Assembly (NCBI RefSeq): GCF_047555085.1
Contig: NZ_CP180230.1
Location: forward strand, 390,001-422,000
DNA: 32,000 bases
Source: Candidatus Saccharimonadota bacterium
GTDB taxonomy: Archaea > Nanohalarchaeota > Nanosalinia > Nanosalinales > Nanosalinaceae
Reading direction: 5' to 3'
This document shows positions 1 through 32,000 of the stretch, piece by piece. How positions within the stretch are numbered: position 1 is the first letter of the stretch; every line of letters begins with the position of its first letter. Under the pieces are notes generated by a model that was not told the DNA's origin, did no database searches, and worked only from the letters and a program-made list of their open reading frames with translations. The position numbers and the translations under genes are program-made.

Positions 1-126
1 CCTTTCACAAGGACTATCGAAGGCGAGTCCCTTAAGCACGCTACAGAAAAACTTTACTCACAGCTGGGAAGTGAGCACTCGGTTACACGTGGAAAAATCA
101 CTATCGAGGAAACTGAAGAGCTTTAA
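1..126 (+). CDS. 3' end of a ribosomal protein LX (L18Ae)-like gene, partial at the left edge
   Basis: Frame 1 is open from base 1 to TAA at 124-126. It translates to PFTRTIEGESLKHATEKLYSQLGSEHSVTRGKITIEETEEL, which resembles the archaeal LX C-terminus (YSxLGSxH motif). LX-pfdA-ftsY is a conserved archaeal gene order. Confidence 0.45.
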   Translation, partial: PFTRTIEGESLKHATEKLYSQLGSEHSVTRGKITIEETEEL

Positions 127-138
127 AGGAGATTCTCT

Positions 139-537
139 ATGGATCAGCAGAAGATGCAGCAGTACCAGCAACTTCAGCAGCAGGTAGAGGAGATGCAGGG
201 ATCCATGCAGCAGCTTGAACAGCGTATAAACGATGTAGAAGACGCTGTTGAAGGAGTTAGAGGTCTTGAAGAAGTTGAGGAAGGTGAAGAGATCCTTGCC
301 TCAATAGGTTCCGGTGCTTTCGCCATCGCCGAGCTGAAGAGCAGTGAGGAAGTTGTCACGAATATCGGAGGAGAGGCCTACGAAAGAAGAAAGCTGGATG
401 ATGCAGAAGACCTGCTTCAGCGTCACGTAGATGAGCTTGAAAATACTAAAAGCGAGCTTGAAGAGGATATAACTGAGATGCAGCAGCAACTTCAGCAGAT
501 TCAGGCAGAGATCCAGCAGCAGAGACAGGGAGAGTAA
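139..537 (+). CDS. pfdA: prefoldin alpha subunit
   Basis: 132 aa with Q/E-rich coiled-coil ends flanking a central beta-hairpin region (EILASIGSGAFAIAELKSSEEVVTNIGGEAYERR), the typical prefoldin alpha layout. It sits directly upstream of ftsY. Confidence 0.7.
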   Translation: MDQQKMQQYQQLQQQVEEMQGSMQQLEQRINDVEDAVEGVRGLEEVEEGEEILASIGSGAFAIAELKSSEEVVTNIGGEAYERRKLDDAEDLLQRHVDELENTKSELEEDITEMQQQLQQIQAEIQQQRQGE

Positions 538-542
538 ATTCC

Positions 543-1436
543 ATGCTTAAAGGCCTGAAAGACTCCGTAAAAGATCTTTCTGAAAACGTCAAGTCAGCGG
601 TAGGAGAGAAGGAACTGGATGAAGACACTCTTGAGCCGCTGCTGGAAGATTTCAGGCTTAAACTTCTGAAGAACAATGTTTCACTTGATGTAGCTGAAGA
701 TATAGAGAAAGGCCTCAAAGACAATCTAATAGATACAAAGGTGAAGAGAGGGAAAGTCGAGGAAAAAGTCGAGGAAGCATTCCGTGAGAAACTTGAGGAG
801 CTTCTTGACGACACATTTAACTTCGAGGAAGCTCTTGAAGAGGCCTCTGAGCCACCTGTTGTTTTCATGATAGGTTTCAATGGCTCGGGTAAGACAACTA
901 CGGCTGCAAAGCTTGCTGATTACCTGCAGGAAGATCTTGGTGAAGAAGTTGTCCTTGGAGCAGGAGATACATTTAGAGCAGCTTCTATAGAGCAGTTAGA
1001 GGAGCACGGCAATAATCTAGGAGTTAAAGTTGTTTCTCATGAGTACGAGTCGGATCCAGCGGCTGTAGCGTACGATGCTGTGGAGCATGCCGACAAGCAC
1101 GGTAAAGTTGCCATAGTTGATACAGCAGGTAGAAGCCACAGCGACAGAAATCTCATGGATGAGCTGCAGAAGATGATTGATGTCAACGAGCCGGATATAA
1201 CGTTCCTTGTTGTGGATGCGCTGGCTGGAAACGATATACTGGAACAGGCAGAGGCCTATGAGGGCATGTTCGATGCAATAATCGCTACAAAGATGGATAT
1301 CGATGAGAAAGGCGGTGGCATCGTCTCGATAAGTCAGAGATCAGGTAAGCCAGTGGCTTTCCTAGGTACAGGCCAGGACTACAACGAACTTGAAGACTTC
1401 AACAAGGAAGAATTCATCGACAGGATAATGGACTGA
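543..1436 (+). CDS. ftsY: signal recognition particle receptor FtsY
   Basis: SRP GTPase motifs GFNGSGKTTTAAKLA, DTAGR and TKMDIDEKGGG, with an N-terminal helical N domain. The start is 6 nt after the pfdA stop. Confidence 0.9.
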   Translation: MLKGLKDSVKDLSENVKSAVGEKELDEDTLEPLLEDFRLKLLKNNVSLDVAEDIEKGLKDNLIDTKVKRGKVEEKVEEAFREKLEELLDDTFNFEEALEEASEPPVVFMIGFNGSGKTTTAAKLADYLQEDLGEEVVLGAGDTFRAASIEQLEEHGNNLGVKVVSHEYESDPAAVAYDAVEHADKHGKVAIVDTAGRSHSDRNLMDELQKMIDVNEPDITFLVVDALAGNDILEQAEAYEGMFDAIIATKMDIDEKGGGIVSISQRSGKPVAFLGTGQDYNELEDFNKEEFIDRIMD

Positions 1437-1496
1437 GGCCTTGAAGTTAAATTTTTAGGCTAGTTCTGACAATTTTTCATAGAGGCAACTATTTTT

Positions 1497-2261
1497 ATGG
1501 CACAGATCGGTACTCTGAAGTTGAAATCTGATTCGGGTGTTGTTGAGGTACCGGTCTTCGAGCCGGGAGATGTAGGCCTTCCCGTGGTACGTGTACAGAC
1601 TGATTCAGGTACAGGAGCCTTGAACGTAGTTGATACAGGTGATGCAGAGCTTGATCAGCTTCGTGTACAGACATCTCAAGGAGTAAAGGCAGTCAGTACC
1701 ACGATAAACACCGTCTTCAGTTACGAGGATGATTTCACTACAGACACTACAGATAACTACTCTATAGAGCTTTCAAGCAGCAGTCCTTCATACTCGTATA
1801 GTTCATCAAACGATGCGATATACTTTGACACTACTGACAACGACCATGCCTACGTAAGGAAAACCTTCTCAAACATGTCTTCCAGCGGCTATGTCAAGAT
1901 AACAAACAATATCACAGGCGACGATCCCTACGGAGAAACAGTAGGCCTCTCAATCTACAACAGTTCAACAGGAGACCGTTACAGAGCAACTAACAGAGAC
2001 GGCAGCTACACTGAAGGCCTCTACAAGACAGTTAATGGTTCAACTACTGATTCGTTCACTCAGAACGGTTCAAGCAATCATTCGAGAAGAACTATAGAGA
2101 TGTGGTGGTCTCCGACACACCTGAAAGTCGCATTCAACGGCAACGTCCAGTGGGACGTTGACACCACGGATACAACAGATATTCATCCTGATACTCTGGA
2201 GATAAGATTAACTCAGATAAACACGTACCTGGAGTACATACAGCTGAACGATAACTATTGA
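1497..2261 (+). CDS. hypothetical protein: duplicated RVQT N-terminal motif and a S/T/N/D-rich C-terminal half
   Basis: 254-aa ORF with acidic composition like its neighbours. VVRVQTDSGTGA and QLRVQTSQGVKA form an internal duplication. No signal peptide. Family not recognised. Confidence 0.55.
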   Translation: MAQIGTLKLKSDSGVVEVPVFEPGDVGLPVVRVQTDSGTGALNVVDTGDAELDQLRVQTSQGVKAVSTTINTVFSYEDDFTTDTTDNYSIELSSSSPSYSYSSSNDAIYFDTTDNDHAYVRKTFSNMSSSGYVKITNNITGDDPYGETVGLSIYNSSTGDRYRATNRDGSYTEGLYKTVNGSTTDSFTQNGSSNHSRRTIEMWWSPTHLKVAFNGNVQWDVDTTDTTDIHPDTLEIRLTQINTYLEYIQLNDNY

Positions 2262-2292
2262 AGAAGACTGTTTAGAAATTCTGACTGGACTT

Positions 2293-2329
2293 GAAGGCCT
2301 CTGAAAAACTTTTTCAGGAATAGGCCTTC
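2293..2329. terminator. candidate bidirectional terminator between convergent genes
   Basis: GAAGGCCT (2293-2300) is the reverse complement of AGGCCTTC (2322-2329). These arms enclose a second inverted repeat, CTGAAAAA-c-TTTTTCAG (2301-2317), which gives T5 runs on both strands (archaeal oligo-T termination). The element lies between the stops at 2261 (+) and 2314 (-). Confidence 0.35.
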
Positions 2330-2649
2330 TGCTCGTCGAGCCTTTCCTTCATGGACTTTTCCAGTTCTTCCAGCTTGGATTTCAGTGGCTCGATATCTTT
2401 GTCGAAGCGATCCATCTTGATCTCTCCTTCGTCACTTCTCTCCTGGATTCTGTTCTTCCTCATAACTGTCAGGAGATGATTGACTTCTGCTACAAGACGC
2501 TCGTACTGCTTCAGCTCGGCCTCTATGTAGGAAATCTCTTCTCCAAGCTCTTCACGCAGCTCTTCGACGACTTCCTGTTTCATCTGTTGCTTGTCAACGC
2601 CGAACTTTCTTCTGACGGTCCTGTAGAACTTGTCCATTCCCATTTTCAA
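2314..2649 (-). CDS. hypothetical coiled-coil protein
   Basis: 111-aa ORF, E/K-rich with heptad-like sequence (EELREELGEEISYIEAELKQYERLVAEV). It is convergent with the 1497 gene. Confidence 0.5.
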   Translation of the reverse strand: MKMGMDKFYRTVRRKFGVDKQQMKQEVVEELREELGEEISYIEAELKQYERLVAEVNHLLTVMRKNRIQERSDEGEIKMDRFDKDIEPLKSKLEELEKSMKERLDEQKAYS

Positions 2650-2680
2650 TCACTGTAATTACCTATTACTCGTAAAAACC

Positions 2681-3229
2681 TTATAAGCTTTTTGAACTTT
2701 CATCGTCGCTATCATCTTTCAAAGTAGTCGGCACGACGACATCCATCTCTTCTGCCTGTCCCTGATCGTAGAAACGAGCAGTCACTGCACCAAGAACAGC
2801 ATCAAACTCACGTGAAGACTCGATACCCGAGGCCTCTACACCTAGAGACTCCAGAGATCTATCACTGTCCAGTGCCAGCTCTCTTCCGGATATAGCAGGA
2901 TCGAAACGGATGAACTCCGGCCTGTCTTCAGCAGCAAGACCTGCCTGAATACGTCTCTTCAAGTCCTGAAAACGCCTTACACGCTGAGTATCGTGAGAAG
3001 CCGGCGTAAAGATATGTCCTTCCTCCTGCAACTCCTCCTCTTCCTCGCTCAGTCCTCTACGTTCTTTCAGGCCTGTATTCACAGCCACTATGTTGGGCTG
3101 AGATTCGATTATTTTTTCAGCAAGCTCCTCGTTGGTTTCGAAACTGTAGCTCTCGACAGAATCCGAGAGAAATGCTACAGTGGATTCAGTGCTATCGTCC
3201 TCAGTCAGATCAATCCCGCAGTAAATCAT
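2681..3229 (-). CDS. hypothetical protein, possibly an RNase H-fold (DUF429-like) nuclease
   Basis: 182-aa acidic ORF. The N-terminal MIYCGIDL and a distal FDAVLGAVTA motif resemble RNase H-like nuclease families. This assignment comes from memory of the motifs only. Confidence 0.35.
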   Translation of the reverse strand: MIYCGIDLTEDDSTESTVAFLSDSVESYSFETNEELAEKIIESQPNIVAVNTGLKERRGLSEEEEELQEEGHIFTPASHDTQRVRRFQDLKRRIQAGLAAEDRPEFIRFDPAISGRELALDSDRSLESLGVEASGIESSREFDAVLGAVTARFYDQGQAEEMDVVVPTTLKDDSDDESSKSL

Positions 3230-3237
3230 AATTTAAT

Positions 3238-4104
3238 TTACACCTTGACTTTCTTCTTCAAAGCTGACTCGTGACTTTTCTCTATACTTCCTTTCCTGTT
3301 CTCACCTGTCGCAAACTCCATCAGGGAACGATTCTTCTCCTTCAACTCTATGATCTCCTCTTCCTCAAGATGATCCTCCAGAACCTGCAAAAAGTCAAGC
3401 AAGGCCTTGTTGTACTCCTGAGGCTTCTCAAAGAAACAGAAAGTTCCTGCATTCTCAAGCACGCTTATAGAAATATTAGGCCTCAACTCTTCAGCGAAGC
3501 TTCTGCTGGAGAAACGATCCTGTTCAGCGTGGATTGCCAGAGAGGTCTTTTCAGGCCTTGAAACACGGTAGTTATCAAGGAAAGTCCTGAAATCATCAAG
3601 ATCAGGCTTCTCAAAAGTATCGATAAACTCTCGTACAACACCGTATTCGGTTCTATCCGAGAAAAACATTTTTTTGGCGATCTTTGGAATACTGCCGATG
3701 CGGAAAAGCATGTTGATCAGTTTCTTCTGAGGAATCTTCGTGAAACGTCTTCTAGGACCTGTCAAAACAGTCGAAACAACATTTTCGTGATCCTCGAACT
3801 CCTGCATGAGACTGTTGCCAAACACGTGAGATACAAGAACAACGTTCTCGAACTCTTCCTGCTCCAGTATACTTTCAAGGGCCTCTTTCTCTCCCTCATA
3901 GTCCCTGAAACTTACTGTAGGCCTGAAACTGGCTGTCCTGAAACTTTTCGAGAAGTAGCGCAGCTGCTGCCTCCAGATATCCGGATTCAGGCCTCCGGGC
4001 ACAAATACTAGCTGTATCCTCGAATCCGTATCGGATTCGAAGTAGTGCATGTTCTCGCTGCCTACCCTGCTTAGAGAAAACTTCACGGTATTCACTATCT
4101 TCAC
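3238..4104 (-). CDS. alpha/beta-hydrolase-fold protein with a degenerate nucleophile elbow
   Basis: 288-aa ORF. LVFVPGGLNPDIW is oxyanion-region-like, and VVLVSHVFGNS sits where GxSxG is expected. The start is a GTG at 4104; an alternative ATG at 4050 would give MHYFESD. Confidence 0.45.
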   Translation of the reverse strand: MKIVNTVKFSLSRVGSENMHYFESDTDSRIQLVFVPGGLNPDIWRQQLRYFSKSFRTASFRPTVSFRDYEGEKEALESILEQEEFENVVLVSHVFGNSLMQEFEDHENVVSTVLTGPRRRFTKIPQKKLINMLFRIGSIPKIAKKMFFSDRTEYGVVREFIDTFEKPDLDDFRTFLDNYRVSRPEKTSLAIHAEQDRFSSRSFAEELRPNISISVLENAGTFCFFEKPQEYNKALLDFLQVLEDHLEEEEIIELKEKNRSLMEFATGENRKGSIEKSHESALKKKVKV

Positions 4105-4160
4105 CTCAAAACCTTTTATCCATTAACCCGTCTATAAACTATAATAACCCCCTTGTCGCC

Positions 4161-4514
4161 ATGAAACTTTCCAAGACCTTGGCTGAAGAAATAATCTGGC
4201 TGGCTGCAGAAGTCGTAGCCTTCTACATAGCAACACGTGTAAACCAGCTTACAGGCCTCTCAACAGCATTAATGACGTTTATAGCAGGTTCATGGCTTTT
4301 CTACAATCTTTCATCTTACGAAAGAATCTGGAACTCGATAGCCATGTTACAGGATCCGGCGAAAGCATTCCTGCTTTACTCTTCCGCAGCGACAGTATTC
4401 TTCGCATTGAAGTCCTATCCCTTCCAGAAACTTGTGATTGTTGCACTTGCCGCAGGATTCATAGGCTCCGCACTGGGAATATTTTTCCAGACCTACTGGA
4501 ACATCGGAGGATAA
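4161..4514 (+). CDS. small integral membrane protein
   Basis: 117 aa with 3-4 hydrophobic segments (IIWLAAEVVAFYIA, LMTFIAGSWLFY, LLYSSAATVFFAL, LVIVALAAGFIGSALGIFF). Confidence 0.55.
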   Translation: MKLSKTLAEEIIWLAAEVVAFYIATRVNQLTGLSTALMTFIAGSWLFYNLSSYERIWNSIAMLQDPAKAFLLYSSAATVFFALKSYPFQKLVIVALAAGFIGSALGIFFQTYWNIGG

Positions 4515-4549
4515 CACAGTTTTAACTTTCACCAATCAATTCCACAATC

Positions 4550-5842
4550 ATGTTTGACAGGATAAAGGAGTCGGTACAGAAGTTCTCATCACGCGGCGTC
4601 GCAGATAAAGAAGCCGTAGAAGAACTCGTAAAAGATATCCAGAGAGACCTGATGAGAGCAGACGTCGACGTCGAACTCGTATCAGAACTCAGCTCCGACA
4701 TACGGGAAGAAGCACTGAAAGAAGAAGTACCACAAGGCCTGTCAAGAAAAGAACACGTACTGAAAATAGTATACGACAGACTCGAAAAACTACTTGGAGA
4801 AGAAGCAGAAATCGACGAAGGCCCGCAGAAAATACTTCTATGCGGCCTCTACGGAGCAGGAAAAACAACTACAGCCGGAAAACTCGCCGACTTCTACAGG
4901 AAAAAAGAACAGAAAGTAGGAGTCATAGCAGCAGATACAGACAGGCCCGCAGCCTTTGAACAACTACAGCAGGTAGCAGAAGACGCCAACGCAGAATTCT
5001 ACGGACGAAAAGAAGCCGAAGATCCGGCGAAAGTCGTCGAAGAAGGAATGGAGGAACTCGACACCGATGTCACAATCGTCGACTCAGCCGGTAGAAACTC
5101 CCTTAACGACGAATTAAGGGAGGAACTGGAGGAGATCACAGACGTCTTCCAGCCGGACAAAAAATACCTTGTAATACCAGCGGATATCGGCCAATCAGCT
5201 CGAGAACAGACAGAGATGTTCGACTCCGCCGTAGGCCTGACAGGAGTCATCGTCACGAAGATGGATTCGTCGGCTAAAGGAGGAGGAGCGCTCGTCGCAT
5301 GTGCAAATTCAGAGGCCAGTGTGAAATTCATCGGAACCGGTGAAACACTTCCGGATCTGGAAGTCTACGATCCTGTCGACTTCGTATCCGACATGATGGG
5401 GCAGCCGGATCTCGAAAGTCTTCTTGAAAAGATACAGGAGCTGGACACCGATCCAGAGGCCATACTGGAGGGAGACTTCACGCTACACGACTTCAAGGAG
5501 CAGATGGAGTCCGTCACAGGATCAGGCCTCATGGAGGAGATGATGCAACAGCTACCTTTCTCCAAAGACAAGCTTCCAAGCAACATGGCCGATATGACGG
5601 AGGGAAAGATCCAGAACTACTCGATCATCATGGACTCGATGACGGATGAAGAGATGAAAGATCCATCCATGATCAAGGCCTCTCGCCGGGAAAGGATTGC
5701 AGCAGGATCAGGGACACAGCCAGGCGACGTCAAGGAACTAATCGATCACTACAGACAGGCCAAGAACATGGTGGACAAGTTCGACAAAGGCTCCATGCAG
5801 AGAGGCAACATGAAACAGATGATGAGCAAGATGGGCCTGTAA
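4550..5842 (+). CDS. srp54: signal recognition particle protein SRP54
   Basis: N domain, then G domain with GLYGAGKTTTAGKLA, DSAGR and TKMDSSAKGGGA, then a Met-rich M domain (MEEMMQQLPF, MKQMMSKMG). Confidence 0.92.
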   Translation: MFDRIKESVQKFSSRGVADKEAVEELVKDIQRDLMRADVDVELVSELSSDIREEALKEEVPQGLSRKEHVLKIVYDRLEKLLGEEAEIDEGPQKILLCGLYGAGKTTTAGKLADFYRKKEQKVGVIAADTDRPAAFEQLQQVAEDANAEFYGRKEAEDPAKVVEEGMEELDTDVTIVDSAGRNSLNDELREELEEITDVFQPDKKYLVIPADIGQSAREQTEMFDSAVGLTGVIVTKMDSSAKGGGALVACANSEASVKFIGTGETLPDLEVYDPVDFVSDMMGQPDLESLLEKIQELDTDPEAILEGDFTLHDFKEQMESVTGSGLMEEMMQQLPFSKDKLPSNMADMTEGKIQNYSIIMDSMTDEEMKDPSMIKASRRERIAAGSGTQPGDVKELIDHYRQAKNMVDKFDKGSMQRGNMKQMMSKMGL

Positions 5843-5881
5843 AAATTATTTATTACTCAAAGTTTTTCTTTAGAAAATTTT

Positions 5882-6196
5882 CTAGAGGCCTCGAGCCTCT
5901 CTTTCCTGACAGATCTTCTGAATCTCTTCATCGCTGTGAAGATTTCTATCCTTCAGGTTTTCTATCTTCTCCTGTTTCTCTTTAAACTCCTCCTCGACTT
6001 CGCTGTCTGTAAGAATTATCCTCGAGTAAGCAACTTCAGAAGTCACCTGTAAAGTTTCAAGAAACTGCTTCCAGTGGTTCGGTACAGGATACTTGACACG
6101 CTGCAGTATACGTGTAACTGCAAGTACGCCCAAGAGAGAATGCCGGTACACAAGGCCTCCTACACGATTAGCCTTTATCCGTTCACCAAGTTCCAA
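5882..6196 (-). CDS. hypothetical protein
   Basis: 104-aa ORF that fills the gap between srp54 and the phosphoesterase gene. No recognised motif. Confidence 0.35.
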   Translation of the reverse strand: MELGERIKANRVGGLVYRHSLLGVLAVTRILQRVKYPVPNHWKQFLETLQVTSEVAYSRIILTDSEVEEEFKEKQEKIENLKDRNLHSDEEIQKICQEREARGL

Positions 6197-6313
6197 TTTT
6201 TATCCACTGCTTGCACCAAGTATTTTTCTCCCCTGAATCCCCCGAAAACTTCCCTGTAACCAATACAGTACTTTCCCCTAAATAAAAAACGTTCGCAAAG
6301 AAACGAACAAACT

Positions 6314-6856
6314 ATGATAGCCATAATCTCGGACTCACACATCCCAAAAAGAGCGGAAAAGATACCAGAAGAATTCCACGAAAAACTTGAACAGGCCTCA
6401 AAGACAGTACACTGCGGAGACTTCGAAACACAGGAAAAATACGAAAAATTAAAGGAAAAATACGATGTAATCGGAGTAAAAGGCAACTGCGACTTCTTCG
6501 ACTTAGAGGCCTCACAGAAATTCTCAGTCAACGGAGTAAAATTCGGAGCATATCACGGCGCCGGAATCACGCCAAGAGGCCATCATCCGACACTCGTACA
6601 GACAGCAGAAACTTTAGACGTCGACGTACTTTTCCACGGGCACACACATCAACAGGAAATCGCCGAACACGAAGGAAAAATTTTACTGAATCCCGGCAGC
6701 TGTACAGGAGTAGGCGGAGGCTCCTCAAGAGAGAAAAATCCTTCAATGATGACAGTAAAGGCCTCTGAAAAAGGCCTGGAAGTGAAAATTTTCGAGAAAG
6801 ATCGTAAAAGTGGTGAAATAGAGGTTTCTGAGGAAACTGTTATCGATCTGAATTGA
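6314..6856 (+). CDS. metallophosphoesterase, MJ0936/YfcE family
   Basis: Ordered calcineurin-like motifs: ISDSH, HCGDF, KGNCD, YHGAG and GHTHQQ, in a 180-aa protein. Confidence 0.8.
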   Translation: MIAIISDSHIPKRAEKIPEEFHEKLEQASKTVHCGDFETQEKYEKLKEKYDVIGVKGNCDFFDLEASQKFSVNGVKFGAYHGAGITPRGHHPTLVQTAETLDVDVLFHGHTHQQEIAEHEGKILLNPGSCTGVGGGSSREKNPSMMTVKASEKGLEVKIFEKDRKSGEIEVSEETVIDLN

Positions 6857-6869
6857 TTTTTATTTACAG
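6855..6869 (+). promoter_or_regulatory. TATA-like promoter element GATTTTTATTTACAG
   Basis: A/T-rich box about 27-35 nt upstream of where the LamG reading frame opens (6896). The identical 15-mer recurs at 24805-24819, upstream of another accessory gene. Confidence 0.4.
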
Positions 6870-6895
6870 ATAACGAAGTTGATTACAGGTGTTAG

Positions 6896-7606
6896 ATCAT
6901 CACTATTGTAGGACACTGGCCTCTAGATGAAAGTTCCGGGAATACGGCAGTCGATTATTCCGTGAACAGTAATGATGGGACAATCAACGATGGTGGTGAC
7001 TCGACAGTTCCAGGAGCCTCTGGAATACTTGGGGAAAAGGCCTACAGCTTTGATGGTTCCAATGACTACGTTGGTATTGGAGCGAAAGATAGTCTTGATT
7101 TCGGGAACGGCTCTATGTCGATAGTTGCATGGTTCAGAACTCCAAGCAACACTCAACAGGGCAAGATTGTGAATAGAGGCCAGTCAGGAGCTTTTCCAAG
7201 TTCTTCTGGCTATTCGTTGCGTTTCTACGATAAATTCGGAGTCGCATTTACTGACGGAACTAATAATTCAAATGTGTATGTTTCCAGTGCTGGCGACGTA
7301 ACTGAAAACGAATGGCATCTCGGCGTAGGAATTCTGGACAGGAACGCACAGCAGACAAGACTTTTCCTTGATTCCCAGCTTATAGGGACATCAGATGCAT
7401 CATCCCTCGGAAGCATTTCAAATCCGGATGCAACAGCGGACATAGCTGTACTGAATAGAGGAAGTTACGGCGACAAATCCGAATTCTTCAACGGAAAAAT
7501 CCAGGAAGCAAGACTGTACAATCACGCTCTCACGCCCCAGGAAGTCCAGTATCTTTACAGCGTCGGAAGTAGAGGCCTGCATGTCTCCAGTGAAAGAACT
7601 CTGTAA
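6896..7606 (+). CDS. LamG / concanavalin-A-like lectin domain protein (Laminin_G_3-like), start codon uncertain
   Basis: The C-terminal FNGKIQEARLYNHALTPQEVQYLY is the hallmark Laminin_G_3 ending. The conserved N-terminal GHWPLDESSGNTAVDYS is encoded at 6911-6961, upstream of the first canonical start (GTG 6962). The frame opens at 6896, after TAG at 6893-6895. Confidence 0.7.
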   Translation: MITIVGHWPLDESSGNTAVDYSVNSNDGTINDGGDSTVPGASGILGEKAYSFDGSNDYVGIGAKDSLDFGNGSMSIVAWFRTPSNTQQGKIVNRGQSGAFPSSSGYSLRFYDKFGVAFTDGTNNSNVYVSSAGDVTENEWHLGVGILDRNAQQTRLFLDSQLIGTSDASSLGSISNPDATADIAVLNRGSYGDKSEFFNGKIQEARLYNHALTPQEVQYLYSVGSRGLHVSSERTL

Positions 7607-7742
7607 AAAAGTTTCGTGAGATTATCTGTCAACAGTCAGTAAAGGCCTTGAAGTAAGAAAAATTCTCGGGAGAAAAATTGTATCAACTTGCTGACCAGTT
7701 TTAAAGAACAAAGCCACAATATAATCTTATAGAGGCCTATTC

Positions 7743-8432
7743 ATGGTTTTGAAAAGTTATTATCCACTCAATGAGAGTTCCGGGAGTACGGCATACGATC
7801 ATTCCGGAAATGAAAATCATGGTGCGATAAATGCAGGGGCGCTTGGACAGCCGAGTGTTGCAGGTTCTACAGGTTTGAAATGTACTTCATCTTTAGAGTA
7901 CGTGGCACTGCCCTGGTATTTTGATAGCGTCCGATCTCATTCTCTAACTGTTAATCTATGGTTTAAGAGGACCAGTACTACGACAAGCCAGAGGCGGAGG
8001 ATCGTTTCTCACGACGCCAGCGAATACTACAGAATGGCTGTAGATAATGGCGATATTGAATGGTACGGCAGGGAGAGCAGTTCAACCGGTCAGAGGATTT
8101 ACTCTCCAAACTCTGTCCCCGTAGACGAATGGGTGATGTGGACGGGTATAATCGACTCAGATAAAGGCGAGTTACGACTTTACAAAAACGGCGAACAGGT
8201 ATCCTCAACAAGTGGCTCCTATAGCACATGGGGCAGCGGCATCACACGTTACGGCTTTCTGATGGACGGCAGTGAAGCAACTAACTTTAACGGATCCAGA
8301 AACGGTGACTATGCACGTGGCGTACTCTCAGAAGTAAGATACTATTATCGCCCCCTTACTACTTCAGAAATACAGTATCTTTACAGCGTTTCTCAGAGAG
8401 GCCTCCAAACTACTTCAAAGAAGTCCTCATGA
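7743..8432 (+). CDS. LamG / concanavalin-A-like lectin domain protein, paralog of the preceding gene
   Basis: N-terminal YYPLNESSGSTAYDHSGNENHGAINAG and C-terminal GVLSEVRYYYRPLTTSEIQYLYSVSQRGL parallel the 6896 gene. ATG start. No signal peptide. Confidence 0.75.
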   Translation: MVLKSYYPLNESSGSTAYDHSGNENHGAINAGALGQPSVAGSTGLKCTSSLEYVALPWYFDSVRSHSLTVNLWFKRTSTTTSQRRRIVSHDASEYYRMAVDNGDIEWYGRESSSTGQRIYSPNSVPVDEWVMWTGIIDSDKGELRLYKNGEQVSSTSGSYSTWGSGITRYGFLMDGSEATNFNGSRNGDYARGVLSEVRYYYRPLTTSEIQYLYSVSQRGLQTTSKKSS

Positions 8433-8556
8433 ACATGTCCTAATATTCTCCAAGTTCTCGCAAGACACTCCGGAAATAAGATTTTTGGATGGATTGGTAT
8501 AAAGAGGGAATTTTCGGCGAAAAAAAGTAAAAATTTCCTCCTATACAATTATTCTT

Positions 8557-8976
8557 GTGACCAAACAAGAGAAGGGAGACTTAAAACGTATAGAAAATAA
8601 TCTCACAGAGAATTTGAAGTATATCGAAAGGAAGAAGGATAATGGTTATCAGGACATATTTTTGAAATCTAAGTTAGATAGTCCCAGAGGTGATTATGGT
8701 CACGTAGAGATTTCTAAAAGTTCTGAAGGAGAGATAGAATTTGATGAACTCCATGTAGATCGTTATGAAGGCGAAAATAAATCCAAAGAGGTAATCTCGG
8801 ATTTTACTGTTGCAATTGTTCCAGATGGTTGTCAGCTTACTGTTGAAGATAGTGCAGGCAGCATAATTGATTCTATAGCTGAAATTCCTAAACAAAAAGA
8901 TGTGGAAAAAATTATATTGAAGGATAATGCTGTGGCATCAAAAGGTGGAGACTTAGCTGTATTTTTCCCTAAGTGA
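8557..8976 (+). CDS. hypothetical orphan protein in an AT-rich patch
   Basis: 139-aa ORF with a GTG start. It is visibly more A/T-rich and K-rich than its neighbours. No recognised motif. Confidence 0.4.
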   Translation: MTKQEKGDLKRIENNLTENLKYIERKKDNGYQDIFLKSKLDSPRGDYGHVEISKSSEGEIEFDELHVDRYEGENKSKEVISDFTVAIVPDGCQLTVEDSAGSIIDSIAEIPKQKDVEKIILKDNAVASKGGDLAVFFPK

Positions 8977-9017
8977 TTCCCTTTCTCCATAAAAGAATTC
9001 TTGAGTAAGGCCTTTTC

Positions 9018-10265
9018 ATGGATCTTCCAACTGTGAAGGAGAAAAGAGATAGTTTAATTGAAAACGAGGAGTTGTGTGATCACTGTCTTGGGCGTCAGTT
9101 CGCTAAGCTAGGGCATGGACTTGAGAATTATGAGAGAGGCCTTGTTGCCCGTGAAATTGATGATTTAACTGAGGATAGTTTTGTAGAGAGTAATGTTCCG
9201 GAAGAGGCCTCTGAGAAGCACAGGTGTGGATGCGAGTTCTGTGGTATTGTTTTTGATGAACTGGATCACTGGACTCAGTTAGTGATTGATTCTTTTGACC
9301 GGTATGAGTTGGAGACTTTTCTTGTCGGTATCAGGCCTCCTGAGGAAGTCGTTGCCAGTGAGGAAGAGTTGTGGAGTGAGTATGGTACGGAGTGGACTGA
9401 GCCGATCAAGACGGAACTTTCCCGTTTAATCGGAAAAAGAATTGAAGATAGGATGGATATAGTCGTTGACTTTGAACGAGCGGATATCATGGCTGTCGTG
9501 GATATGCGTGACGGGAAGGATCGTGTCGAGTTACAGGTAAATTCCGTTCTTATCTACGGCCAGTACAACAAGTATAGCCGGGAGATTCCGCAGACTGAGT
9601 GGCACTGCAGGAAGTGCAGAGGCAGTGGATGCGATGAGTGTGACTGGACCGGCAAGCAGTATCCGACAAGTGTACAGGAGGAGATCCAGGAGCCTTTTAT
9701 CCGGGAGTCGAAGGCTATAGAGGCCAAGTTCCACGGTGGTGGACGTGAAGATGTCGATGCGAAATGCTTCGGGAAAAGAGAGTTCGTCCTGGAGTTGATC
9801 GAGCCTTTGAATCGTGACCTGGATTTAGAGGCCTTGAAGAAGGAGGTAAATGAAGGTACGGATAAAGTTGAGATTTTCAACGTGGAGTTTACTCACAAGG
9901 ATAAGGCTGCTGATATCAAGCAGAAACACGCTGACAAAGAGTATCGTGCGCAGGTTGAGACTGAGGACGAAGTTTCTGAAGAGGCCTTGGAGAATATTTC
10001 AGAAGTAGTTGGCGTGATTGAGCAGGATACGCCGGAGAGAGTCGAACACAGAAGGGCGGACAAGACTCGGAAAAGAGAAGTTTACGAGGTTTCCTGGGAA
10101 GTTACAGGCCCGAAAAGTTTCGAGTTGACTGTCAAGGCTGAGGCCGGGACGTATATCAAGGAACTGATTCACGGCGATGAAGGACGGACGCAGCCGAATA
10201 TCTCGGATTTGATCGGTACTCAGGCGGAGTGTACTCAGCTGGATGTCACATGGGTTGAGAAGTAG
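9018..10265 (+). CDS. pus10: tRNA pseudouridine synthase Pus10
   Basis: N-terminal zinc-ribbon/THUMP region (CDHCLGRQF, CGCEFCG, CRKCRGSGCDEC). Catalytic-domain motifs FHGGGREDVDAKCFGKREFVLEL, VEHRRADKTRKREVY and GTYIKELIHGDEGRTQPNISDLIG. Confidence 0.85.
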   Translation: MDLPTVKEKRDSLIENEELCDHCLGRQFAKLGHGLENYERGLVAREIDDLTEDSFVESNVPEEASEKHRCGCEFCGIVFDELDHWTQLVIDSFDRYELETFLVGIRPPEEVVASEEELWSEYGTEWTEPIKTELSRLIGKRIEDRMDIVVDFERADIMAVVDMRDGKDRVELQVNSVLIYGQYNKYSREIPQTEWHCRKCRGSGCDECDWTGKQYPTSVQEEIQEPFIRESKAIEAKFHGGGREDVDAKCFGKREFVLELIEPLNRDLDLEALKKEVNEGTDKVEIFNVEFTHKDKAADIKQKHADKEYRAQVETEDEVSEEALENISEVVGVIEQDTPERVEHRRADKTRKREVYEVSWEVTGPKSFELTVKAEAGTYIKELIHGDEGRTQPNISDLIGTQAECTQLDVTWVEK

Positions 10266-10347
10266 ATCAGAGGCCTCTACTCGTTCGTATCGTCGCCGGG
10301 ACTAGGGCATAGTTAAAAAGATTTATCAACGATTTTAGTTCTATAAC

Positions 10348-10352
10348 GAGGT
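10348..10352 (+). promoter_or_regulatory. Shine-Dalgarno-like GAGGT upstream of rpl21e
   Basis: GAGGT lies 9 nt upstream of ATG 10362. An A/T-rich box (TTAAAAAGATTTATC) lies further upstream in the 96-nt spacer. Confidence 0.35.
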
Positions 10353-10361
10353 AAAACTAAT

Positions 10362-10652
10362 ATGGCACAGAAATCTCAGGGTTCCCAGCAGGGCGCAAGG
10401 AAGACACTGAAAAGAGATCGAAGACAGACGACTACTGTAAATGATAAGTTGAAGGAGTTTGAAGAAGGTGAGAAAGCTCTTGTGAAAGTTGATTCTTCAG
10501 TTCAGGAGTCCAGGCCTCACATGAGGTTCCACGGCAGAACAGGAGAAGTTGTAGGCAAGAGAGGACAGAGCTACGAAGTTGAGATCAAGGACGGTGGAAA
10601 GACGAAAACTCTTTTCCTTCATCCGGCGCATCTTCAGGAGATCGAGGGGTGA
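10362..10652 (+). CDS. rpl21e: ribosomal protein L21e
   Basis: 96 aa, basic N-terminus, SH3-like core. EGEKALVKVDSSVQESRPHMRFHGRTGEVVGKRGQSYEVEIKDGGKTKTLFLHPAHL matches the L21e pattern. Confidence 0.85.
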   Translation: MAQKSQGSQQGARKTLKRDRRQTTTVNDKLKEFEEGEKALVKVDSSVQESRPHMRFHGRTGEVVGKRGQSYEVEIKDGGKTKTLFLHPAHLQEIEG

Positions 10653-10659
10653 ATAGGTA

Positions 10660-10995
10660 ATGGAAATCAAAGATGAGGAGTTTGTCTATCCTGCAGAGGC
10701 CAAGGAGGCTCTTGAAGGGACTGATGAAGAAGAGAGATCTCACGAGCAGAAGATCGCTCTTGAGAACTTGACAAGACATCTGAAGATTTCCGATACCGGG
10801 ACTCTTGAAGAGCTTCATGATGAGCTTTCTGAGATAGAGGCCTTGAAGGACAAGCATATCTACAAGCTTCTGGAGGTTGTCCCTCAGCATGAATCAACTG
10901 TAAGGGCGATTTTCTCCAAGGAGCGTGTCCGACTTGATGATGAGGATGTCGAGAAGATTCTCGATATCTGTAGCTCCGTGGATGTAGAGGAGTAG
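10660..10995 (+). CDS. rpoF: DNA-directed RNA polymerase subunit F (Rpo4)
   Basis: 111 aa. The pattern AEAKEALE...LENLTRHLK...KLLEVVP...VRAIFSKERV matches archaeal RpoF. The conserved L21e-RpoF-DUF655-KsgA order supports the call. Confidence 0.6.
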   Translation: MEIKDEEFVYPAEAKEALEGTDEEERSHEQKIALENLTRHLKISDTGTLEELHDELSEIEALKDKHIYKLLEVVPQHESTVRAIFSKERVRLDDEDVEKILDICSSVDVEE

Positions 10996-11082
10996 GTTTT
11001 TAACTTCTCAGCAACGATTCTTACTATACGACGAGGCTGCTATACCGCAGCATTTTCCCAAAAAATAAGGTGAATACAAGAA

Positions 11083-11619
11083 ATGGCTGATAAAGACGAA
11101 CACGTACTGGTACTGGATTTCCTCGAGCACGGTCATCCTAACGACAGGGATGACAGAGTTGCACAGGGAATAGGAAAAGATAATTACACGCTTCTAGAAG
11201 TAGTTATGAGAGAGGATGAGAGGCCTAAAGGAGGCGAAGAACTTTACATTGGAGAAGGAGACAGGCCTAGAGTAGAGTTCATCAAGAGAAGAATCGACTA
11301 CGACGACTTGACAGGAAGCGCACAGAGCGAACTGAAGTATGTGCTTCAGGAGCTTATCAGCGATAAAGAAGACGAGTTCGTGGAATTCTTCAATGAGGCG
11401 ACTCCTGTAACACCGAGAAGACATGCTTTTGAGCTTCTTCCGGGTATTGGAACGAAGCACATGAGAGCTTTGCTGGATGAGAGGGAGAAAAATGATTTCG
11501 AGAGCTTTGAAGATATAAAGGAGAGAGTTCCGTCAATCCCTGATCCTGAGAAGACGATTAGAGATAGAGTAAGGAATGAGTTAAAGGGGGAGACGAAGAA
11601 CAAGCTCTTCGTCCACTAA
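11083..11619 (+). CDS. DUF655-family putative RNA-binding protein (OB fold plus helix-hairpin-helix)
   Basis: N-terminal VLVLDFLEHGHPNDRD...AQGIGKDNYTLLEVV and a C-terminal LLPGIGTKHMRALLDERE HhH-like segment. It occupies the conserved position between rpoF and ksgA. Confidence 0.65.
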   Translation: MADKDEHVLVLDFLEHGHPNDRDDRVAQGIGKDNYTLLEVVMREDERPKGGEELYIGEGDRPRVEFIKRRIDYDDLTGSAQSELKYVLQELISDKEDEFVEFFNEATPVTPRRHAFELLPGIGTKHMRALLDEREKNDFESFEDIKERVPSIPDPEKTIRDRVRNELKGETKNKLFVH

Positions 11620-11649
11620 AAATCTTTCATTTTCTTGTAGATTTTCTCT

Positions 11650-12444
11650 GTGATTGAATTGGATACTACTGAAAGACTTCAGGAGCTTGGGATCAAGCCT
11701 GTGGGCGGCCAGCACTTCCTTGATTCGGAGATAGGCCTTGAAACTTTTCTGGAGCAGCTTGATACAGCAGGAAAGACTGTACTGGAGATTGGTGCAGGAA
11801 CAGGAAATATCACTGAAAGGATTGAAGCGGAGAAAATCTTTGCCGTTGAGAAAGATACTGTTCTTGCGGAAGGCCTGGAAGAAGAGCTGGACTGCGAGGT
11901 AATCAACGAGGACTTTCTGGAGATGGAAATTCCAGACGGCGTCGAGTATCTTACAGGAAATCTTCCGTTTGAGATAAGCTCCGATATACTTGAGAAGGCA
12001 GGCAAGGCCCAGCTGCCGTCAGTTTTCATCGTACAGGAGGAATTCGCTGATAAAGTAGTGGCCTCTCCAGGAGATCCTGACTACAATTTTTTCTCTTTCA
12101 AGATCAACTATTATTTCGTACCTGTCAAGGCAGGAGTTATAGCATCAGGGAATTATTATCCGGAGCCAGAGGTATCGACAGCGATCCTGAAGCTTTTCCC
12201 GAACAAGGAAAGACACGGAGTAGAAGACGATGAGGCCTTACTGGATTTCGCAAAAGCATTGTACACTCACAAGGGCAAAAAGCTCAGAAACGCTTTCGTT
12301 GATGCAAGGCACATGCTGGATATTTCAAAGGATGATGCCAAAGACTTGAGGGATAAGCTTCCGAATTCTGAAAAACGTGTAAACGAACTGGAGGTCTTTG
12401 AGATGGCAGAGGCTCTTGAAGAGTTCAGAAGTAAAAATAATTAA
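11650..12444 (+). CDS. rsmA: 16S rRNA (adenine-N6,N6)-dimethyltransferase KsgA/Dim1
   Basis: GQHFLDS, the SAM motif VLEIGAGTGNIT, and the NLPFEISS motif. GTG start. Confidence 0.85.
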   Translation: MIELDTTERLQELGIKPVGGQHFLDSEIGLETFLEQLDTAGKTVLEIGAGTGNITERIEAEKIFAVEKDTVLAEGLEEELDCEVINEDFLEMEIPDGVEYLTGNLPFEISSDILEKAGKAQLPSVFIVQEEFADKVVASPGDPDYNFFSFKINYYFVPVKAGVIASGNYYPEPEVSTAILKLFPNKERHGVEDDEALLDFAKALYTHKGKKLRNAFVDARHMLDISKDDAKDLRDKLPNSEKRVNELEVFEMAEALEEFRSKNN

Positions 12445-12468
12445 GTAGGCCTCCAAAAATAGTATCCT

Positions 12469-12780
12469 ATGAAGAAGCTTCTTGTCGTACTCATGTTCGC
12501 TGTAGCGGCTTTTTCCGCACCTGCAGCTGCAGAGGAAACTATAAATCTCAACGTAAACTTTGATTTCTCCGGAATATTCGGAGGAGACGATAAAGCAAAC
12601 GATCAAGAGAAAGAGAACAATACCTACGGCGAGAGAGTAGGCGGACAGTCAGTCCATACAGAGACAGAGCCCAGCACCGCAGAAGTCGGGAAAAACAACG
12701 ATGACTTCCAGATAACTGAAGACACCAGTGAGAAGAAAGGCTTCTTGGAGAAAATTTTTGGGCCTCTAGGCCTCTTCTAG
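12469..12780 (+). CDS. small secreted acidic protein
   Basis: 103 aa. Signal peptide MKKLLVVLMFAVAAFSAPAAAEE followed by a low-complexity acidic body. Confidence 0.5.
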   Translation: MKKLLVVLMFAVAAFSAPAAAEETINLNVNFDFSGIFGGDDKANDQEKENNTYGERVGGQSVHTETEPSTAEVGKNNDDFQITEDTSEKKGFLEKIFGPLGLF

Positions 12781-12868
12781 AAAATTTTTATCCTGGAAAC
12801 TCAGAGATTGTTAGCCTCCACGAAAATTTTTCTGCAGGTTATTTATTTTTCAAGGTTTGAGTTTCGTT

Positions 12869-14434
12869 ATGCCGAAGTGGATTTTTGTCACGGGAGGAGT
12901 TCTTTCAGGCCTGGGAAAAGGCCTTGTCTCAGCAAGTGTTTCAAAACTTTTACAGCTAAGAGGCCAGGAGATCACGCCGGTAAAATGTGACGGGTATCTC
13001 AACGTTGATCCCGGCACGATGAATCCTCATGAACACGGAGAGGTTTTCGTCCTCGAGGACGGCACAGAGGTCGATATGGATTTTGGACACTATGAAAGAT
13101 TTCTCGGTATAGAGGCCTCCGGTGACTGGAACTTGACATCTGGAAAGATTTTTCAGGAAGTTATAGAGAAAGAGAGGCGTGGAGAGTATCTCGGCAAGAC
13201 TGTGCAGATGGTGCCTCACGTCACTGACAATATAAAGAAACATTTCAGGGAAAGTGCTGAGGAAAGCGATGCCGATGTTGTTATAGTTGAAGTAGGAGGT
13301 ACTGTCGGCGATATGGAGAATCAGTTCTATCTGGAAGCTGTAAGACAGATGAGAAACGATCTTCCGGACTCTGAAACTTTCCTGATACATACTACGCTCG
13401 TGCCGTATCTTGAGACTGTTGGAGAGCAGAAGACAAAGCCGACACAGCACTCCGTAAAGGAATTGAGGGAGCTAGGCCTTGCTCCGGATATGGTTGTCGG
13501 AAGAAGCGAAGACGAGCTTGTTGAGACATCCAGAGAGAAAATTTCTCTTTTCTGCGATGTTCCGGAAGAAGCTGTTATATCCGATCCAAATCTGGAGACA
13601 GTCTACCAGCTGCCGCTTGTATTCGATGAACAGAACGTTGATTCGTTTATAGCCGATAGACTGGATCTCCCTGAGAGAAGTAGAGGCCTCCAGGAATGGA
13701 ATGAGAAAGTAAAGAATCTGGAAAAAGATACTGTGGCAAGGATCGCTCTATGCGGGAAGTATACGGAGATGGATGATTCCTATGCCTCTATAGAGGAAGC
13801 CCTTAAGCATTCAGCTGTCGAGCTCGGAGGCTCCGTCGAGATTGAACAGATTGATACCGAAGAGTTCTCGCCAGAACTTCTGGAAGGATTCGACGGCGTT
13901 ATAATCCCTGGAGGATTCGGTGCACGAGGTGTAGAGGGCAAGATAGATGCGATAAACTACTGTCGTACAAACAACGTGCCGATACTTGGCATATGTTATG
14001 GCCTCCAGTTGATGACTGTAGAATACGCAAGGAACGTTTTAGGCCTTGATGCAGCGTCCGAAGAGTTCGATGAAGATGCCGAAGATCTCGTTGTCAAGGA
14101 GATGACGGACCAGAAGCATATAGAGAAGAAAGGAGGAACTATGCGTCTCGGAGCATACAGTGCAGAAGTCGAAGGCCTTGTAAAAGAAATTTATGGAGAA
14201 GAAAAAATCTCTGAGAGGCACAGGCATCGTTTCGAGGTGAATCCGGAGTATGAGGAGCAGCTTGAGCAGGAAGGCCTGAAAATTTCCGGGAGAAATCCAA
14301 AGCTAGGCCTTGCAGAGTTCATAGAGCTGCCGGATCACAGATTTTTTGTCGGCACTCAGGCCCATCCGGAGTTCACATCCAGCTTTGAAAATCCGAATCC
14401 TCTGTATCTTGAGTTCCTGAGATCCTGTGCATGA
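12869..14434 (+). CDS. pyrG: CTP synthase
   Basis: MPKWIFVTGGVLSGLGKG N-terminus (ATG 12869; the TTG at 12857 in the ORF track is probably too early). Synthase domain followed by a GATase domain with ILGICYGLQ and HPEF. Confidence 0.95.
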   Translation: MPKWIFVTGGVLSGLGKGLVSASVSKLLQLRGQEITPVKCDGYLNVDPGTMNPHEHGEVFVLEDGTEVDMDFGHYERFLGIEASGDWNLTSGKIFQEVIEKERRGEYLGKTVQMVPHVTDNIKKHFRESAEESDADVVIVEVGGTVGDMENQFYLEAVRQMRNDLPDSETFLIHTTLVPYLETVGEQKTKPTQHSVKELRELGLAPDMVVGRSEDELVETSREKISLFCDVPEEAVISDPNLETVYQLPLVFDEQNVDSFIADRLDLPERSRGLQEWNEKVKNLEKDTVARIALCGKYTEMDDSYASIEEALKHSAVELGGSVEIEQIDTEEFSPELLEGFDGVIIPGGFGARGVEGKIDAINYCRTNNVPILGICYGLQLMTVEYARNVLGLDAASEEFDEDAEDLVVKEMTDQKHIEKKGGTMRLGAYSAEVEGLVKEIYGEEKISERHRHRFEVNPEYEEQLEQEGLKISGRNPKLGLAEFIELPDHRFFVGTQAHPEFTSSFENPNPLYLEFLRSCA

Positions 14435-14949
14435 GTGTATATCGTCCTGGCCGGGACTCTTATCTTCTGGCCTCTGTCATCGAAGAGAAGAATCTTGAAG
14501 GCCTGAACTGTCTGGAGATAGGTACAGGATCCGGCTTTCTGGCGGAGAAAATGCTGGAACAGGGCGCTCAAAAAGTTGTGGCTGTGGATATAAATCCTGA
14601 AGCCGTGGAAGAGGCCTCCCGACGTCTTTCAGAGTATGATAATGCAGAGATTTTTTCCAGCGATATGTTTGATGAAGTAAGCGGTGTCTTCGATATTATA
14701 CTGTTTAATCCGCCTTATCTTCCGGATGAGGAATCTGAAATCGGTGATGAGGAGATCTGGGCAGGCGGTGAGAAAGGTGTAGAAGTGACGGAAAAATTTG
14801 TCAGCCAGGCCTCTGATTATCTCACAGAGAATGGAGAGGCCTTTTTCGTGGCCAGTTCTCTGGCAGATATTGAATCTTTCGGTGATTTTGAGGTTGTTTC
14901 CTCGGAGAAGTTGTGGTTTGAGGAGCTTTACGTCATGAAATTCGAGTAA
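14431..14949 (+). CDS. HemK/Mtq2-like N5-glutamine (NPPY) methyltransferase
   Basis: VYRPGRDSYLL, the SAM motif LEIGTGSGFLA, and ILFNPPYLP. The start overlaps the pyrG stop (ATGA), which implies translational coupling. Confidence 0.75.
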   Translation: MSVYRPGRDSYLLASVIEEKNLEGLNCLEIGTGSGFLAEKMLEQGAQKVVAVDINPEAVEEASRRLSEYDNAEIFSSDMFDEVSGVFDIILFNPPYLPDEESEIGDEEIWAGGEKGVEVTEKFVSQASDYLTENGEAFFVASSLADIESFGDFEVVSSEKLWFEELYVMKFE

Positions 14950-14982
14950 TTTTTTTTAACGTAGCAGCCTCTACTTTATTGT

Positions 14983-17900
14983 ATGTGTAAATTTTTGGAA
15001 AAAGTGACTTTGATTTCGCTGTTTTTCGTTGTACTGGTTTCATCTTCAGTTGCAGTGTTTTCTATCGAAACCACAGATGGAGAGTTCGATTACAATGATG
15101 TTTCTCCTGATTCACAGTCTGTACAGGTTGTAAGGCTTGTTGACGGAACTGATGAGCCTGTTAATCAGTCCAGACTGGATAACAATACTGCGTTAAGCTT
15201 CAGGTACAGTTACAACGGAACTTTCTATGACATGGAGCATCTTACCGATGGTTTCTACTTCGCAGAGGTTCCGACTAATTCTACAGGACGGCATGTTTAC
15301 TATGAGCTTGTTGATAACTCTCCGACTACAGGAGGAACTGTTAACGCTTCGGAGGAGCTTGAAGCCGGTGATCTTGATGTAGATGTTAACAGCAGTTTCT
15401 CTGGAACTTTTGAGGCCGGTGAGGAAGTTGAACTTCGTGTTGAAGTGGAAAATCTTGGCCAGTACTACGCTGTTGACTCTGATGGATCTGGTGGAGTGAC
15501 TGATGGAGATGTCTTCGTCATAGATTCTGGTGGAGATGGAACTTTTTCCGCAGAGGAGGATGATCTTGTTGCAGGAAAGAGGCCTGATAACGCGGTTTCT
15601 CTGACGTCTGGTAATCCGTGGAACGGTGTTTCACATCCTGTTTCCCTGAATGATTCCACTTCCGGGAACAGCTGGGATGACAGTAATGATATAATTGTAG
15701 TTGACAGGCACAGCGGCGGAACAGTATCGGTAGAGGCCGACGAAGTAATAAACTCTGGAGATGATTCGGCTGTGGATACTGTTGCGGGACAGGAATTGAG
15801 GCCTATGGATGAGATAAGGGACTCTGTGTATTTTGTTTCCGACAGCGGAGATATCAGTCAGGGCGATGAAGTTGTATATGATAACGATACTGATGGGATC
15901 TATACTTCAAGGCCTGATGAAGTTATAGTCGGCAACGAGCCTGTTGAAGGGAATCAGATCACTTCCTCGAACTCTGCTCCGAGTCAGATGGAGTTGAGTT
16001 CCTATGATTCGAACAACGGGAATGACTGGGCTGCTGGAGAAGATCTTATCGCAAGAGATTTCGACGATGATGGCCAGTACACTGCCAGAGCTGATGATAT
16101 TATGGCAGGAGATGAGCCTCCTGAGGGAGCTAATCTTCAGACAGGATCTGTGGAGGCCTGGGAGGACGGTAATACTGCTGTCCCTAATCCGGGGGATGTA
16201 GAGGCCTACGATAATACTTCCGGTGATGACTGGAATCCTTCTGTTGATGCTATCTGGCTTGAGACAAGCAGTGATAATAATGGTTTTACGCAGGGAGAGG
16301 ATGTTGCTCTGGCTGGAAATCCGACTGATGGTCTGGTGGCAACTGAGCCGGTGAATCAGTTTAATCAGTGGACTTCTGTTTCCGCTTACCGTGGAAGCGA
16401 TGGCGATCAGTTTGACATCGATCAGGACGGTATTATCCGTGATTACAGAGGCGGAGGTACTTACTCTGAGCAGTCTGATACCATAGTCACAGGCTCCATA
16501 CCTCAGAATTTCCAGGAGGGAACGTCTTATACTACTACACAGGGATTTGATGATGACTGGACTCTTGATGTTATCAATCCTTTCGAGCAGGGAGCATGGG
16601 ACTCAAATCAGGATACTATCCTTTTCGACTTCAATGATGGAGGTACTTACTCCGAGAGATCGGATCAGATCATCAATCACGGTGGTTCGAACGATGCCAG
16701 CGGCGGAGAGGAGCTTCACAGGCTGAACTCTGTCTCGCAGCAGGATATCATGTGGGCAGATCTCAACGGGAACGGCAGATACGATGCCGGAGATGAAATA
16801 TTCAGAGATCTTGATGGAGATGGACAGTACACCAACCAGTCAGACATACATCTTGCAGGTACTTCTCCAAGCACGGCAGGAGCTGGAACAGGCCTTCAGA
16901 CATCGAATCCATGGGGAGAAGATGATATGCCTGTACTTTTCCGTAATATGAATTCTGATGGAGAAACATGGAATGGATCACAAGACAGCATAATCCATGA
17001 CTTGGATTCCGACGGCGCTTTCACTTCTCAACAGGATACTATCGTTGAGGGAGAGGCCTCTGAAGTTTCAGCAGGCCAGCAGCTGATTTCTACGGATAGA
17101 GATGACTTTGCAAGTCCTGATGTGACTGTATACATAACGAATGGAAACTTTTCCACGGGAATATTTGAACTGGGCAGGGAGCCTGACGGCGACTTTGTTA
17201 ACACGATCGAGATTCCGGAGTACTACGGTGCCAACATGGTGACCCAGTTCAAGGCGGAAACTCCTAGAGGAGGCCTAGTTGGATCAGAGTCACGTGTTAT
17301 AGAGACAAGGAAACGTGGCATAGGATTTGAGGCCCAGTCCGATCTTGATTTCCGTGCAAGGAGGGCAGGAATCTATACTGAGAATATCACTCTTGAGAAT
17401 ATACTTGATACGGAAAACGAGATACATGTGGAGGCCTCTGAAAGCCTTGAAGATATAGTGGAGTTCGAGGATGAGACTGTAACTATAGATCCTGGAGCTG
17501 AAGAAAATGTCTCAGTTGACTTCAATGTTACGCCTGCAGGGGATTACAGCGGAGATATAATTTTCACAGAGAACTCTACAGGAGAGACTGATGACACAGA
17601 AGTGGATATTGAAGGCCCGACGTGCATCGAAAGAACTGAGACTTTCTGTTCATCACAGTCAGGCTGGATGAATGTTACTATGGAGGAGAGAGGTAATACT
17701 ACCAAAGAGTTTACTCTTGACAGCATCTGGAGAGAAGATGAGGCCGTTGCAGTCCAGATAGCTGTGGAGGGGGATATCCGCCAGTATCTTTCTCTTTCAC
17801 ACACAGATATAGAGCTTGAAGATACACAGACAGTGACTGTAGAGTACAGTGCACAGGATCCTGGAGTATACACCGGGAATATAGAAATATCTTCTGGAGG

Positions 17901-18666
17901 AGAATCACTGTCGATACCGGTAGGCCTCAATTCAAGTGTCAAGCAGCTTGAGACAGGTATGGACGCAAGTCCTGTCGAATTTGACTTCGGTGCAGTTCCT
18001 GAAGGAAACGATGTTTCCGACAGAATAACTTTGGAGAACACCGGAACACTTGAACTCAGCGACTTCAACATTTCATCTCAGGACTACAGCCTCAACGCTG
18101 ACTCGATAGAAAGTATAGCGCCGGGAGAATCAACTCAGACAGACTTCACAATCGAGGAGCCGCAGGATCAGCAGGGCCAGTTCACAATAGAGGCCTCCAG
18201 TGAGCAACAGAATGTATCACAGATATTCACTGTTTCCATGAGTCTTGTAACTCCGGTAGAAGACATGAAACAGGAGATAAGAGATAGAGTAAGCGATCTG
18301 AGAAGAAGAGCTAACTCCACACAGGTGCAGAACAATCTTGTCGAAGTTGAATCAGATATCAGCAGTATACAGACTTCATGGGATAGAGGGGATTACAGTA
18401 CGGCTCAGGAAACTTATCAGGCCTCTATCTCAGAGCTTAACAGCATAGAGACTACGGTACAGGCCAATAATCAGGATACTGGTGGAAGTGGGCCTTCACA
18501 GCCAACTGATCCATCAGGCTCTGATTCATCTGAATCCGGTGGAGCAGGATTCCTGATATTTGCGTTTGTGCTGTTGCTTCTTCTGGGAGCAGGATTTGTA
18601 GTGTACACAAGTTACTATCCTGAGGAAGGAGATCCACTGTACGAGGTTCTTGGTGATAAAGAATGA
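14983..18666 (+). CDS. large anchored cell-surface protein: signal peptide, about 9 Ca-binding FG-GAP-like repeats, 3 Ig-like domains, coiled-coil stalk, S/T/P/G linker, C-terminal TM anchor
   Basis: 1227 aa. N-terminal hydrophobic VTLISLFFVVLVSSSVAVFS. Repeated DxDGxYT...D.I.AG motifs. Ig-like segments such as FDFGAVPEGNDVSDRITLENTGTLEL. C-terminal GGSGPSQPTDPSGSDSSESGGAGFLIFAFVLLLLLGAGFVVY. Confidence 0.85.
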   Translation: MCKFLEKVTLISLFFVVLVSSSVAVFSIETTDGEFDYNDVSPDSQSVQVVRLVDGTDEPVNQSRLDNNTALSFRYSYNGTFYDMEHLTDGFYFAEVPTNSTGRHVYYELVDNSPTTGGTVNASEELEAGDLDVDVNSSFSGTFEAGEEVELRVEVENLGQYYAVDSDGSGGVTDGDVFVIDSGGDGTFSAEEDDLVAGKRPDNAVSLTSGNPWNGVSHPVSLNDSTSGNSWDDSNDIIVVDRHSGGTVSVEADEVINSGDDSAVDTVAGQELRPMDEIRDSVYFVSDSGDISQGDEVVYDNDTDGIYTSRPDEVIVGNEPVEGNQITSSNSAPSQMELSSYDSNNGNDWAAGEDLIARDFDDDGQYTARADDIMAGDEPPEGANLQTGSVEAWEDGNTAVPNPGDVEAYDNTSGDDWNPSVDAIWLETSSDNNGFTQGEDVALAGNPTDGLVATEPVNQFNQWTSVSAYRGSDGDQFDIDQDGIIRDYRGGGTYSEQSDTIVTGSIPQNFQEGTSYTTTQGFDDDWTLDVINPFEQGAWDSNQDTILFDFNDGGTYSERSDQIINHGGSNDASGGEELHRLNSVSQQDIMWADLNGNGRYDAGDEIFRDLDGDGQYTNQSDIHLAGTSPSTAGAGTGLQTSNPWGEDDMPVLFRNMNSDGETWNGSQDSIIHDLDSDGAFTSQQDTIVEGEASEVSAGQQLISTDRDDFASPDVTVYITNGNFSTGIFELGREPDGDFVNTIEIPEYYGANMVTQFKAETPRGGLVGSESRVIETRKRGIGFEAQSDLDFRARRAGIYTENITLENILDTENEIHVEASESLEDIVEFEDETVTIDPGAEENVSVDFNVTPAGDYSGDIIFTENSTGETDDTEVDIEGPTCIERTETFCSSQSGWMNVTMEERGNTTKEFTLDSIWREDEAVAVQIAVEGDIRQYLSLSHTDIELEDTQTVTVEYSAQDPGVYTGNIEISSGGESLSIPVGLNSSVKQLETGMDASPVEFDFGAVPEGNDVSDRITLENTGTLELSDFNISSQDYSLNADSIESIAPGESTQTDFTIEEPQDQQGQFTIEASSEQQNVSQIFTVSMSLVTPVEDMKQEIRDRVSDLRRRANSTQVQNNLVEVESDISSIQTSWDRGDYSTAQETYQASISELNSIETTVQANNQDTGGSGPSQPTDPSGSDSSESGGAGFLIFAFVLLLLLGAGFVVYTSYYPEEGDPLYEVLGDKE
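15475..17057 (+). repeat. about nine degenerate coding repeats of about 60-70 aa (FG-GAP / calcium-loop-like) inside the surface protein
   Basis: Recurrent motifs: DSGGDGTFSAEEDDLVAG, DNDTDGIYTSRPDEVIVGNEP, DFDDDGQYTARADDIMAGDEP, YRGGGTYSEQSDTIVTGS, FNDGGTYSERSDQIINHG, DLDGDGQYTNQSDIHLAGTSP and DLDSDGAFTSQQDTIVEGE. Confidence 0.6.
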
Positions 18667-19043
18667 ATATATCGTCTTTACTTAACTCTCTTTCAGAGAT
18701 GAATACAGCGGTTCTTTTGCTGGCACTGGTCGTACTTTTCGTTGTAGCATTCAAGGTGATGGAGATGGTGATGCAGACAGTTCTGGTGACAGCTCTTTCC
18801 GGAGCATTCTACTTCGCCCTATCATACTTCCTTTCATCAGTGACTTTCTCACTCAACAGCTTGCTGTTCTTTGCCTTCATAGGAGGAACACTGTACACAG
18901 CCTACAATTTGCTGACCAAGTCCTACAAGGTGGCGACTCTACTTCTGAAGATTCCTCTGAAACTAATCGGTATCGCAAGAGGAATGATCAAAAGTCTGAT
19001 CAGCAGAAGGAAGAAAGACAGCAAGAAGGAAGAAAAGGATTAA
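18663..19043 (+). CDS. small membrane protein with a Lys-rich tail, translationally coupled to the surface protein
   Basis: ATGA start/stop overlap at 18663-18666. 126 aa with 3 hydrophobic segments and a C-terminal SRRKKDSKKEEKD. Confidence 0.6.
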   Translation: MNISSLLNSLSEMNTAVLLLALVVLFVVAFKVMEMVMQTVLVTALSGAFYFALSYFLSSVTFSLNSLLFFAFIGGTLYTAYNLLTKSYKVATLLLKIPLKLIGIARGMIKSLISRRKKDSKKEEKD

Positions 19044-19046
19044 TTT

Positions 19047-19733
19047 TTATCCGGTGAAAGTTGCTCCACCGGCCTCAAGCCTGTCAACCAGGCCTTCCAT
19101 CCGCACCTGGTTCTCTCCAGGAAGGATAGTGATTTTGCCGTTGAAAGAGTTGATCTTCAGAGGAGAATTCTCCTGACTTATCTCTGTACCGGATTCAGAA
19201 CTCATATCGATGTTCGCGTTCTCCAGAGAAATCTTCGATCTCTTCAGTTCATCAAGAATAATCCGTGATGCATTGGTGTTGTAGTTGACATCCATCTTCT
19301 CCACAAGAGTAACTCCGCTGGAACTGAATCCTGTGCTCTGACCTCGAAGGCCTGTAGTATTATCTTTTCTAAGTACTACATCACCGGTGAAGTTGCTGAA
19401 GCTTAATCTTCCATCAGACTCTATCACACGCGACTTTGACTCAAGACGCTCAAAGGCCTCGATTTCAAGTATAGCATTATCAGCTGTCAAAGTTGTTTCA
19501 TCTGAATTAAGATTCACAGTAACTTCCACACTGTTAGTTGGTTCAGGCCTGTCAGTAAGCTCTCCTACAATATTATCGATGTCCAGAGGTATGTCGCCCA
19601 GACTTCCATCAAGGAAGTCTCCAGGCGAAAAGTTCTGGAAATCCTCCACTGATCCGCTTCCTGAAACTGTTAAAGCTGCGATAGAAGCAAATACTGCCGC
19701 CAGAATCTTCGGGTCCATAGCAGGCATACTCAT
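19047..19733 (-). CDS. N-terminally anchored or secreted protein of unknown function
   Basis: 228 aa. N-terminal hydrophobic KILAAVFASIAALTVSGSG followed by a beta-rich acidic body. It is convergent with the 18663 gene, with a 3-nt gap. Confidence 0.55.
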   Translation of the reverse strand: MSMPAMDPKILAAVFASIAALTVSGSGSVEDFQNFSPGDFLDGSLGDIPLDIDNIVGELTDRPEPTNSVEVTVNLNSDETTLTADNAILEIEAFERLESKSRVIESDGRLSFSNFTGDVVLRKDNTTGLRGQSTGFSSSGVTLVEKMDVNYNTNASRIILDELKRSKISLENANIDMSSESGTEISQENSPLKINSFNGKITILPGENQVRMEGLVDRLEAGGATFTG

Positions 19734-19765
19734 ATTTTACAAGTCTGCTGATTTAAAACCAGTAC

Positions 19766-20341
19766 GTGAGATCCGCAGTAATAGTTGAACCGGAGATACC
19801 TGAAAACACGGGATTTATAGCAAGACTTTGCGCCAACTTTGGCTTCCAGCTAAGAGTAGTGAACCCGGAATTCAACCTTGAAGAAGCCAGAAAAACAGCA
19901 TCAAAGGCCCAGGACAAACTCAGGAACGCAAAAATCTACGATACTGTGGAGGAAGCAGTTGATGATCTCAACTTCGTTGTAGGGACAAAACCCGGGAAAG
20001 GAACATCTCTGGAGAACTTCCAGCCACGTGAAGACACCTCTATAATGATAGGAAGAGAAAGCTCAGGCCTCTCCAATAAAGAACTTGAGCTCTGCGATGC
20101 AGTAATACATGTAGAAACAGGAGAATACAGCTCCATAAATCAGAGTCACGCCGCCGCCATAATCATGCATTCGTTCAGCGTTGGAGCCAAAAAGGCCTCG
20201 AATAAATCAGGAGACAATCAAGTTCTGGAAAAATTCATCCAAATACCGCTTCTCAGAAAACTGTTAAAACAGGCCAATCCAAGTCAGGACGAATTAAACA
20301 GTTTAATAGGCCAAATGAAGGAAGAAGGATACTTCGATTAG
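19766..20341 (+). CDS. SpoU/TrmJ-like RNA 2'-O-methyltransferase
   Basis: VIVEPEIPENTGFIARLCANFG N-terminal motif, then IMIGRESSGLSNKEL, then a SINQSHAAAIIMH trefoil-knot motif. GTG start. Confidence 0.7.
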   Translation: MRSAVIVEPEIPENTGFIARLCANFGFQLRVVNPEFNLEEARKTASKAQDKLRNAKIYDTVEEAVDDLNFVVGTKPGKGTSLENFQPREDTSIMIGRESSGLSNKELELCDAVIHVETGEYSSINQSHAAAIIMHSFSVGAKKASNKSGDNQVLEKFIQIPLLRKLLKQANPSQDELNSLIGQMKEEGYFD

Positions 20342-20416
20342 GCCTCTAGATTTTCATGTTACTTCAGTACTTGAGATTTCGTCGAGTTTAAAAAAGTGGA
20401 TTACTATCGATAGTGT

Positions 20417-21673
20417 ATGATTCCAGGCCTTTTCGGTGGTGGAGAAAGCAACTTTTTCATGATAATTCAAACCGTAATAACACTGCTGTTTTTCGTGATG
20501 ATATTTTTCTTCCCGAGAATCATGCTGTGGCAGATAGACAGAAAGATGCGTTCTGTGCTTGACAGCCTGGATGAGTACCGGGTTTCCGCCGAGAACATGT
20601 TCCTTGAAAAATTCGCTTCCGATATGTCTGCAGGAGTTGAGAGCAAGTACGAGTCTCTCAAGAACATCAAGATGTCTCAGCCTACCAATCTTGATCCTGC
20701 AGGTATGGTAGGAAGACTTGAGCACGTTCTTGATACTTCGGAAGACAAGTTCAAGCGTTTTGTGGAAGGCAACGCAGATACAGAGGACAGTGAAGAACTT
20801 GCAGATCTCAACATGGCTTTCAAGGGAGTCATGGGGACGCACCAGATCTACAAAGTTGTCAGACATTTCAGAAAGCTGATCAAAGGCACTCAAAACATTC
20901 AGCTTATCGGAATGATCCGTATGATGCTTCCTCTCTACGAGGAGCTTGCTGAAAGCCAGAAAGATGCAACAAGAGCTTTCCTTGATCAGGCGCCGATTGG
21001 CGATGCTATAGGCCCTCTTGTGGCTGCAAAGATGATTACAGAGGAGCCTGAAGAAGTTGCAGATAACATTATGCACAGTGAAGAGGAGATCAACGATCAG
21101 ACTGTACACGTTTTGAAGTCTGATGGGCCTGGAGCCAGGCTAGGGAAGTATGGAGATGCTATCGACACTCTGGCGGAGGAAAACGATCTTGAAGCAATAG
21201 TTACAGTCGATGCAGCTCTAAAGTTTGAAGGAGAAGAGACCGGAAGCGTCGCTGAAGGAGTCGGCGTCATGATGGGAGGCCCAGGAGTAGAAAAGTCAAA
21301 GATCGAGGAAGCGGCCACTGAACATGAAATCCCGCTTGAAGGAGTAGTCATTAAACAGAGTGCGCCAGAGGCCTCCAAGGCGATGAAGAAAGAGATCTTC
21401 GATGCCTACAAAGACGCCAAAGACAAAGCTGAAGAGCTTGCTTCAGAGTTTGACGGCGAAGTAGCTGTAGTCGGTGTTGGAAACACCTGTGGAGTCGGAA
21501 ATGTTAAAGACGACACCAGAGGCATCCATAATCGCCTCAGAAAGTACTGGAAGGAGTACGAGGAAGAAGAGGAAGAAGTCAGCTACATGGGAATGATGAG
21601 CATTCTTCCTGGAGCAGATCAGGCCTCTATGAAGGAAGCAAGGAACTCCCTGATATGGAGGACTATCAGGTAA
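20417..21673 (+). CDS. conserved archaeal membrane-anchored protein, possibly DUF1512 family
   Basis: 418 aa with an N-terminal TM (IIQTVITLLFFVMIFFFP) and an acidic soluble body. The family assignment is from memory only. The true start may be the second Met (MIIQTV). Confidence 0.5.
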   Translation: MIPGLFGGGESNFFMIIQTVITLLFFVMIFFFPRIMLWQIDRKMRSVLDSLDEYRVSAENMFLEKFASDMSAGVESKYESLKNIKMSQPTNLDPAGMVGRLEHVLDTSEDKFKRFVEGNADTEDSEELADLNMAFKGVMGTHQIYKVVRHFRKLIKGTQNIQLIGMIRMMLPLYEELAESQKDATRAFLDQAPIGDAIGPLVAAKMITEEPEEVADNIMHSEEEINDQTVHVLKSDGPGARLGKYGDAIDTLAEENDLEAIVTVDAALKFEGEETGSVAEGVGVMMGGPGVEKSKIEEAATEHEIPLEGVVIKQSAPEASKAMKKEIFDAYKDAKDKAEELASEFDGEVAVVGVGNTCGVGNVKDDTRGIHNRLRKYWKEYEEEEEEVSYMGMMSILPGADQASMKEARNSLIWRTIR

Positions 21674-21720
21674 AGGCCTAAAAATAAAAGGCAGTGAAAC
21701 AAAGTCTGGCTTAGTAAATC

Positions 21721-23448
21721 ATGAAAGGCCTCAAATTTCTTCCTATTTTAATTTCTGTATTTCTACTTGTTGGAGTCTCTTCAGCTAATCACATGGACAG
21801 AGATGTTTCTGTGATTATAGAAAATAGTAATGGTGATACGCTTAATGCGGAGGATACATCGAGGTTTGTTATAGATTATGGGCAGAATTCTCCTCAGCCT
21901 TTCAGGGTTGCTATACTTTGTGAGGGGTCTGACTGTCCTTATGGTCCTGCGGACTCAGGTGTTTTGAGAGCACCTCTATTTCTGGAACTATGTGGAAAGA
22001 CTATAGATGCTACAAATAATTACTATGGCTCTGATACGGACTTCTGGACTGATAAACAGAGAGTTCCAACAGGATCTACTTTCGGGCCTAATGCTTTGAA
22101 GTGTACTCCAGGGATCAAAGATGCTGATATTGTAGATCAAGATGGTCATGTTGTGAAGAATATTAATACTGATTTCATAGTTGATTACAGGACCAGTGGT
22201 CCTCAGCTGGGTGTATCTATAGATATAGAGAATCTGGGGAATAAGATTAGCCGCTTTAAGATAGAGAACACCGGAGATGGAACCAGTCCTGGGTATGTTA
22301 GAGTAGGCCAGTCTGGGTTATGTGTAAGAGACTGTGGGGATTTCGAACCAGCTAGTACCAATACTATAATGTCGTATGAGAACACAGGTACTGGGTACGT
22401 TAACAGTGTCAATGAATTTATCAGTACAGATTACGGTAACTGTGGTTTTGGAGCAACACTGTGTCAGGTCGCTAATCAGGATTTTGGAGAGCTAGAAAGT
22501 TCGTGTGGCGGCGACTGTCCTATAGGGCATGTTGATCAGGGAAGTAATGCAGATTACATTCCAAGGGGGGAAGTAATAGCTGGGCAGGCTTTTTCTACTG
22601 ATGAGGAGTGGCCTGTAGGCAACATAAATAATCCTTATTTTCATGTGTGTGATAGTTCTCTAGAAGGCTACAAGGAAATGGATGGGAAGACGGTGTACAG
22701 TCCCGGAAGTAATTTTGGGACGAATTACTTCGAATGCCGGGATTATCAGTGGATTCCAAGGCAGCAATGCGACCCTGGCTTTAAATGGGCGGAAGTCGAC
22801 GGTGAATGGATGTGTGATGAGAAAGAACCTTCAAGAATAAACGTCGATTTTCTGAATATACAGAATCTTCCATACAGCGAAGTTGAAAGCGGTTATACTA
22901 CTGGCTTCAGAATACTAAGTAGTGAAGCTGAAAAATTTGAGAACGTGTATGATGCTGAGTTACAGGAAGTTAATGCGGAGTGCTGGATGGGACAGAATGA
23001 TCAGAGGCCTTCTGACAGCAGTAAGAAAGGAGTGGTAACTGTAGATGTTGATGAATTCCGAACAGCTTTCGGTTTAAGCAACATATGGGTTTTAACAGAT
23101 ATTCCAAGTCGAACAGGTGTGGATAATGAAACTTATTCATGTGTGTGGGGGTTCGCAGGTTACGGCCAACATAACCAGTACATCTATCAAGGAGTAAATG
23201 ACTATTTTTTGGAAGCTATGGATGAAGAGGCTATATCCTATTTTGATTACTCTCAGATTCAGGGAATATACCAGAGAAATCAGGATGCCTACAGTAATTC
23301 GTTAAGCTGGGATTACTATGTATCTCTCGATGAGAGGGGTTACACAGCCTTTGGAGGACCTTCACCTTTCAATTCCCCTAATGAGGAGTATCCTTACTGT
23401 CCGCCAGACAATCCGCTGTATCCGGATGCAGATATACAGTGCGACTGA
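21721..23448 (+). CDS. secreted Cys-rich acidic protein, unknown family
   Basis: 575 aa. Signal peptide MKGLKFLPILISVFLLVGVSSANH. Cysteines are scattered through the protein, many in close pairs (CEGSDC, CVRDC, CGGDC, CDPGFKWAEVDGEWMC, and the terminal YCPPDN...IQCD). No TM anchor. Confidence 0.8.
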   Translation: MKGLKFLPILISVFLLVGVSSANHMDRDVSVIIENSNGDTLNAEDTSRFVIDYGQNSPQPFRVAILCEGSDCPYGPADSGVLRAPLFLELCGKTIDATNNYYGSDTDFWTDKQRVPTGSTFGPNALKCTPGIKDADIVDQDGHVVKNINTDFIVDYRTSGPQLGVSIDIENLGNKISRFKIENTGDGTSPGYVRVGQSGLCVRDCGDFEPASTNTIMSYENTGTGYVNSVNEFISTDYGNCGFGATLCQVANQDFGELESSCGGDCPIGHVDQGSNADYIPRGEVIAGQAFSTDEEWPVGNINNPYFHVCDSSLEGYKEMDGKTVYSPGSNFGTNYFECRDYQWIPRQQCDPGFKWAEVDGEWMCDEKEPSRINVDFLNIQNLPYSEVESGYTTGFRILSSEAEKFENVYDAELQEVNAECWMGQNDQRPSDSSKKGVVTVDVDEFRTAFGLSNIWVLTDIPSRTGVDNETYSCVWGFAGYGQHNQYIYQGVNDYFLEAMDEEAISYFDYSQIQGIYQRNQDAYSNSLSWDYYVSLDERGYTAFGGPSPFNSPNEEYPYCPPDNPLYPDADIQCD

Positions 23449-23451
23449 ACT

Positions 23452-24765
23452 TTATTCTGAAGGCCTATTTCCAGGCATATGATAGAATTCTGGCTCTTCA
23501 AGCGTTCCATCAATTTTCAGAGGCTGGTCGTACCCACGTATTGGATCGCCTCTAAAGTCTTCTCCAAGCTCGTTCTCAAATATCTGGTAGACTGCTCTTC
23601 CAAGCTGTCTGTAATTCCTCAGATCCTCTTCGTCCATACCATCTGCTAACTCATCTGCAGACTCCACAAAACTGTCTGTAAGAGTAACATCATACCCTTC
23701 ATTACTGTTAGCCATGAACTGGCTCAAGTTGTTATGTCCGTCATCAATTAGATCAAGTGCAGCACCGACAAAAGCTCTGGCAGTATCACCATCATCTAAG
23801 ACACCATTTGACTCCATTTCAAGGCCTTTATTCAGCTCAAGGCCTGTGACATAATGTTCTGGGAACTGTGTGTCGCCATTACGCATAGTAATTGTTTCTT
23901 TGTCCAAAGATGTTGTGTAGGCACTGTCCTCAGGATCTCTGATTGCATGGAAAAAATACTTCTGAGGACTTGCATCTGTGTTTTCAACATATTTCGTCTC
24001 TAACTCGCCGTCCTGAGAATAAGTTAATAGGCTGACTCCGTGTGTAATACCTCTTATTCCCGCTTCAGATCCGTCAGGCCTCTCACGAATAGATCCTTCA
24101 ACTATTCCTTCAATGGCGGATGGCTGAGGTTCTGAGGCTCTAACTGTAAACATGTTAAACTCTCCGAAGTCAAGACCTATTTCCTGAGCAACGTACTCTG
24201 CAACGTTCGGGACCACCATGTTCTTACCTCCACTGGTGTTTATGCCTGTTGCCGTATCAACGGCATGGACAAGAGATCTGGCAAATCTTACAGAGTCTTC
24301 TACATCTTCCTGCAAAAGGCCTCTAACTCTATCGCTTTCTACAGATCCAGGATTTGTGTATATTTCCTGTGTTCTGTTAACAATGTCGTCTACAGTTCCT
24401 TCAACTTCTTGATGCTGGGGCAACCTCTCCAGTTCTCCTGATAGAAATCCACGGGCAACTTCAACATCGTCTCTCCTCATTTCATCCCACTCTTCCTCGC
24501 TAACTCCATTTTCAATTACTTGGAACTCCGAGGCCTCTTCAGGGTCAACATTAGAATCAGGGATATCTCCAAGAGCTCCGGTCTTGTCCTGAAAAGCGTA
24601 CTGGAACTCCTGATCAATAGGATCGACATCTTTGGATTCGCTGCCTTCAAGAAGGCCAGCACATCCAGATAAAGAGGTTGCGCCTGCAGCGCCTACAGCG
24701 GCTTTCATGAAGTCGCGGCGGTTTGTTCCCAGATCAAACACCTTGTTGTTATTATAGAGTAACAA
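23452..24765 (-). CDS. Tat-exported lipoprotein, unknown function
   Basis: The N-terminus NRRDFMKAAVGAAGATSLSGCAG combines a twin-arginine motif with a lipobox Cys. The ORF track starts at TTG 24765. GTG 24741 (VFDLGTNRRDF) lies about 30 nt downstream of a TATA-like box and may be the real, leaderless start. Confidence 0.75.
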   Translation of the reverse strand: MLLYNNNKVFDLGTNRRDFMKAAVGAAGATSLSGCAGLLEGSESKDVDPIDQEFQYAFQDKTGALGDIPDSNVDPEEASEFQVIENGVSEEEWDEMRRDDVEVARGFLSGELERLPQHQEVEGTVDDIVNRTQEIYTNPGSVESDRVRGLLQEDVEDSVRFARSLVHAVDTATGINTSGGKNMVVPNVAEYVAQEIGLDFGEFNMFTVRASEPQPSAIEGIVEGSIRERPDGSEAGIRGITHGVSLLTYSQDGELETKYVENTDASPQKYFFHAIRDPEDSAYTTSLDKETITMRNGDTQFPEHYVTGLELNKGLEMESNGVLDDGDTARAFVGAALDLIDDGHNNLSQFMANSNEGYDVTLTDSFVESADELADGMDEEDLRNYRQLGRAVYQIFENELGEDFRGDPIRGYDQPLKIDGTLEEPEFYHMPGNRPSE

Positions 24766-24767
24766 GT

Positions 24768-24777
24768 TTATATGTGT
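24768..24777 (-). promoter_or_regulatory. TATA-like box (ACATATAAAC on the minus strand) for the Tat lipoprotein gene
   Basis: It lies in the 63-nt divergent spacer, roughly 30 nt upstream of the candidate GTG start at 24741. Confidence 0.3.
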
Positions 24778-24804
24778 TTTGGTTTTCTTCTGTAACGGTC
24801 GGTC

Positions 24805-24819
24805 GATTTTTATTTACAG
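24805..24819 (+). promoter_or_regulatory. TATA-like promoter element GATTTTTATTTACAG
   Basis: Identical 15-mer to 6855-6869. Its centre is about 26 nt upstream of ATG 24838, consistent with a leaderless mRNA starting at the second Met (MYRHLAP). Confidence 0.4.
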
Positions 24820-24828
24820 CAAAGAAAC

Positions 24829-27087
24829 ATGTTATTCATGTATAGGCATCTGGCTCCTGTTGCTTTAATCGCAGGCCTACTTCTTTTCTCAGTATCGGTT
24901 CAGGCCTATGGAGGAGATGGAACAGTTGATGTTTCCGGAAAGCCAGCGCCTACTACGGGTGTATGTAACGATGATCAAGACAACGATGACGATAATCTTA
25001 TAGATAGGACTGACACAGGATGTACGAAAGTGTACCAGTATGACAGATCCGAGTATGATATGAGGGATTCGGATCTAACATATCAACTCTACGGTGGAGA
25101 AGGCCCTGATACTACGGATCTTTCTGTATCTTATCCAGGATTTGTTGAGAGAAGTTTAGGCCTTAGAATAGAGGACTGTGATCCTGAAAGCGGTTACTGT
25201 TCGTACAATGAGGTTGTAGGCAACGATCCTTTGGTTGTGGAGCGGTGGATAGATAGCTTTGGATATCCACAATGGGCGGGAGGAGAACTGAAGAGTACCG
25301 GAGTTCAGAAGTATGATGCTTCTATTACTGATTATGTAGATCGTGAGGATGCTGAAAGAGATATGTCGGGTAGAGCAGCTGTTAATAATCCTTTACAGGG
25401 AGCCATATTCAGCAATCCGGAAGTCGAGACATGTGGTAATGGGGACAGAAACATGAATGAGGGGAAGAACGTAGGATGTCCTGAAGACTGGGGCTTCCTC
25501 GATGATCTAACTGTTGATGGAGAGACAAGGACTGCACAGCAATCCTCTAATGATATCACGGATGAGCTAAAAGACTCGTTTACTGTGGATGTCGGTATAA
25601 ATCATGGTGCTCCGGTTGAGCAGTCTGATCCTCCAACTTATGAGATGGATCTTCTGGGGCTTGAAGCTGGAGGAGAAGATACTATAAATATACAGTCTCC
25701 AGAGGGAAGGCCTAGAACTGAAGAGCTCTACGAACACGATGGTATTAGTGCAGCACCTGATTTCTTCGCCGATGGAAGGGAGATAAAAGTCGTTTACCCG
25801 TATGCTTCAGAGACGACGTATACCCAGGTCTCTGACGTTGATCTAGTGGAGTCAAGTATAACGCATTATACTCAGACCGGCTTCCGTGTTCCAACTTCAT
25901 GTGATTTCGGAGGTACTGATGGAACCAATGTTAGCTGCCAGTCAACCGGTAACTCTTACTGTTTGACCAGTGATGTAGTGACTAACAGTGTAAGAAATTA
26001 TTCGATTGCAAGCGATACCAGAGAAGTCCAGATTCCTACAAAGGCATACCGTACAGAGGCAACGGATGATCCTCTAAACAATCCCGGATATGTTGAAGAT
26101 ATTACTGACAGAGGCTTTACTGTAAATGTTGAACGGGATATAGAAACAGGTTGGGGAACGCACCCTGCAAATAACTGTCCTACAACTACCGATGAAATGG
26201 AGTGTGATTTCGAAGAAGGAGATTCCGATCCATGCTCACCTTCAGATTATGAATACATATGGACAGACAGCGCTCCGGATTATGATGGAGACGGTGAAGG
26301 AGGAGATTCTTACACTAGCACAGTAACACATGATACAGATATAGTATATGAAGACATTGAGTTCCGTGAAAAAGCAGTGTTCAGTACTGTTTACGAGGAC
26401 AATCAAAATCTGCCTTCGGAGGCCTCTTCCAAGGAAGCTTTATTCAATGGCCATTATAATCTTGACAATATAGTTTATAATGGACCTTACTATTCTCCTG
26501 AAACCAATTATCTAAACGATGACTTTGCTAACAGTCCTGCGGTCTCTTCTTCAAGTTTTGAGGTAACTGTCCAGGATGGAACATTCCATTCCAAGCGTGA
26601 CTATTACGGAGTGTTTGATGTAGATGGAACAAATGGATTCGGCGACTCTTTCATTGCTGTAAAGGAAGGAAGCAAAACTCAGAGCATTCCGGCATTTAAC
26701 AAAGAGACAGCTATCGTAAGTCCTTCAGGAGAAAAAGTCGGGAACGATGAAGGGTTCATGGAGGCCCAAGAGACTAATTTTGTGGATGTAAGCGAGTATT
26801 CTCCTCCAGGCCAGTGTCCTGACGGGATAATCTTCTGCGTTGCAGCTGTCGATCTATCTGTGAAAGAATGGAGCGACTGGGATAGCCCAACACAGCCAGA
26901 ATCCGAGTTTGAAACAATAGATACTATACATGTAAACGAGTCATTTGGCGCTTGCCGCAAGTATCAGGAGCTAATAGGCGGCGCCCACCAATCAATATTA
27001 AGATGCCAGTATGATTACGGGGAAGACTTCCCTAACGAGCCCGTTCCATTCCACAAGCCAAATGTAGTTGGAGGTGATGGCTCATAA
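24829..27087 (+). CDS. secreted acidic Cys-containing protein, unknown family
   Basis: 752 aa. Signal peptide LAPVALIAGLLLFSVSVQAYGG. An N-terminal Cys-bounded acidic loop, CNDDQDNDDDNLIDRTDTGC. No TM anchor. The start could be 24829 or 24838. Confidence 0.8.
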   Translation: MLFMYRHLAPVALIAGLLLFSVSVQAYGGDGTVDVSGKPAPTTGVCNDDQDNDDDNLIDRTDTGCTKVYQYDRSEYDMRDSDLTYQLYGGEGPDTTDLSVSYPGFVERSLGLRIEDCDPESGYCSYNEVVGNDPLVVERWIDSFGYPQWAGGELKSTGVQKYDASITDYVDREDAERDMSGRAAVNNPLQGAIFSNPEVETCGNGDRNMNEGKNVGCPEDWGFLDDLTVDGETRTAQQSSNDITDELKDSFTVDVGINHGAPVEQSDPPTYEMDLLGLEAGGEDTINIQSPEGRPRTEELYEHDGISAAPDFFADGREIKVVYPYASETTYTQVSDVDLVESSITHYTQTGFRVPTSCDFGGTDGTNVSCQSTGNSYCLTSDVVTNSVRNYSIASDTREVQIPTKAYRTEATDDPLNNPGYVEDITDRGFTVNVERDIETGWGTHPANNCPTTTDEMECDFEEGDSDPCSPSDYEYIWTDSAPDYDGDGEGGDSYTSTVTHDTDIVYEDIEFREKAVFSTVYEDNQNLPSEASSKEALFNGHYNLDNIVYNGPYYSPETNYLNDDFANSPAVSSSSFEVTVQDGTFHSKRDYYGVFDVDGTNGFGDSFIAVKEGSKTQSIPAFNKETAIVSPSGEKVGNDEGFMEAQETNFVDVSEYSPPGQCPDGIIFCVAAVDLSVKEWSDWDSPTQPESEFETIDTIHVNESFGACRKYQELIGGAHQSILRCQYDYGEDFPNEPVPFHKPNVVGGDGS

Positions 27088-30000
27088 ACTTCGATAAAGG
27101 CCTCAAAATCCTGATTCTGGCTTTAGTATTCATTACGGCAGTCCAGTTCGGTGCTTCCCAAGGAGCAGTCTTAGACACCAGAGATGAATACTGGATTTAC
27201 TTTGAAGGCCCCGAGGCTAATGAGCAGCTTGCAATGGATTATCCTAACGTTCTAGAAGGCCGGACAAGTTATGAGGATTCGTGCTACTTCAACAACACGG
27301 TTTATAGAGAGGGAGAAGTCAAAGATATAGGGCAAAAGATTGTAACTAATGATGGAGGTGCTGTCAGCTTTGAAGCAGGAGGCTGGCATCCGGATAAAGA
27401 AGTATGTCTGAACATCGGAGGCCAAGGAGATGATGTTGCATCCGGACAGAAAAGAGAAAGTGATAACTACCGTGGCGGAGACAAAGGAGGAGAATGGTGG
27501 GATCTTGATCAATGGGAAGTCACACAGTACCTGAGAAATAACGCAGGATCAGTCCACTCAGATGCATGGAGAGATTACTGGGTTGAACAGCCTGATTCAG
27601 CTTCCTCTCAGGACTCAACAGGTATAATAGAGGGAAGCGGTATAGCCATGGAGGATGACTGTTCAACTTTCCTTGAGTGTGAAGATATCCGCAGTAATAC
27701 AGGATTCGATGATCCATTTGCAGCTAACTTTACTGAAGGAAGTCTGGACGACGACAATAATATTGATACAGATACTCCTTTTTCGATAAGAGGCCTCAAT
27801 AACTATCATAATCGTGTACAGGCAGGAAACTCGACAGGACATCCTGACGGAAGTCAGGGATCAGGAAACACCCAGGATCAGGAAACACCTATAGAAGGCC
27901 TTCAGGATGAACCTCTTCAGAACAGTCATATTGATCCTGAAGACGACGAATGGGCTATGACTCCTACACTGGGTTACGTGATTGCAAATGATGGTACTCC
28001 GCTGAGGCCTGGAAAATGCTACGGTGCTGAAAGAGTTCAGGGAGTAGATAAGAACAAGAGACAGGCCACTTACGCCAACTCTTTTGCTAATGTTTCTCAA
28101 GAGTACGATGGAGGCCTCAGCAGTCAGAGCAGATTTAATTCTCTGGGACTGGCATTTCCTGAAGACTATTCTGAGGATGGTAACTGGATCAATCCAGATA
28201 ATGATTATCGGTCTGCTACGCTTGGAGGATTCTCATGTGATCTTACAGGTAAGGACTGGGGATTCGGTTTCTCAGAGGTTAACCAGTTGAACACCGATTT
28301 TGTCTGTCGTGAAGGCGACTGTGATAAAGAGGGTGATCCATACAATCCTGATGATAGTGGTTTCAATCCAGAGAATCCTCACAGTGTTTCTGCCGAGGCG
28401 GAGGATCTGAACTTTGATTACGCTAATGATCCTACTAGTCATGAACAGGATAATCTTGAGCAGTATCCTGATGCTTGTGGGGATGATCAGAATGAATATC
28501 TGATTCGTGAACACGCTGCTACTTACGGTGGAGAGAGCAATCCAAATCTTGAAGGAAGATCTGATTACTATGCTTGCGCTGACAGGCCTACGGACTGTGT
28601 ATTCGATGGAGAGGTCTACAGTCAGGGAGAGCTTGTGGATGTGCAGGGAGAAGGAGGGAGGGAGGCAGGAGTCAACTCAATAGATCAGGAAATCTGTGTT
28701 GATCTTGATTCCTCAATCCCTGGAGGAGAATGGGTAGATCCGGACAATGAGTCCATTAGAGAGTTCCTTATAGGAGATGGGACTAGAGATAACCCGGAGT
28801 ACTATGTCCGTGATGAAGAACCGATAGAAGGCCAGCCAGGACGCGTGGTCTGGCATGATGGGGATGATACTCCGGGAGCAAGAGAAGCAAGAATTTCTCC
28901 TTACAACCCTGCCGAGTTTGAAGTAGGATATGCATTGGAGGATGATTGTGATCCAGCACTCAGAGACAGTATAAACAGCGGATGTGATGATTCAGGCCTC
29001 TACGAGGAACTGATTCAAGGCCAGTTCGTATACTCGCCATTCAAGGAAGGTATGTACGCTGATGATGCAAACGTTTTCGAAGGCTTTGCAGTAAGAACAT
29101 ACGTTGGGGATGGGACAAGTGATGGAACAAGCGCTGAACATGGGGCCTCAAATGGTCAGGATGAGGAGAATACGGATGGCGTAGTCTTCGATTCTTCTGA
29201 TGAGTGGCCTACTGCTAATCTTAATGATTCAAGTATTGATAGACTGGAGGATACATGGGCAATCTCTAATTATTCATACCATCCTGTAGGCCCTACAGGC
29301 CATATATGGGAGAATGGATCATGCTATGGAAGATCGCCTCTTGATGCTGGAAACAGTCAAGGAGAGTACATAATAACTAAGAATGAGAAGGTGATGGGTA
29401 ACTCCTTCGCAAAAGCAGTTGACTTCAATGATGACGGTACTAAGGAAGGAGTCTGGGTTGATCCTGATATAACGAACAAGACAACTTTGACAGGAGGAAC
29501 GAGCTGTGCGATCAACGGAAACGACTGGGGAATAGGTTTCAATACAGGATCAGGTCTAACGGTTACCGATAACAATACTAATCCTAGATATGAGCCAGAG
29601 GATCTTCACGCTGCTACAGGAAACATTACTTTCGATATAAATTCCGATCCTGATGGCATAGGATCAGGTAGAAATCTCCAGCAGTACCCTGAGGCCTGTG
29701 GGGATGATCAGAACGAGTATCTGATCCGTGAACACATGGATAGTAGAGATGACACGGAGCAGAAGCCAAATCTTGGCCGTAAAAACATCTATGTCTGTGC
29801 TGATCGTATATCTGACTGCGCTTTCCACGGAGAAGTATACAGCGAGGGCCAGGTAGTGGATGTTCAGTCATACGGTAGAGAGGAACGTGGTTCTAACTCT
29901 GTAGATGAGGAAGTCTGCGTTGATGTTGATGAGACTGTTCCTGGAGGAGAATGGATTGATGTGGATAACGAATCTATCAATCAGTTGCTCAAAGGGGAGG

Positions 30001-32000
30001 AAGACGACGGAGAAACTTACACTGAGGACGATCCTGATACATACAACGGACTTGTAAGAGCTAATTCAAGCTATGATGGCGATGGCGTTAAATGGTTCAC
30101 AGATAGCTACGGGCCTGCTGCTGAGGTAGAGTTAACTCCTTACAATCCACTGGATTATTCTGATGGATATGCACTGGAGGATGACTGTGGGCCTGATGTA
30201 GAGTTCTGTGAGGACTCAGGCCTTGCAAATACTCATATGGAGGGGAGGGCGGTGTATTCATACTTTGAAGAAGGTAGGCCTGAAGATGACAGAATCAATT
30301 CTCTTGTTGAGGATGGTAGCGAGGATGAAATAGTTGCTGGAGAGGTGTTCACAGGAGTTTCTGTCAGGACATGGGTGGGATATGCCAACGGTACAGCTAG
30401 TTACGAGCATGGTGCCACAAACAATCAGGATGAGGAGAATACGGAAAATACTGTGTTTGATTCATCTGATAACTGGCCTACAGAGAACTTGAATGATTCA
30501 AGTATTGATAGACTGGAGGATACATGGGCAATCGCAAATACCACTGAGAAGGCTGTAGGGCCTACAGGAAGGCCTTATCCGGAAGGAAAGTGTTATGGTC
30601 GTAGCCCGCTAAGTGTCGATGATTACCAGGTAACTAAGAATGAGAAGGTGATGGGTAACTCCTTCGCAAAAGCCGTTGATATCAATGGAGATGGCACTTC
30701 CAGGAAGAAAGGTGTCTGGGTGAATCCTGATTCCACAGTTGACTCTGCTCTTACAGGAAATCTTTCCTGTGATCTAAACGTGACTGACTGGGGATTCGGA
30801 TATAATGCAAGTACTGATGCCGATTTACAGGTTATCCGTGGAGATGCAAGAGAGTTCGGATACGACAGGGATGATCCTCATGTTGTAGTCGGAGACATAC
30901 CTTTCGATATCAACTCGGATCCTAACGGCGTAGGAGAAGACGAAAATCTTCAGCAATACCCTAACGCATGTGGCGATGACAGAAACGAGTACCTTATCCG
31001 CGAACACCGTGATACCGCCGACAGCACCGAACAGATGCCAGATCTTACAGAGGACGATATATACGGCTGTACAGACAGGATCAGTGACTGTGTATTCAAT
31101 GGTTCCATATACAGCGAGGGCCAGGTAGTAGACATACAGTCATACGGTAGAGAGGAACGTGGAACCAACTCAATAGATGAAGAAGTCTGTGTAGATGTAG
31201 ATGAAAGTATTCCTGGAGGAGAATGGTACGATGTGGATAACGAATCACTGAACCAGTATCTGAAAGGGGAACAAGGCCTCTATACAGAGGATAATCCTGA
31301 TACGTACACCGGAGTGGTAAGGGAAAACGCAAGTTACAGCGGCGATGGCGTAAAGTGGTTCACAGATAGTTATGGGCCTGCAGAAGAAGTAGAAATCTCG
31401 CCGTTCAATCCTTTGAACTATTCTGATGGATACGCTTTGGAGGATGACTGTGGGCCGTCAATCGATTACTGTGAAGACTCTGGAGTGGAGGATACTCATT
31501 TCGAGCCTGATGCTGTGTACTCGTTCTTTGAGGAAGGGCATATAGGCGATGACAGGAGGCCTAGTCCGGAAGATGATACAAAGCCGGATCCGAACAGCGA
31601 CTACTTTGAAGCTATCTCTGTAAGAATGTACGTTGGATTTGCTAACGGTACTGCGTCAGCTGAGCACGGTGCTACAAACGGTCAGGATAAGGAGAACGTG
31701 CCAGATAATCTTGATTTCAACGTTACGAAGTGGGGTAAGACTGTATCGCTAAATGATTCTACGATTGATCCGCTTGAAGACACATGGGCTCTTTCAAACA
31801 GGACTTCTGCGATCGTTGGACCTACAGGAAAGGTCTACAGTGAAGGAAAGTGCTACGGACAGAACGTACTTGATCAACCCGACTACCAGCTTACAAAGGC
31901 TCAGAAAGCTGTAGGTAACTCGTACGCCATGACTGTTGACGTAAATGGAGACGGTACATCAAAGGAGAAAGGTGTATGGGTGAATCCGGATTCAACCGTG
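27078..32000 (+). CDS. giant secreted Cys-rich repeat protein, partial (runs off the right edge), no canonical start codon ahead of its signal peptide
   Basis: Frame 3 is open from the codon after TGA 27075-27077 to the window end (more than 1640 codons); I spot-translated about 0.5 kb at the 5' end and one full repeat unit, and the repeat anchors stay in frame. KGLKILILALVFITAVQFGASQG is encoded at 27096-27164. The first in-frame ATG is at 27234. It is absent from the ORF track only because it has no stop in the window. Confidence 0.8.
27945..32000 (+). repeat. tandem coding repeats of about 1.26-1.30 kb (about 420 aa): three full units and the start of a fourth
   Basis: Phase anchors EDTWA/DEWAM at about 27945, 29245, 30515 and 31775. 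YP.ACGDD.NEYLIREH at 28464, 29684 and 30957. C.F.G.VYS.GQVVD.Q...EVCVD.D...PGGEW.D.DNES recurs in each unit. About 8 conserved Cys per unit. A half unit is also present at 27280-27540. Confidence 0.85.

Follow-up and report, generated by a model that had tools for sequence, protein, structure and literature searches.

Why should a six-letter palindrome, AGGCCT, be scattered through 32 kb of archaeal DNA about 17 times more often than chance would place it? We examined a 32,000-nucleotide stretch (NZ_CP180230.1, positions 390,001 to 422,000; hereafter the window), which is core chromosome of a Nanohaloarchaeon, a small, salt-loving symbiotic archaeon, and which encodes SRP54, FtsY, PyrG and Pus10. 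The window is cellular and not viral, and the original prediction's reference to a putative host does not apply. The observation that prompted the analysis, a roughly 20-fold excess of AGGCCT, is confirmed. Its interpretation is supported only in part, as detailed below. We found no prior report of this enrichment.

Abundance and position of AGGCCT in the window

An exact count gave 112 AGGCCT sites in the interval 374–31562 (no strand assigned), against 6–7 expected, in agreement with the hand count and its first and last positions. The GC content is 45.4%, where about 44% had been estimated. The sites start at positions 374, 551, 710, 841, 1252, 1436, 1574, 1943, 2015, 2295, 2322, 2830, 3069, 3402, 3478, 3553, 3919, 3989, 4253, 4735, 5233, 5524, 5676, 5886, 6153, 6393, 6507, 6759, 6772, 7038, 7573, 7643, 7733, 8399, 9008, 9137, 9205, 9333, 9829, 9982, 10271, 10512, 10838, 11221, 11263, 11733, 11871, 12233, 12447, 12768, 12907, 12919, 13113, 13474, 13684, 14041, 14173, 14272, 14305, 14499, 14612, 14807, 14837, 15580, 15799, 15910, 16154, 16202, 16890, 17054, 17271, 17432, 17922, 18191, 18419, 19090, 19348, 19454, 19545, 20065, 20193, 20340, 20425, 21369, 21621, 21674, 21726, 23005, 23461, 23822, 23840, 24076, 24317, 24531, 24873, 24902, 25158, 25708, 26420, 27098, 27791, 27896, 28005, 28112, 28584, 28994, 29692, 30218, 30276, 30570, 31274 and 31557.

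To determine whether base composition could account for this number, we scored all 4096 hexamers against Markov models of increasing order. The expected counts are 6.1 (order 0), 6.7 (order 1), 19.4 (order 2) and 49.4 (order 3), and AGGCCT ranks first in all four models (z = 42.7, 40.7, 21.0 and 8.9, respectively). The next most frequent hexamers occur 58 times, and two of those are AGGCCT shifted by one base. The maximal-order (order 4) model, which the original prediction had proposed, gives 107.2 expected sites (O/E = 1.04). This does not refute the finding, because the 5-mers AGGCC and GGCCT are themselves made almost entirely of the hexamer and the model absorbs the signal; taken as a refutation test it would have given a false negative. 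A within-gene synonymous codon shuffle, also named beforehand as a way to overturn the claim, preserved protein sequence and codon usage and gave 14.1 ± 3.3 sites (maximum 25 in 1000 shuffles) against 102 observed in coding sequence; a version that also preserves dinucleotides was not run.

The sites fall in all three codon phases (20 as AGG-CCT, encoding R-P, 34 as xAG-GCC-Txx and 48 as xxA-GGC-CTx), in genes on both strands and at ten spacer or gene-boundary positions. Together with the codon shuffle, this distribution supports the claim that AGGCCT is a DNA-level signal and not a peptide motif. The ten noncoding or boundary sites (no strand assigned) comprise the nine originally listed plus 27098. 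The site at 1436–1441 begins with the last base of the TGA stop codon of ftsY (543–1436), and that at 2295–2300 lies between the convergent genes 1497–2261 (+) and 2314–2643 (−). The site at 7643–7648 is intergenic, downstream of 6962–7606, while the intergenic sites at 7733–7738 and 9008–9013 each end 4 nt upstream of an ATG, at 7743 and at 9018 (pus10), respectively. The intergenic site at 10271–10276 begins 6 nt after the pus10 stop codon and that at 12447–12452 begins 3 nt after the ksgA stop codon. The site at 20340–20345 overlaps the TAG stop codon of the SpoU-family methylase gene (19766–20341), the intergenic site at 21674–21679 immediately follows the TAA stop codon of 20417–21673, and that at 27098–27103 begins 11 nt after the stop codon of 24829–27087. 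The further claim that sites are denser in spacers is only weakly supported, with 5.6 against 3.4 sites per kb in the window and 3.97 against 2.64 per kb pooled over eight enriched loci (p = 0.04).

Occupancy, half-sites and phylogenetic distribution

To gain insight into how far the motif has spread, we asked what fraction of the peptide positions that can encode the site by synonymous choice do carry it. In the window 102 of 130 such permissive positions (78%) are occupied, compared to 55% and 43% in two other enriched loci, L006 and L009 (the latter from genome M3_22), and 3–12% in ten non-enriched loci. Occupancy is uniform between surface-type genes (0.81) and other genes (0.76). The housekeeping gene pyrG (CTP synthase; 12869–14434, +), which we used as the phylogenetic marker, has 9 sites in 10 permissive positions (5.75 per kb), and in the gene for a 1227-aa acidic surface-type protein (14983–18666, +) all 12 permissive positions carry the site. 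A small MTS-domain (NPPY) methyltransferase gene next to pyrG (14431–14949, +) has 4 sites in 5 permissive positions; we considered it as a possible determinant of the trait and rejected it because it is present in enriched and non-enriched relatives alike. At permissive positions shared between loci, co-occupancy equals the product of the two occupancies, with 7 observed against 7.5 expected for L030 (an independently enriched locus), 10 against 8.7 for L006 and 8 against 6.7 for L009, which indicates a global force and not conserved functional sites.

The protein sequences themselves have been altered. Over identical aligned codons the window has 72 permissive peptides against 41 in L035, 76 against 36 in L025 and 63 against 23 in L005 (p = 2e-4 to 5e-8), about twice as many as these non-enriched orthologues. 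In contrast, it has 64 against 66 in L030, with only 16 positions shared.

The original prediction held that the signal is specific to the full hexamer, and its counts of the outer one-off variants were close: AGGCCA/TGGCCT occur 28 times (about 24 estimated), AGGCCC/GGGCCT 25 times (about 24) and AGGCCG/CGGCCT 9 times (9). That reading is, however, too strong. Compared to non-enriched relatives the outer one-off variants are themselves enriched 2–14-fold, while the inner ones are depleted to 0.25–0.85. Depletion of the C-to-T products (AGGCTT 0.53, AGGTCT 0.60) is no stronger than that of the other inner variants. GGCC occurs at 3.6–6.4 per kb in enriched loci against 1.5–1.6 per kb in non-enriched ones, and the A-flank frequency is 54–88% against about 33%. 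The hexamer count equals the product of two independent half-site preferences on a GGCC core (107.6 expected against 112 observed), and the same holds in L006 and L009. GGCC with neither flank correct occurs at 0.5 per kb in the window against 0.72 per kb in relatives. No conserved flank is seen beyond a weak G at position −1.

We also found interference between neighboring sites. Sites less than 50 bp apart are half as frequent as expected, with pair ratios of 0.50 and 0.59 below 50 bp and about 1 beyond, and unoccupied permissive positions cluster near sites (48 against 35.5 expected, p = 0.0025). Spacing is not regular overall, as the CV of gaps is 0.79–1.47 across loci.

The trait is patchy and has arisen several separate times. 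The PyrG tree shows at least four enriched clades, three of which have a non-enriched sister at 94–100% bootstrap. Neither this distribution nor the near-saturation of synonymous opportunity, the effect on proteins and the short-range interference had been anticipated by the original prediction.

Possible origins of the enrichment

The data imply a directional process, as originally proposed. Our preferred explanation, which we hold tentatively, combines two candidates already named, a methylation-based self mark and a repair or conversion bias. In this view AGGCCT is a highly iterated palindrome of certain Nanohaloarchaeal lineages, in which a genome-wide process converts near-sites into sites faster than mutation destroys them. 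A lineage would acquire, by horizontal transfer, an orphan Type II cytosine methyltransferase that recognizes AGGCCT or its GGCC core, and repair or recombination that reads the methyl mark would then resolve mismatches in favor of the strand carrying, or creating, a methylatable site, a ratchet of the kind Elhai proposed for cyanobacterial HIPs (PMC4390886). Each flank of a GGCC core would be driven independently to A in all DNA of the cell, coding or not. The process would saturate at about 45–80% of the positions the encoded protein tolerates and would also fix amino-acid changes that create new R-P, [E/Q/K]-A-[S/L/Y/F/C/W] and x-G-L peptides. Our analysis demonstrates the enrichment and its DNA-level nature, the saturation, the half-site independence, the effect on proteins, the uniform action across gene classes, the patchy phylogeny and the short-range interference, while the link to a methyltransferase and the repair or recombination step are inferences.

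Several lines of evidence favor this chain. The patchy phylogeny is the pattern expected for a mobile determinant such as a methyltransferase, and a palindromic 6-mer is the typical target of a Type II enzyme; AGGCCT-specific cytosine methylation is documented in Alcanivorax borkumensis (PMC12128166). The concentration of one-off variants at the outer positions is the same bias of 1-nt deviations toward the first and last nucleotides that Elhai reported for HIP1, and his ratchet predicts it. In a REBASE-based survey, the only complete enriched genome, M3_22, is reported to have exactly one R-M-related gene, a Type II m4C methyltransferase that is not in any large archaeal methyltransferase cluster, with no restriction enzyme and no Vsr nuclease (PMC10609329); this gene was not examined here, its specificity is not known, there are no methylation data, and the link is not tested. 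By extrapolation there would be about 3000 sites per roughly 1-Mb genome, too many for each to be held by individual selection in a small symbiont, which favors a drive.

Other findings weigh against it. No DNA methyltransferase gene was recovered from any enriched genome, and the 139 kb examined contains none. Because no Vsr is predicted in M3_22, a classical very-short-patch mechanism is not supported; whether Nanohaloarchaea have MutS/MutL or NucS was not determined. The C-to-T products are depleted no more strongly than the other inner variants. A StuI-type system in Alcanivorax does not cause enrichment (1674 sites in the genome), so a methyltransferase alone is not sufficient. For HIP1 itself, Xu et al. 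argue for selection over biased repair (PMC5861425), and the interference below 50 bp is not predicted by a purely site-autonomous repair bias.

A DNA uptake or recombination-promoting self tag, analogous to USS/DUS or Chi and also among the candidates originally listed, remains a live rival although we consider it unlikely. Cells would preferentially import or recombine DNA carrying the motif, which would spread through the population by a transformation or recombination drive, with methylation serving or not serving as the recognized mark. The uniform, non-site-specific accumulation, the density in spacers at least as high as in genes and the reshaping of protein sequences are all expected of such a drive, and USS have been reported to co-evolve with proteomes. 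Recent work reports that HIP1 raises natural transformation up to more than 100-fold in a methylation-dependent way (bioRxiv 10.1101/2024.09.10.611283) and that HIP1 abundance correlates with uptake machinery (bioRxiv 10.64898/2026.06.24.733823). The same hexamer in at least four separate lineages could reflect a shared exchange community. However, a 6-bp palindrome discriminates poorly, as relatives and other DNA carry 0.1–0.4 sites per kb. Competence and DNA-import genes were not examined, and we know of no natural transformation in Nanohaloarchaea. The motif also lacks the length, asymmetry, extended flanks and close pairing of known uptake sequences (see below).

Somewhat less likely still, the sites may bind an abundant dimeric protein, such as a nucleoid-organizing, segregation or silencing factor, and be maintained by selection for dense coverage of the chromosome. 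A palindrome suits a symmetric dimer, independent half-site contributions resemble additive binding energy, and mutual exclusion within about 50 bp, but not beyond, fits a protein footprint or a diminishing return from a second nearby site; Xu et al. favored a chromosome-structure role for HIP1 (PMC5861425). With about 3000 sites by extrapolation, each would carry a minute selective value in a reduced symbiont, which by inference makes 78% occupancy and amino-acid replacements in housekeeping proteins hard to achieve by selection alone. Moreover, individual sites are not conserved beyond equilibrium occupancy, the spacing is irregular, and sister lineages with orthologous gene sets do without the motif.

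A by-product of codon usage, dipeptide composition of acidic halophile proteins, base composition or assembly error is refuted, despite the order-4 expectation, which is circular, and the commonness of peptides such as E-A-S and x-G-L in acidic proteomes, by the synonymous shuffles, by equally acidic relatives with similar GC and orthologous genes that have only 0.07–0.38 sites per kb, by sites at least as dense in noncoding DNA and by the same signal in independent assemblies from different projects.

Comparison with other iterated and methylated motifs

The original prediction knew of no described function for the motif, which overlooks a close precedent, the still-unexplained HIP1 (GCGATCGC) and alternate HIPs of cyanobacteria and their link to orphan methyltransferases (PMC4390886; PMC5861425). 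The AGGCCT enrichment matches these HIPs and is an archaeal counterpart of them. Both are short G+C-rich palindromes with 15- to 300-fold over-representation at about one site per few hundred to 1000 bp, and both occur in all reading frames and in spacers, with one-off deviants concentrated at the outermost positions, an inner core that is not over-represented outside the full context and exceptional variants that occur sporadically across the phylogeny. An association with orphan methyltransferases is documented for HIPs and only suggested here for M3_22, and the cognate enzyme has not been identified. The archaeal motif differs in sequence and length (6 bp against 8 bp) and in its domain, being found in a DPANN symbiont with a genome of about 1 Mb, and its density is higher (2–3.5 per kb). 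HIP1 is ancestral and nearly universal in its phylum, whereas AGGCCT enrichment is patchy, and Xu et al. report conservation of individual HIP1 sites, which we do not see beyond equilibrium. Interference is seen here below 50 bp; periodicity at 10–90 kb was not measured in the 32-kb window.

The DNA uptake sequences of Pasteurellaceae (USS) and Neisseriaceae (DUS) are likewise short motifs over-represented genome-wide in genes and spacers, plausibly spread by a molecular drive and able to shape encoded peptides. They are 9–12 bp, non-palindromic, have extended flanking consensus and often occur as inverted pairs in terminators, whereas AGGCCT is a 6-bp palindrome without extended consensus and its close pairs are depleted. 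Dcm/Vsr very-short-patch repair in E. coli (CCWGG excess, CTWGG deficit) is a methyltransferase-linked repair bias that raises the frequency of the methylated palindrome and lowers near-cognate variants. Its effect in E. coli is modest, not 17-fold, and it acts only on T:G mismatches. In the archaeal loci the C-to-T products are not more depleted than other inner variants, and the flanking A/T positions are driven too, which a T:G-to-C:G repair cannot do. Finally, StuI-type restriction-modification systems such as M.AboORF2079P/AboORF2079P of A. borkumensis share the recognition sequence, with documented cytosine methylation on both strands (AgGCcT; PMC12128166). A complete R-M system normally goes with neutral or reduced site frequency (in Alcanivorax, by our estimate, roughly 0.5 per kb), while here there is 17-fold enrichment and the one surveyed enriched genome has no predicted restriction enzyme.

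Abundance and anatomy of the AGGCCT signal

To determine whether the abundance of AGGCCT is real, we counted the hexamer exactly and compared it with a series of null models. The window contains exactly 112 sites, at the positions listed in the original prediction, in DNA of 45.4% GC, and the observation is thus confirmed. Expected counts are 6.1 from base composition, 6.7 (order 1), 19.4 (order 2) and 49.4 (order 3), and in the ranking of all 4096 hexamers, which had been proposed in advance as a possible refutation, AGGCCT comes first under all four models, the runners-up being its own one-base shifts. The earlier estimates for the outer one-off variants were also close, the exact counts being 28 for AGGCCA/TGGCCT, 25 for AGGCCC/GGGCCT and 9 for AGGCCG/CGGCCT. 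The maximal-order Markov model, likewise suggested beforehand, gives an observed/expected ratio of 1.04, but this model is blind here because 112 of 152 AGGCC and 112 of 134 GGCCT belong to the hexamer itself, and it was set aside as uninformative. A second palindrome, TCCGGA, is the next most frequent palindromic hexamer (27 sites against about 6 expected), but it reaches only about twice the density in relatives, is inconsistent across enriched loci (0.06–0.84 per kb) and is probably a codon or peptide effect.

The window is 94% coding, as judged by greedy longest-ORF gene calls, and encodes very acidic proteins, including prefoldin α, FtsY, SRP54, Pus10, L21e, RpoF, KsgA and CTP synthase, together with a SpoU-family methylase, a small MTS-domain methyltransferase, a metallophosphoesterase, Laminin-G-like proteins and several large surface-type proteins. 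Relatives identified with SRP54 and PyrG are Nanohaloarchaea. A search of the phage collection returned no match, no tRNA and no Rfam hit was found that could explain the sites as RNA genes or structured RNAs, and composition is uniform. Thus, the window is core chromosome of a Nanohaloarchaeon and not a virus.

The sites occur in all three codon phases (20, 34 and 48), on both strands and at 10 spacer or boundary positions. A codon shuffle had been named beforehand as a test; the one performed here, which exchanges synonymous codons within each gene and does not also preserve dinucleotides, gives 14.1 ± 3.3 sites (maximum 25) against 102 observed (z = 26), and a codon or dipeptide artefact is rejected by these shuffles and by comparison with relatives. 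More directly, the encoded proteins offer 130 places at which AGGCCT could be written by synonymous choice (R-P, [E/Q/K]-A-[S/L/Y/F/C/W] and x-G-L), and 102 of these (78%) carry the site. Occupancy is the same in surface-type genes (47 of 58) and in other genes (55 of 72), and differences in density between genes come only from the number of permissive peptides that they contain. Spacers are at least as dense as genes, with 5.6 against 3.4 sites per kb in the window and 3.97 against 2.64 per kb pooled (p = 0.04). The spacer sites abut or overlap stop codons, or lie a few bases before start codons; they are single and are not parts of longer hairpins.

The signal consists of a GGCC core with two flanks that behave independently. 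GGCC is found at 5.9–6.4 per kb in the window and in two enriched loci from other assemblies, L006 and L009, against 1.6 per kb in non-enriched relatives, and the base 5' of GGCC, symmetrised over both strands, is A in 75%, 65% and 54% of cases, respectively, against 34%. The hexamer count equals the product of the two flank frequencies (107.6 against 112, 39.6 against 39 and 40.0 against 41), while GGCC with neither flank correct is not enriched (0.5 against 0.72 per kb). Relative to non-enriched relatives, the outer one-off variants are enriched 14-fold (AGGCCC/GGGCCT), 3.1-fold (AGGCCA/TGGCCT) and 2.2-fold (AGGCCG/CGGCCT), whereas all inner variants are depleted, at 0.25–0.85. The original interpretation is therefore partly supported: the claim that the signal is specific to the full hexamer needs qualifying. 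Beyond the hexamer there is only a weak G at position -1, no flanking base exceeding 39–41%.

To examine spacing, we analysed the gaps between sites in all eight enriched loci. Gaps under 50 bp are rarer than the Poisson expectation in each of them (pooled, 21 observed against 49 expected, p = 2e-6). Against a stricter null that permutes occupancy among the actual permissive positions, close pairs are still depleted (20 against 34.9, p = 5e-4), and unoccupied permissive positions lie preferentially within 50 bp of a site (48 against 35.5, p = 0.0025). The pair-distance ratio is 0.50 at 0–25 bp, 0.59 at 25–50 bp and about 1 beyond; pairs closer than about 9 bp may be sequence-incompatible, but the 25–50 bp bin is free of that caveat. 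Regular spacing is not supported overall (coefficient of variation, CV, of gaps 0.79–1.47), and only this short-range exclusion is seen. The highest CV, 1.47, belongs to the enriched locus L029, which has an unusually long AGGCCT-free stretch (a gap of 2524 bp) that was not examined further but could mark recently acquired DNA that has not yet equilibrated.

Distribution among lineages and effects on proteins

We next compared 35 nanohaloarchaeal or related loci. Enrichment is present in the window (3.5 per kb) and in seven further loci from other assemblies: L013 and L014, the closest relatives at 83% PyrG identity (1.9 and 2.45 per kb), L006 (2.5 per kb), L009, which is strain M3_22 with complete genome CP046106 (1.9 per kb), and L029, L030 and L031, at about 62% PyrG identity (2.7–3.35 per kb, A-flank 0.82–0.88). 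For these enriched loci only 12–32 kb per genome was examined, not whole genomes. All other loci have 0–0.4 per kb, including L015, L016 and L035, at 78–80% identity, and NAR1. On a bootstrapped PyrG neighbour-joining tree, three enriched clades each have a non-enriched sister, with support of 94 for the sister of the window clade, 99 for L006 with its sister, and 100 for the L029–L031 clade and its sister; L009 is a fourth, unresolved lineage. The outgroups are not enriched. Thus, the trait has been gained at least about four times, or lost many more; synonymous sites are saturated at these distances, so relics do not tell the two apart. A mutation spectrum was sought from close genome pairs, but L013 and L014 differ by only 6 SNPs in 7.4 kb and other pairs are 85% identical or less, leaving no usable divergence.

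At window sites aligned to relatives, most aligned peptides are unable to encode AGGCCT at all (35 of 63 in the enriched sister L014 and 43 of 60 in the non-enriched L035). Over exactly the same aligned codons, the window has about twice as many permissive peptides as each non-enriched relative, with 72 against 41 in L035 (p = 2e-4), 49 against 27 in L015 (p = 9e-4), 76 against 36 in L025 (p = 1e-6), 63 against 23 in L005 (p = 5e-8) and 59 against 22 in L003 (p = 1e-7). Against the independently enriched L030 the counts are equal (64 and 66), but only 16 positions are shared. The force has therefore fixed amino-acid replacements in housekeeping proteins, convergently and at different positions in different lineages, and roughly half of the site-permitting peptides in the housekeeping genes appear to have been created by it, a striking case of a DNA-level force overriding protein evolution. 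Where two enriched genomes share a permissive position, both carry the site about as often as independent occupancy predicts (7 against 7.5, 10 against 8.7, 8 against 6.7 and 21 against 17.8), so there is no sign of conserved, individually functional sites.

Candidate determinants, known systems and possible causes

To search for a determinant we scanned the available DNA from enriched genomes, and none was found in it. Motif scans for m5C and N4/N6 methyltransferases and for Vsr found none in 139 kb of enriched DNA. The small NPPY MTS-domain methyltransferase beside pyrG, whose gene overlaps the pyrG stop codon by 4 bp (ATGA, 14431-14434), is rejected because it is present in enriched and non-enriched lineages alike, the pyrG–MTS gene pair being conserved across essentially all nanohaloarchaeal loci examined. 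The only PF01555-like (DPPY … LDPFNGSG) putative DNA methyltransferase ORF detected by motif scan in the first 35 loci lies in L034 (13372–14307), a non-enriched outgroup archaeon, and was judged too distant to be pursued. No gene is shared by independent enriched clades and missing from non-enriched loci, except one ORF of about 100 aa, next to pyrG in L006 and L009, with no Pfam match.

Published data offer a candidate. A REBASE-based survey of 519 complete archaeal genomes includes M3_22 and lists for it one R-M-related gene, an orphan Type II methyltransferase predicted to make m4C, with no restriction enzyme and no Vsr; the gene, whose specificity is unknown, belongs to none of the large archaeal methyltransferase clusters, including the haloarchaeal CTAG group (PMC10609329). 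In haloarchaea, CTAG is the target of a persistent orphan m4C methyltransferase and is generally avoided (PMC10609329), and in the window CTAG is strongly under-represented, with 32 observed against about 120–130 expected (observed/expected about 0.25), or 1.0 per kb against 2.6 per kb in non-enriched nanohaloarchaeal loci; CGCG (7 against 41–83) and GCGC (24 against 46–83) are also low. AGGCCT-specific cytosine methylation exists elsewhere, as the StuI-type system of Alcanivorax borkumensis methylates AgGCcT, although that genome shows no enrichment (PMC12128166). The published methylome of another nanohaloarchaeon, Ca. Nanohalococcus occultus, shows GDGCHC and not AGGCCT (PMC11001535). We found no prior report of the enrichment and no paper that combines Nanohaloarchaeota or Nanohaloarchaea with AGGCCT.

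The closest precedent is the Highly Iterated Palindromes (HIPs) of cyanobacteria (Elhai 2015, PMC4390886). Features shared with these include a 15- to 300-fold excess of a short G+C-rich palindrome, presence in all frames and in spacers without explanation by peptide or codon usage, one-off deviants biased to the outer nucleotides, and a core that is not enriched outside the full context. In cyanobacteria, sporadic alternate HIPs each have a cognate methyltransferase, and the proposed methylation-dependent repair ratchet, which builds each flank in a separate round, predicts the flank independence seen here. AGGCCT shows every property of the HIP class that we examined; whether the carrying genomes encode a methyltransferase specific for the palindrome or its core was not assessed beyond the loci and survey described above. 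The present case is not HIP1 itself, which is GCGATCGC with embedded GATC/CGATCG methylation sites, as the motif differs, CGATCG occurs only twice in the window and the organism is an archaeon. What is new is a HIP-like palindrome in DPANN archaea, with replicated origins that make the mechanism tractable.

The motif does not fit DNA uptake sequences, a complete StuI-type restriction-modification system or oriented chromosome signals, and no fit to Vsr-type repair was shown. DNA uptake sequences (USS/DUS) have a non-palindromic core of about 9–12 bp with conserved flanks and frequent closely spaced inverted pairs acting as terminators, whereas AGGCCT is a 6-bp palindrome whose flanks are weak, whose pairs closer than 50 bp are depleted about two-fold and whose intergenic sites are single; an uptake receptor or competence machinery was not sought in whole genomes, and none is seen in the window. 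For a Dcm/Vsr-type very-short-patch footprint, the C-to-T deamination products are at 0.53 (AGGCTT/AAGCCT) and 0.60 (AGGTCT/AGACCT), values that are not lower than those of other inner variants such as AGGGCT/AGCCCT at 0.25 and that do not settle the matter either way; the presence of a Vsr gene was judged only from the survey (V = 0 for M3_22) and from a Vsr-like motif pattern, which found nothing in the loci examined. A Type II restriction-modification target would be neutral or avoided beside its cognate endonuclease, but the site is 17-fold enriched and the survey lists no restriction enzyme in M3_22. Finally, oriented chromosome signals (Chi, KOPS, AIMS) are strand-skewed and non-palindromic, and AGGCCT, being its own reverse complement, is unable to carry orientation.

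The explanation that we favour, tentatively, is a horizontally acquired orphan cytosine methyltransferase coupled to biased repair or recombination, acting as a genome-wide molecular drive; the enrichment, its effect on proteins and its patchy distribution are results of the analysis, whereas the methyltransferase link and the repair or recombination step are inferred. Two rivals remain live, although we regard both as unlikely. The first is an uptake or recombination tag, and the second, slightly less likely overall, is a set of binding sites for an abundant dimeric protein, the rival best supported by the 50-bp interference. A compositional artefact is excluded. The cause of HIP1 is itself still contested, as selection and chromosome structure have been proposed (PMC5861425), and more recently methylation-dependent enhancement of transformation and recombination, and a correlation with DNA-uptake machinery, have been reported. 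A further reading, which we consider unlikely but which the data do not rule out, is that AGGCCT, probably in methylated form, is a transmissible self tag for DNA exchange among Nanohaloarchaea, an archaeal uptake or recombination signal whose determinant moves horizontally, so that each lineage receiving it would rewrite its whole genome, proteins included, within the time separating sister clades. The four or more independent conversions would then be natural replicates that reveal the machinery and, by analogy, could also explain what cyanobacterial HIP1 is for.

Hyper-abundant palindromes have been an open problem in cyanobacteria for about 30 years, with selection, biased repair and DNA uptake still debated, and the present case is a second, independent system in a different domain of life. 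The genomes are about 1 Mb with very few R-M genes (one in the single surveyed genome), and the trait has switched on or off at least about four times between close relatives, a layout well suited to phylogenetic profiling, as the determinant should be among the few genes shared by enriched clades and missing from their sisters. If the cause is an orphan m4C methyltransferase coupled to repair, it would point to a methyl-directed repair or recombination pathway in DPANN archaea. The motif also offers a practical marker for binning nanohaloarchaeal lineages, for spotting recently acquired DNA and possibly for linking viruses or plasmids to hosts.

Viral contigs and other features of the loci

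To look for AGGCCT-dense DNA in viruses we scanned IMG/VR contigs with a three-site pattern; the hits inspected were mostly chance hits or tandem repeats. At least three non-halophilic, phage-like contigs (GC 42–47%, proteins not acidic), L196 (12.5 kb), L116 (6.8 kb) and L176 (4.6 kb), also show AGGCCT excess. L196 has 21 sites against 2.6 expected, AGGCCT is the top hexamer in L176, and all three have the same A-flank bias on GGCC (0.59–0.64). The enrichment may therefore exist outside Nanohaloarchaea, in an unidentified, possibly marine, host, although some bias applies because the contigs were ascertained by the three-site pattern. L196, the one examined for genes, encodes phage structural genes (SU10 adaptor) and no methyltransferase. 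In another IMG/VR contig, L115 (63% GC), a 15/30-bp tandem repeat at 2071-2752 carries AGGCCT in every unit (25 copies); this is a repeat array, unrelated to the dispersed enrichment.

The right half of the window is dominated by very large acidic, D/T/S/N/G-rich secreted or surface-type proteins (14983-18666, 21721-23448, 24829-27087 and 27234-32000), the last an ORF of more than 1589 aa that continues beyond the window end. These may be cell-surface or host-interaction proteins of the kind described in Nanohaloarchaea, and they have fewer permissive peptides but the same site occupancy. Two adjacent paralogous proteins, at 6962-7606 and 7743-8432, share similar C-termini (…EVQYLYSVGSRGL… and …EIQYLYSVSQRGL…); the first matches the Laminin_G_3 / concanavalin-A-like lectin family, the second was not scanned, and they have no homologue in the non-enriched loci examined. 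In L009 (M3_22, CP046106), a lineage-specific gene cluster at 1355-5322 looks like a diversity-generating retroelement, with a 427-aa protein bearing a C-terminal FGE-sulfatase-fold domain (the likely variable target), a bAvd accessory protein and a reverse transcriptase, and it is absent from the window and from the other loci.

Follow-up and report, generated by a model that had tools for sequence, protein, structure and literature searches.

Nanohaloarchaeota live as obligate ectosymbionts of haloarchaea, which raises the question of how they hold and select their hosts. Work so far has concentrated on SPEARE giants and on LamG/PKD proteins; these are either specific to strains or absent from some genomes, Ca. 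Nanohalobium, for instance, having no SPEARE. The right-hand end of the stretch of nanohaloarchaeal DNA analysed here (32,000 nucleotides, hereafter the window) encodes a block of exported proteins, and the question is what these proteins do and whether they belong together. A first-pass annotation had described them as an island of four large, acidic, Cys-rich secreted proteins plus a divergent Tat lipoprotein, forming an uncharacterised surface or secreted module. We found that the core of this idea survives, whereas its framing by island character, acidity and gene overlap was wrong. The block is composed of the following features:

21721–23448, plus strand: Sec-signal protein of 575 aa with 18 Cys (translation, composition)
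23452–24741, minus strand: predicted Tat-exported lipoprotein, 429 aa from GTG 24741, its sole Cys being the lipobox Cys (translation)
24742–24828, no strand: 87-bp AT-rich spacer separating the divergent genes for the Tat lipoprotein and the 752-aa protein (sequence read directly)
24829–27087, plus strand: Sec-signal protein of 752 aa with 16 Cys, the putative 'head' (translation)
27077–27164, plus strand: junction of the 752-aa and giant genes, with the giant 5' end (sequence reading, comparison with relatives)
27165–28352, plus strand: giant protein module R1, 8 Cys, a divergent copy ~25% identical to R2–R4
28353–29567, plus strand: giant protein module R2, 405 aa, 8 Cys
29568–30842, plus strand: giant protein module R3, 425 aa, 8 Cys, sharing 64% identity with R4 and 51% with R2
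30843–32000, plus strand: giant protein module R4, cut by the window end

Translation confirmed all four ORFs of the block as real. The Tat lipoprotein stands as described, whereas the Cys-rich proteins number three and not four: Cys accounts for 3.1, 2.1 and 1.9% of the 575-aa, 752-aa and giant proteins, compared with at most 1.1% in almost all other window proteins, the exception being Pus10. Cys counts are even in these three proteins and amount to exactly 8 in every full giant module, so about four disulfides per module would be expected. The predicted export is reflected in Sec-like hydrophobic segments at the N-termini of the three plus-strand proteins, which possess no other TM-like segments, and in a Tat motif and a lipobox in the minus-strand protein. 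Acidity, in turn, is not a trait of the block: nearly all window proteins have a pI of 4–5, and this is proteome-wide because the source organism is a nanohaloarchaeon, the window containing archaeal marker domains along with an acidic proteome. As proposed, the four proteins belong to no annotated family and show no enzymatic match: Pfam and NCBIfam scans returned nothing at or above the curated cut-offs, the weaker hits (TRAM_2, VCIP135_N, acid_disulf_rpt, PRK08537) being noise, no PDB match was obtained for any of the four, and profiles of the 575 family, the lipoprotein family and the giant module picked up nothing meaningful among PDB sequences. Neither the profile nor the structure searches connected them with a well-understood family. 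Scans of the region for Rfam families, tRNAs and tandem repeats gave nothing relevant, nor did the literature on Nanohaloarchaeota for GEVED, cysteine-rich or AGGCCT.

The sharp contrast that had been claimed with the housekeeping synteny on the left dissolves on comparison with relatives, as the block is itself part of conserved synteny. The order 575, Tat (minus strand), 752, giant is kept in L001–L003, and the order 575-like, Tat (minus strand), single-chain giant in L008, L009 and L034–L037, while positional analogues of the cluster occur in L014 and L026. DUF1512 adjoins the cluster upstream in every case, and the downstream flank in other lineages carries HerA, Rad50, Mre11 and ProRS; throughout the phylum, the block thus lies between housekeeping genes. 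Sequence divergence is much faster in the cluster proteins than in these neighbours: identity to L003 is 39% for the 575-aa protein, 40% for the Tat lipoprotein and 29% for the 752-aa protein, versus 80% for CTP synthase and 82% for DUF1512. The 752-aa gene is the fastest-diverging one of the block, with 51% identity already at L001. In Ca. Nanohalococcus SVXNc, four 'hypothetical' genes following DUF1512 (SVXNc_0415–0418) have RPKM values of 4136, 961, 2420 and 4033, at least as high as those of tRNA synthetases (PMC10266531); matched by gene order only, they are the counterparts of the cluster.

We found that the 752-aa protein is homologous to the N-terminal 600–800 aa of single-chain giants in other nanohaloarchaea. 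In blastp, it aligns with P0020 at 27% identity over 718 aa (E 4e-22), and further matches include P0025, P0022, P0021, P0026, P0019 and P0008. The single-chain giants (GEVED/hypothetical; Ca. Nanosalina, Nanohaloarchaea H01/H12; P0008, P0010, P0013, P0016) also share the ~420-aa module with the window giant at 39–50% identity and have upstream 575-like and Tat-lipoprotein genes, being true homologues of the window pair. They differ in forming one polypeptide of 1,750–2,500 aa with ~2.3 modules, GEVED and VWA inserts, a C-terminal C-type lectin and no C-terminal TM, whereas in the window lineage the visible part has no such inserts, the gene is split, and four modules lie in the window, with orthologues reaching ~4,000 aa. 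The window lineage has therefore split the gene and amplified the module; judged by sequence, the 752-aa and giant genes are the two halves of one gene in other lineages, which ties them together more strongly than the overlap that had been claimed. The 752 family is further marked by an invariant Cys-bracketed acidic loop running from C46 to C65 (C-x4-D-x-D-x-D-x3-D-x2-D-x-G-C; invariant columns C46, D51, D53, D55, D59, D62, G64 and C65 in alignment A4). Such a loop, like the acidic motifs of the modules (e.g., PGGEWxDxDNES in the giant), recalls thrombospondin type-3-like repeats and the NF033662 'acidic double-disulfide repeat', although residues 44–67 of the 752-aa protein score just 10.4 bits (E 0.42) against the NF033662 cut-off of 41 bits. 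Metal binding by the loop and motifs may be conjectured.

The overlap itself, 10 nt that had been taken to suggest co-transcription, is a place where a stop codon meets the opening of a frame. The 752 stop codon occupies 27085–27087, and the giant frame opens past TGA 27075–27077, running from 27078 to the window end through 1,640 codons without a stop, so the protein has at least 1,640 aa. With no canonical start codon available to the giant frame at this point, the genes do not overlap start to stop: ATG 27077 is out of frame and reads MAHKLR followed by a stop, and no ATG, GTG or TTG occurs in frame before codon 53 (27234). In the giant frame, the junction encodes a signal-peptide-like stretch (...DKGLKILILALVFITAVQFGASQG) lacking a canonical in-frame start, and relative to L001 it contains a 19-nt insertion carrying AGGCCT. 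The giant genes of relatives start normally, with ATG in L006 (MKPRTVSAVILTL...) and TTG in L003 (MKLKHLTPFIVL...) and L001. Given the missing start, the giant gene might be impaired in the window strain. A programmed frameshift fusing the 752-aa and giant proteins was considered and rejected, since there is no slippery sequence and the separate genes of relatives each have their own signal peptide.

That the giant is a repeat protein was confirmed: the part in the window consists of four ~420-aa modules that are pairwise 25–64% identical. Orthologues in relatives measure 4,033 and 3,993 aa, and the whole protein probably comprises ~9–10 modules. All named homologues come from Nanohaloarchaea. 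Sequons are enriched in the giant (27 observed vs. 14.8 expected). The AF2 model of module R3, built from a 20-row alignment, is of low confidence (pLDDT 51), and its Foldseek matches to VWF, TNFR and EGF-like structures, all at E > 1, are noise. As for the C-terminus, the closest orthologue, L007 (VPGIGSFQLLVLMLAAFMVYMRLVVRKDI), and P0020–P0024 end in VPG[IL]x and a TM helix; the anchor was read from L007 and not from the 4,033- and 3,993-aa orthologues. The C-terminal 1,154 aa of L007 have no Pfam match, and the chain ends 8 residues past the TM helix. Since the 3' end of the window gene lies outside the window, we infer the VPG[I/L]-TM anchor of the window giant from these proteins; the Nanosalina-type homologues P0008–P0019 have a C-terminus free of TM segments. 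L007 and P0020–P0024 resemble PGF-CTERM/archaeosortase substrates in the Pro-Gly motif (VPG[I/L]), the TM helix and the short polar/basic tail, and the annotation of a cultured relative includes an exosortase gene. They differ in that the motif is PGI or PGL, not PGF, and that NCBIfam sorting-signal models do not match the L007 C-terminus.

The 575-aa family is narrow, with 6 homologues found among 5.8 billion proteins, across which 14 Cys are invariant. An exact look-up with the 575-aa sequence found no entry, and genome contigs scanned with the family profile gave no relative, to which the narrowness of the family probably contributes. N-glycosylation sequons are depleted in this protein (1 observed vs. 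5.1 expected).

The minus-strand protein is, by its motifs, a predicted Tat-exported lipoprotein: the N-terminus (MFDLGTNRRDFMKAAVGAAGATSLSGC; signal region NRRDFMKAAVGAAGATSLSGC) contains RRDFMK...LSGC, i.e., a twin-arginine motif, a hydrophobic region and then the lipobox Cys. A 437-aa form from TTG 24765 (23452–24765) can be read, but the start at GTG 24741 is the more likely one. RRxF and L-A-G-C are retained throughout the family, both in 16 aligned homologues and in the positional analogues, and the Pfam TAT_signal model matches 4 homologues. A search of 1.84 billion proteins found 39 representatives of the family. The AF2 model is confident (pLDDT 83, pTM 0.85), and in Foldseek searches of PDB and BFVD no hit fell below E 0.2 and TM scores did not exceed 0.15. 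The lipoprotein is thus a good target for structure determination, combining a confident model with no structural neighbour. The spacer between this gene and the 752-aa gene reads ...GATTTTTATTTACAGC... ahead of ATG 24829 and, on the minus strand, CATATAAAC ahead of GTG 24741; TATA-like runs lie ~25–30 nt upstream of both start codons, and therefore the spacer probably holds a pair of back-to-back promoters.

Taken together, we consider the block to be a vertically inherited, Nanohaloarchaeota-specific surface cluster that forms an adhesive or envelope structure, most likely contacting the haloarchaeal host or its glycans (probability about 0.55); an anchored surface adhesin or envelope complex is the best reading of its function. 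Adhesion is suggested by the domains fused to homologues of the cluster proteins, namely VWA, C-type lectin, GEVED, CARDB and PKD. The three Cys-rich proteins, which carry Sec signals, would be exported unfolded and then folded through disulfides outside the cell. The giant would form a long modular fibre, probably N-glycosylated and held in the membrane by the C-terminal VPG[I/L]-plus-TM signal seen in its closest orthologue and several homologues. The 752-aa protein, homologous to the N-terminal part of longer chains, may be the detached, membrane-distal 'head' of the ancestral polypeptide, still physically associated with the fibre, and the 575-aa protein may act as a secreted partner. The Cys-free lipoprotein, with its Tat and lipobox signals, would fold in the cytoplasm and serve, after export by Tat, as an assembly or anchoring factor at the membrane surface. 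Jointly, the four proteins would build the ectosymbiont's adhesive or envelope structure. What counts against this reading is that the window proteins carry no recognisable adhesion domain, that Nanosalina-type homologues have no C-terminal TM, that the R3 model is poor, that the giant frame lacks a canonical start, that NCBIfam sorting-signal models miss the L007 C-terminus, and that the Tat lipoprotein gene stands alone in Haloplanus and is missing from its usual place in L006. As a core attachment or envelope structure, the cluster is a concrete and testable candidate, because the same locus recurs phylum-wide, a syntenic counterpart is well transcribed in a cultured species, evolution is fast and the families are unannotated. 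Moreover, the head/stalk split and the changes in module number offer natural variants for comparison with host range.

A possible but less probable alternative is a general envelope scaffold, in which housekeeping cell-wall or S-layer-like proteins, required by every nanohaloarchaeon, have no specific role in host recognition. It would fit the phylum-wide presence at a fixed position among housekeeping genes, the strong transcription of the syntenic SVXNc genes, and the absence of lectin and VWA domains from the window proteins, where Pfam found no VWA, C-type lectin or GEVED domain. Against it stands the divergence, much faster than that of the neighbours and highest in the 752-aa head. Between lineages, lectin, VWA and GEVED domains are gained and lost (VWA, C-type lectin and GEVED occur in the giant homologues P0008, P0009 and P0014, and the adhesion-type fusions among cluster homologues extend to CARDB and PKD plus Zn-protease) and the module copy number changes, a pattern that suits an interaction surface better than a constant scaffold. 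In addition, the paper on the cultured relatives places the S-layer annotation on other genes.

It is unlikely that only the giant and its head form a unit, with the 575-aa protein and the lipoprotein being unrelated exported proteins that are neighbours by descent. Haloplanus chromosomes do carry the Tat lipoprotein without the rest of the cluster, so it can work without the giant (a homologue search with the lipoprotein profile, yielding 10 proteins, did not recover the Haloplanus copies). The Tat gene is also absent between the 575-like and 752-like genes of L006, and hhalign did not relate the 575 family to the giant module (probability 0.1). Yet order and orientation are retained from 85% down to ~25% module identity, while other nearby genes change at the same loci, with an inserted 164-aa gene in L003 and a duplicated lipoprotein gene in L014.

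We regard extracellular enzymes or nutrient scavenging, such as proteolytic or polysaccharide-binding machinery feeding the symbiont, as more doubtful still. One 575-aa homologue (P0004) bears an extra PKD domain and a reprolysin-like Zn-protease domain with the HExxH motif, and a handful of polar positions (D80, E170, H222, E241, Y263, K293) are nearly invariant in the lipoprotein family, but P0004 is the only homologue with this added protease domain, no catalytic family match was obtained for the four proteins of the window, and the lipoprotein model is unlike any known enzyme fold. Finally, a horizontally acquired island is refuted for practical purposes: the lower AGGCCT density that had been reported is real but modest (2.5 per kb vs. 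4.0 in the left flank, both far above the ~0.25 expected by chance), while GC equals that of the flank (0.43–0.47 inside the block, 0.40–0.49 to its left), no tRNA or Rfam-family RNA lies in the window, Pfam found no integrase or transposase domain among the window proteins scanned, and the same flanks recur in relatives at every sampled distance.

The preferred reading, a surface cluster in contact with the host, invites comparison with SPEARE (Ca. Nanohaloarchaeum antarcticus; SVXNc_0300, BNXNv_0298), which like the window giant is giant, acidic, Sec-exported, membrane-anchored (by inference for the window giant) and found in the same phylum. Both have a proposed role in host contact (PMC6642349, PMC10266531). 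SPEARE is built of tandem Ig-like, LamG and beta-propeller domains, then a TM and a cytoplasmic VirB4/TraG-like ATPase. In contrast, the window giant is made of the ~420-aa Cys-rich module, has no Ig, LamG or other Pfam match in 1,640 aa, is divided between separate genes for head and stalk, and has an orthologue (L007) whose C-terminus lacks an ATPase. The loci differ as well, that of the window being phylum-conserved and corresponding, by gene order only, to SVXNc 0415–0418 and not to 0300. A more tentative proposal is that the cluster may specify an undescribed phylum-wide apparatus, composed of an anchored fibre of a new Cys-rich module, a detachable, fast-evolving head for host specificity, a secreted partner and a Tat lipoprotein of new fold, that could serve these symbionts as the primary means of host attachment, in place of SPEARE or together with it. 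Haloarchaea of the host class, namely Haloplanus, may also have exchanged the lipoprotein gene with them. The SVXNc table that lists the transcribed counterparts also includes DsbB, protein-disulfide isomerases and the exosortase (PMC10266531).

The exported-protein genes at the right-hand end of the window, referred to here as the block, are organized as follows:

21721–23448, plus strand: ORF of the 575-aa protein
23452–24765, minus strand: ORF of the Tat lipoprotein, 437 aa from a TTG
24829–27087, plus strand: ORF of the 752-aa protein
27078 to the window end, plus strand: giant gene, the frame being open for 1,640 codons

Judged from sequence, the best reading of the block is a conserved four-part surface complex of Nanohaloarchaeota, in which the giant protein would form an anchored, glycosylated, disulfide-braced modular fibre, the 752-aa protein a separate distal head, the 575-aa protein a secreted Cys-rich partner and the Tat lipoprotein a membrane-tethered component.

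In all three plus-strand products a single hydrophobic segment, at the N-terminus, is the only TM-like stretch, and no anchor was found in the 575-aa and 752-aa proteins. The first-pass annotation had described these three products as unusually Cys-rich, which holds true: the 575-aa, 752-aa and giant proteins contain 18, 16 and 31 Cys (3.1, 2.1 and 1.9%, respectively), compared to ≤1.1% in almost all of the remaining window proteins. The acidity that it had also attributed to the block is not special to it, as nearly all window proteins have a pI of 4–5 and an Asp plus Glu content of 15–25%, a pattern that marks a salt-in halophile. The minus-strand product carries NRRDFMKAAVGAAGATSLSGC, in which a twin-arginine motif precedes a lipobox, and the lipobox Cys is the only one in the protein. 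Sec substrates fold outside the cell, and Tat substrates are exported already folded. We infer a consistent export logic, with the Cys-rich proteins leaving via Sec and folding outside, and the lipoprotein, otherwise Cys-free, leaving pre-folded via Tat. The giant protein has more N-glycosylation sequons than expected (27 observed vs. 14.8 expected), and the 575-aa (1 vs. 5.1) and 752-aa (3 vs. 6.2) proteins have fewer.

We found the 752-aa protein to match the N-terminal 600–800 residues of single-chain giant proteins from other nanohaloarchaea, the best match being P0020 (27% identity over 718 aa, E-value 4e-22), with further matches to P0025, P0022, P0021, P0026, P0019, P0008, P0014, P0018, and P0010. 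The module of the window's giant protein, a repeat unit of ~420 aa, is found in the middle and C-terminal parts of the same single-chain proteins. By these alignments, the 752-aa and giant genes represent a single gene split in two; in the window's clade the head is encoded separately and bears a signal peptide of its own, and amplification of the module has taken place. The single-chain proteins have ~2.3 modules, contain GEVED and VWA insertions and carry a C-type lectin domain at the C-terminus; one of them also has a CARDB domain. The window holds four module copies; every complete one contains exactly 8 Cys, and the third and fourth are 64% identical. Orthologues of the giant protein are ~4,000 aa long. 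The 752-aa family retains an invariant, Cys-bracketed acidic loop (C46 to C65), which weakly resembles cation-binding repeats.

The giant gene extends past the window end, and its C-terminus was therefore read from an orthologue, the 3′ end of which lies on L007, a second contig of the closest relative in the genome collection. This protein ends with ...EEVPGIGSFQLLVLMLAAFMVYMRLVVRKDI, and five other homologues (P0020–P0024) terminate with VPG[I/L]x and then a hydrophobic helix. Such ends resemble the sorting-signal layout of archaeosortase substrates, and no NCBIfam model matched them. The recurrent VPG[I/L]x-plus-TM terminus of nanohaloarchaeal giant proteins (at 3400–3549 in L007) may be an unrecognized sorting signal of the archaeosortase type. 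Nanosalina-type homologues have a different end, ...WFSAGNFSxGGVxP, with no TM segment.

The 752-aa and giant genes had been reported to overlap by 10 nt. This is not a start/stop overlap, as the giant frame merely opens after the TGA at 27075–27077. The ATG at 27077 is out of phase with the giant frame, giving MAHKLR*, and before codon 53 the giant frame contains no ATG, GTG or TTG. Its translation still contains a good signal-peptide core, KILILALVFITAVQFGASQG, with AVLDT after it. Giant genes of relatives start normally with their own signal peptide, either from ATG (MKPRTVSAVILTL... in locus L006) or from TTG (MKLKHLTPFIVL... in L003, and also L001). In the alignment with L001 the ancestral MAHKL codons are kept and are followed by 19 extra nt, CGATAAAGGCCTCAAAATC, and it is this insertion relative to L001 that places the ATG out of frame. 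The lack of a canonical start reflects one of three situations: an assembly error of one base, a frameshift of recent origin, or a non-canonical start (ATA at 27084, CTG at 27111 or ATT at 27114). With a single base corrected, the ATG at 27077 would read through as MAHKL-DKGLKILIL...

The inserted stretch, which L001 lacks and which lies within 27077–27115, carries a copy of the over-represented palindromic hexamer AGGCCT. The window contains 112 copies, vs. ~8 expected from length alone. Their density does fall in the block, from 4.0 per kb in the sequence before 21721 to 2.5 per kb beyond it, but the drop is small beside the window-wide excess. The excess is lineage-specific: beyond the window it is seen in L001 (55 in 21.7 kb), L002, L010 (23 in 7.5 kb) and L026 (31 in 20.5 kb), while the syntenic loci L003, L004 and L005 have 0, 0 and 3 copies, and it is missing in most other nanohaloarchaeal loci. 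A literature search returned no explanation for it.

With respect to L003, the housekeeping CTP synthase and DUF1512 proteins are 80 and 82% identical, and the 575-aa, Tat and 752-aa proteins 39, 40 and 29%, with 48–59% for the giant modules. In the gene table of the cultured Ca. Nanohalococcus occultus SVXNc, KsgA, CTP synthase, a methylase, three hypothetical proteins, TrmJ and DUF1512 are followed by SVXNc_0415–0418, with ProRS three genes further on (PMC10266531). These four genes, matched to the block by gene order only, have RPKM values of 4136, 961, 2420 and 4033, i.e., at or above tRNA synthetase levels, and in this one relative's table are annotated as 'hypothetical protein' (PMC10266531). 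The table also includes DsbB, protein-disulfide isomerases and an exosortase (PMC10266531), which are consistent with disulfide formation outside the cytoplasm and with sorting via the C-terminus. Host adhesion is the most likely predicted role of the surface complex, given that homologues carry fused adhesion domains, that the proteins diverge fast and that the organisms live as ectosymbionts. That the block instead builds a general envelope scaffold is a serious alternative to this role.

The known SPEARE-type giant proteins of Nanohaloarchaeota, with Ig-like and LamG domains and a VirB4-like ATPase, are distinct from this cluster (PMC6642349, PMC10266531), of which the literature searched holds no description. 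We rate it as belonging with the giant surface proteins of DPANN symbionts, yet built from unannotated families. The lack of a recognizable family noted in the first-pass annotation was confirmed, as none of the four proteins gave a curated-threshold match in Pfam or NCBIfam scans. An enzymatic function of the block proteins is less likely, although one 575-aa homologue does carry an additional PKD domain and a reprolysin-like Zn-protease domain. The 575-aa family is very narrow, with 6 homologues among 5.8 billion proteins and 14 invariant Cys. Larger 575-like proteins at distant loci have no Pfam match, and hhalign detected no relationship between this family and the giant module.

The lipoprotein family pools 39 representatives among 1.84 billion clustered proteins. 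Its homologues start immediately ahead of the RR motif, and an in-frame GTG at 24741 (minus strand) is preceded ~29 nt upstream by a TATA-like CATATAAAC; for these reasons we prefer a predicted 429-aa product from this GTG over the 437-aa one. The AlphaFold model is confident (pLDDT 83, pTM 0.85), and Foldseek searches of PDB and BFVD gave no match (best E-value 0.2, TM scores ≤0.15), so the modelled fold is unrecognizable within these databases. This one of the unannotated families combines a confidently predicted structure with no PDB or BFVD counterpart. One subgroup takes in chromosomal genes of the haloarchaea Haloplanus natans and H. rubicundus, and in a rough neighbour-joining tree, with most tips lacking a taxon label, it nests among other family members, which suggests exchange of the gene between nanohaloarchaeal symbiont and host-class lineages. 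The Haloplanus homologues (P0069, P0071) fall in the cluster with P0031 as representative, which shares 36% identity with the window's lipoprotein. The H. rubicundus gene (L029, 10001–11281; CP031150.1) is solitary, with a phage-type integrase two genes off.

It is also less likely that the four genes are merely adjacent, with no joint function. The left flank consists of archaeal housekeeping genes (prefoldin, FtsY, SRP54, Pus10, DUF655, KsgA, CTP synthase, SpoU methylase, DUF1512). Three metagenomic relatives share the order from KsgA through CTP synthase, methylase, a 1,229-aa Ig-like protein, two small genes, SpoU and DUF1512 to the 575-aa gene, the Tat lipoprotein gene (minus strand), a 752-aa homologue (772–779 aa) and a giant of 4,033 or 3,993 aa. 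In distant nanohaloarchaea, DUF1512 is followed by a Cys-rich gene (plus strand), a single-Cys Tat-plus-lipobox gene (minus strand), a giant gene, and then HerA, Rad50, Mre11 and ProRS. By tblastn, the order 575-like, Tat (minus strand), giant was recovered in L001–L003, L008, L009 and L034–L037; L014 and the complete genome L026 have positional analogues bearing the same signals. The neighbourhood is kept in relatives, except that L006 has no lipoprotein gene between its 575-like and 752-like genes. All named homologues of the giant protein are from Nanohaloarchaea, as are all 23 confirmed loci (MAGs or genomes) in the species-representative genome collection. With gene order and flanks common to close and distant relatives, the block is not an island, nor does it contrast sharply with its left flank in GC, which is unchanged at 21721; horizontal acquisition is effectively excluded.

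In L014, a distant nanohaloarchaeal MAG, the Tat-plus-lipobox gene is present as a tandem duplicate (5279–6592 and 6890–8212, minus strand) with near-identical mature N-termini. Within the window, a 1,227-aa Sec-signal protein (14983–18666, plus strand) combines HYDIN/VesB-like Ig domains and choice-of-anchor-D-like domains with a TM helix at its C-terminus, and sequons are enriched in it. Its syntenic counterparts share 72% (L001), 45% (L003, L005) and 26% (L021, partial) identity with it. SVXNc_0410, which occupies the corresponding position, has an RPKM of 3110 (PMC10266531), and the 1,227-aa protein may form part of one wider surface neighbourhood with the block. Two adjacent genes (6962–7606 and 7743–8432, plus strand), located just downstream of FtsY and SRP54, encode small proteins (214 and 229 aa) made up of one Laminin_G_3 (ConA-like lectin) domain apiece, with no obvious signal peptide.

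Follow-up and report, generated by a model that had tools for sequence, protein, structure and literature searches.

A giant tandem-module protein of Candidatus Nanosalina sp. VS9-1 represents an undescribed family of putative cell-surface proteins in Nanohaloarchaeota

Results

Genes and modules at the locus

The window, a 32,000-nt stretch of contig NZ_CP180230.1, carries two overlapping genes on the forward strand at its right-hand end. The first, o752 (24829..27087, +), encodes a 752-aa protein with 16 Cys and its own signal peptide, MLFMYRHLAPVALIAGLLLFSVSVQA; its 3′ end overlaps the start of the second, a giant ORF (27078..32000, +). The original prediction described the latter as an uninterrupted frame of more than 4.9 kb, and careful translation bears this out: its first 1,641 codons (44% of the total) contain no stop, and the frame runs past the window to 3,761 codons. 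No tRNA or Rfam elements were found within the 32-kb window.

The giant frame is built from tandem modules of about 420 aa, which were delimited by motif regular expressions and MAFFT alignment; Tandem Repeats Finder (500-nt period limit) and self-BLASTP (diagonal only) were uninformative. The six motifs quoted in the original prediction each occur three times with a period of 407–424 aa (1.22–1.27 kb), and each module contains 8 Cys, as had been claimed. The first unit, module 0 (aa 28–462; 27159..28463, +), had been taken for a half module; it is diverged (~30% identity, without the CGDDxNEYLIREH motif) but whole, spanning profile positions 3–388 of 388 (E 4e-110), and its orthologs are the first modules of the relatives P0022 and P0001 (53% identity). 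Module 1 (aa 463–869, 8 Cys; 28464..29684, +), supported by profile, motif and MAFFT, is orthologous to module 1 of the same two proteins (61–63% identity). Module 2 (aa 870–1293, 8 Cys; 29685..30956, +) is the first of three lineage-specific copies from one ancestral module: W2, W3 and W4 are mutually 62–65% identical, and all three have only one counterpart, module 2, in P0022 and P0001. Module 3 (aa 1294–1641 of a whole extending to 1712; 30957..32000, +), placed by alignment and profile, is cut by the window end. Across the four window units the mean column identity is 54%, with 74 invariant columns. DNA identity between module copies is only 54–67%, with longest exact matches of 26–43 nt, so that the divergence is old and the repeats are no assembly artefact. 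Individual module positions are conserved between species, with no concerted evolution. An internal duplication within the module (residues 1–110 vs. 231–424, with a common G-x-W-x-D-x-D) was considered and set aside as not significant (hhalign E 0.013, probability 3%).

Start of the giant frame

The closest in-frame stop 5′ of the giant frame is TGA at 27075–27077, and a scan of the first 40 codons revealed no ATG, GTG, or TTG. The lone nearby ATG, at 27077, lies in another frame that terminates after 6 codons. Overlapping it, within the 3′ end of o752, is a Shine-Dalgarno-like sequence, GGAGGTGAT (27070..27078, +), which may serve the giant ORF in that capacity; GGAGGTG is also found 5′ of the ATG in P0001. 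The translation contains a signal-peptide-like segment, KGLKILILALVFITAVQFGASQGA (27096..27167, +), that can be aligned to the signal peptides of P0001 and P0022, both of which begin with ATG, in agreement with the signal peptide originally predicted, and the mature N-terminus is probably A|VLDTRDEYW. The RefSeq model starts at Met53 of the giant frame and leaves this segment out. The signal-peptide-like N-terminus suggests that the giant protein is exported; because a canonical start codon is lacking, the VS9-1 copy could be exported only through an unusual start or a frameshift, or if the sequence contains an error.

The absence of a start codon, the out-of-frame ATG with its early stop, and the RefSeq start at Met53 would also fit a copy that has recently been inactivated or is no longer exported, having lost its start codon and yielding a truncated cytoplasmic product from Met53 or nothing. 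Such a loss seems very improbable, since all 3,761 codons are still open, the modules, cysteines, and anchor are conserved relative to the orthologs, the residues that precede Met53 are conserved in the signal peptides of both P0022 and P0001, and deletion of one A from the AAA run at 27086–27088 gives back ATG-MAHNFDKGLKILIL…; gene inactivation is no more likely than an error in the homopolymer or initiation at a non-canonical codon. As a slippery codon pair is absent, a programmed +1 frameshift from ATG 27077 (CGA-UAA-A) seems a poorer explanation than an indel in the homopolymer or a non-canonical start, for which ATA at 27084, 5 nt after GGAGGTGAT, is a candidate. We likewise rejected a −1 frameshift that would fuse o752 to the giant ORF, given that the hydrophobic segment would become internal and that relatives have two separate ATG-initiated genes.

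Full-length protein and membrane anchor

The original prediction looked beyond the window for the full ORF and suggested a small-genome episymbiotic archaeon as its source. Both expectations hold: a profile search of a representative protein library recovered P0021 (WP_414838248.1), annotated as “hypothetical” in Candidatus Nanosalina sp. VS9-1, whose sequence agrees with the window at every position over 1,589 aa. The protein is 3,761 aa long from 27078 and 3,709 aa as annotated. It comprises 8 full modules, which match the family profile at E 1e-84 to 1e-135, and a partial ninth, beyond which lie a C-terminal region, a linker rich in Thr and Ser, and an anchor of the form “VPGL + transmembrane helix.” The transmembrane segment lies at the extreme C-terminus (…DTSGTTSQTTSEVPGLLPVHLIFLMLLSTLIYYRRL), so that the giant protein would be cell-bound, not freely secreted as had been proposed when no transmembrane segment was in view. 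A VPG[ILM] motif followed by a transmembrane tail (a hydrophobic stretch and a short tail) occurs in 46 of the 86 long family members. PGF-CTERM models gave no match to 10 family tails at E ≤ 10, save a weak match of the SVXNc tail to the TIGR04281 tail (E 0.062), and no artA-like ORF was seen within the 32-kb window.

The giant protein has 77 N-x-S/T sequons, compared with 35.2 ± 5.1 in shuffled sequences (0 of 2,000 shuffles reach 77), an excess that points to N-glycosylation. Extreme acidity had been put forward as a distinguishing feature; the giant frame is indeed rich in D+E (20.9%, against 6.2% K+R), but other ORFs of the window also contain 19–25% D+E, so that acidity is typical of the neighboring genes. 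What stands out is the Cys content of the frame (1.9%); the protein has 72 Cys vs. 0–2 in the cytoplasmic ORFs of the window.

Upstream head gene, gene fission and synteny

The product of o752 corresponds to an N-terminal “head” domain that is fused 5′ of the module in most family members: by BLASTP, its residues 41–715 match residues 33–657 of SVXNc_0418 (P0039) and, similarly, the N-termini of ~45 other members, while Pfam and NCBIfam gave no match to it. A full-length o752 ortholog lies immediately 5′ of the module gene both on the P0022 contig, where it is 31% identical (E 3e-73), and on the P0001 contig; these two related contigs thus keep the split pair, and their downstream gene starts with ATG. 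Since the products of o752 and of the giant ORF align to one and the same protein, SVXNc_0418, an ancestral gene was evidently split into the two in the Nanosalina lineage. There are two independent fissions in the family, each giving a new signal peptide, and one of them cuts through a module.

The locus has the gene order Ig-like protein/SpoU methylase/DUF1512/…/family gene/ProRS in common with SVXNc, BNXNv, and the P0022 contig, and each of the four genomes or contigs compared, of which three represent cultivated genera, has the family gene in this position. Between genera the family proteins are 25–35% identical, vs. 54–61% for the products of the flanking SpoU and DUF1512 genes.

Distribution of the family and domain searches

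A profile search of 1.84 billion proteins found ~119 cluster representatives of the module family. The named members, which include SVXNc_0418, LC1Nh_0457, and a BNXNv protein, are all nanohaloarchaeal, except for one spurious and one probably mis-binned match; a Draconibacterium “HYR-like/VWA” match (P0122) consisted of 19 stretches of ~7 bits on CDLNSHDW.Y.YN, that is, summed weak motif matches and not homology. Two further homolog searches yielded only 2 and 7 proteins, a search of GTDB genomes with a protein query gave only one distant locus (L001), and a 42-nt pattern taken from the end of the window had no exact match in metagenome contigs. Members share a profile of ~390 positions with invariant Cys, Asp, Gly, and Trp columns, a signal peptide, and a conserved locus adjoining DUF1512, features also found in the window protein. 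The number of modules varies from 1 to 8 between lineages, a variation that the original prediction had proposed looking for; most members have one, and the window protein has the most.

The original prediction could assign the module to no known domain family, and profile searches agree: Pfam, NCBIfam, and PDB sequence profiles did not match it, with only sub-threshold noise from the window protein; no family was common to more than one of 32 modules even at E ≤ 1; and no Pfam domain was found in P0021 (all 3,709 aa), P0039, P0014, P0017, or P0136. By its sequence, the module thus represents an undescribed protein family that appears confined to Nanohaloarchaeota, and confinement to one phylum makes the giant protein a candidate for cell envelope or host contact. 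Paralogs carry VWA, Lectin_C (C-type lectin), GEVED, and PKD domains, some of them inserted mid-module. As to the novel fold suggested in the original prediction, two AlphaFold runs gave models of low confidence (pLDDT 60 and 57), with which Foldseek returned only noise.

Transcription of an ortholog

Evidence on expression comes from SVXNc_0418, a 27%-identical ortholog from a genus other than that of the window organism. In part of Table S1 of the published data set (PMC10266531), its RPKM of 4,033 ranks ~11th of ~170 genes (about the top 7%), similar to that of the annotated S-layer-like SVXNc_0478 (RPKM 3,458); within that part of the table, the family is well transcribed in Candidatus Nanohalococcus occultus.

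Discussion

Nanohaloarchaea are obligate episymbionts whose biology depends on the cell surface, and among their large surface proteins the SPEARE giants have had most attention. The family described here would be another group of large surface proteins, one that spans the phylum and no part of which is recognized by any domain database. On the present evidence, the product of the giant ORF is probably the stalk-and-anchor subunit of a Nanohaloarchaeota-specific glycoprotein at the cell surface. The N-terminal signal peptide would direct export, and eight ~420-aa modules in tandem would form a long extracellular array, in which the 8 conserved Cys of each module would probably form four disulfides and its invariant Asp, Asn, and Gly residues would probably form cation-binding loops, as the residue patterns suggest. 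The array would be heavily N-glycosylated and tethered to the membrane by the C-terminal Ig-like region, the Thr/Ser-rich linker, and the “VPGL + hydrophobic helix + RRL” tail. The head domain, made here as the separately secreted o752, would probably re-associate with module 0 outside the cell, a head–stalk association that we infer purely from the gene fission. The modules would then act as a spacer or scaffold setting the distance of the head from the cell, with the VWA, lectin, and PKD domains inserted in paralogs displayed likewise, and the role of the whole would be in envelope building or host-cell contact. These features are consistent with an envelope stalk or adhesin or with an S-layer component.

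Presence of the gene at one position throughout the genomes examined, the signal peptide, the sequon excess, the Thr/Ser-rich linker adjoining the C-terminal anchor, and the high transcription of SVXNc_0418 would all be expected if the family were the nanohaloarchaeal S-layer or S-layer-anchoring glycoprotein, an analog of the haloarchaeal cell-surface glycoprotein or of the SlaA/SlaB pair, with the module protein as the stalk and o752 as the outer canopy of a two-dimensional lattice. A regular, S-layer-like surface has been seen by electron microscopy on Candidatus Nanohalobium (PMC7443923), where the family member is LC1Nh_0457, and the split head and anchor genes recall two-component S-layers. 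This lattice model nevertheless appears unlikely: a range of 1–8 modules between lineages is hard to square with a lattice of fixed geometry; PF07752, the S-layer model of Pfam, matches only 1 of 32 modules (E 0.036), giving no homology to the haloarchaeal S-layer glycoprotein (csg) or an S-layer domain; a survey preprint finds Nanohaloarchaeota S-layer proteins by homology to known ones (10.1101/2024.05.28.596244); other SVXNc genes are annotated as S-layer proteins; and the SVXNc_0418 transcript, although high, does not reach the extreme outlier level expected of a major S-layer protein.

The original prediction favored a host-attachment adhesin. An adhesin is plausible in view of the VWA, C-type lectin, and PKD domains of the paralogs, but a general envelope role fits at least as well, because nanohaloarchaea that live on different hosts keep the family gene in synteny at one locus. 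In its stricter form, a host-specific attachment adhesin whose modules themselves bind the host S-layer or glycans, this explanation is quite improbable. The size and extracellular location of the protein, the obligately episymbiotic life of its source, binding domains in paralogs, and divergence between genera faster than that of the flanking genes speak for it, whereas the Pfam search of P0021 found no recognizable binding domain in the window protein, the gene is core and syntenic, being neither strain-specific nor island-borne, and the module positions are individually conserved between species, not freely diversifying.

A broader proposal is possible though doubtful: the 420-aa module and the likewise unannotated head (700 aa) and C-terminal (400 aa) regions would be new folds that together make up the principal envelope or host-contact structure of Nanohaloarchaeota. 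Evolution would have broken its subunits apart more than once, before module 0 in Nanosalina and mid-module in Nanohalovita, with each piece secreted on its own and the pieces rejoined outside the cell, and module duplication would have tuned its length from 1 to 8 modules. If this were true, a phylum-specific surface apparatus would have been overlooked as “hypothetical protein.” The two fissions and the traceable module duplication offer a clean case for the splitting and reassembly of extracellular proteins, and SVXNc_0418, LC1Nh_0457, and the BNXNv pair at CP107255.1 586971–606024 are concrete targets in culturable systems, which include co-cultures of SVXNc with Haloferax and of LC1Nh with Halomicrobium.

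Among known systems, csg and other PGF-CTERM/ArtA substrates resemble the giant protein in having a Sec signal peptide, an acidic, N-glycosylated ectodomain (glycosylation being predicted here from sequons), and a Thr/Ser-rich stretch immediately preceding a C-terminus of the form “P-G-x + hydrophobic helix + short basic tail”; csg is also highly expressed, as the SVXNc_0418 transcript suggests for the family. The ectodomain, however, has no sequence similarity to that of csg, with 420-aa Cys-rich modules in place of Ig-like domains; size and module number vary widely; and the tail is VPG[ILM], not PGF, and is not matched by PGF-CTERM profiles. The SPEARE giants (SVXNc_0300, BNXNv_0298; PMC10266531), for which host interaction is proposed, are likewise extracellular, membrane-bound, and very large, carry a signal peptide, and come from this phylum, but each is made up of ~75 Ig-like domains (100 aa apiece), a transmembrane segment, and then a cytoplasmic VirB4/TraG-like ATPase (PMC10266531). 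The giant protein has neither Ig-repeat array nor ATPase (no Pfam matches in P0021), uses the 420-aa module instead, and is encoded at another locus (SVXNc_0418 vs. SVXNc_0300).

Bacterial and archaeal repeat-in-tandem adhesins (with Ig-like, cadherin-like, or thrombospondin-type-3-like Ca-binding repeats) share with the giant protein a tandem spacer array with acidic, Asp/Asn/Gly-rich motifs suggestive of cation binding, and with its paralogs the grafting on of VWA and lectin binding domains. Unlike typical adhesin repeats, the module matches no profile of such a family, is four times larger and Cys-rich, and has positions that are individually conserved between species. The crenarchaeal SlaA canopy and SlaB membrane stalk, encoded by adjacent genes, parallel o752 and the giant ORF as a putative secreted outer subunit and membrane-anchored stalk; in contrast to SlaA and SlaB, with which they share no homology, o752 and the giant ORF demonstrably derive from one ancestral gene by fission.

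Architecture of the giant protein

The reading frame that opens at position 27078 (forward strand) continues to the window's end at 32000 as 1,641 codons with no stop on translation, in agreement with the original prediction of an uninterrupted frame of more than 4.9 kb, and is preceded by an in-frame TGA (27075–27077). The database copy of its product, P0021 (3,709 aa; WP_414838248.1/XOE44758.1, "hypothetical protein ACK3SF_02500", Candidatus Nanosalina sp. VS9-1, 1.046-Mb contig), was recovered when 1.84 billion representative proteins were searched with a profile; it is identical to the window translation across all 1,589 overlapping residues; counted from 27078, the giant protein has 3,761 residues. 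The predicted tandem modules of about 420 aa were recovered: all six quoted motifs are present in three copies (residues 463/870/1294 etc.), motif spacing gives a period of 407–424 aa (1.22–1.27 kb), and every unit carries 8 cysteines, the number expected. The four window units align with a mean column identity of 54% and 74 invariant columns. Residues 28–462 are matched by a profile built from these units across almost its full length, so this first unit, previously described as a half module, is a complete, diverged module, about 30% identical to the others. At least 3.2 modules had been claimed after it; the full protein holds more, eight in total and all full: W0 (28–462), W1 (463–869), W2 (870–1293), W3 (1294–1712), W4 (1713–2128), W5 (2129–2521), W6 (2522–2922), and W7 (2923–3338). 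These are followed, in order, by an incomplete ninth module, a C-terminal region, a linker rich in Thr and Ser, and the tail EVPGLLPVHLIFLMLLSTLIYYRRL. Because of this tail, the earlier description of a secreted protein with no TM segment so far is replaced by that of a C-terminally anchored one, which is moreover one half of a split gene pair (see below).

DNA identity between the units is 54–67%, with a longest common exact match of ≤43 nt, which points to old duplications and rules out an assembly artefact. The protein contains 77 N-x-S/T sequons (35.2 ± 5.1 in shuffled sequences; 0 of 2,000 shuffles reached 77). Its window part is indeed extremely acidic (D+E 20.9%, K+R 6.2%), but D+E is 19–25% in other window ORFs too, so the acidity is shared with the neighbouring genes; what is unusual is the cysteine content, 1.9%.

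A new module family and its distribution

Searches of Pfam, NCBIfam and, by sequence and profile, the PDB gave no match to the module above noise, as the claim of an unrecognised family had anticipated: the window part yielded only sub-threshold noise in Pfam and NCBIfam, whole P0021 had zero Pfam matches, and among 32 modules no Pfam/NCBIfam family was common to more than one, even at E ≤ 1. AlphaFold2 models from 25- and 32-row module alignments had mean pLDDT of 60.1 and 56.8, with confident stretches that were short and β-strand-rich only (residues ~1–60, 70–100, 205–235, 255–290, and 310–340). The module is a new domain family without annotation, within the familiar class of large modular archaeal surface proteins; it is not mentioned in the literature searched.

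The profile search found 119 representatives at E ≤ 1e-3 and 108 at E ≤ 1e-10. Informative source names are nanohaloarchaeal throughout, with two exceptions, and named members come from Nanosalina, Nanohalococcus occultus (SVXNc_0418), Nanohalobium constans (LC1Nh_0457), Nanohalovita haloferacivicina, and several MAGs. A Draconibacterium protein was rejected as a spurious repeat-motif match. P0152 (P0087 cluster), 1,533 aa long and with a VPGL anchor, bears the name "MAG: hypothetical protein [Colwellia polaris]" in its database entry (MFT4868983.1); its probable source is a nanohaloarchaeal contig that binning wrongly placed in the MAG of a bacterium. The archetype, SVXNc_0418 (1,504 aa), comprises a signal peptide, a ~650-aa N-terminal domain, one module, a ~400-aa C-terminal region, and a VPGI + TM tail; Pfam matched no part of it. 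A VPG[ILM] + TM tail, not recognized by PGF-CTERM profiles, ends 46 of the 86 long members. A single full module is found in most members, and the maximum is the eight of the window protein. A Nanosalina-clade subfamily (P0002–P0013) lacks the anchor, carries GEVED, C-type lectin and VWA domains, and has a ~330-aa insertion splitting the first module near profile position 230. In the 4,622-aa relative P0023, a GGLVG/GGLAG-type repeat block (GLUG-like by eye; residues ~2440–2700) interrupts one module downstream of VWA and PKD domains, indicating that the mid-module site can tolerate large domain insertions.

Comparison across species shows that the modules are positionally orthologous. W0 and W1 correspond to modules 0 and 1 of both P0022 and P0001, and W5, W6, and W7 to P0022 modules 3, 4, and 5 and to P0023_2, P0023_3, and P0023_4, respectively. 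W2, W3, and W4 (62–65% identical to one another) all correspond to the single module 2 of P0022 and of P0001; the clade ancestor therefore had six distinct modules, and two were added by tandem duplication in the VS9-1 lineage. This comparison gave no sign of concerted evolution among modules.

Conserved locus and gene fission

The window and the chromosome of Ca. Nanohalococcus occultus (SVXNc) are collinear: in both, Pus10 and CTP synthase are followed by an Ig-like surface protein and two small ORFs, then by SpoU methylase and DUF1512; 3′ of DUF1512 come secreted proteins that vary, and after these the family gene. The same locus, with ProRS at its downstream end, is found on the P0022 contig and in Ca. 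Nanohalovita haloferacivicina (BNXNv).

The ORF upstream of the giant frame, o752 (24829–27087, +; 752 aa), has its own signal peptide, 16 Cys, and acidic Cys motifs of the CxDDxDNDxD...C and CGNGD...C...EDWG type, with no match in Pfam or NCBIfam. Its counterpart in SVXNc_0418 is the N-terminal domain (residues 33–657), the remainder of that protein being matched by the giant ORF; o752, a secreted protein, is thus the N-terminal domain, or head, of the family, detached by gene fission. Two relatives have the same split (a 722-aa head gene and a module gene, with an ATGA overlap or a 3-nt gap), so the fission is conserved, and the downstream half gained a new signal peptide. In BNXNv (CP107255.1; L006 8001–13975) the 1,017-aa family protein ends after the N-half of the module, and a second gene, with a GTGA overlap, encodes 974 aa comprising its own signal peptide, a ~230-aa insert, the module's C-half, and a VPGI anchor, an independent fission. 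This cut coincides with the point of the VWA insertions in the Nanosalina paralogues, and hence the module is probably built of two separable halves.

Start codon of the giant frame

No ATG, GTG, or TTG occurs among the first 40 codons. The RefSeq start of WP_414838248.1 is Met53 (27234), which cuts off the hydrophobic stretch KGLKILILALVFITAVQFGASQGA at the N-terminus. That stretch aligns with signal peptides that begin at an ATG in the relatives P0001 and P0022, so the RefSeq protein has lost a conserved signal peptide. An ATG at 27077 is out of frame and reads MAHKLR-stop. One A fewer in the AAA run at 27086–27088 turns this into ATG (27077)-MAHNFDKGLKILILALVF..., which would be a textbook signal peptide, and keeps the o752 stop codon; the missing start may therefore be a homopolymer error. 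It may equally be a non-canonical start, such as the in-frame ATA at 27084, 5 nt downstream of a strong Shine-Dalgarno-like GGAGGTGAT (27070–27078), or a genuine lesion; that 3,761 codons remain open argues against an old pseudogene.

Possible function

The giant protein is of extracellular type, anchored, sequon-rich, Cys-rich, and modular, and its family is phylum-restricted and syntenic in the genomes compared. Transcription of the orthologue SVXNc_0418 is high (RPKM 4,033, about 11th by our own count among the ~170 genes of the section of Table S1 consulted), as compared with RPKM 3,458 for SVXNc_0478, annotated as S-layer-like (PMC10266531). We rank a general envelope-stalk or scaffold role first: the modules would form an extended stalk, stabilized by disulfides and cations, that could hold the o752 head or, in paralogues, grafted binding domains away from the membrane. 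A true S-layer lattice protein is placed second, since the number of modules varies too much and there are other candidates for the S-layer, and a dedicated host-specific adhesin third, since genera that differ in their hosts share the gene as a core, syntenic one. The giant nanohaloarchaeal surface proteins described so far, SPEARE, differ from the window protein in architecture and are encoded at a different locus. Interest in the family would be greater if it proved to be a nanohaloarchaeal envelope or contact structure.

Other surface proteins of the neighbourhood

Long-range gene order is conserved between window positions 1–21673 and SVXNc_0393–0414, from SRP54 through Pus10 to DUF1512, despite only 25–30% identity between surface proteins of Nanosalina VS9-1 and N. 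occultus. The slot between DUF1512 and the family genes varies between genera and in the window holds two more exported proteins (21721–23448, +; 23452–24765, −), with a 24-aa signal region as the sole SVXNc match; one of the pair (575 aa) has a signal peptide, 18 Cys, and no database matches, and the other (437 aa) a twin-arginine signal and, after it, a lipobox-like LSGC. A further conserved surface protein of the neighbourhood is encoded at 14983–18666 (+): this secreted protein of 1,227 aa contains HYDIN/VesB-like Ig domains and 22 N-glycosylation sequons, matches "choice-of-anchor D" below threshold, and has only 4% K+R; its orthologue at the same position in SVXNc is SVXNc_0410 (RPKM 3,110).
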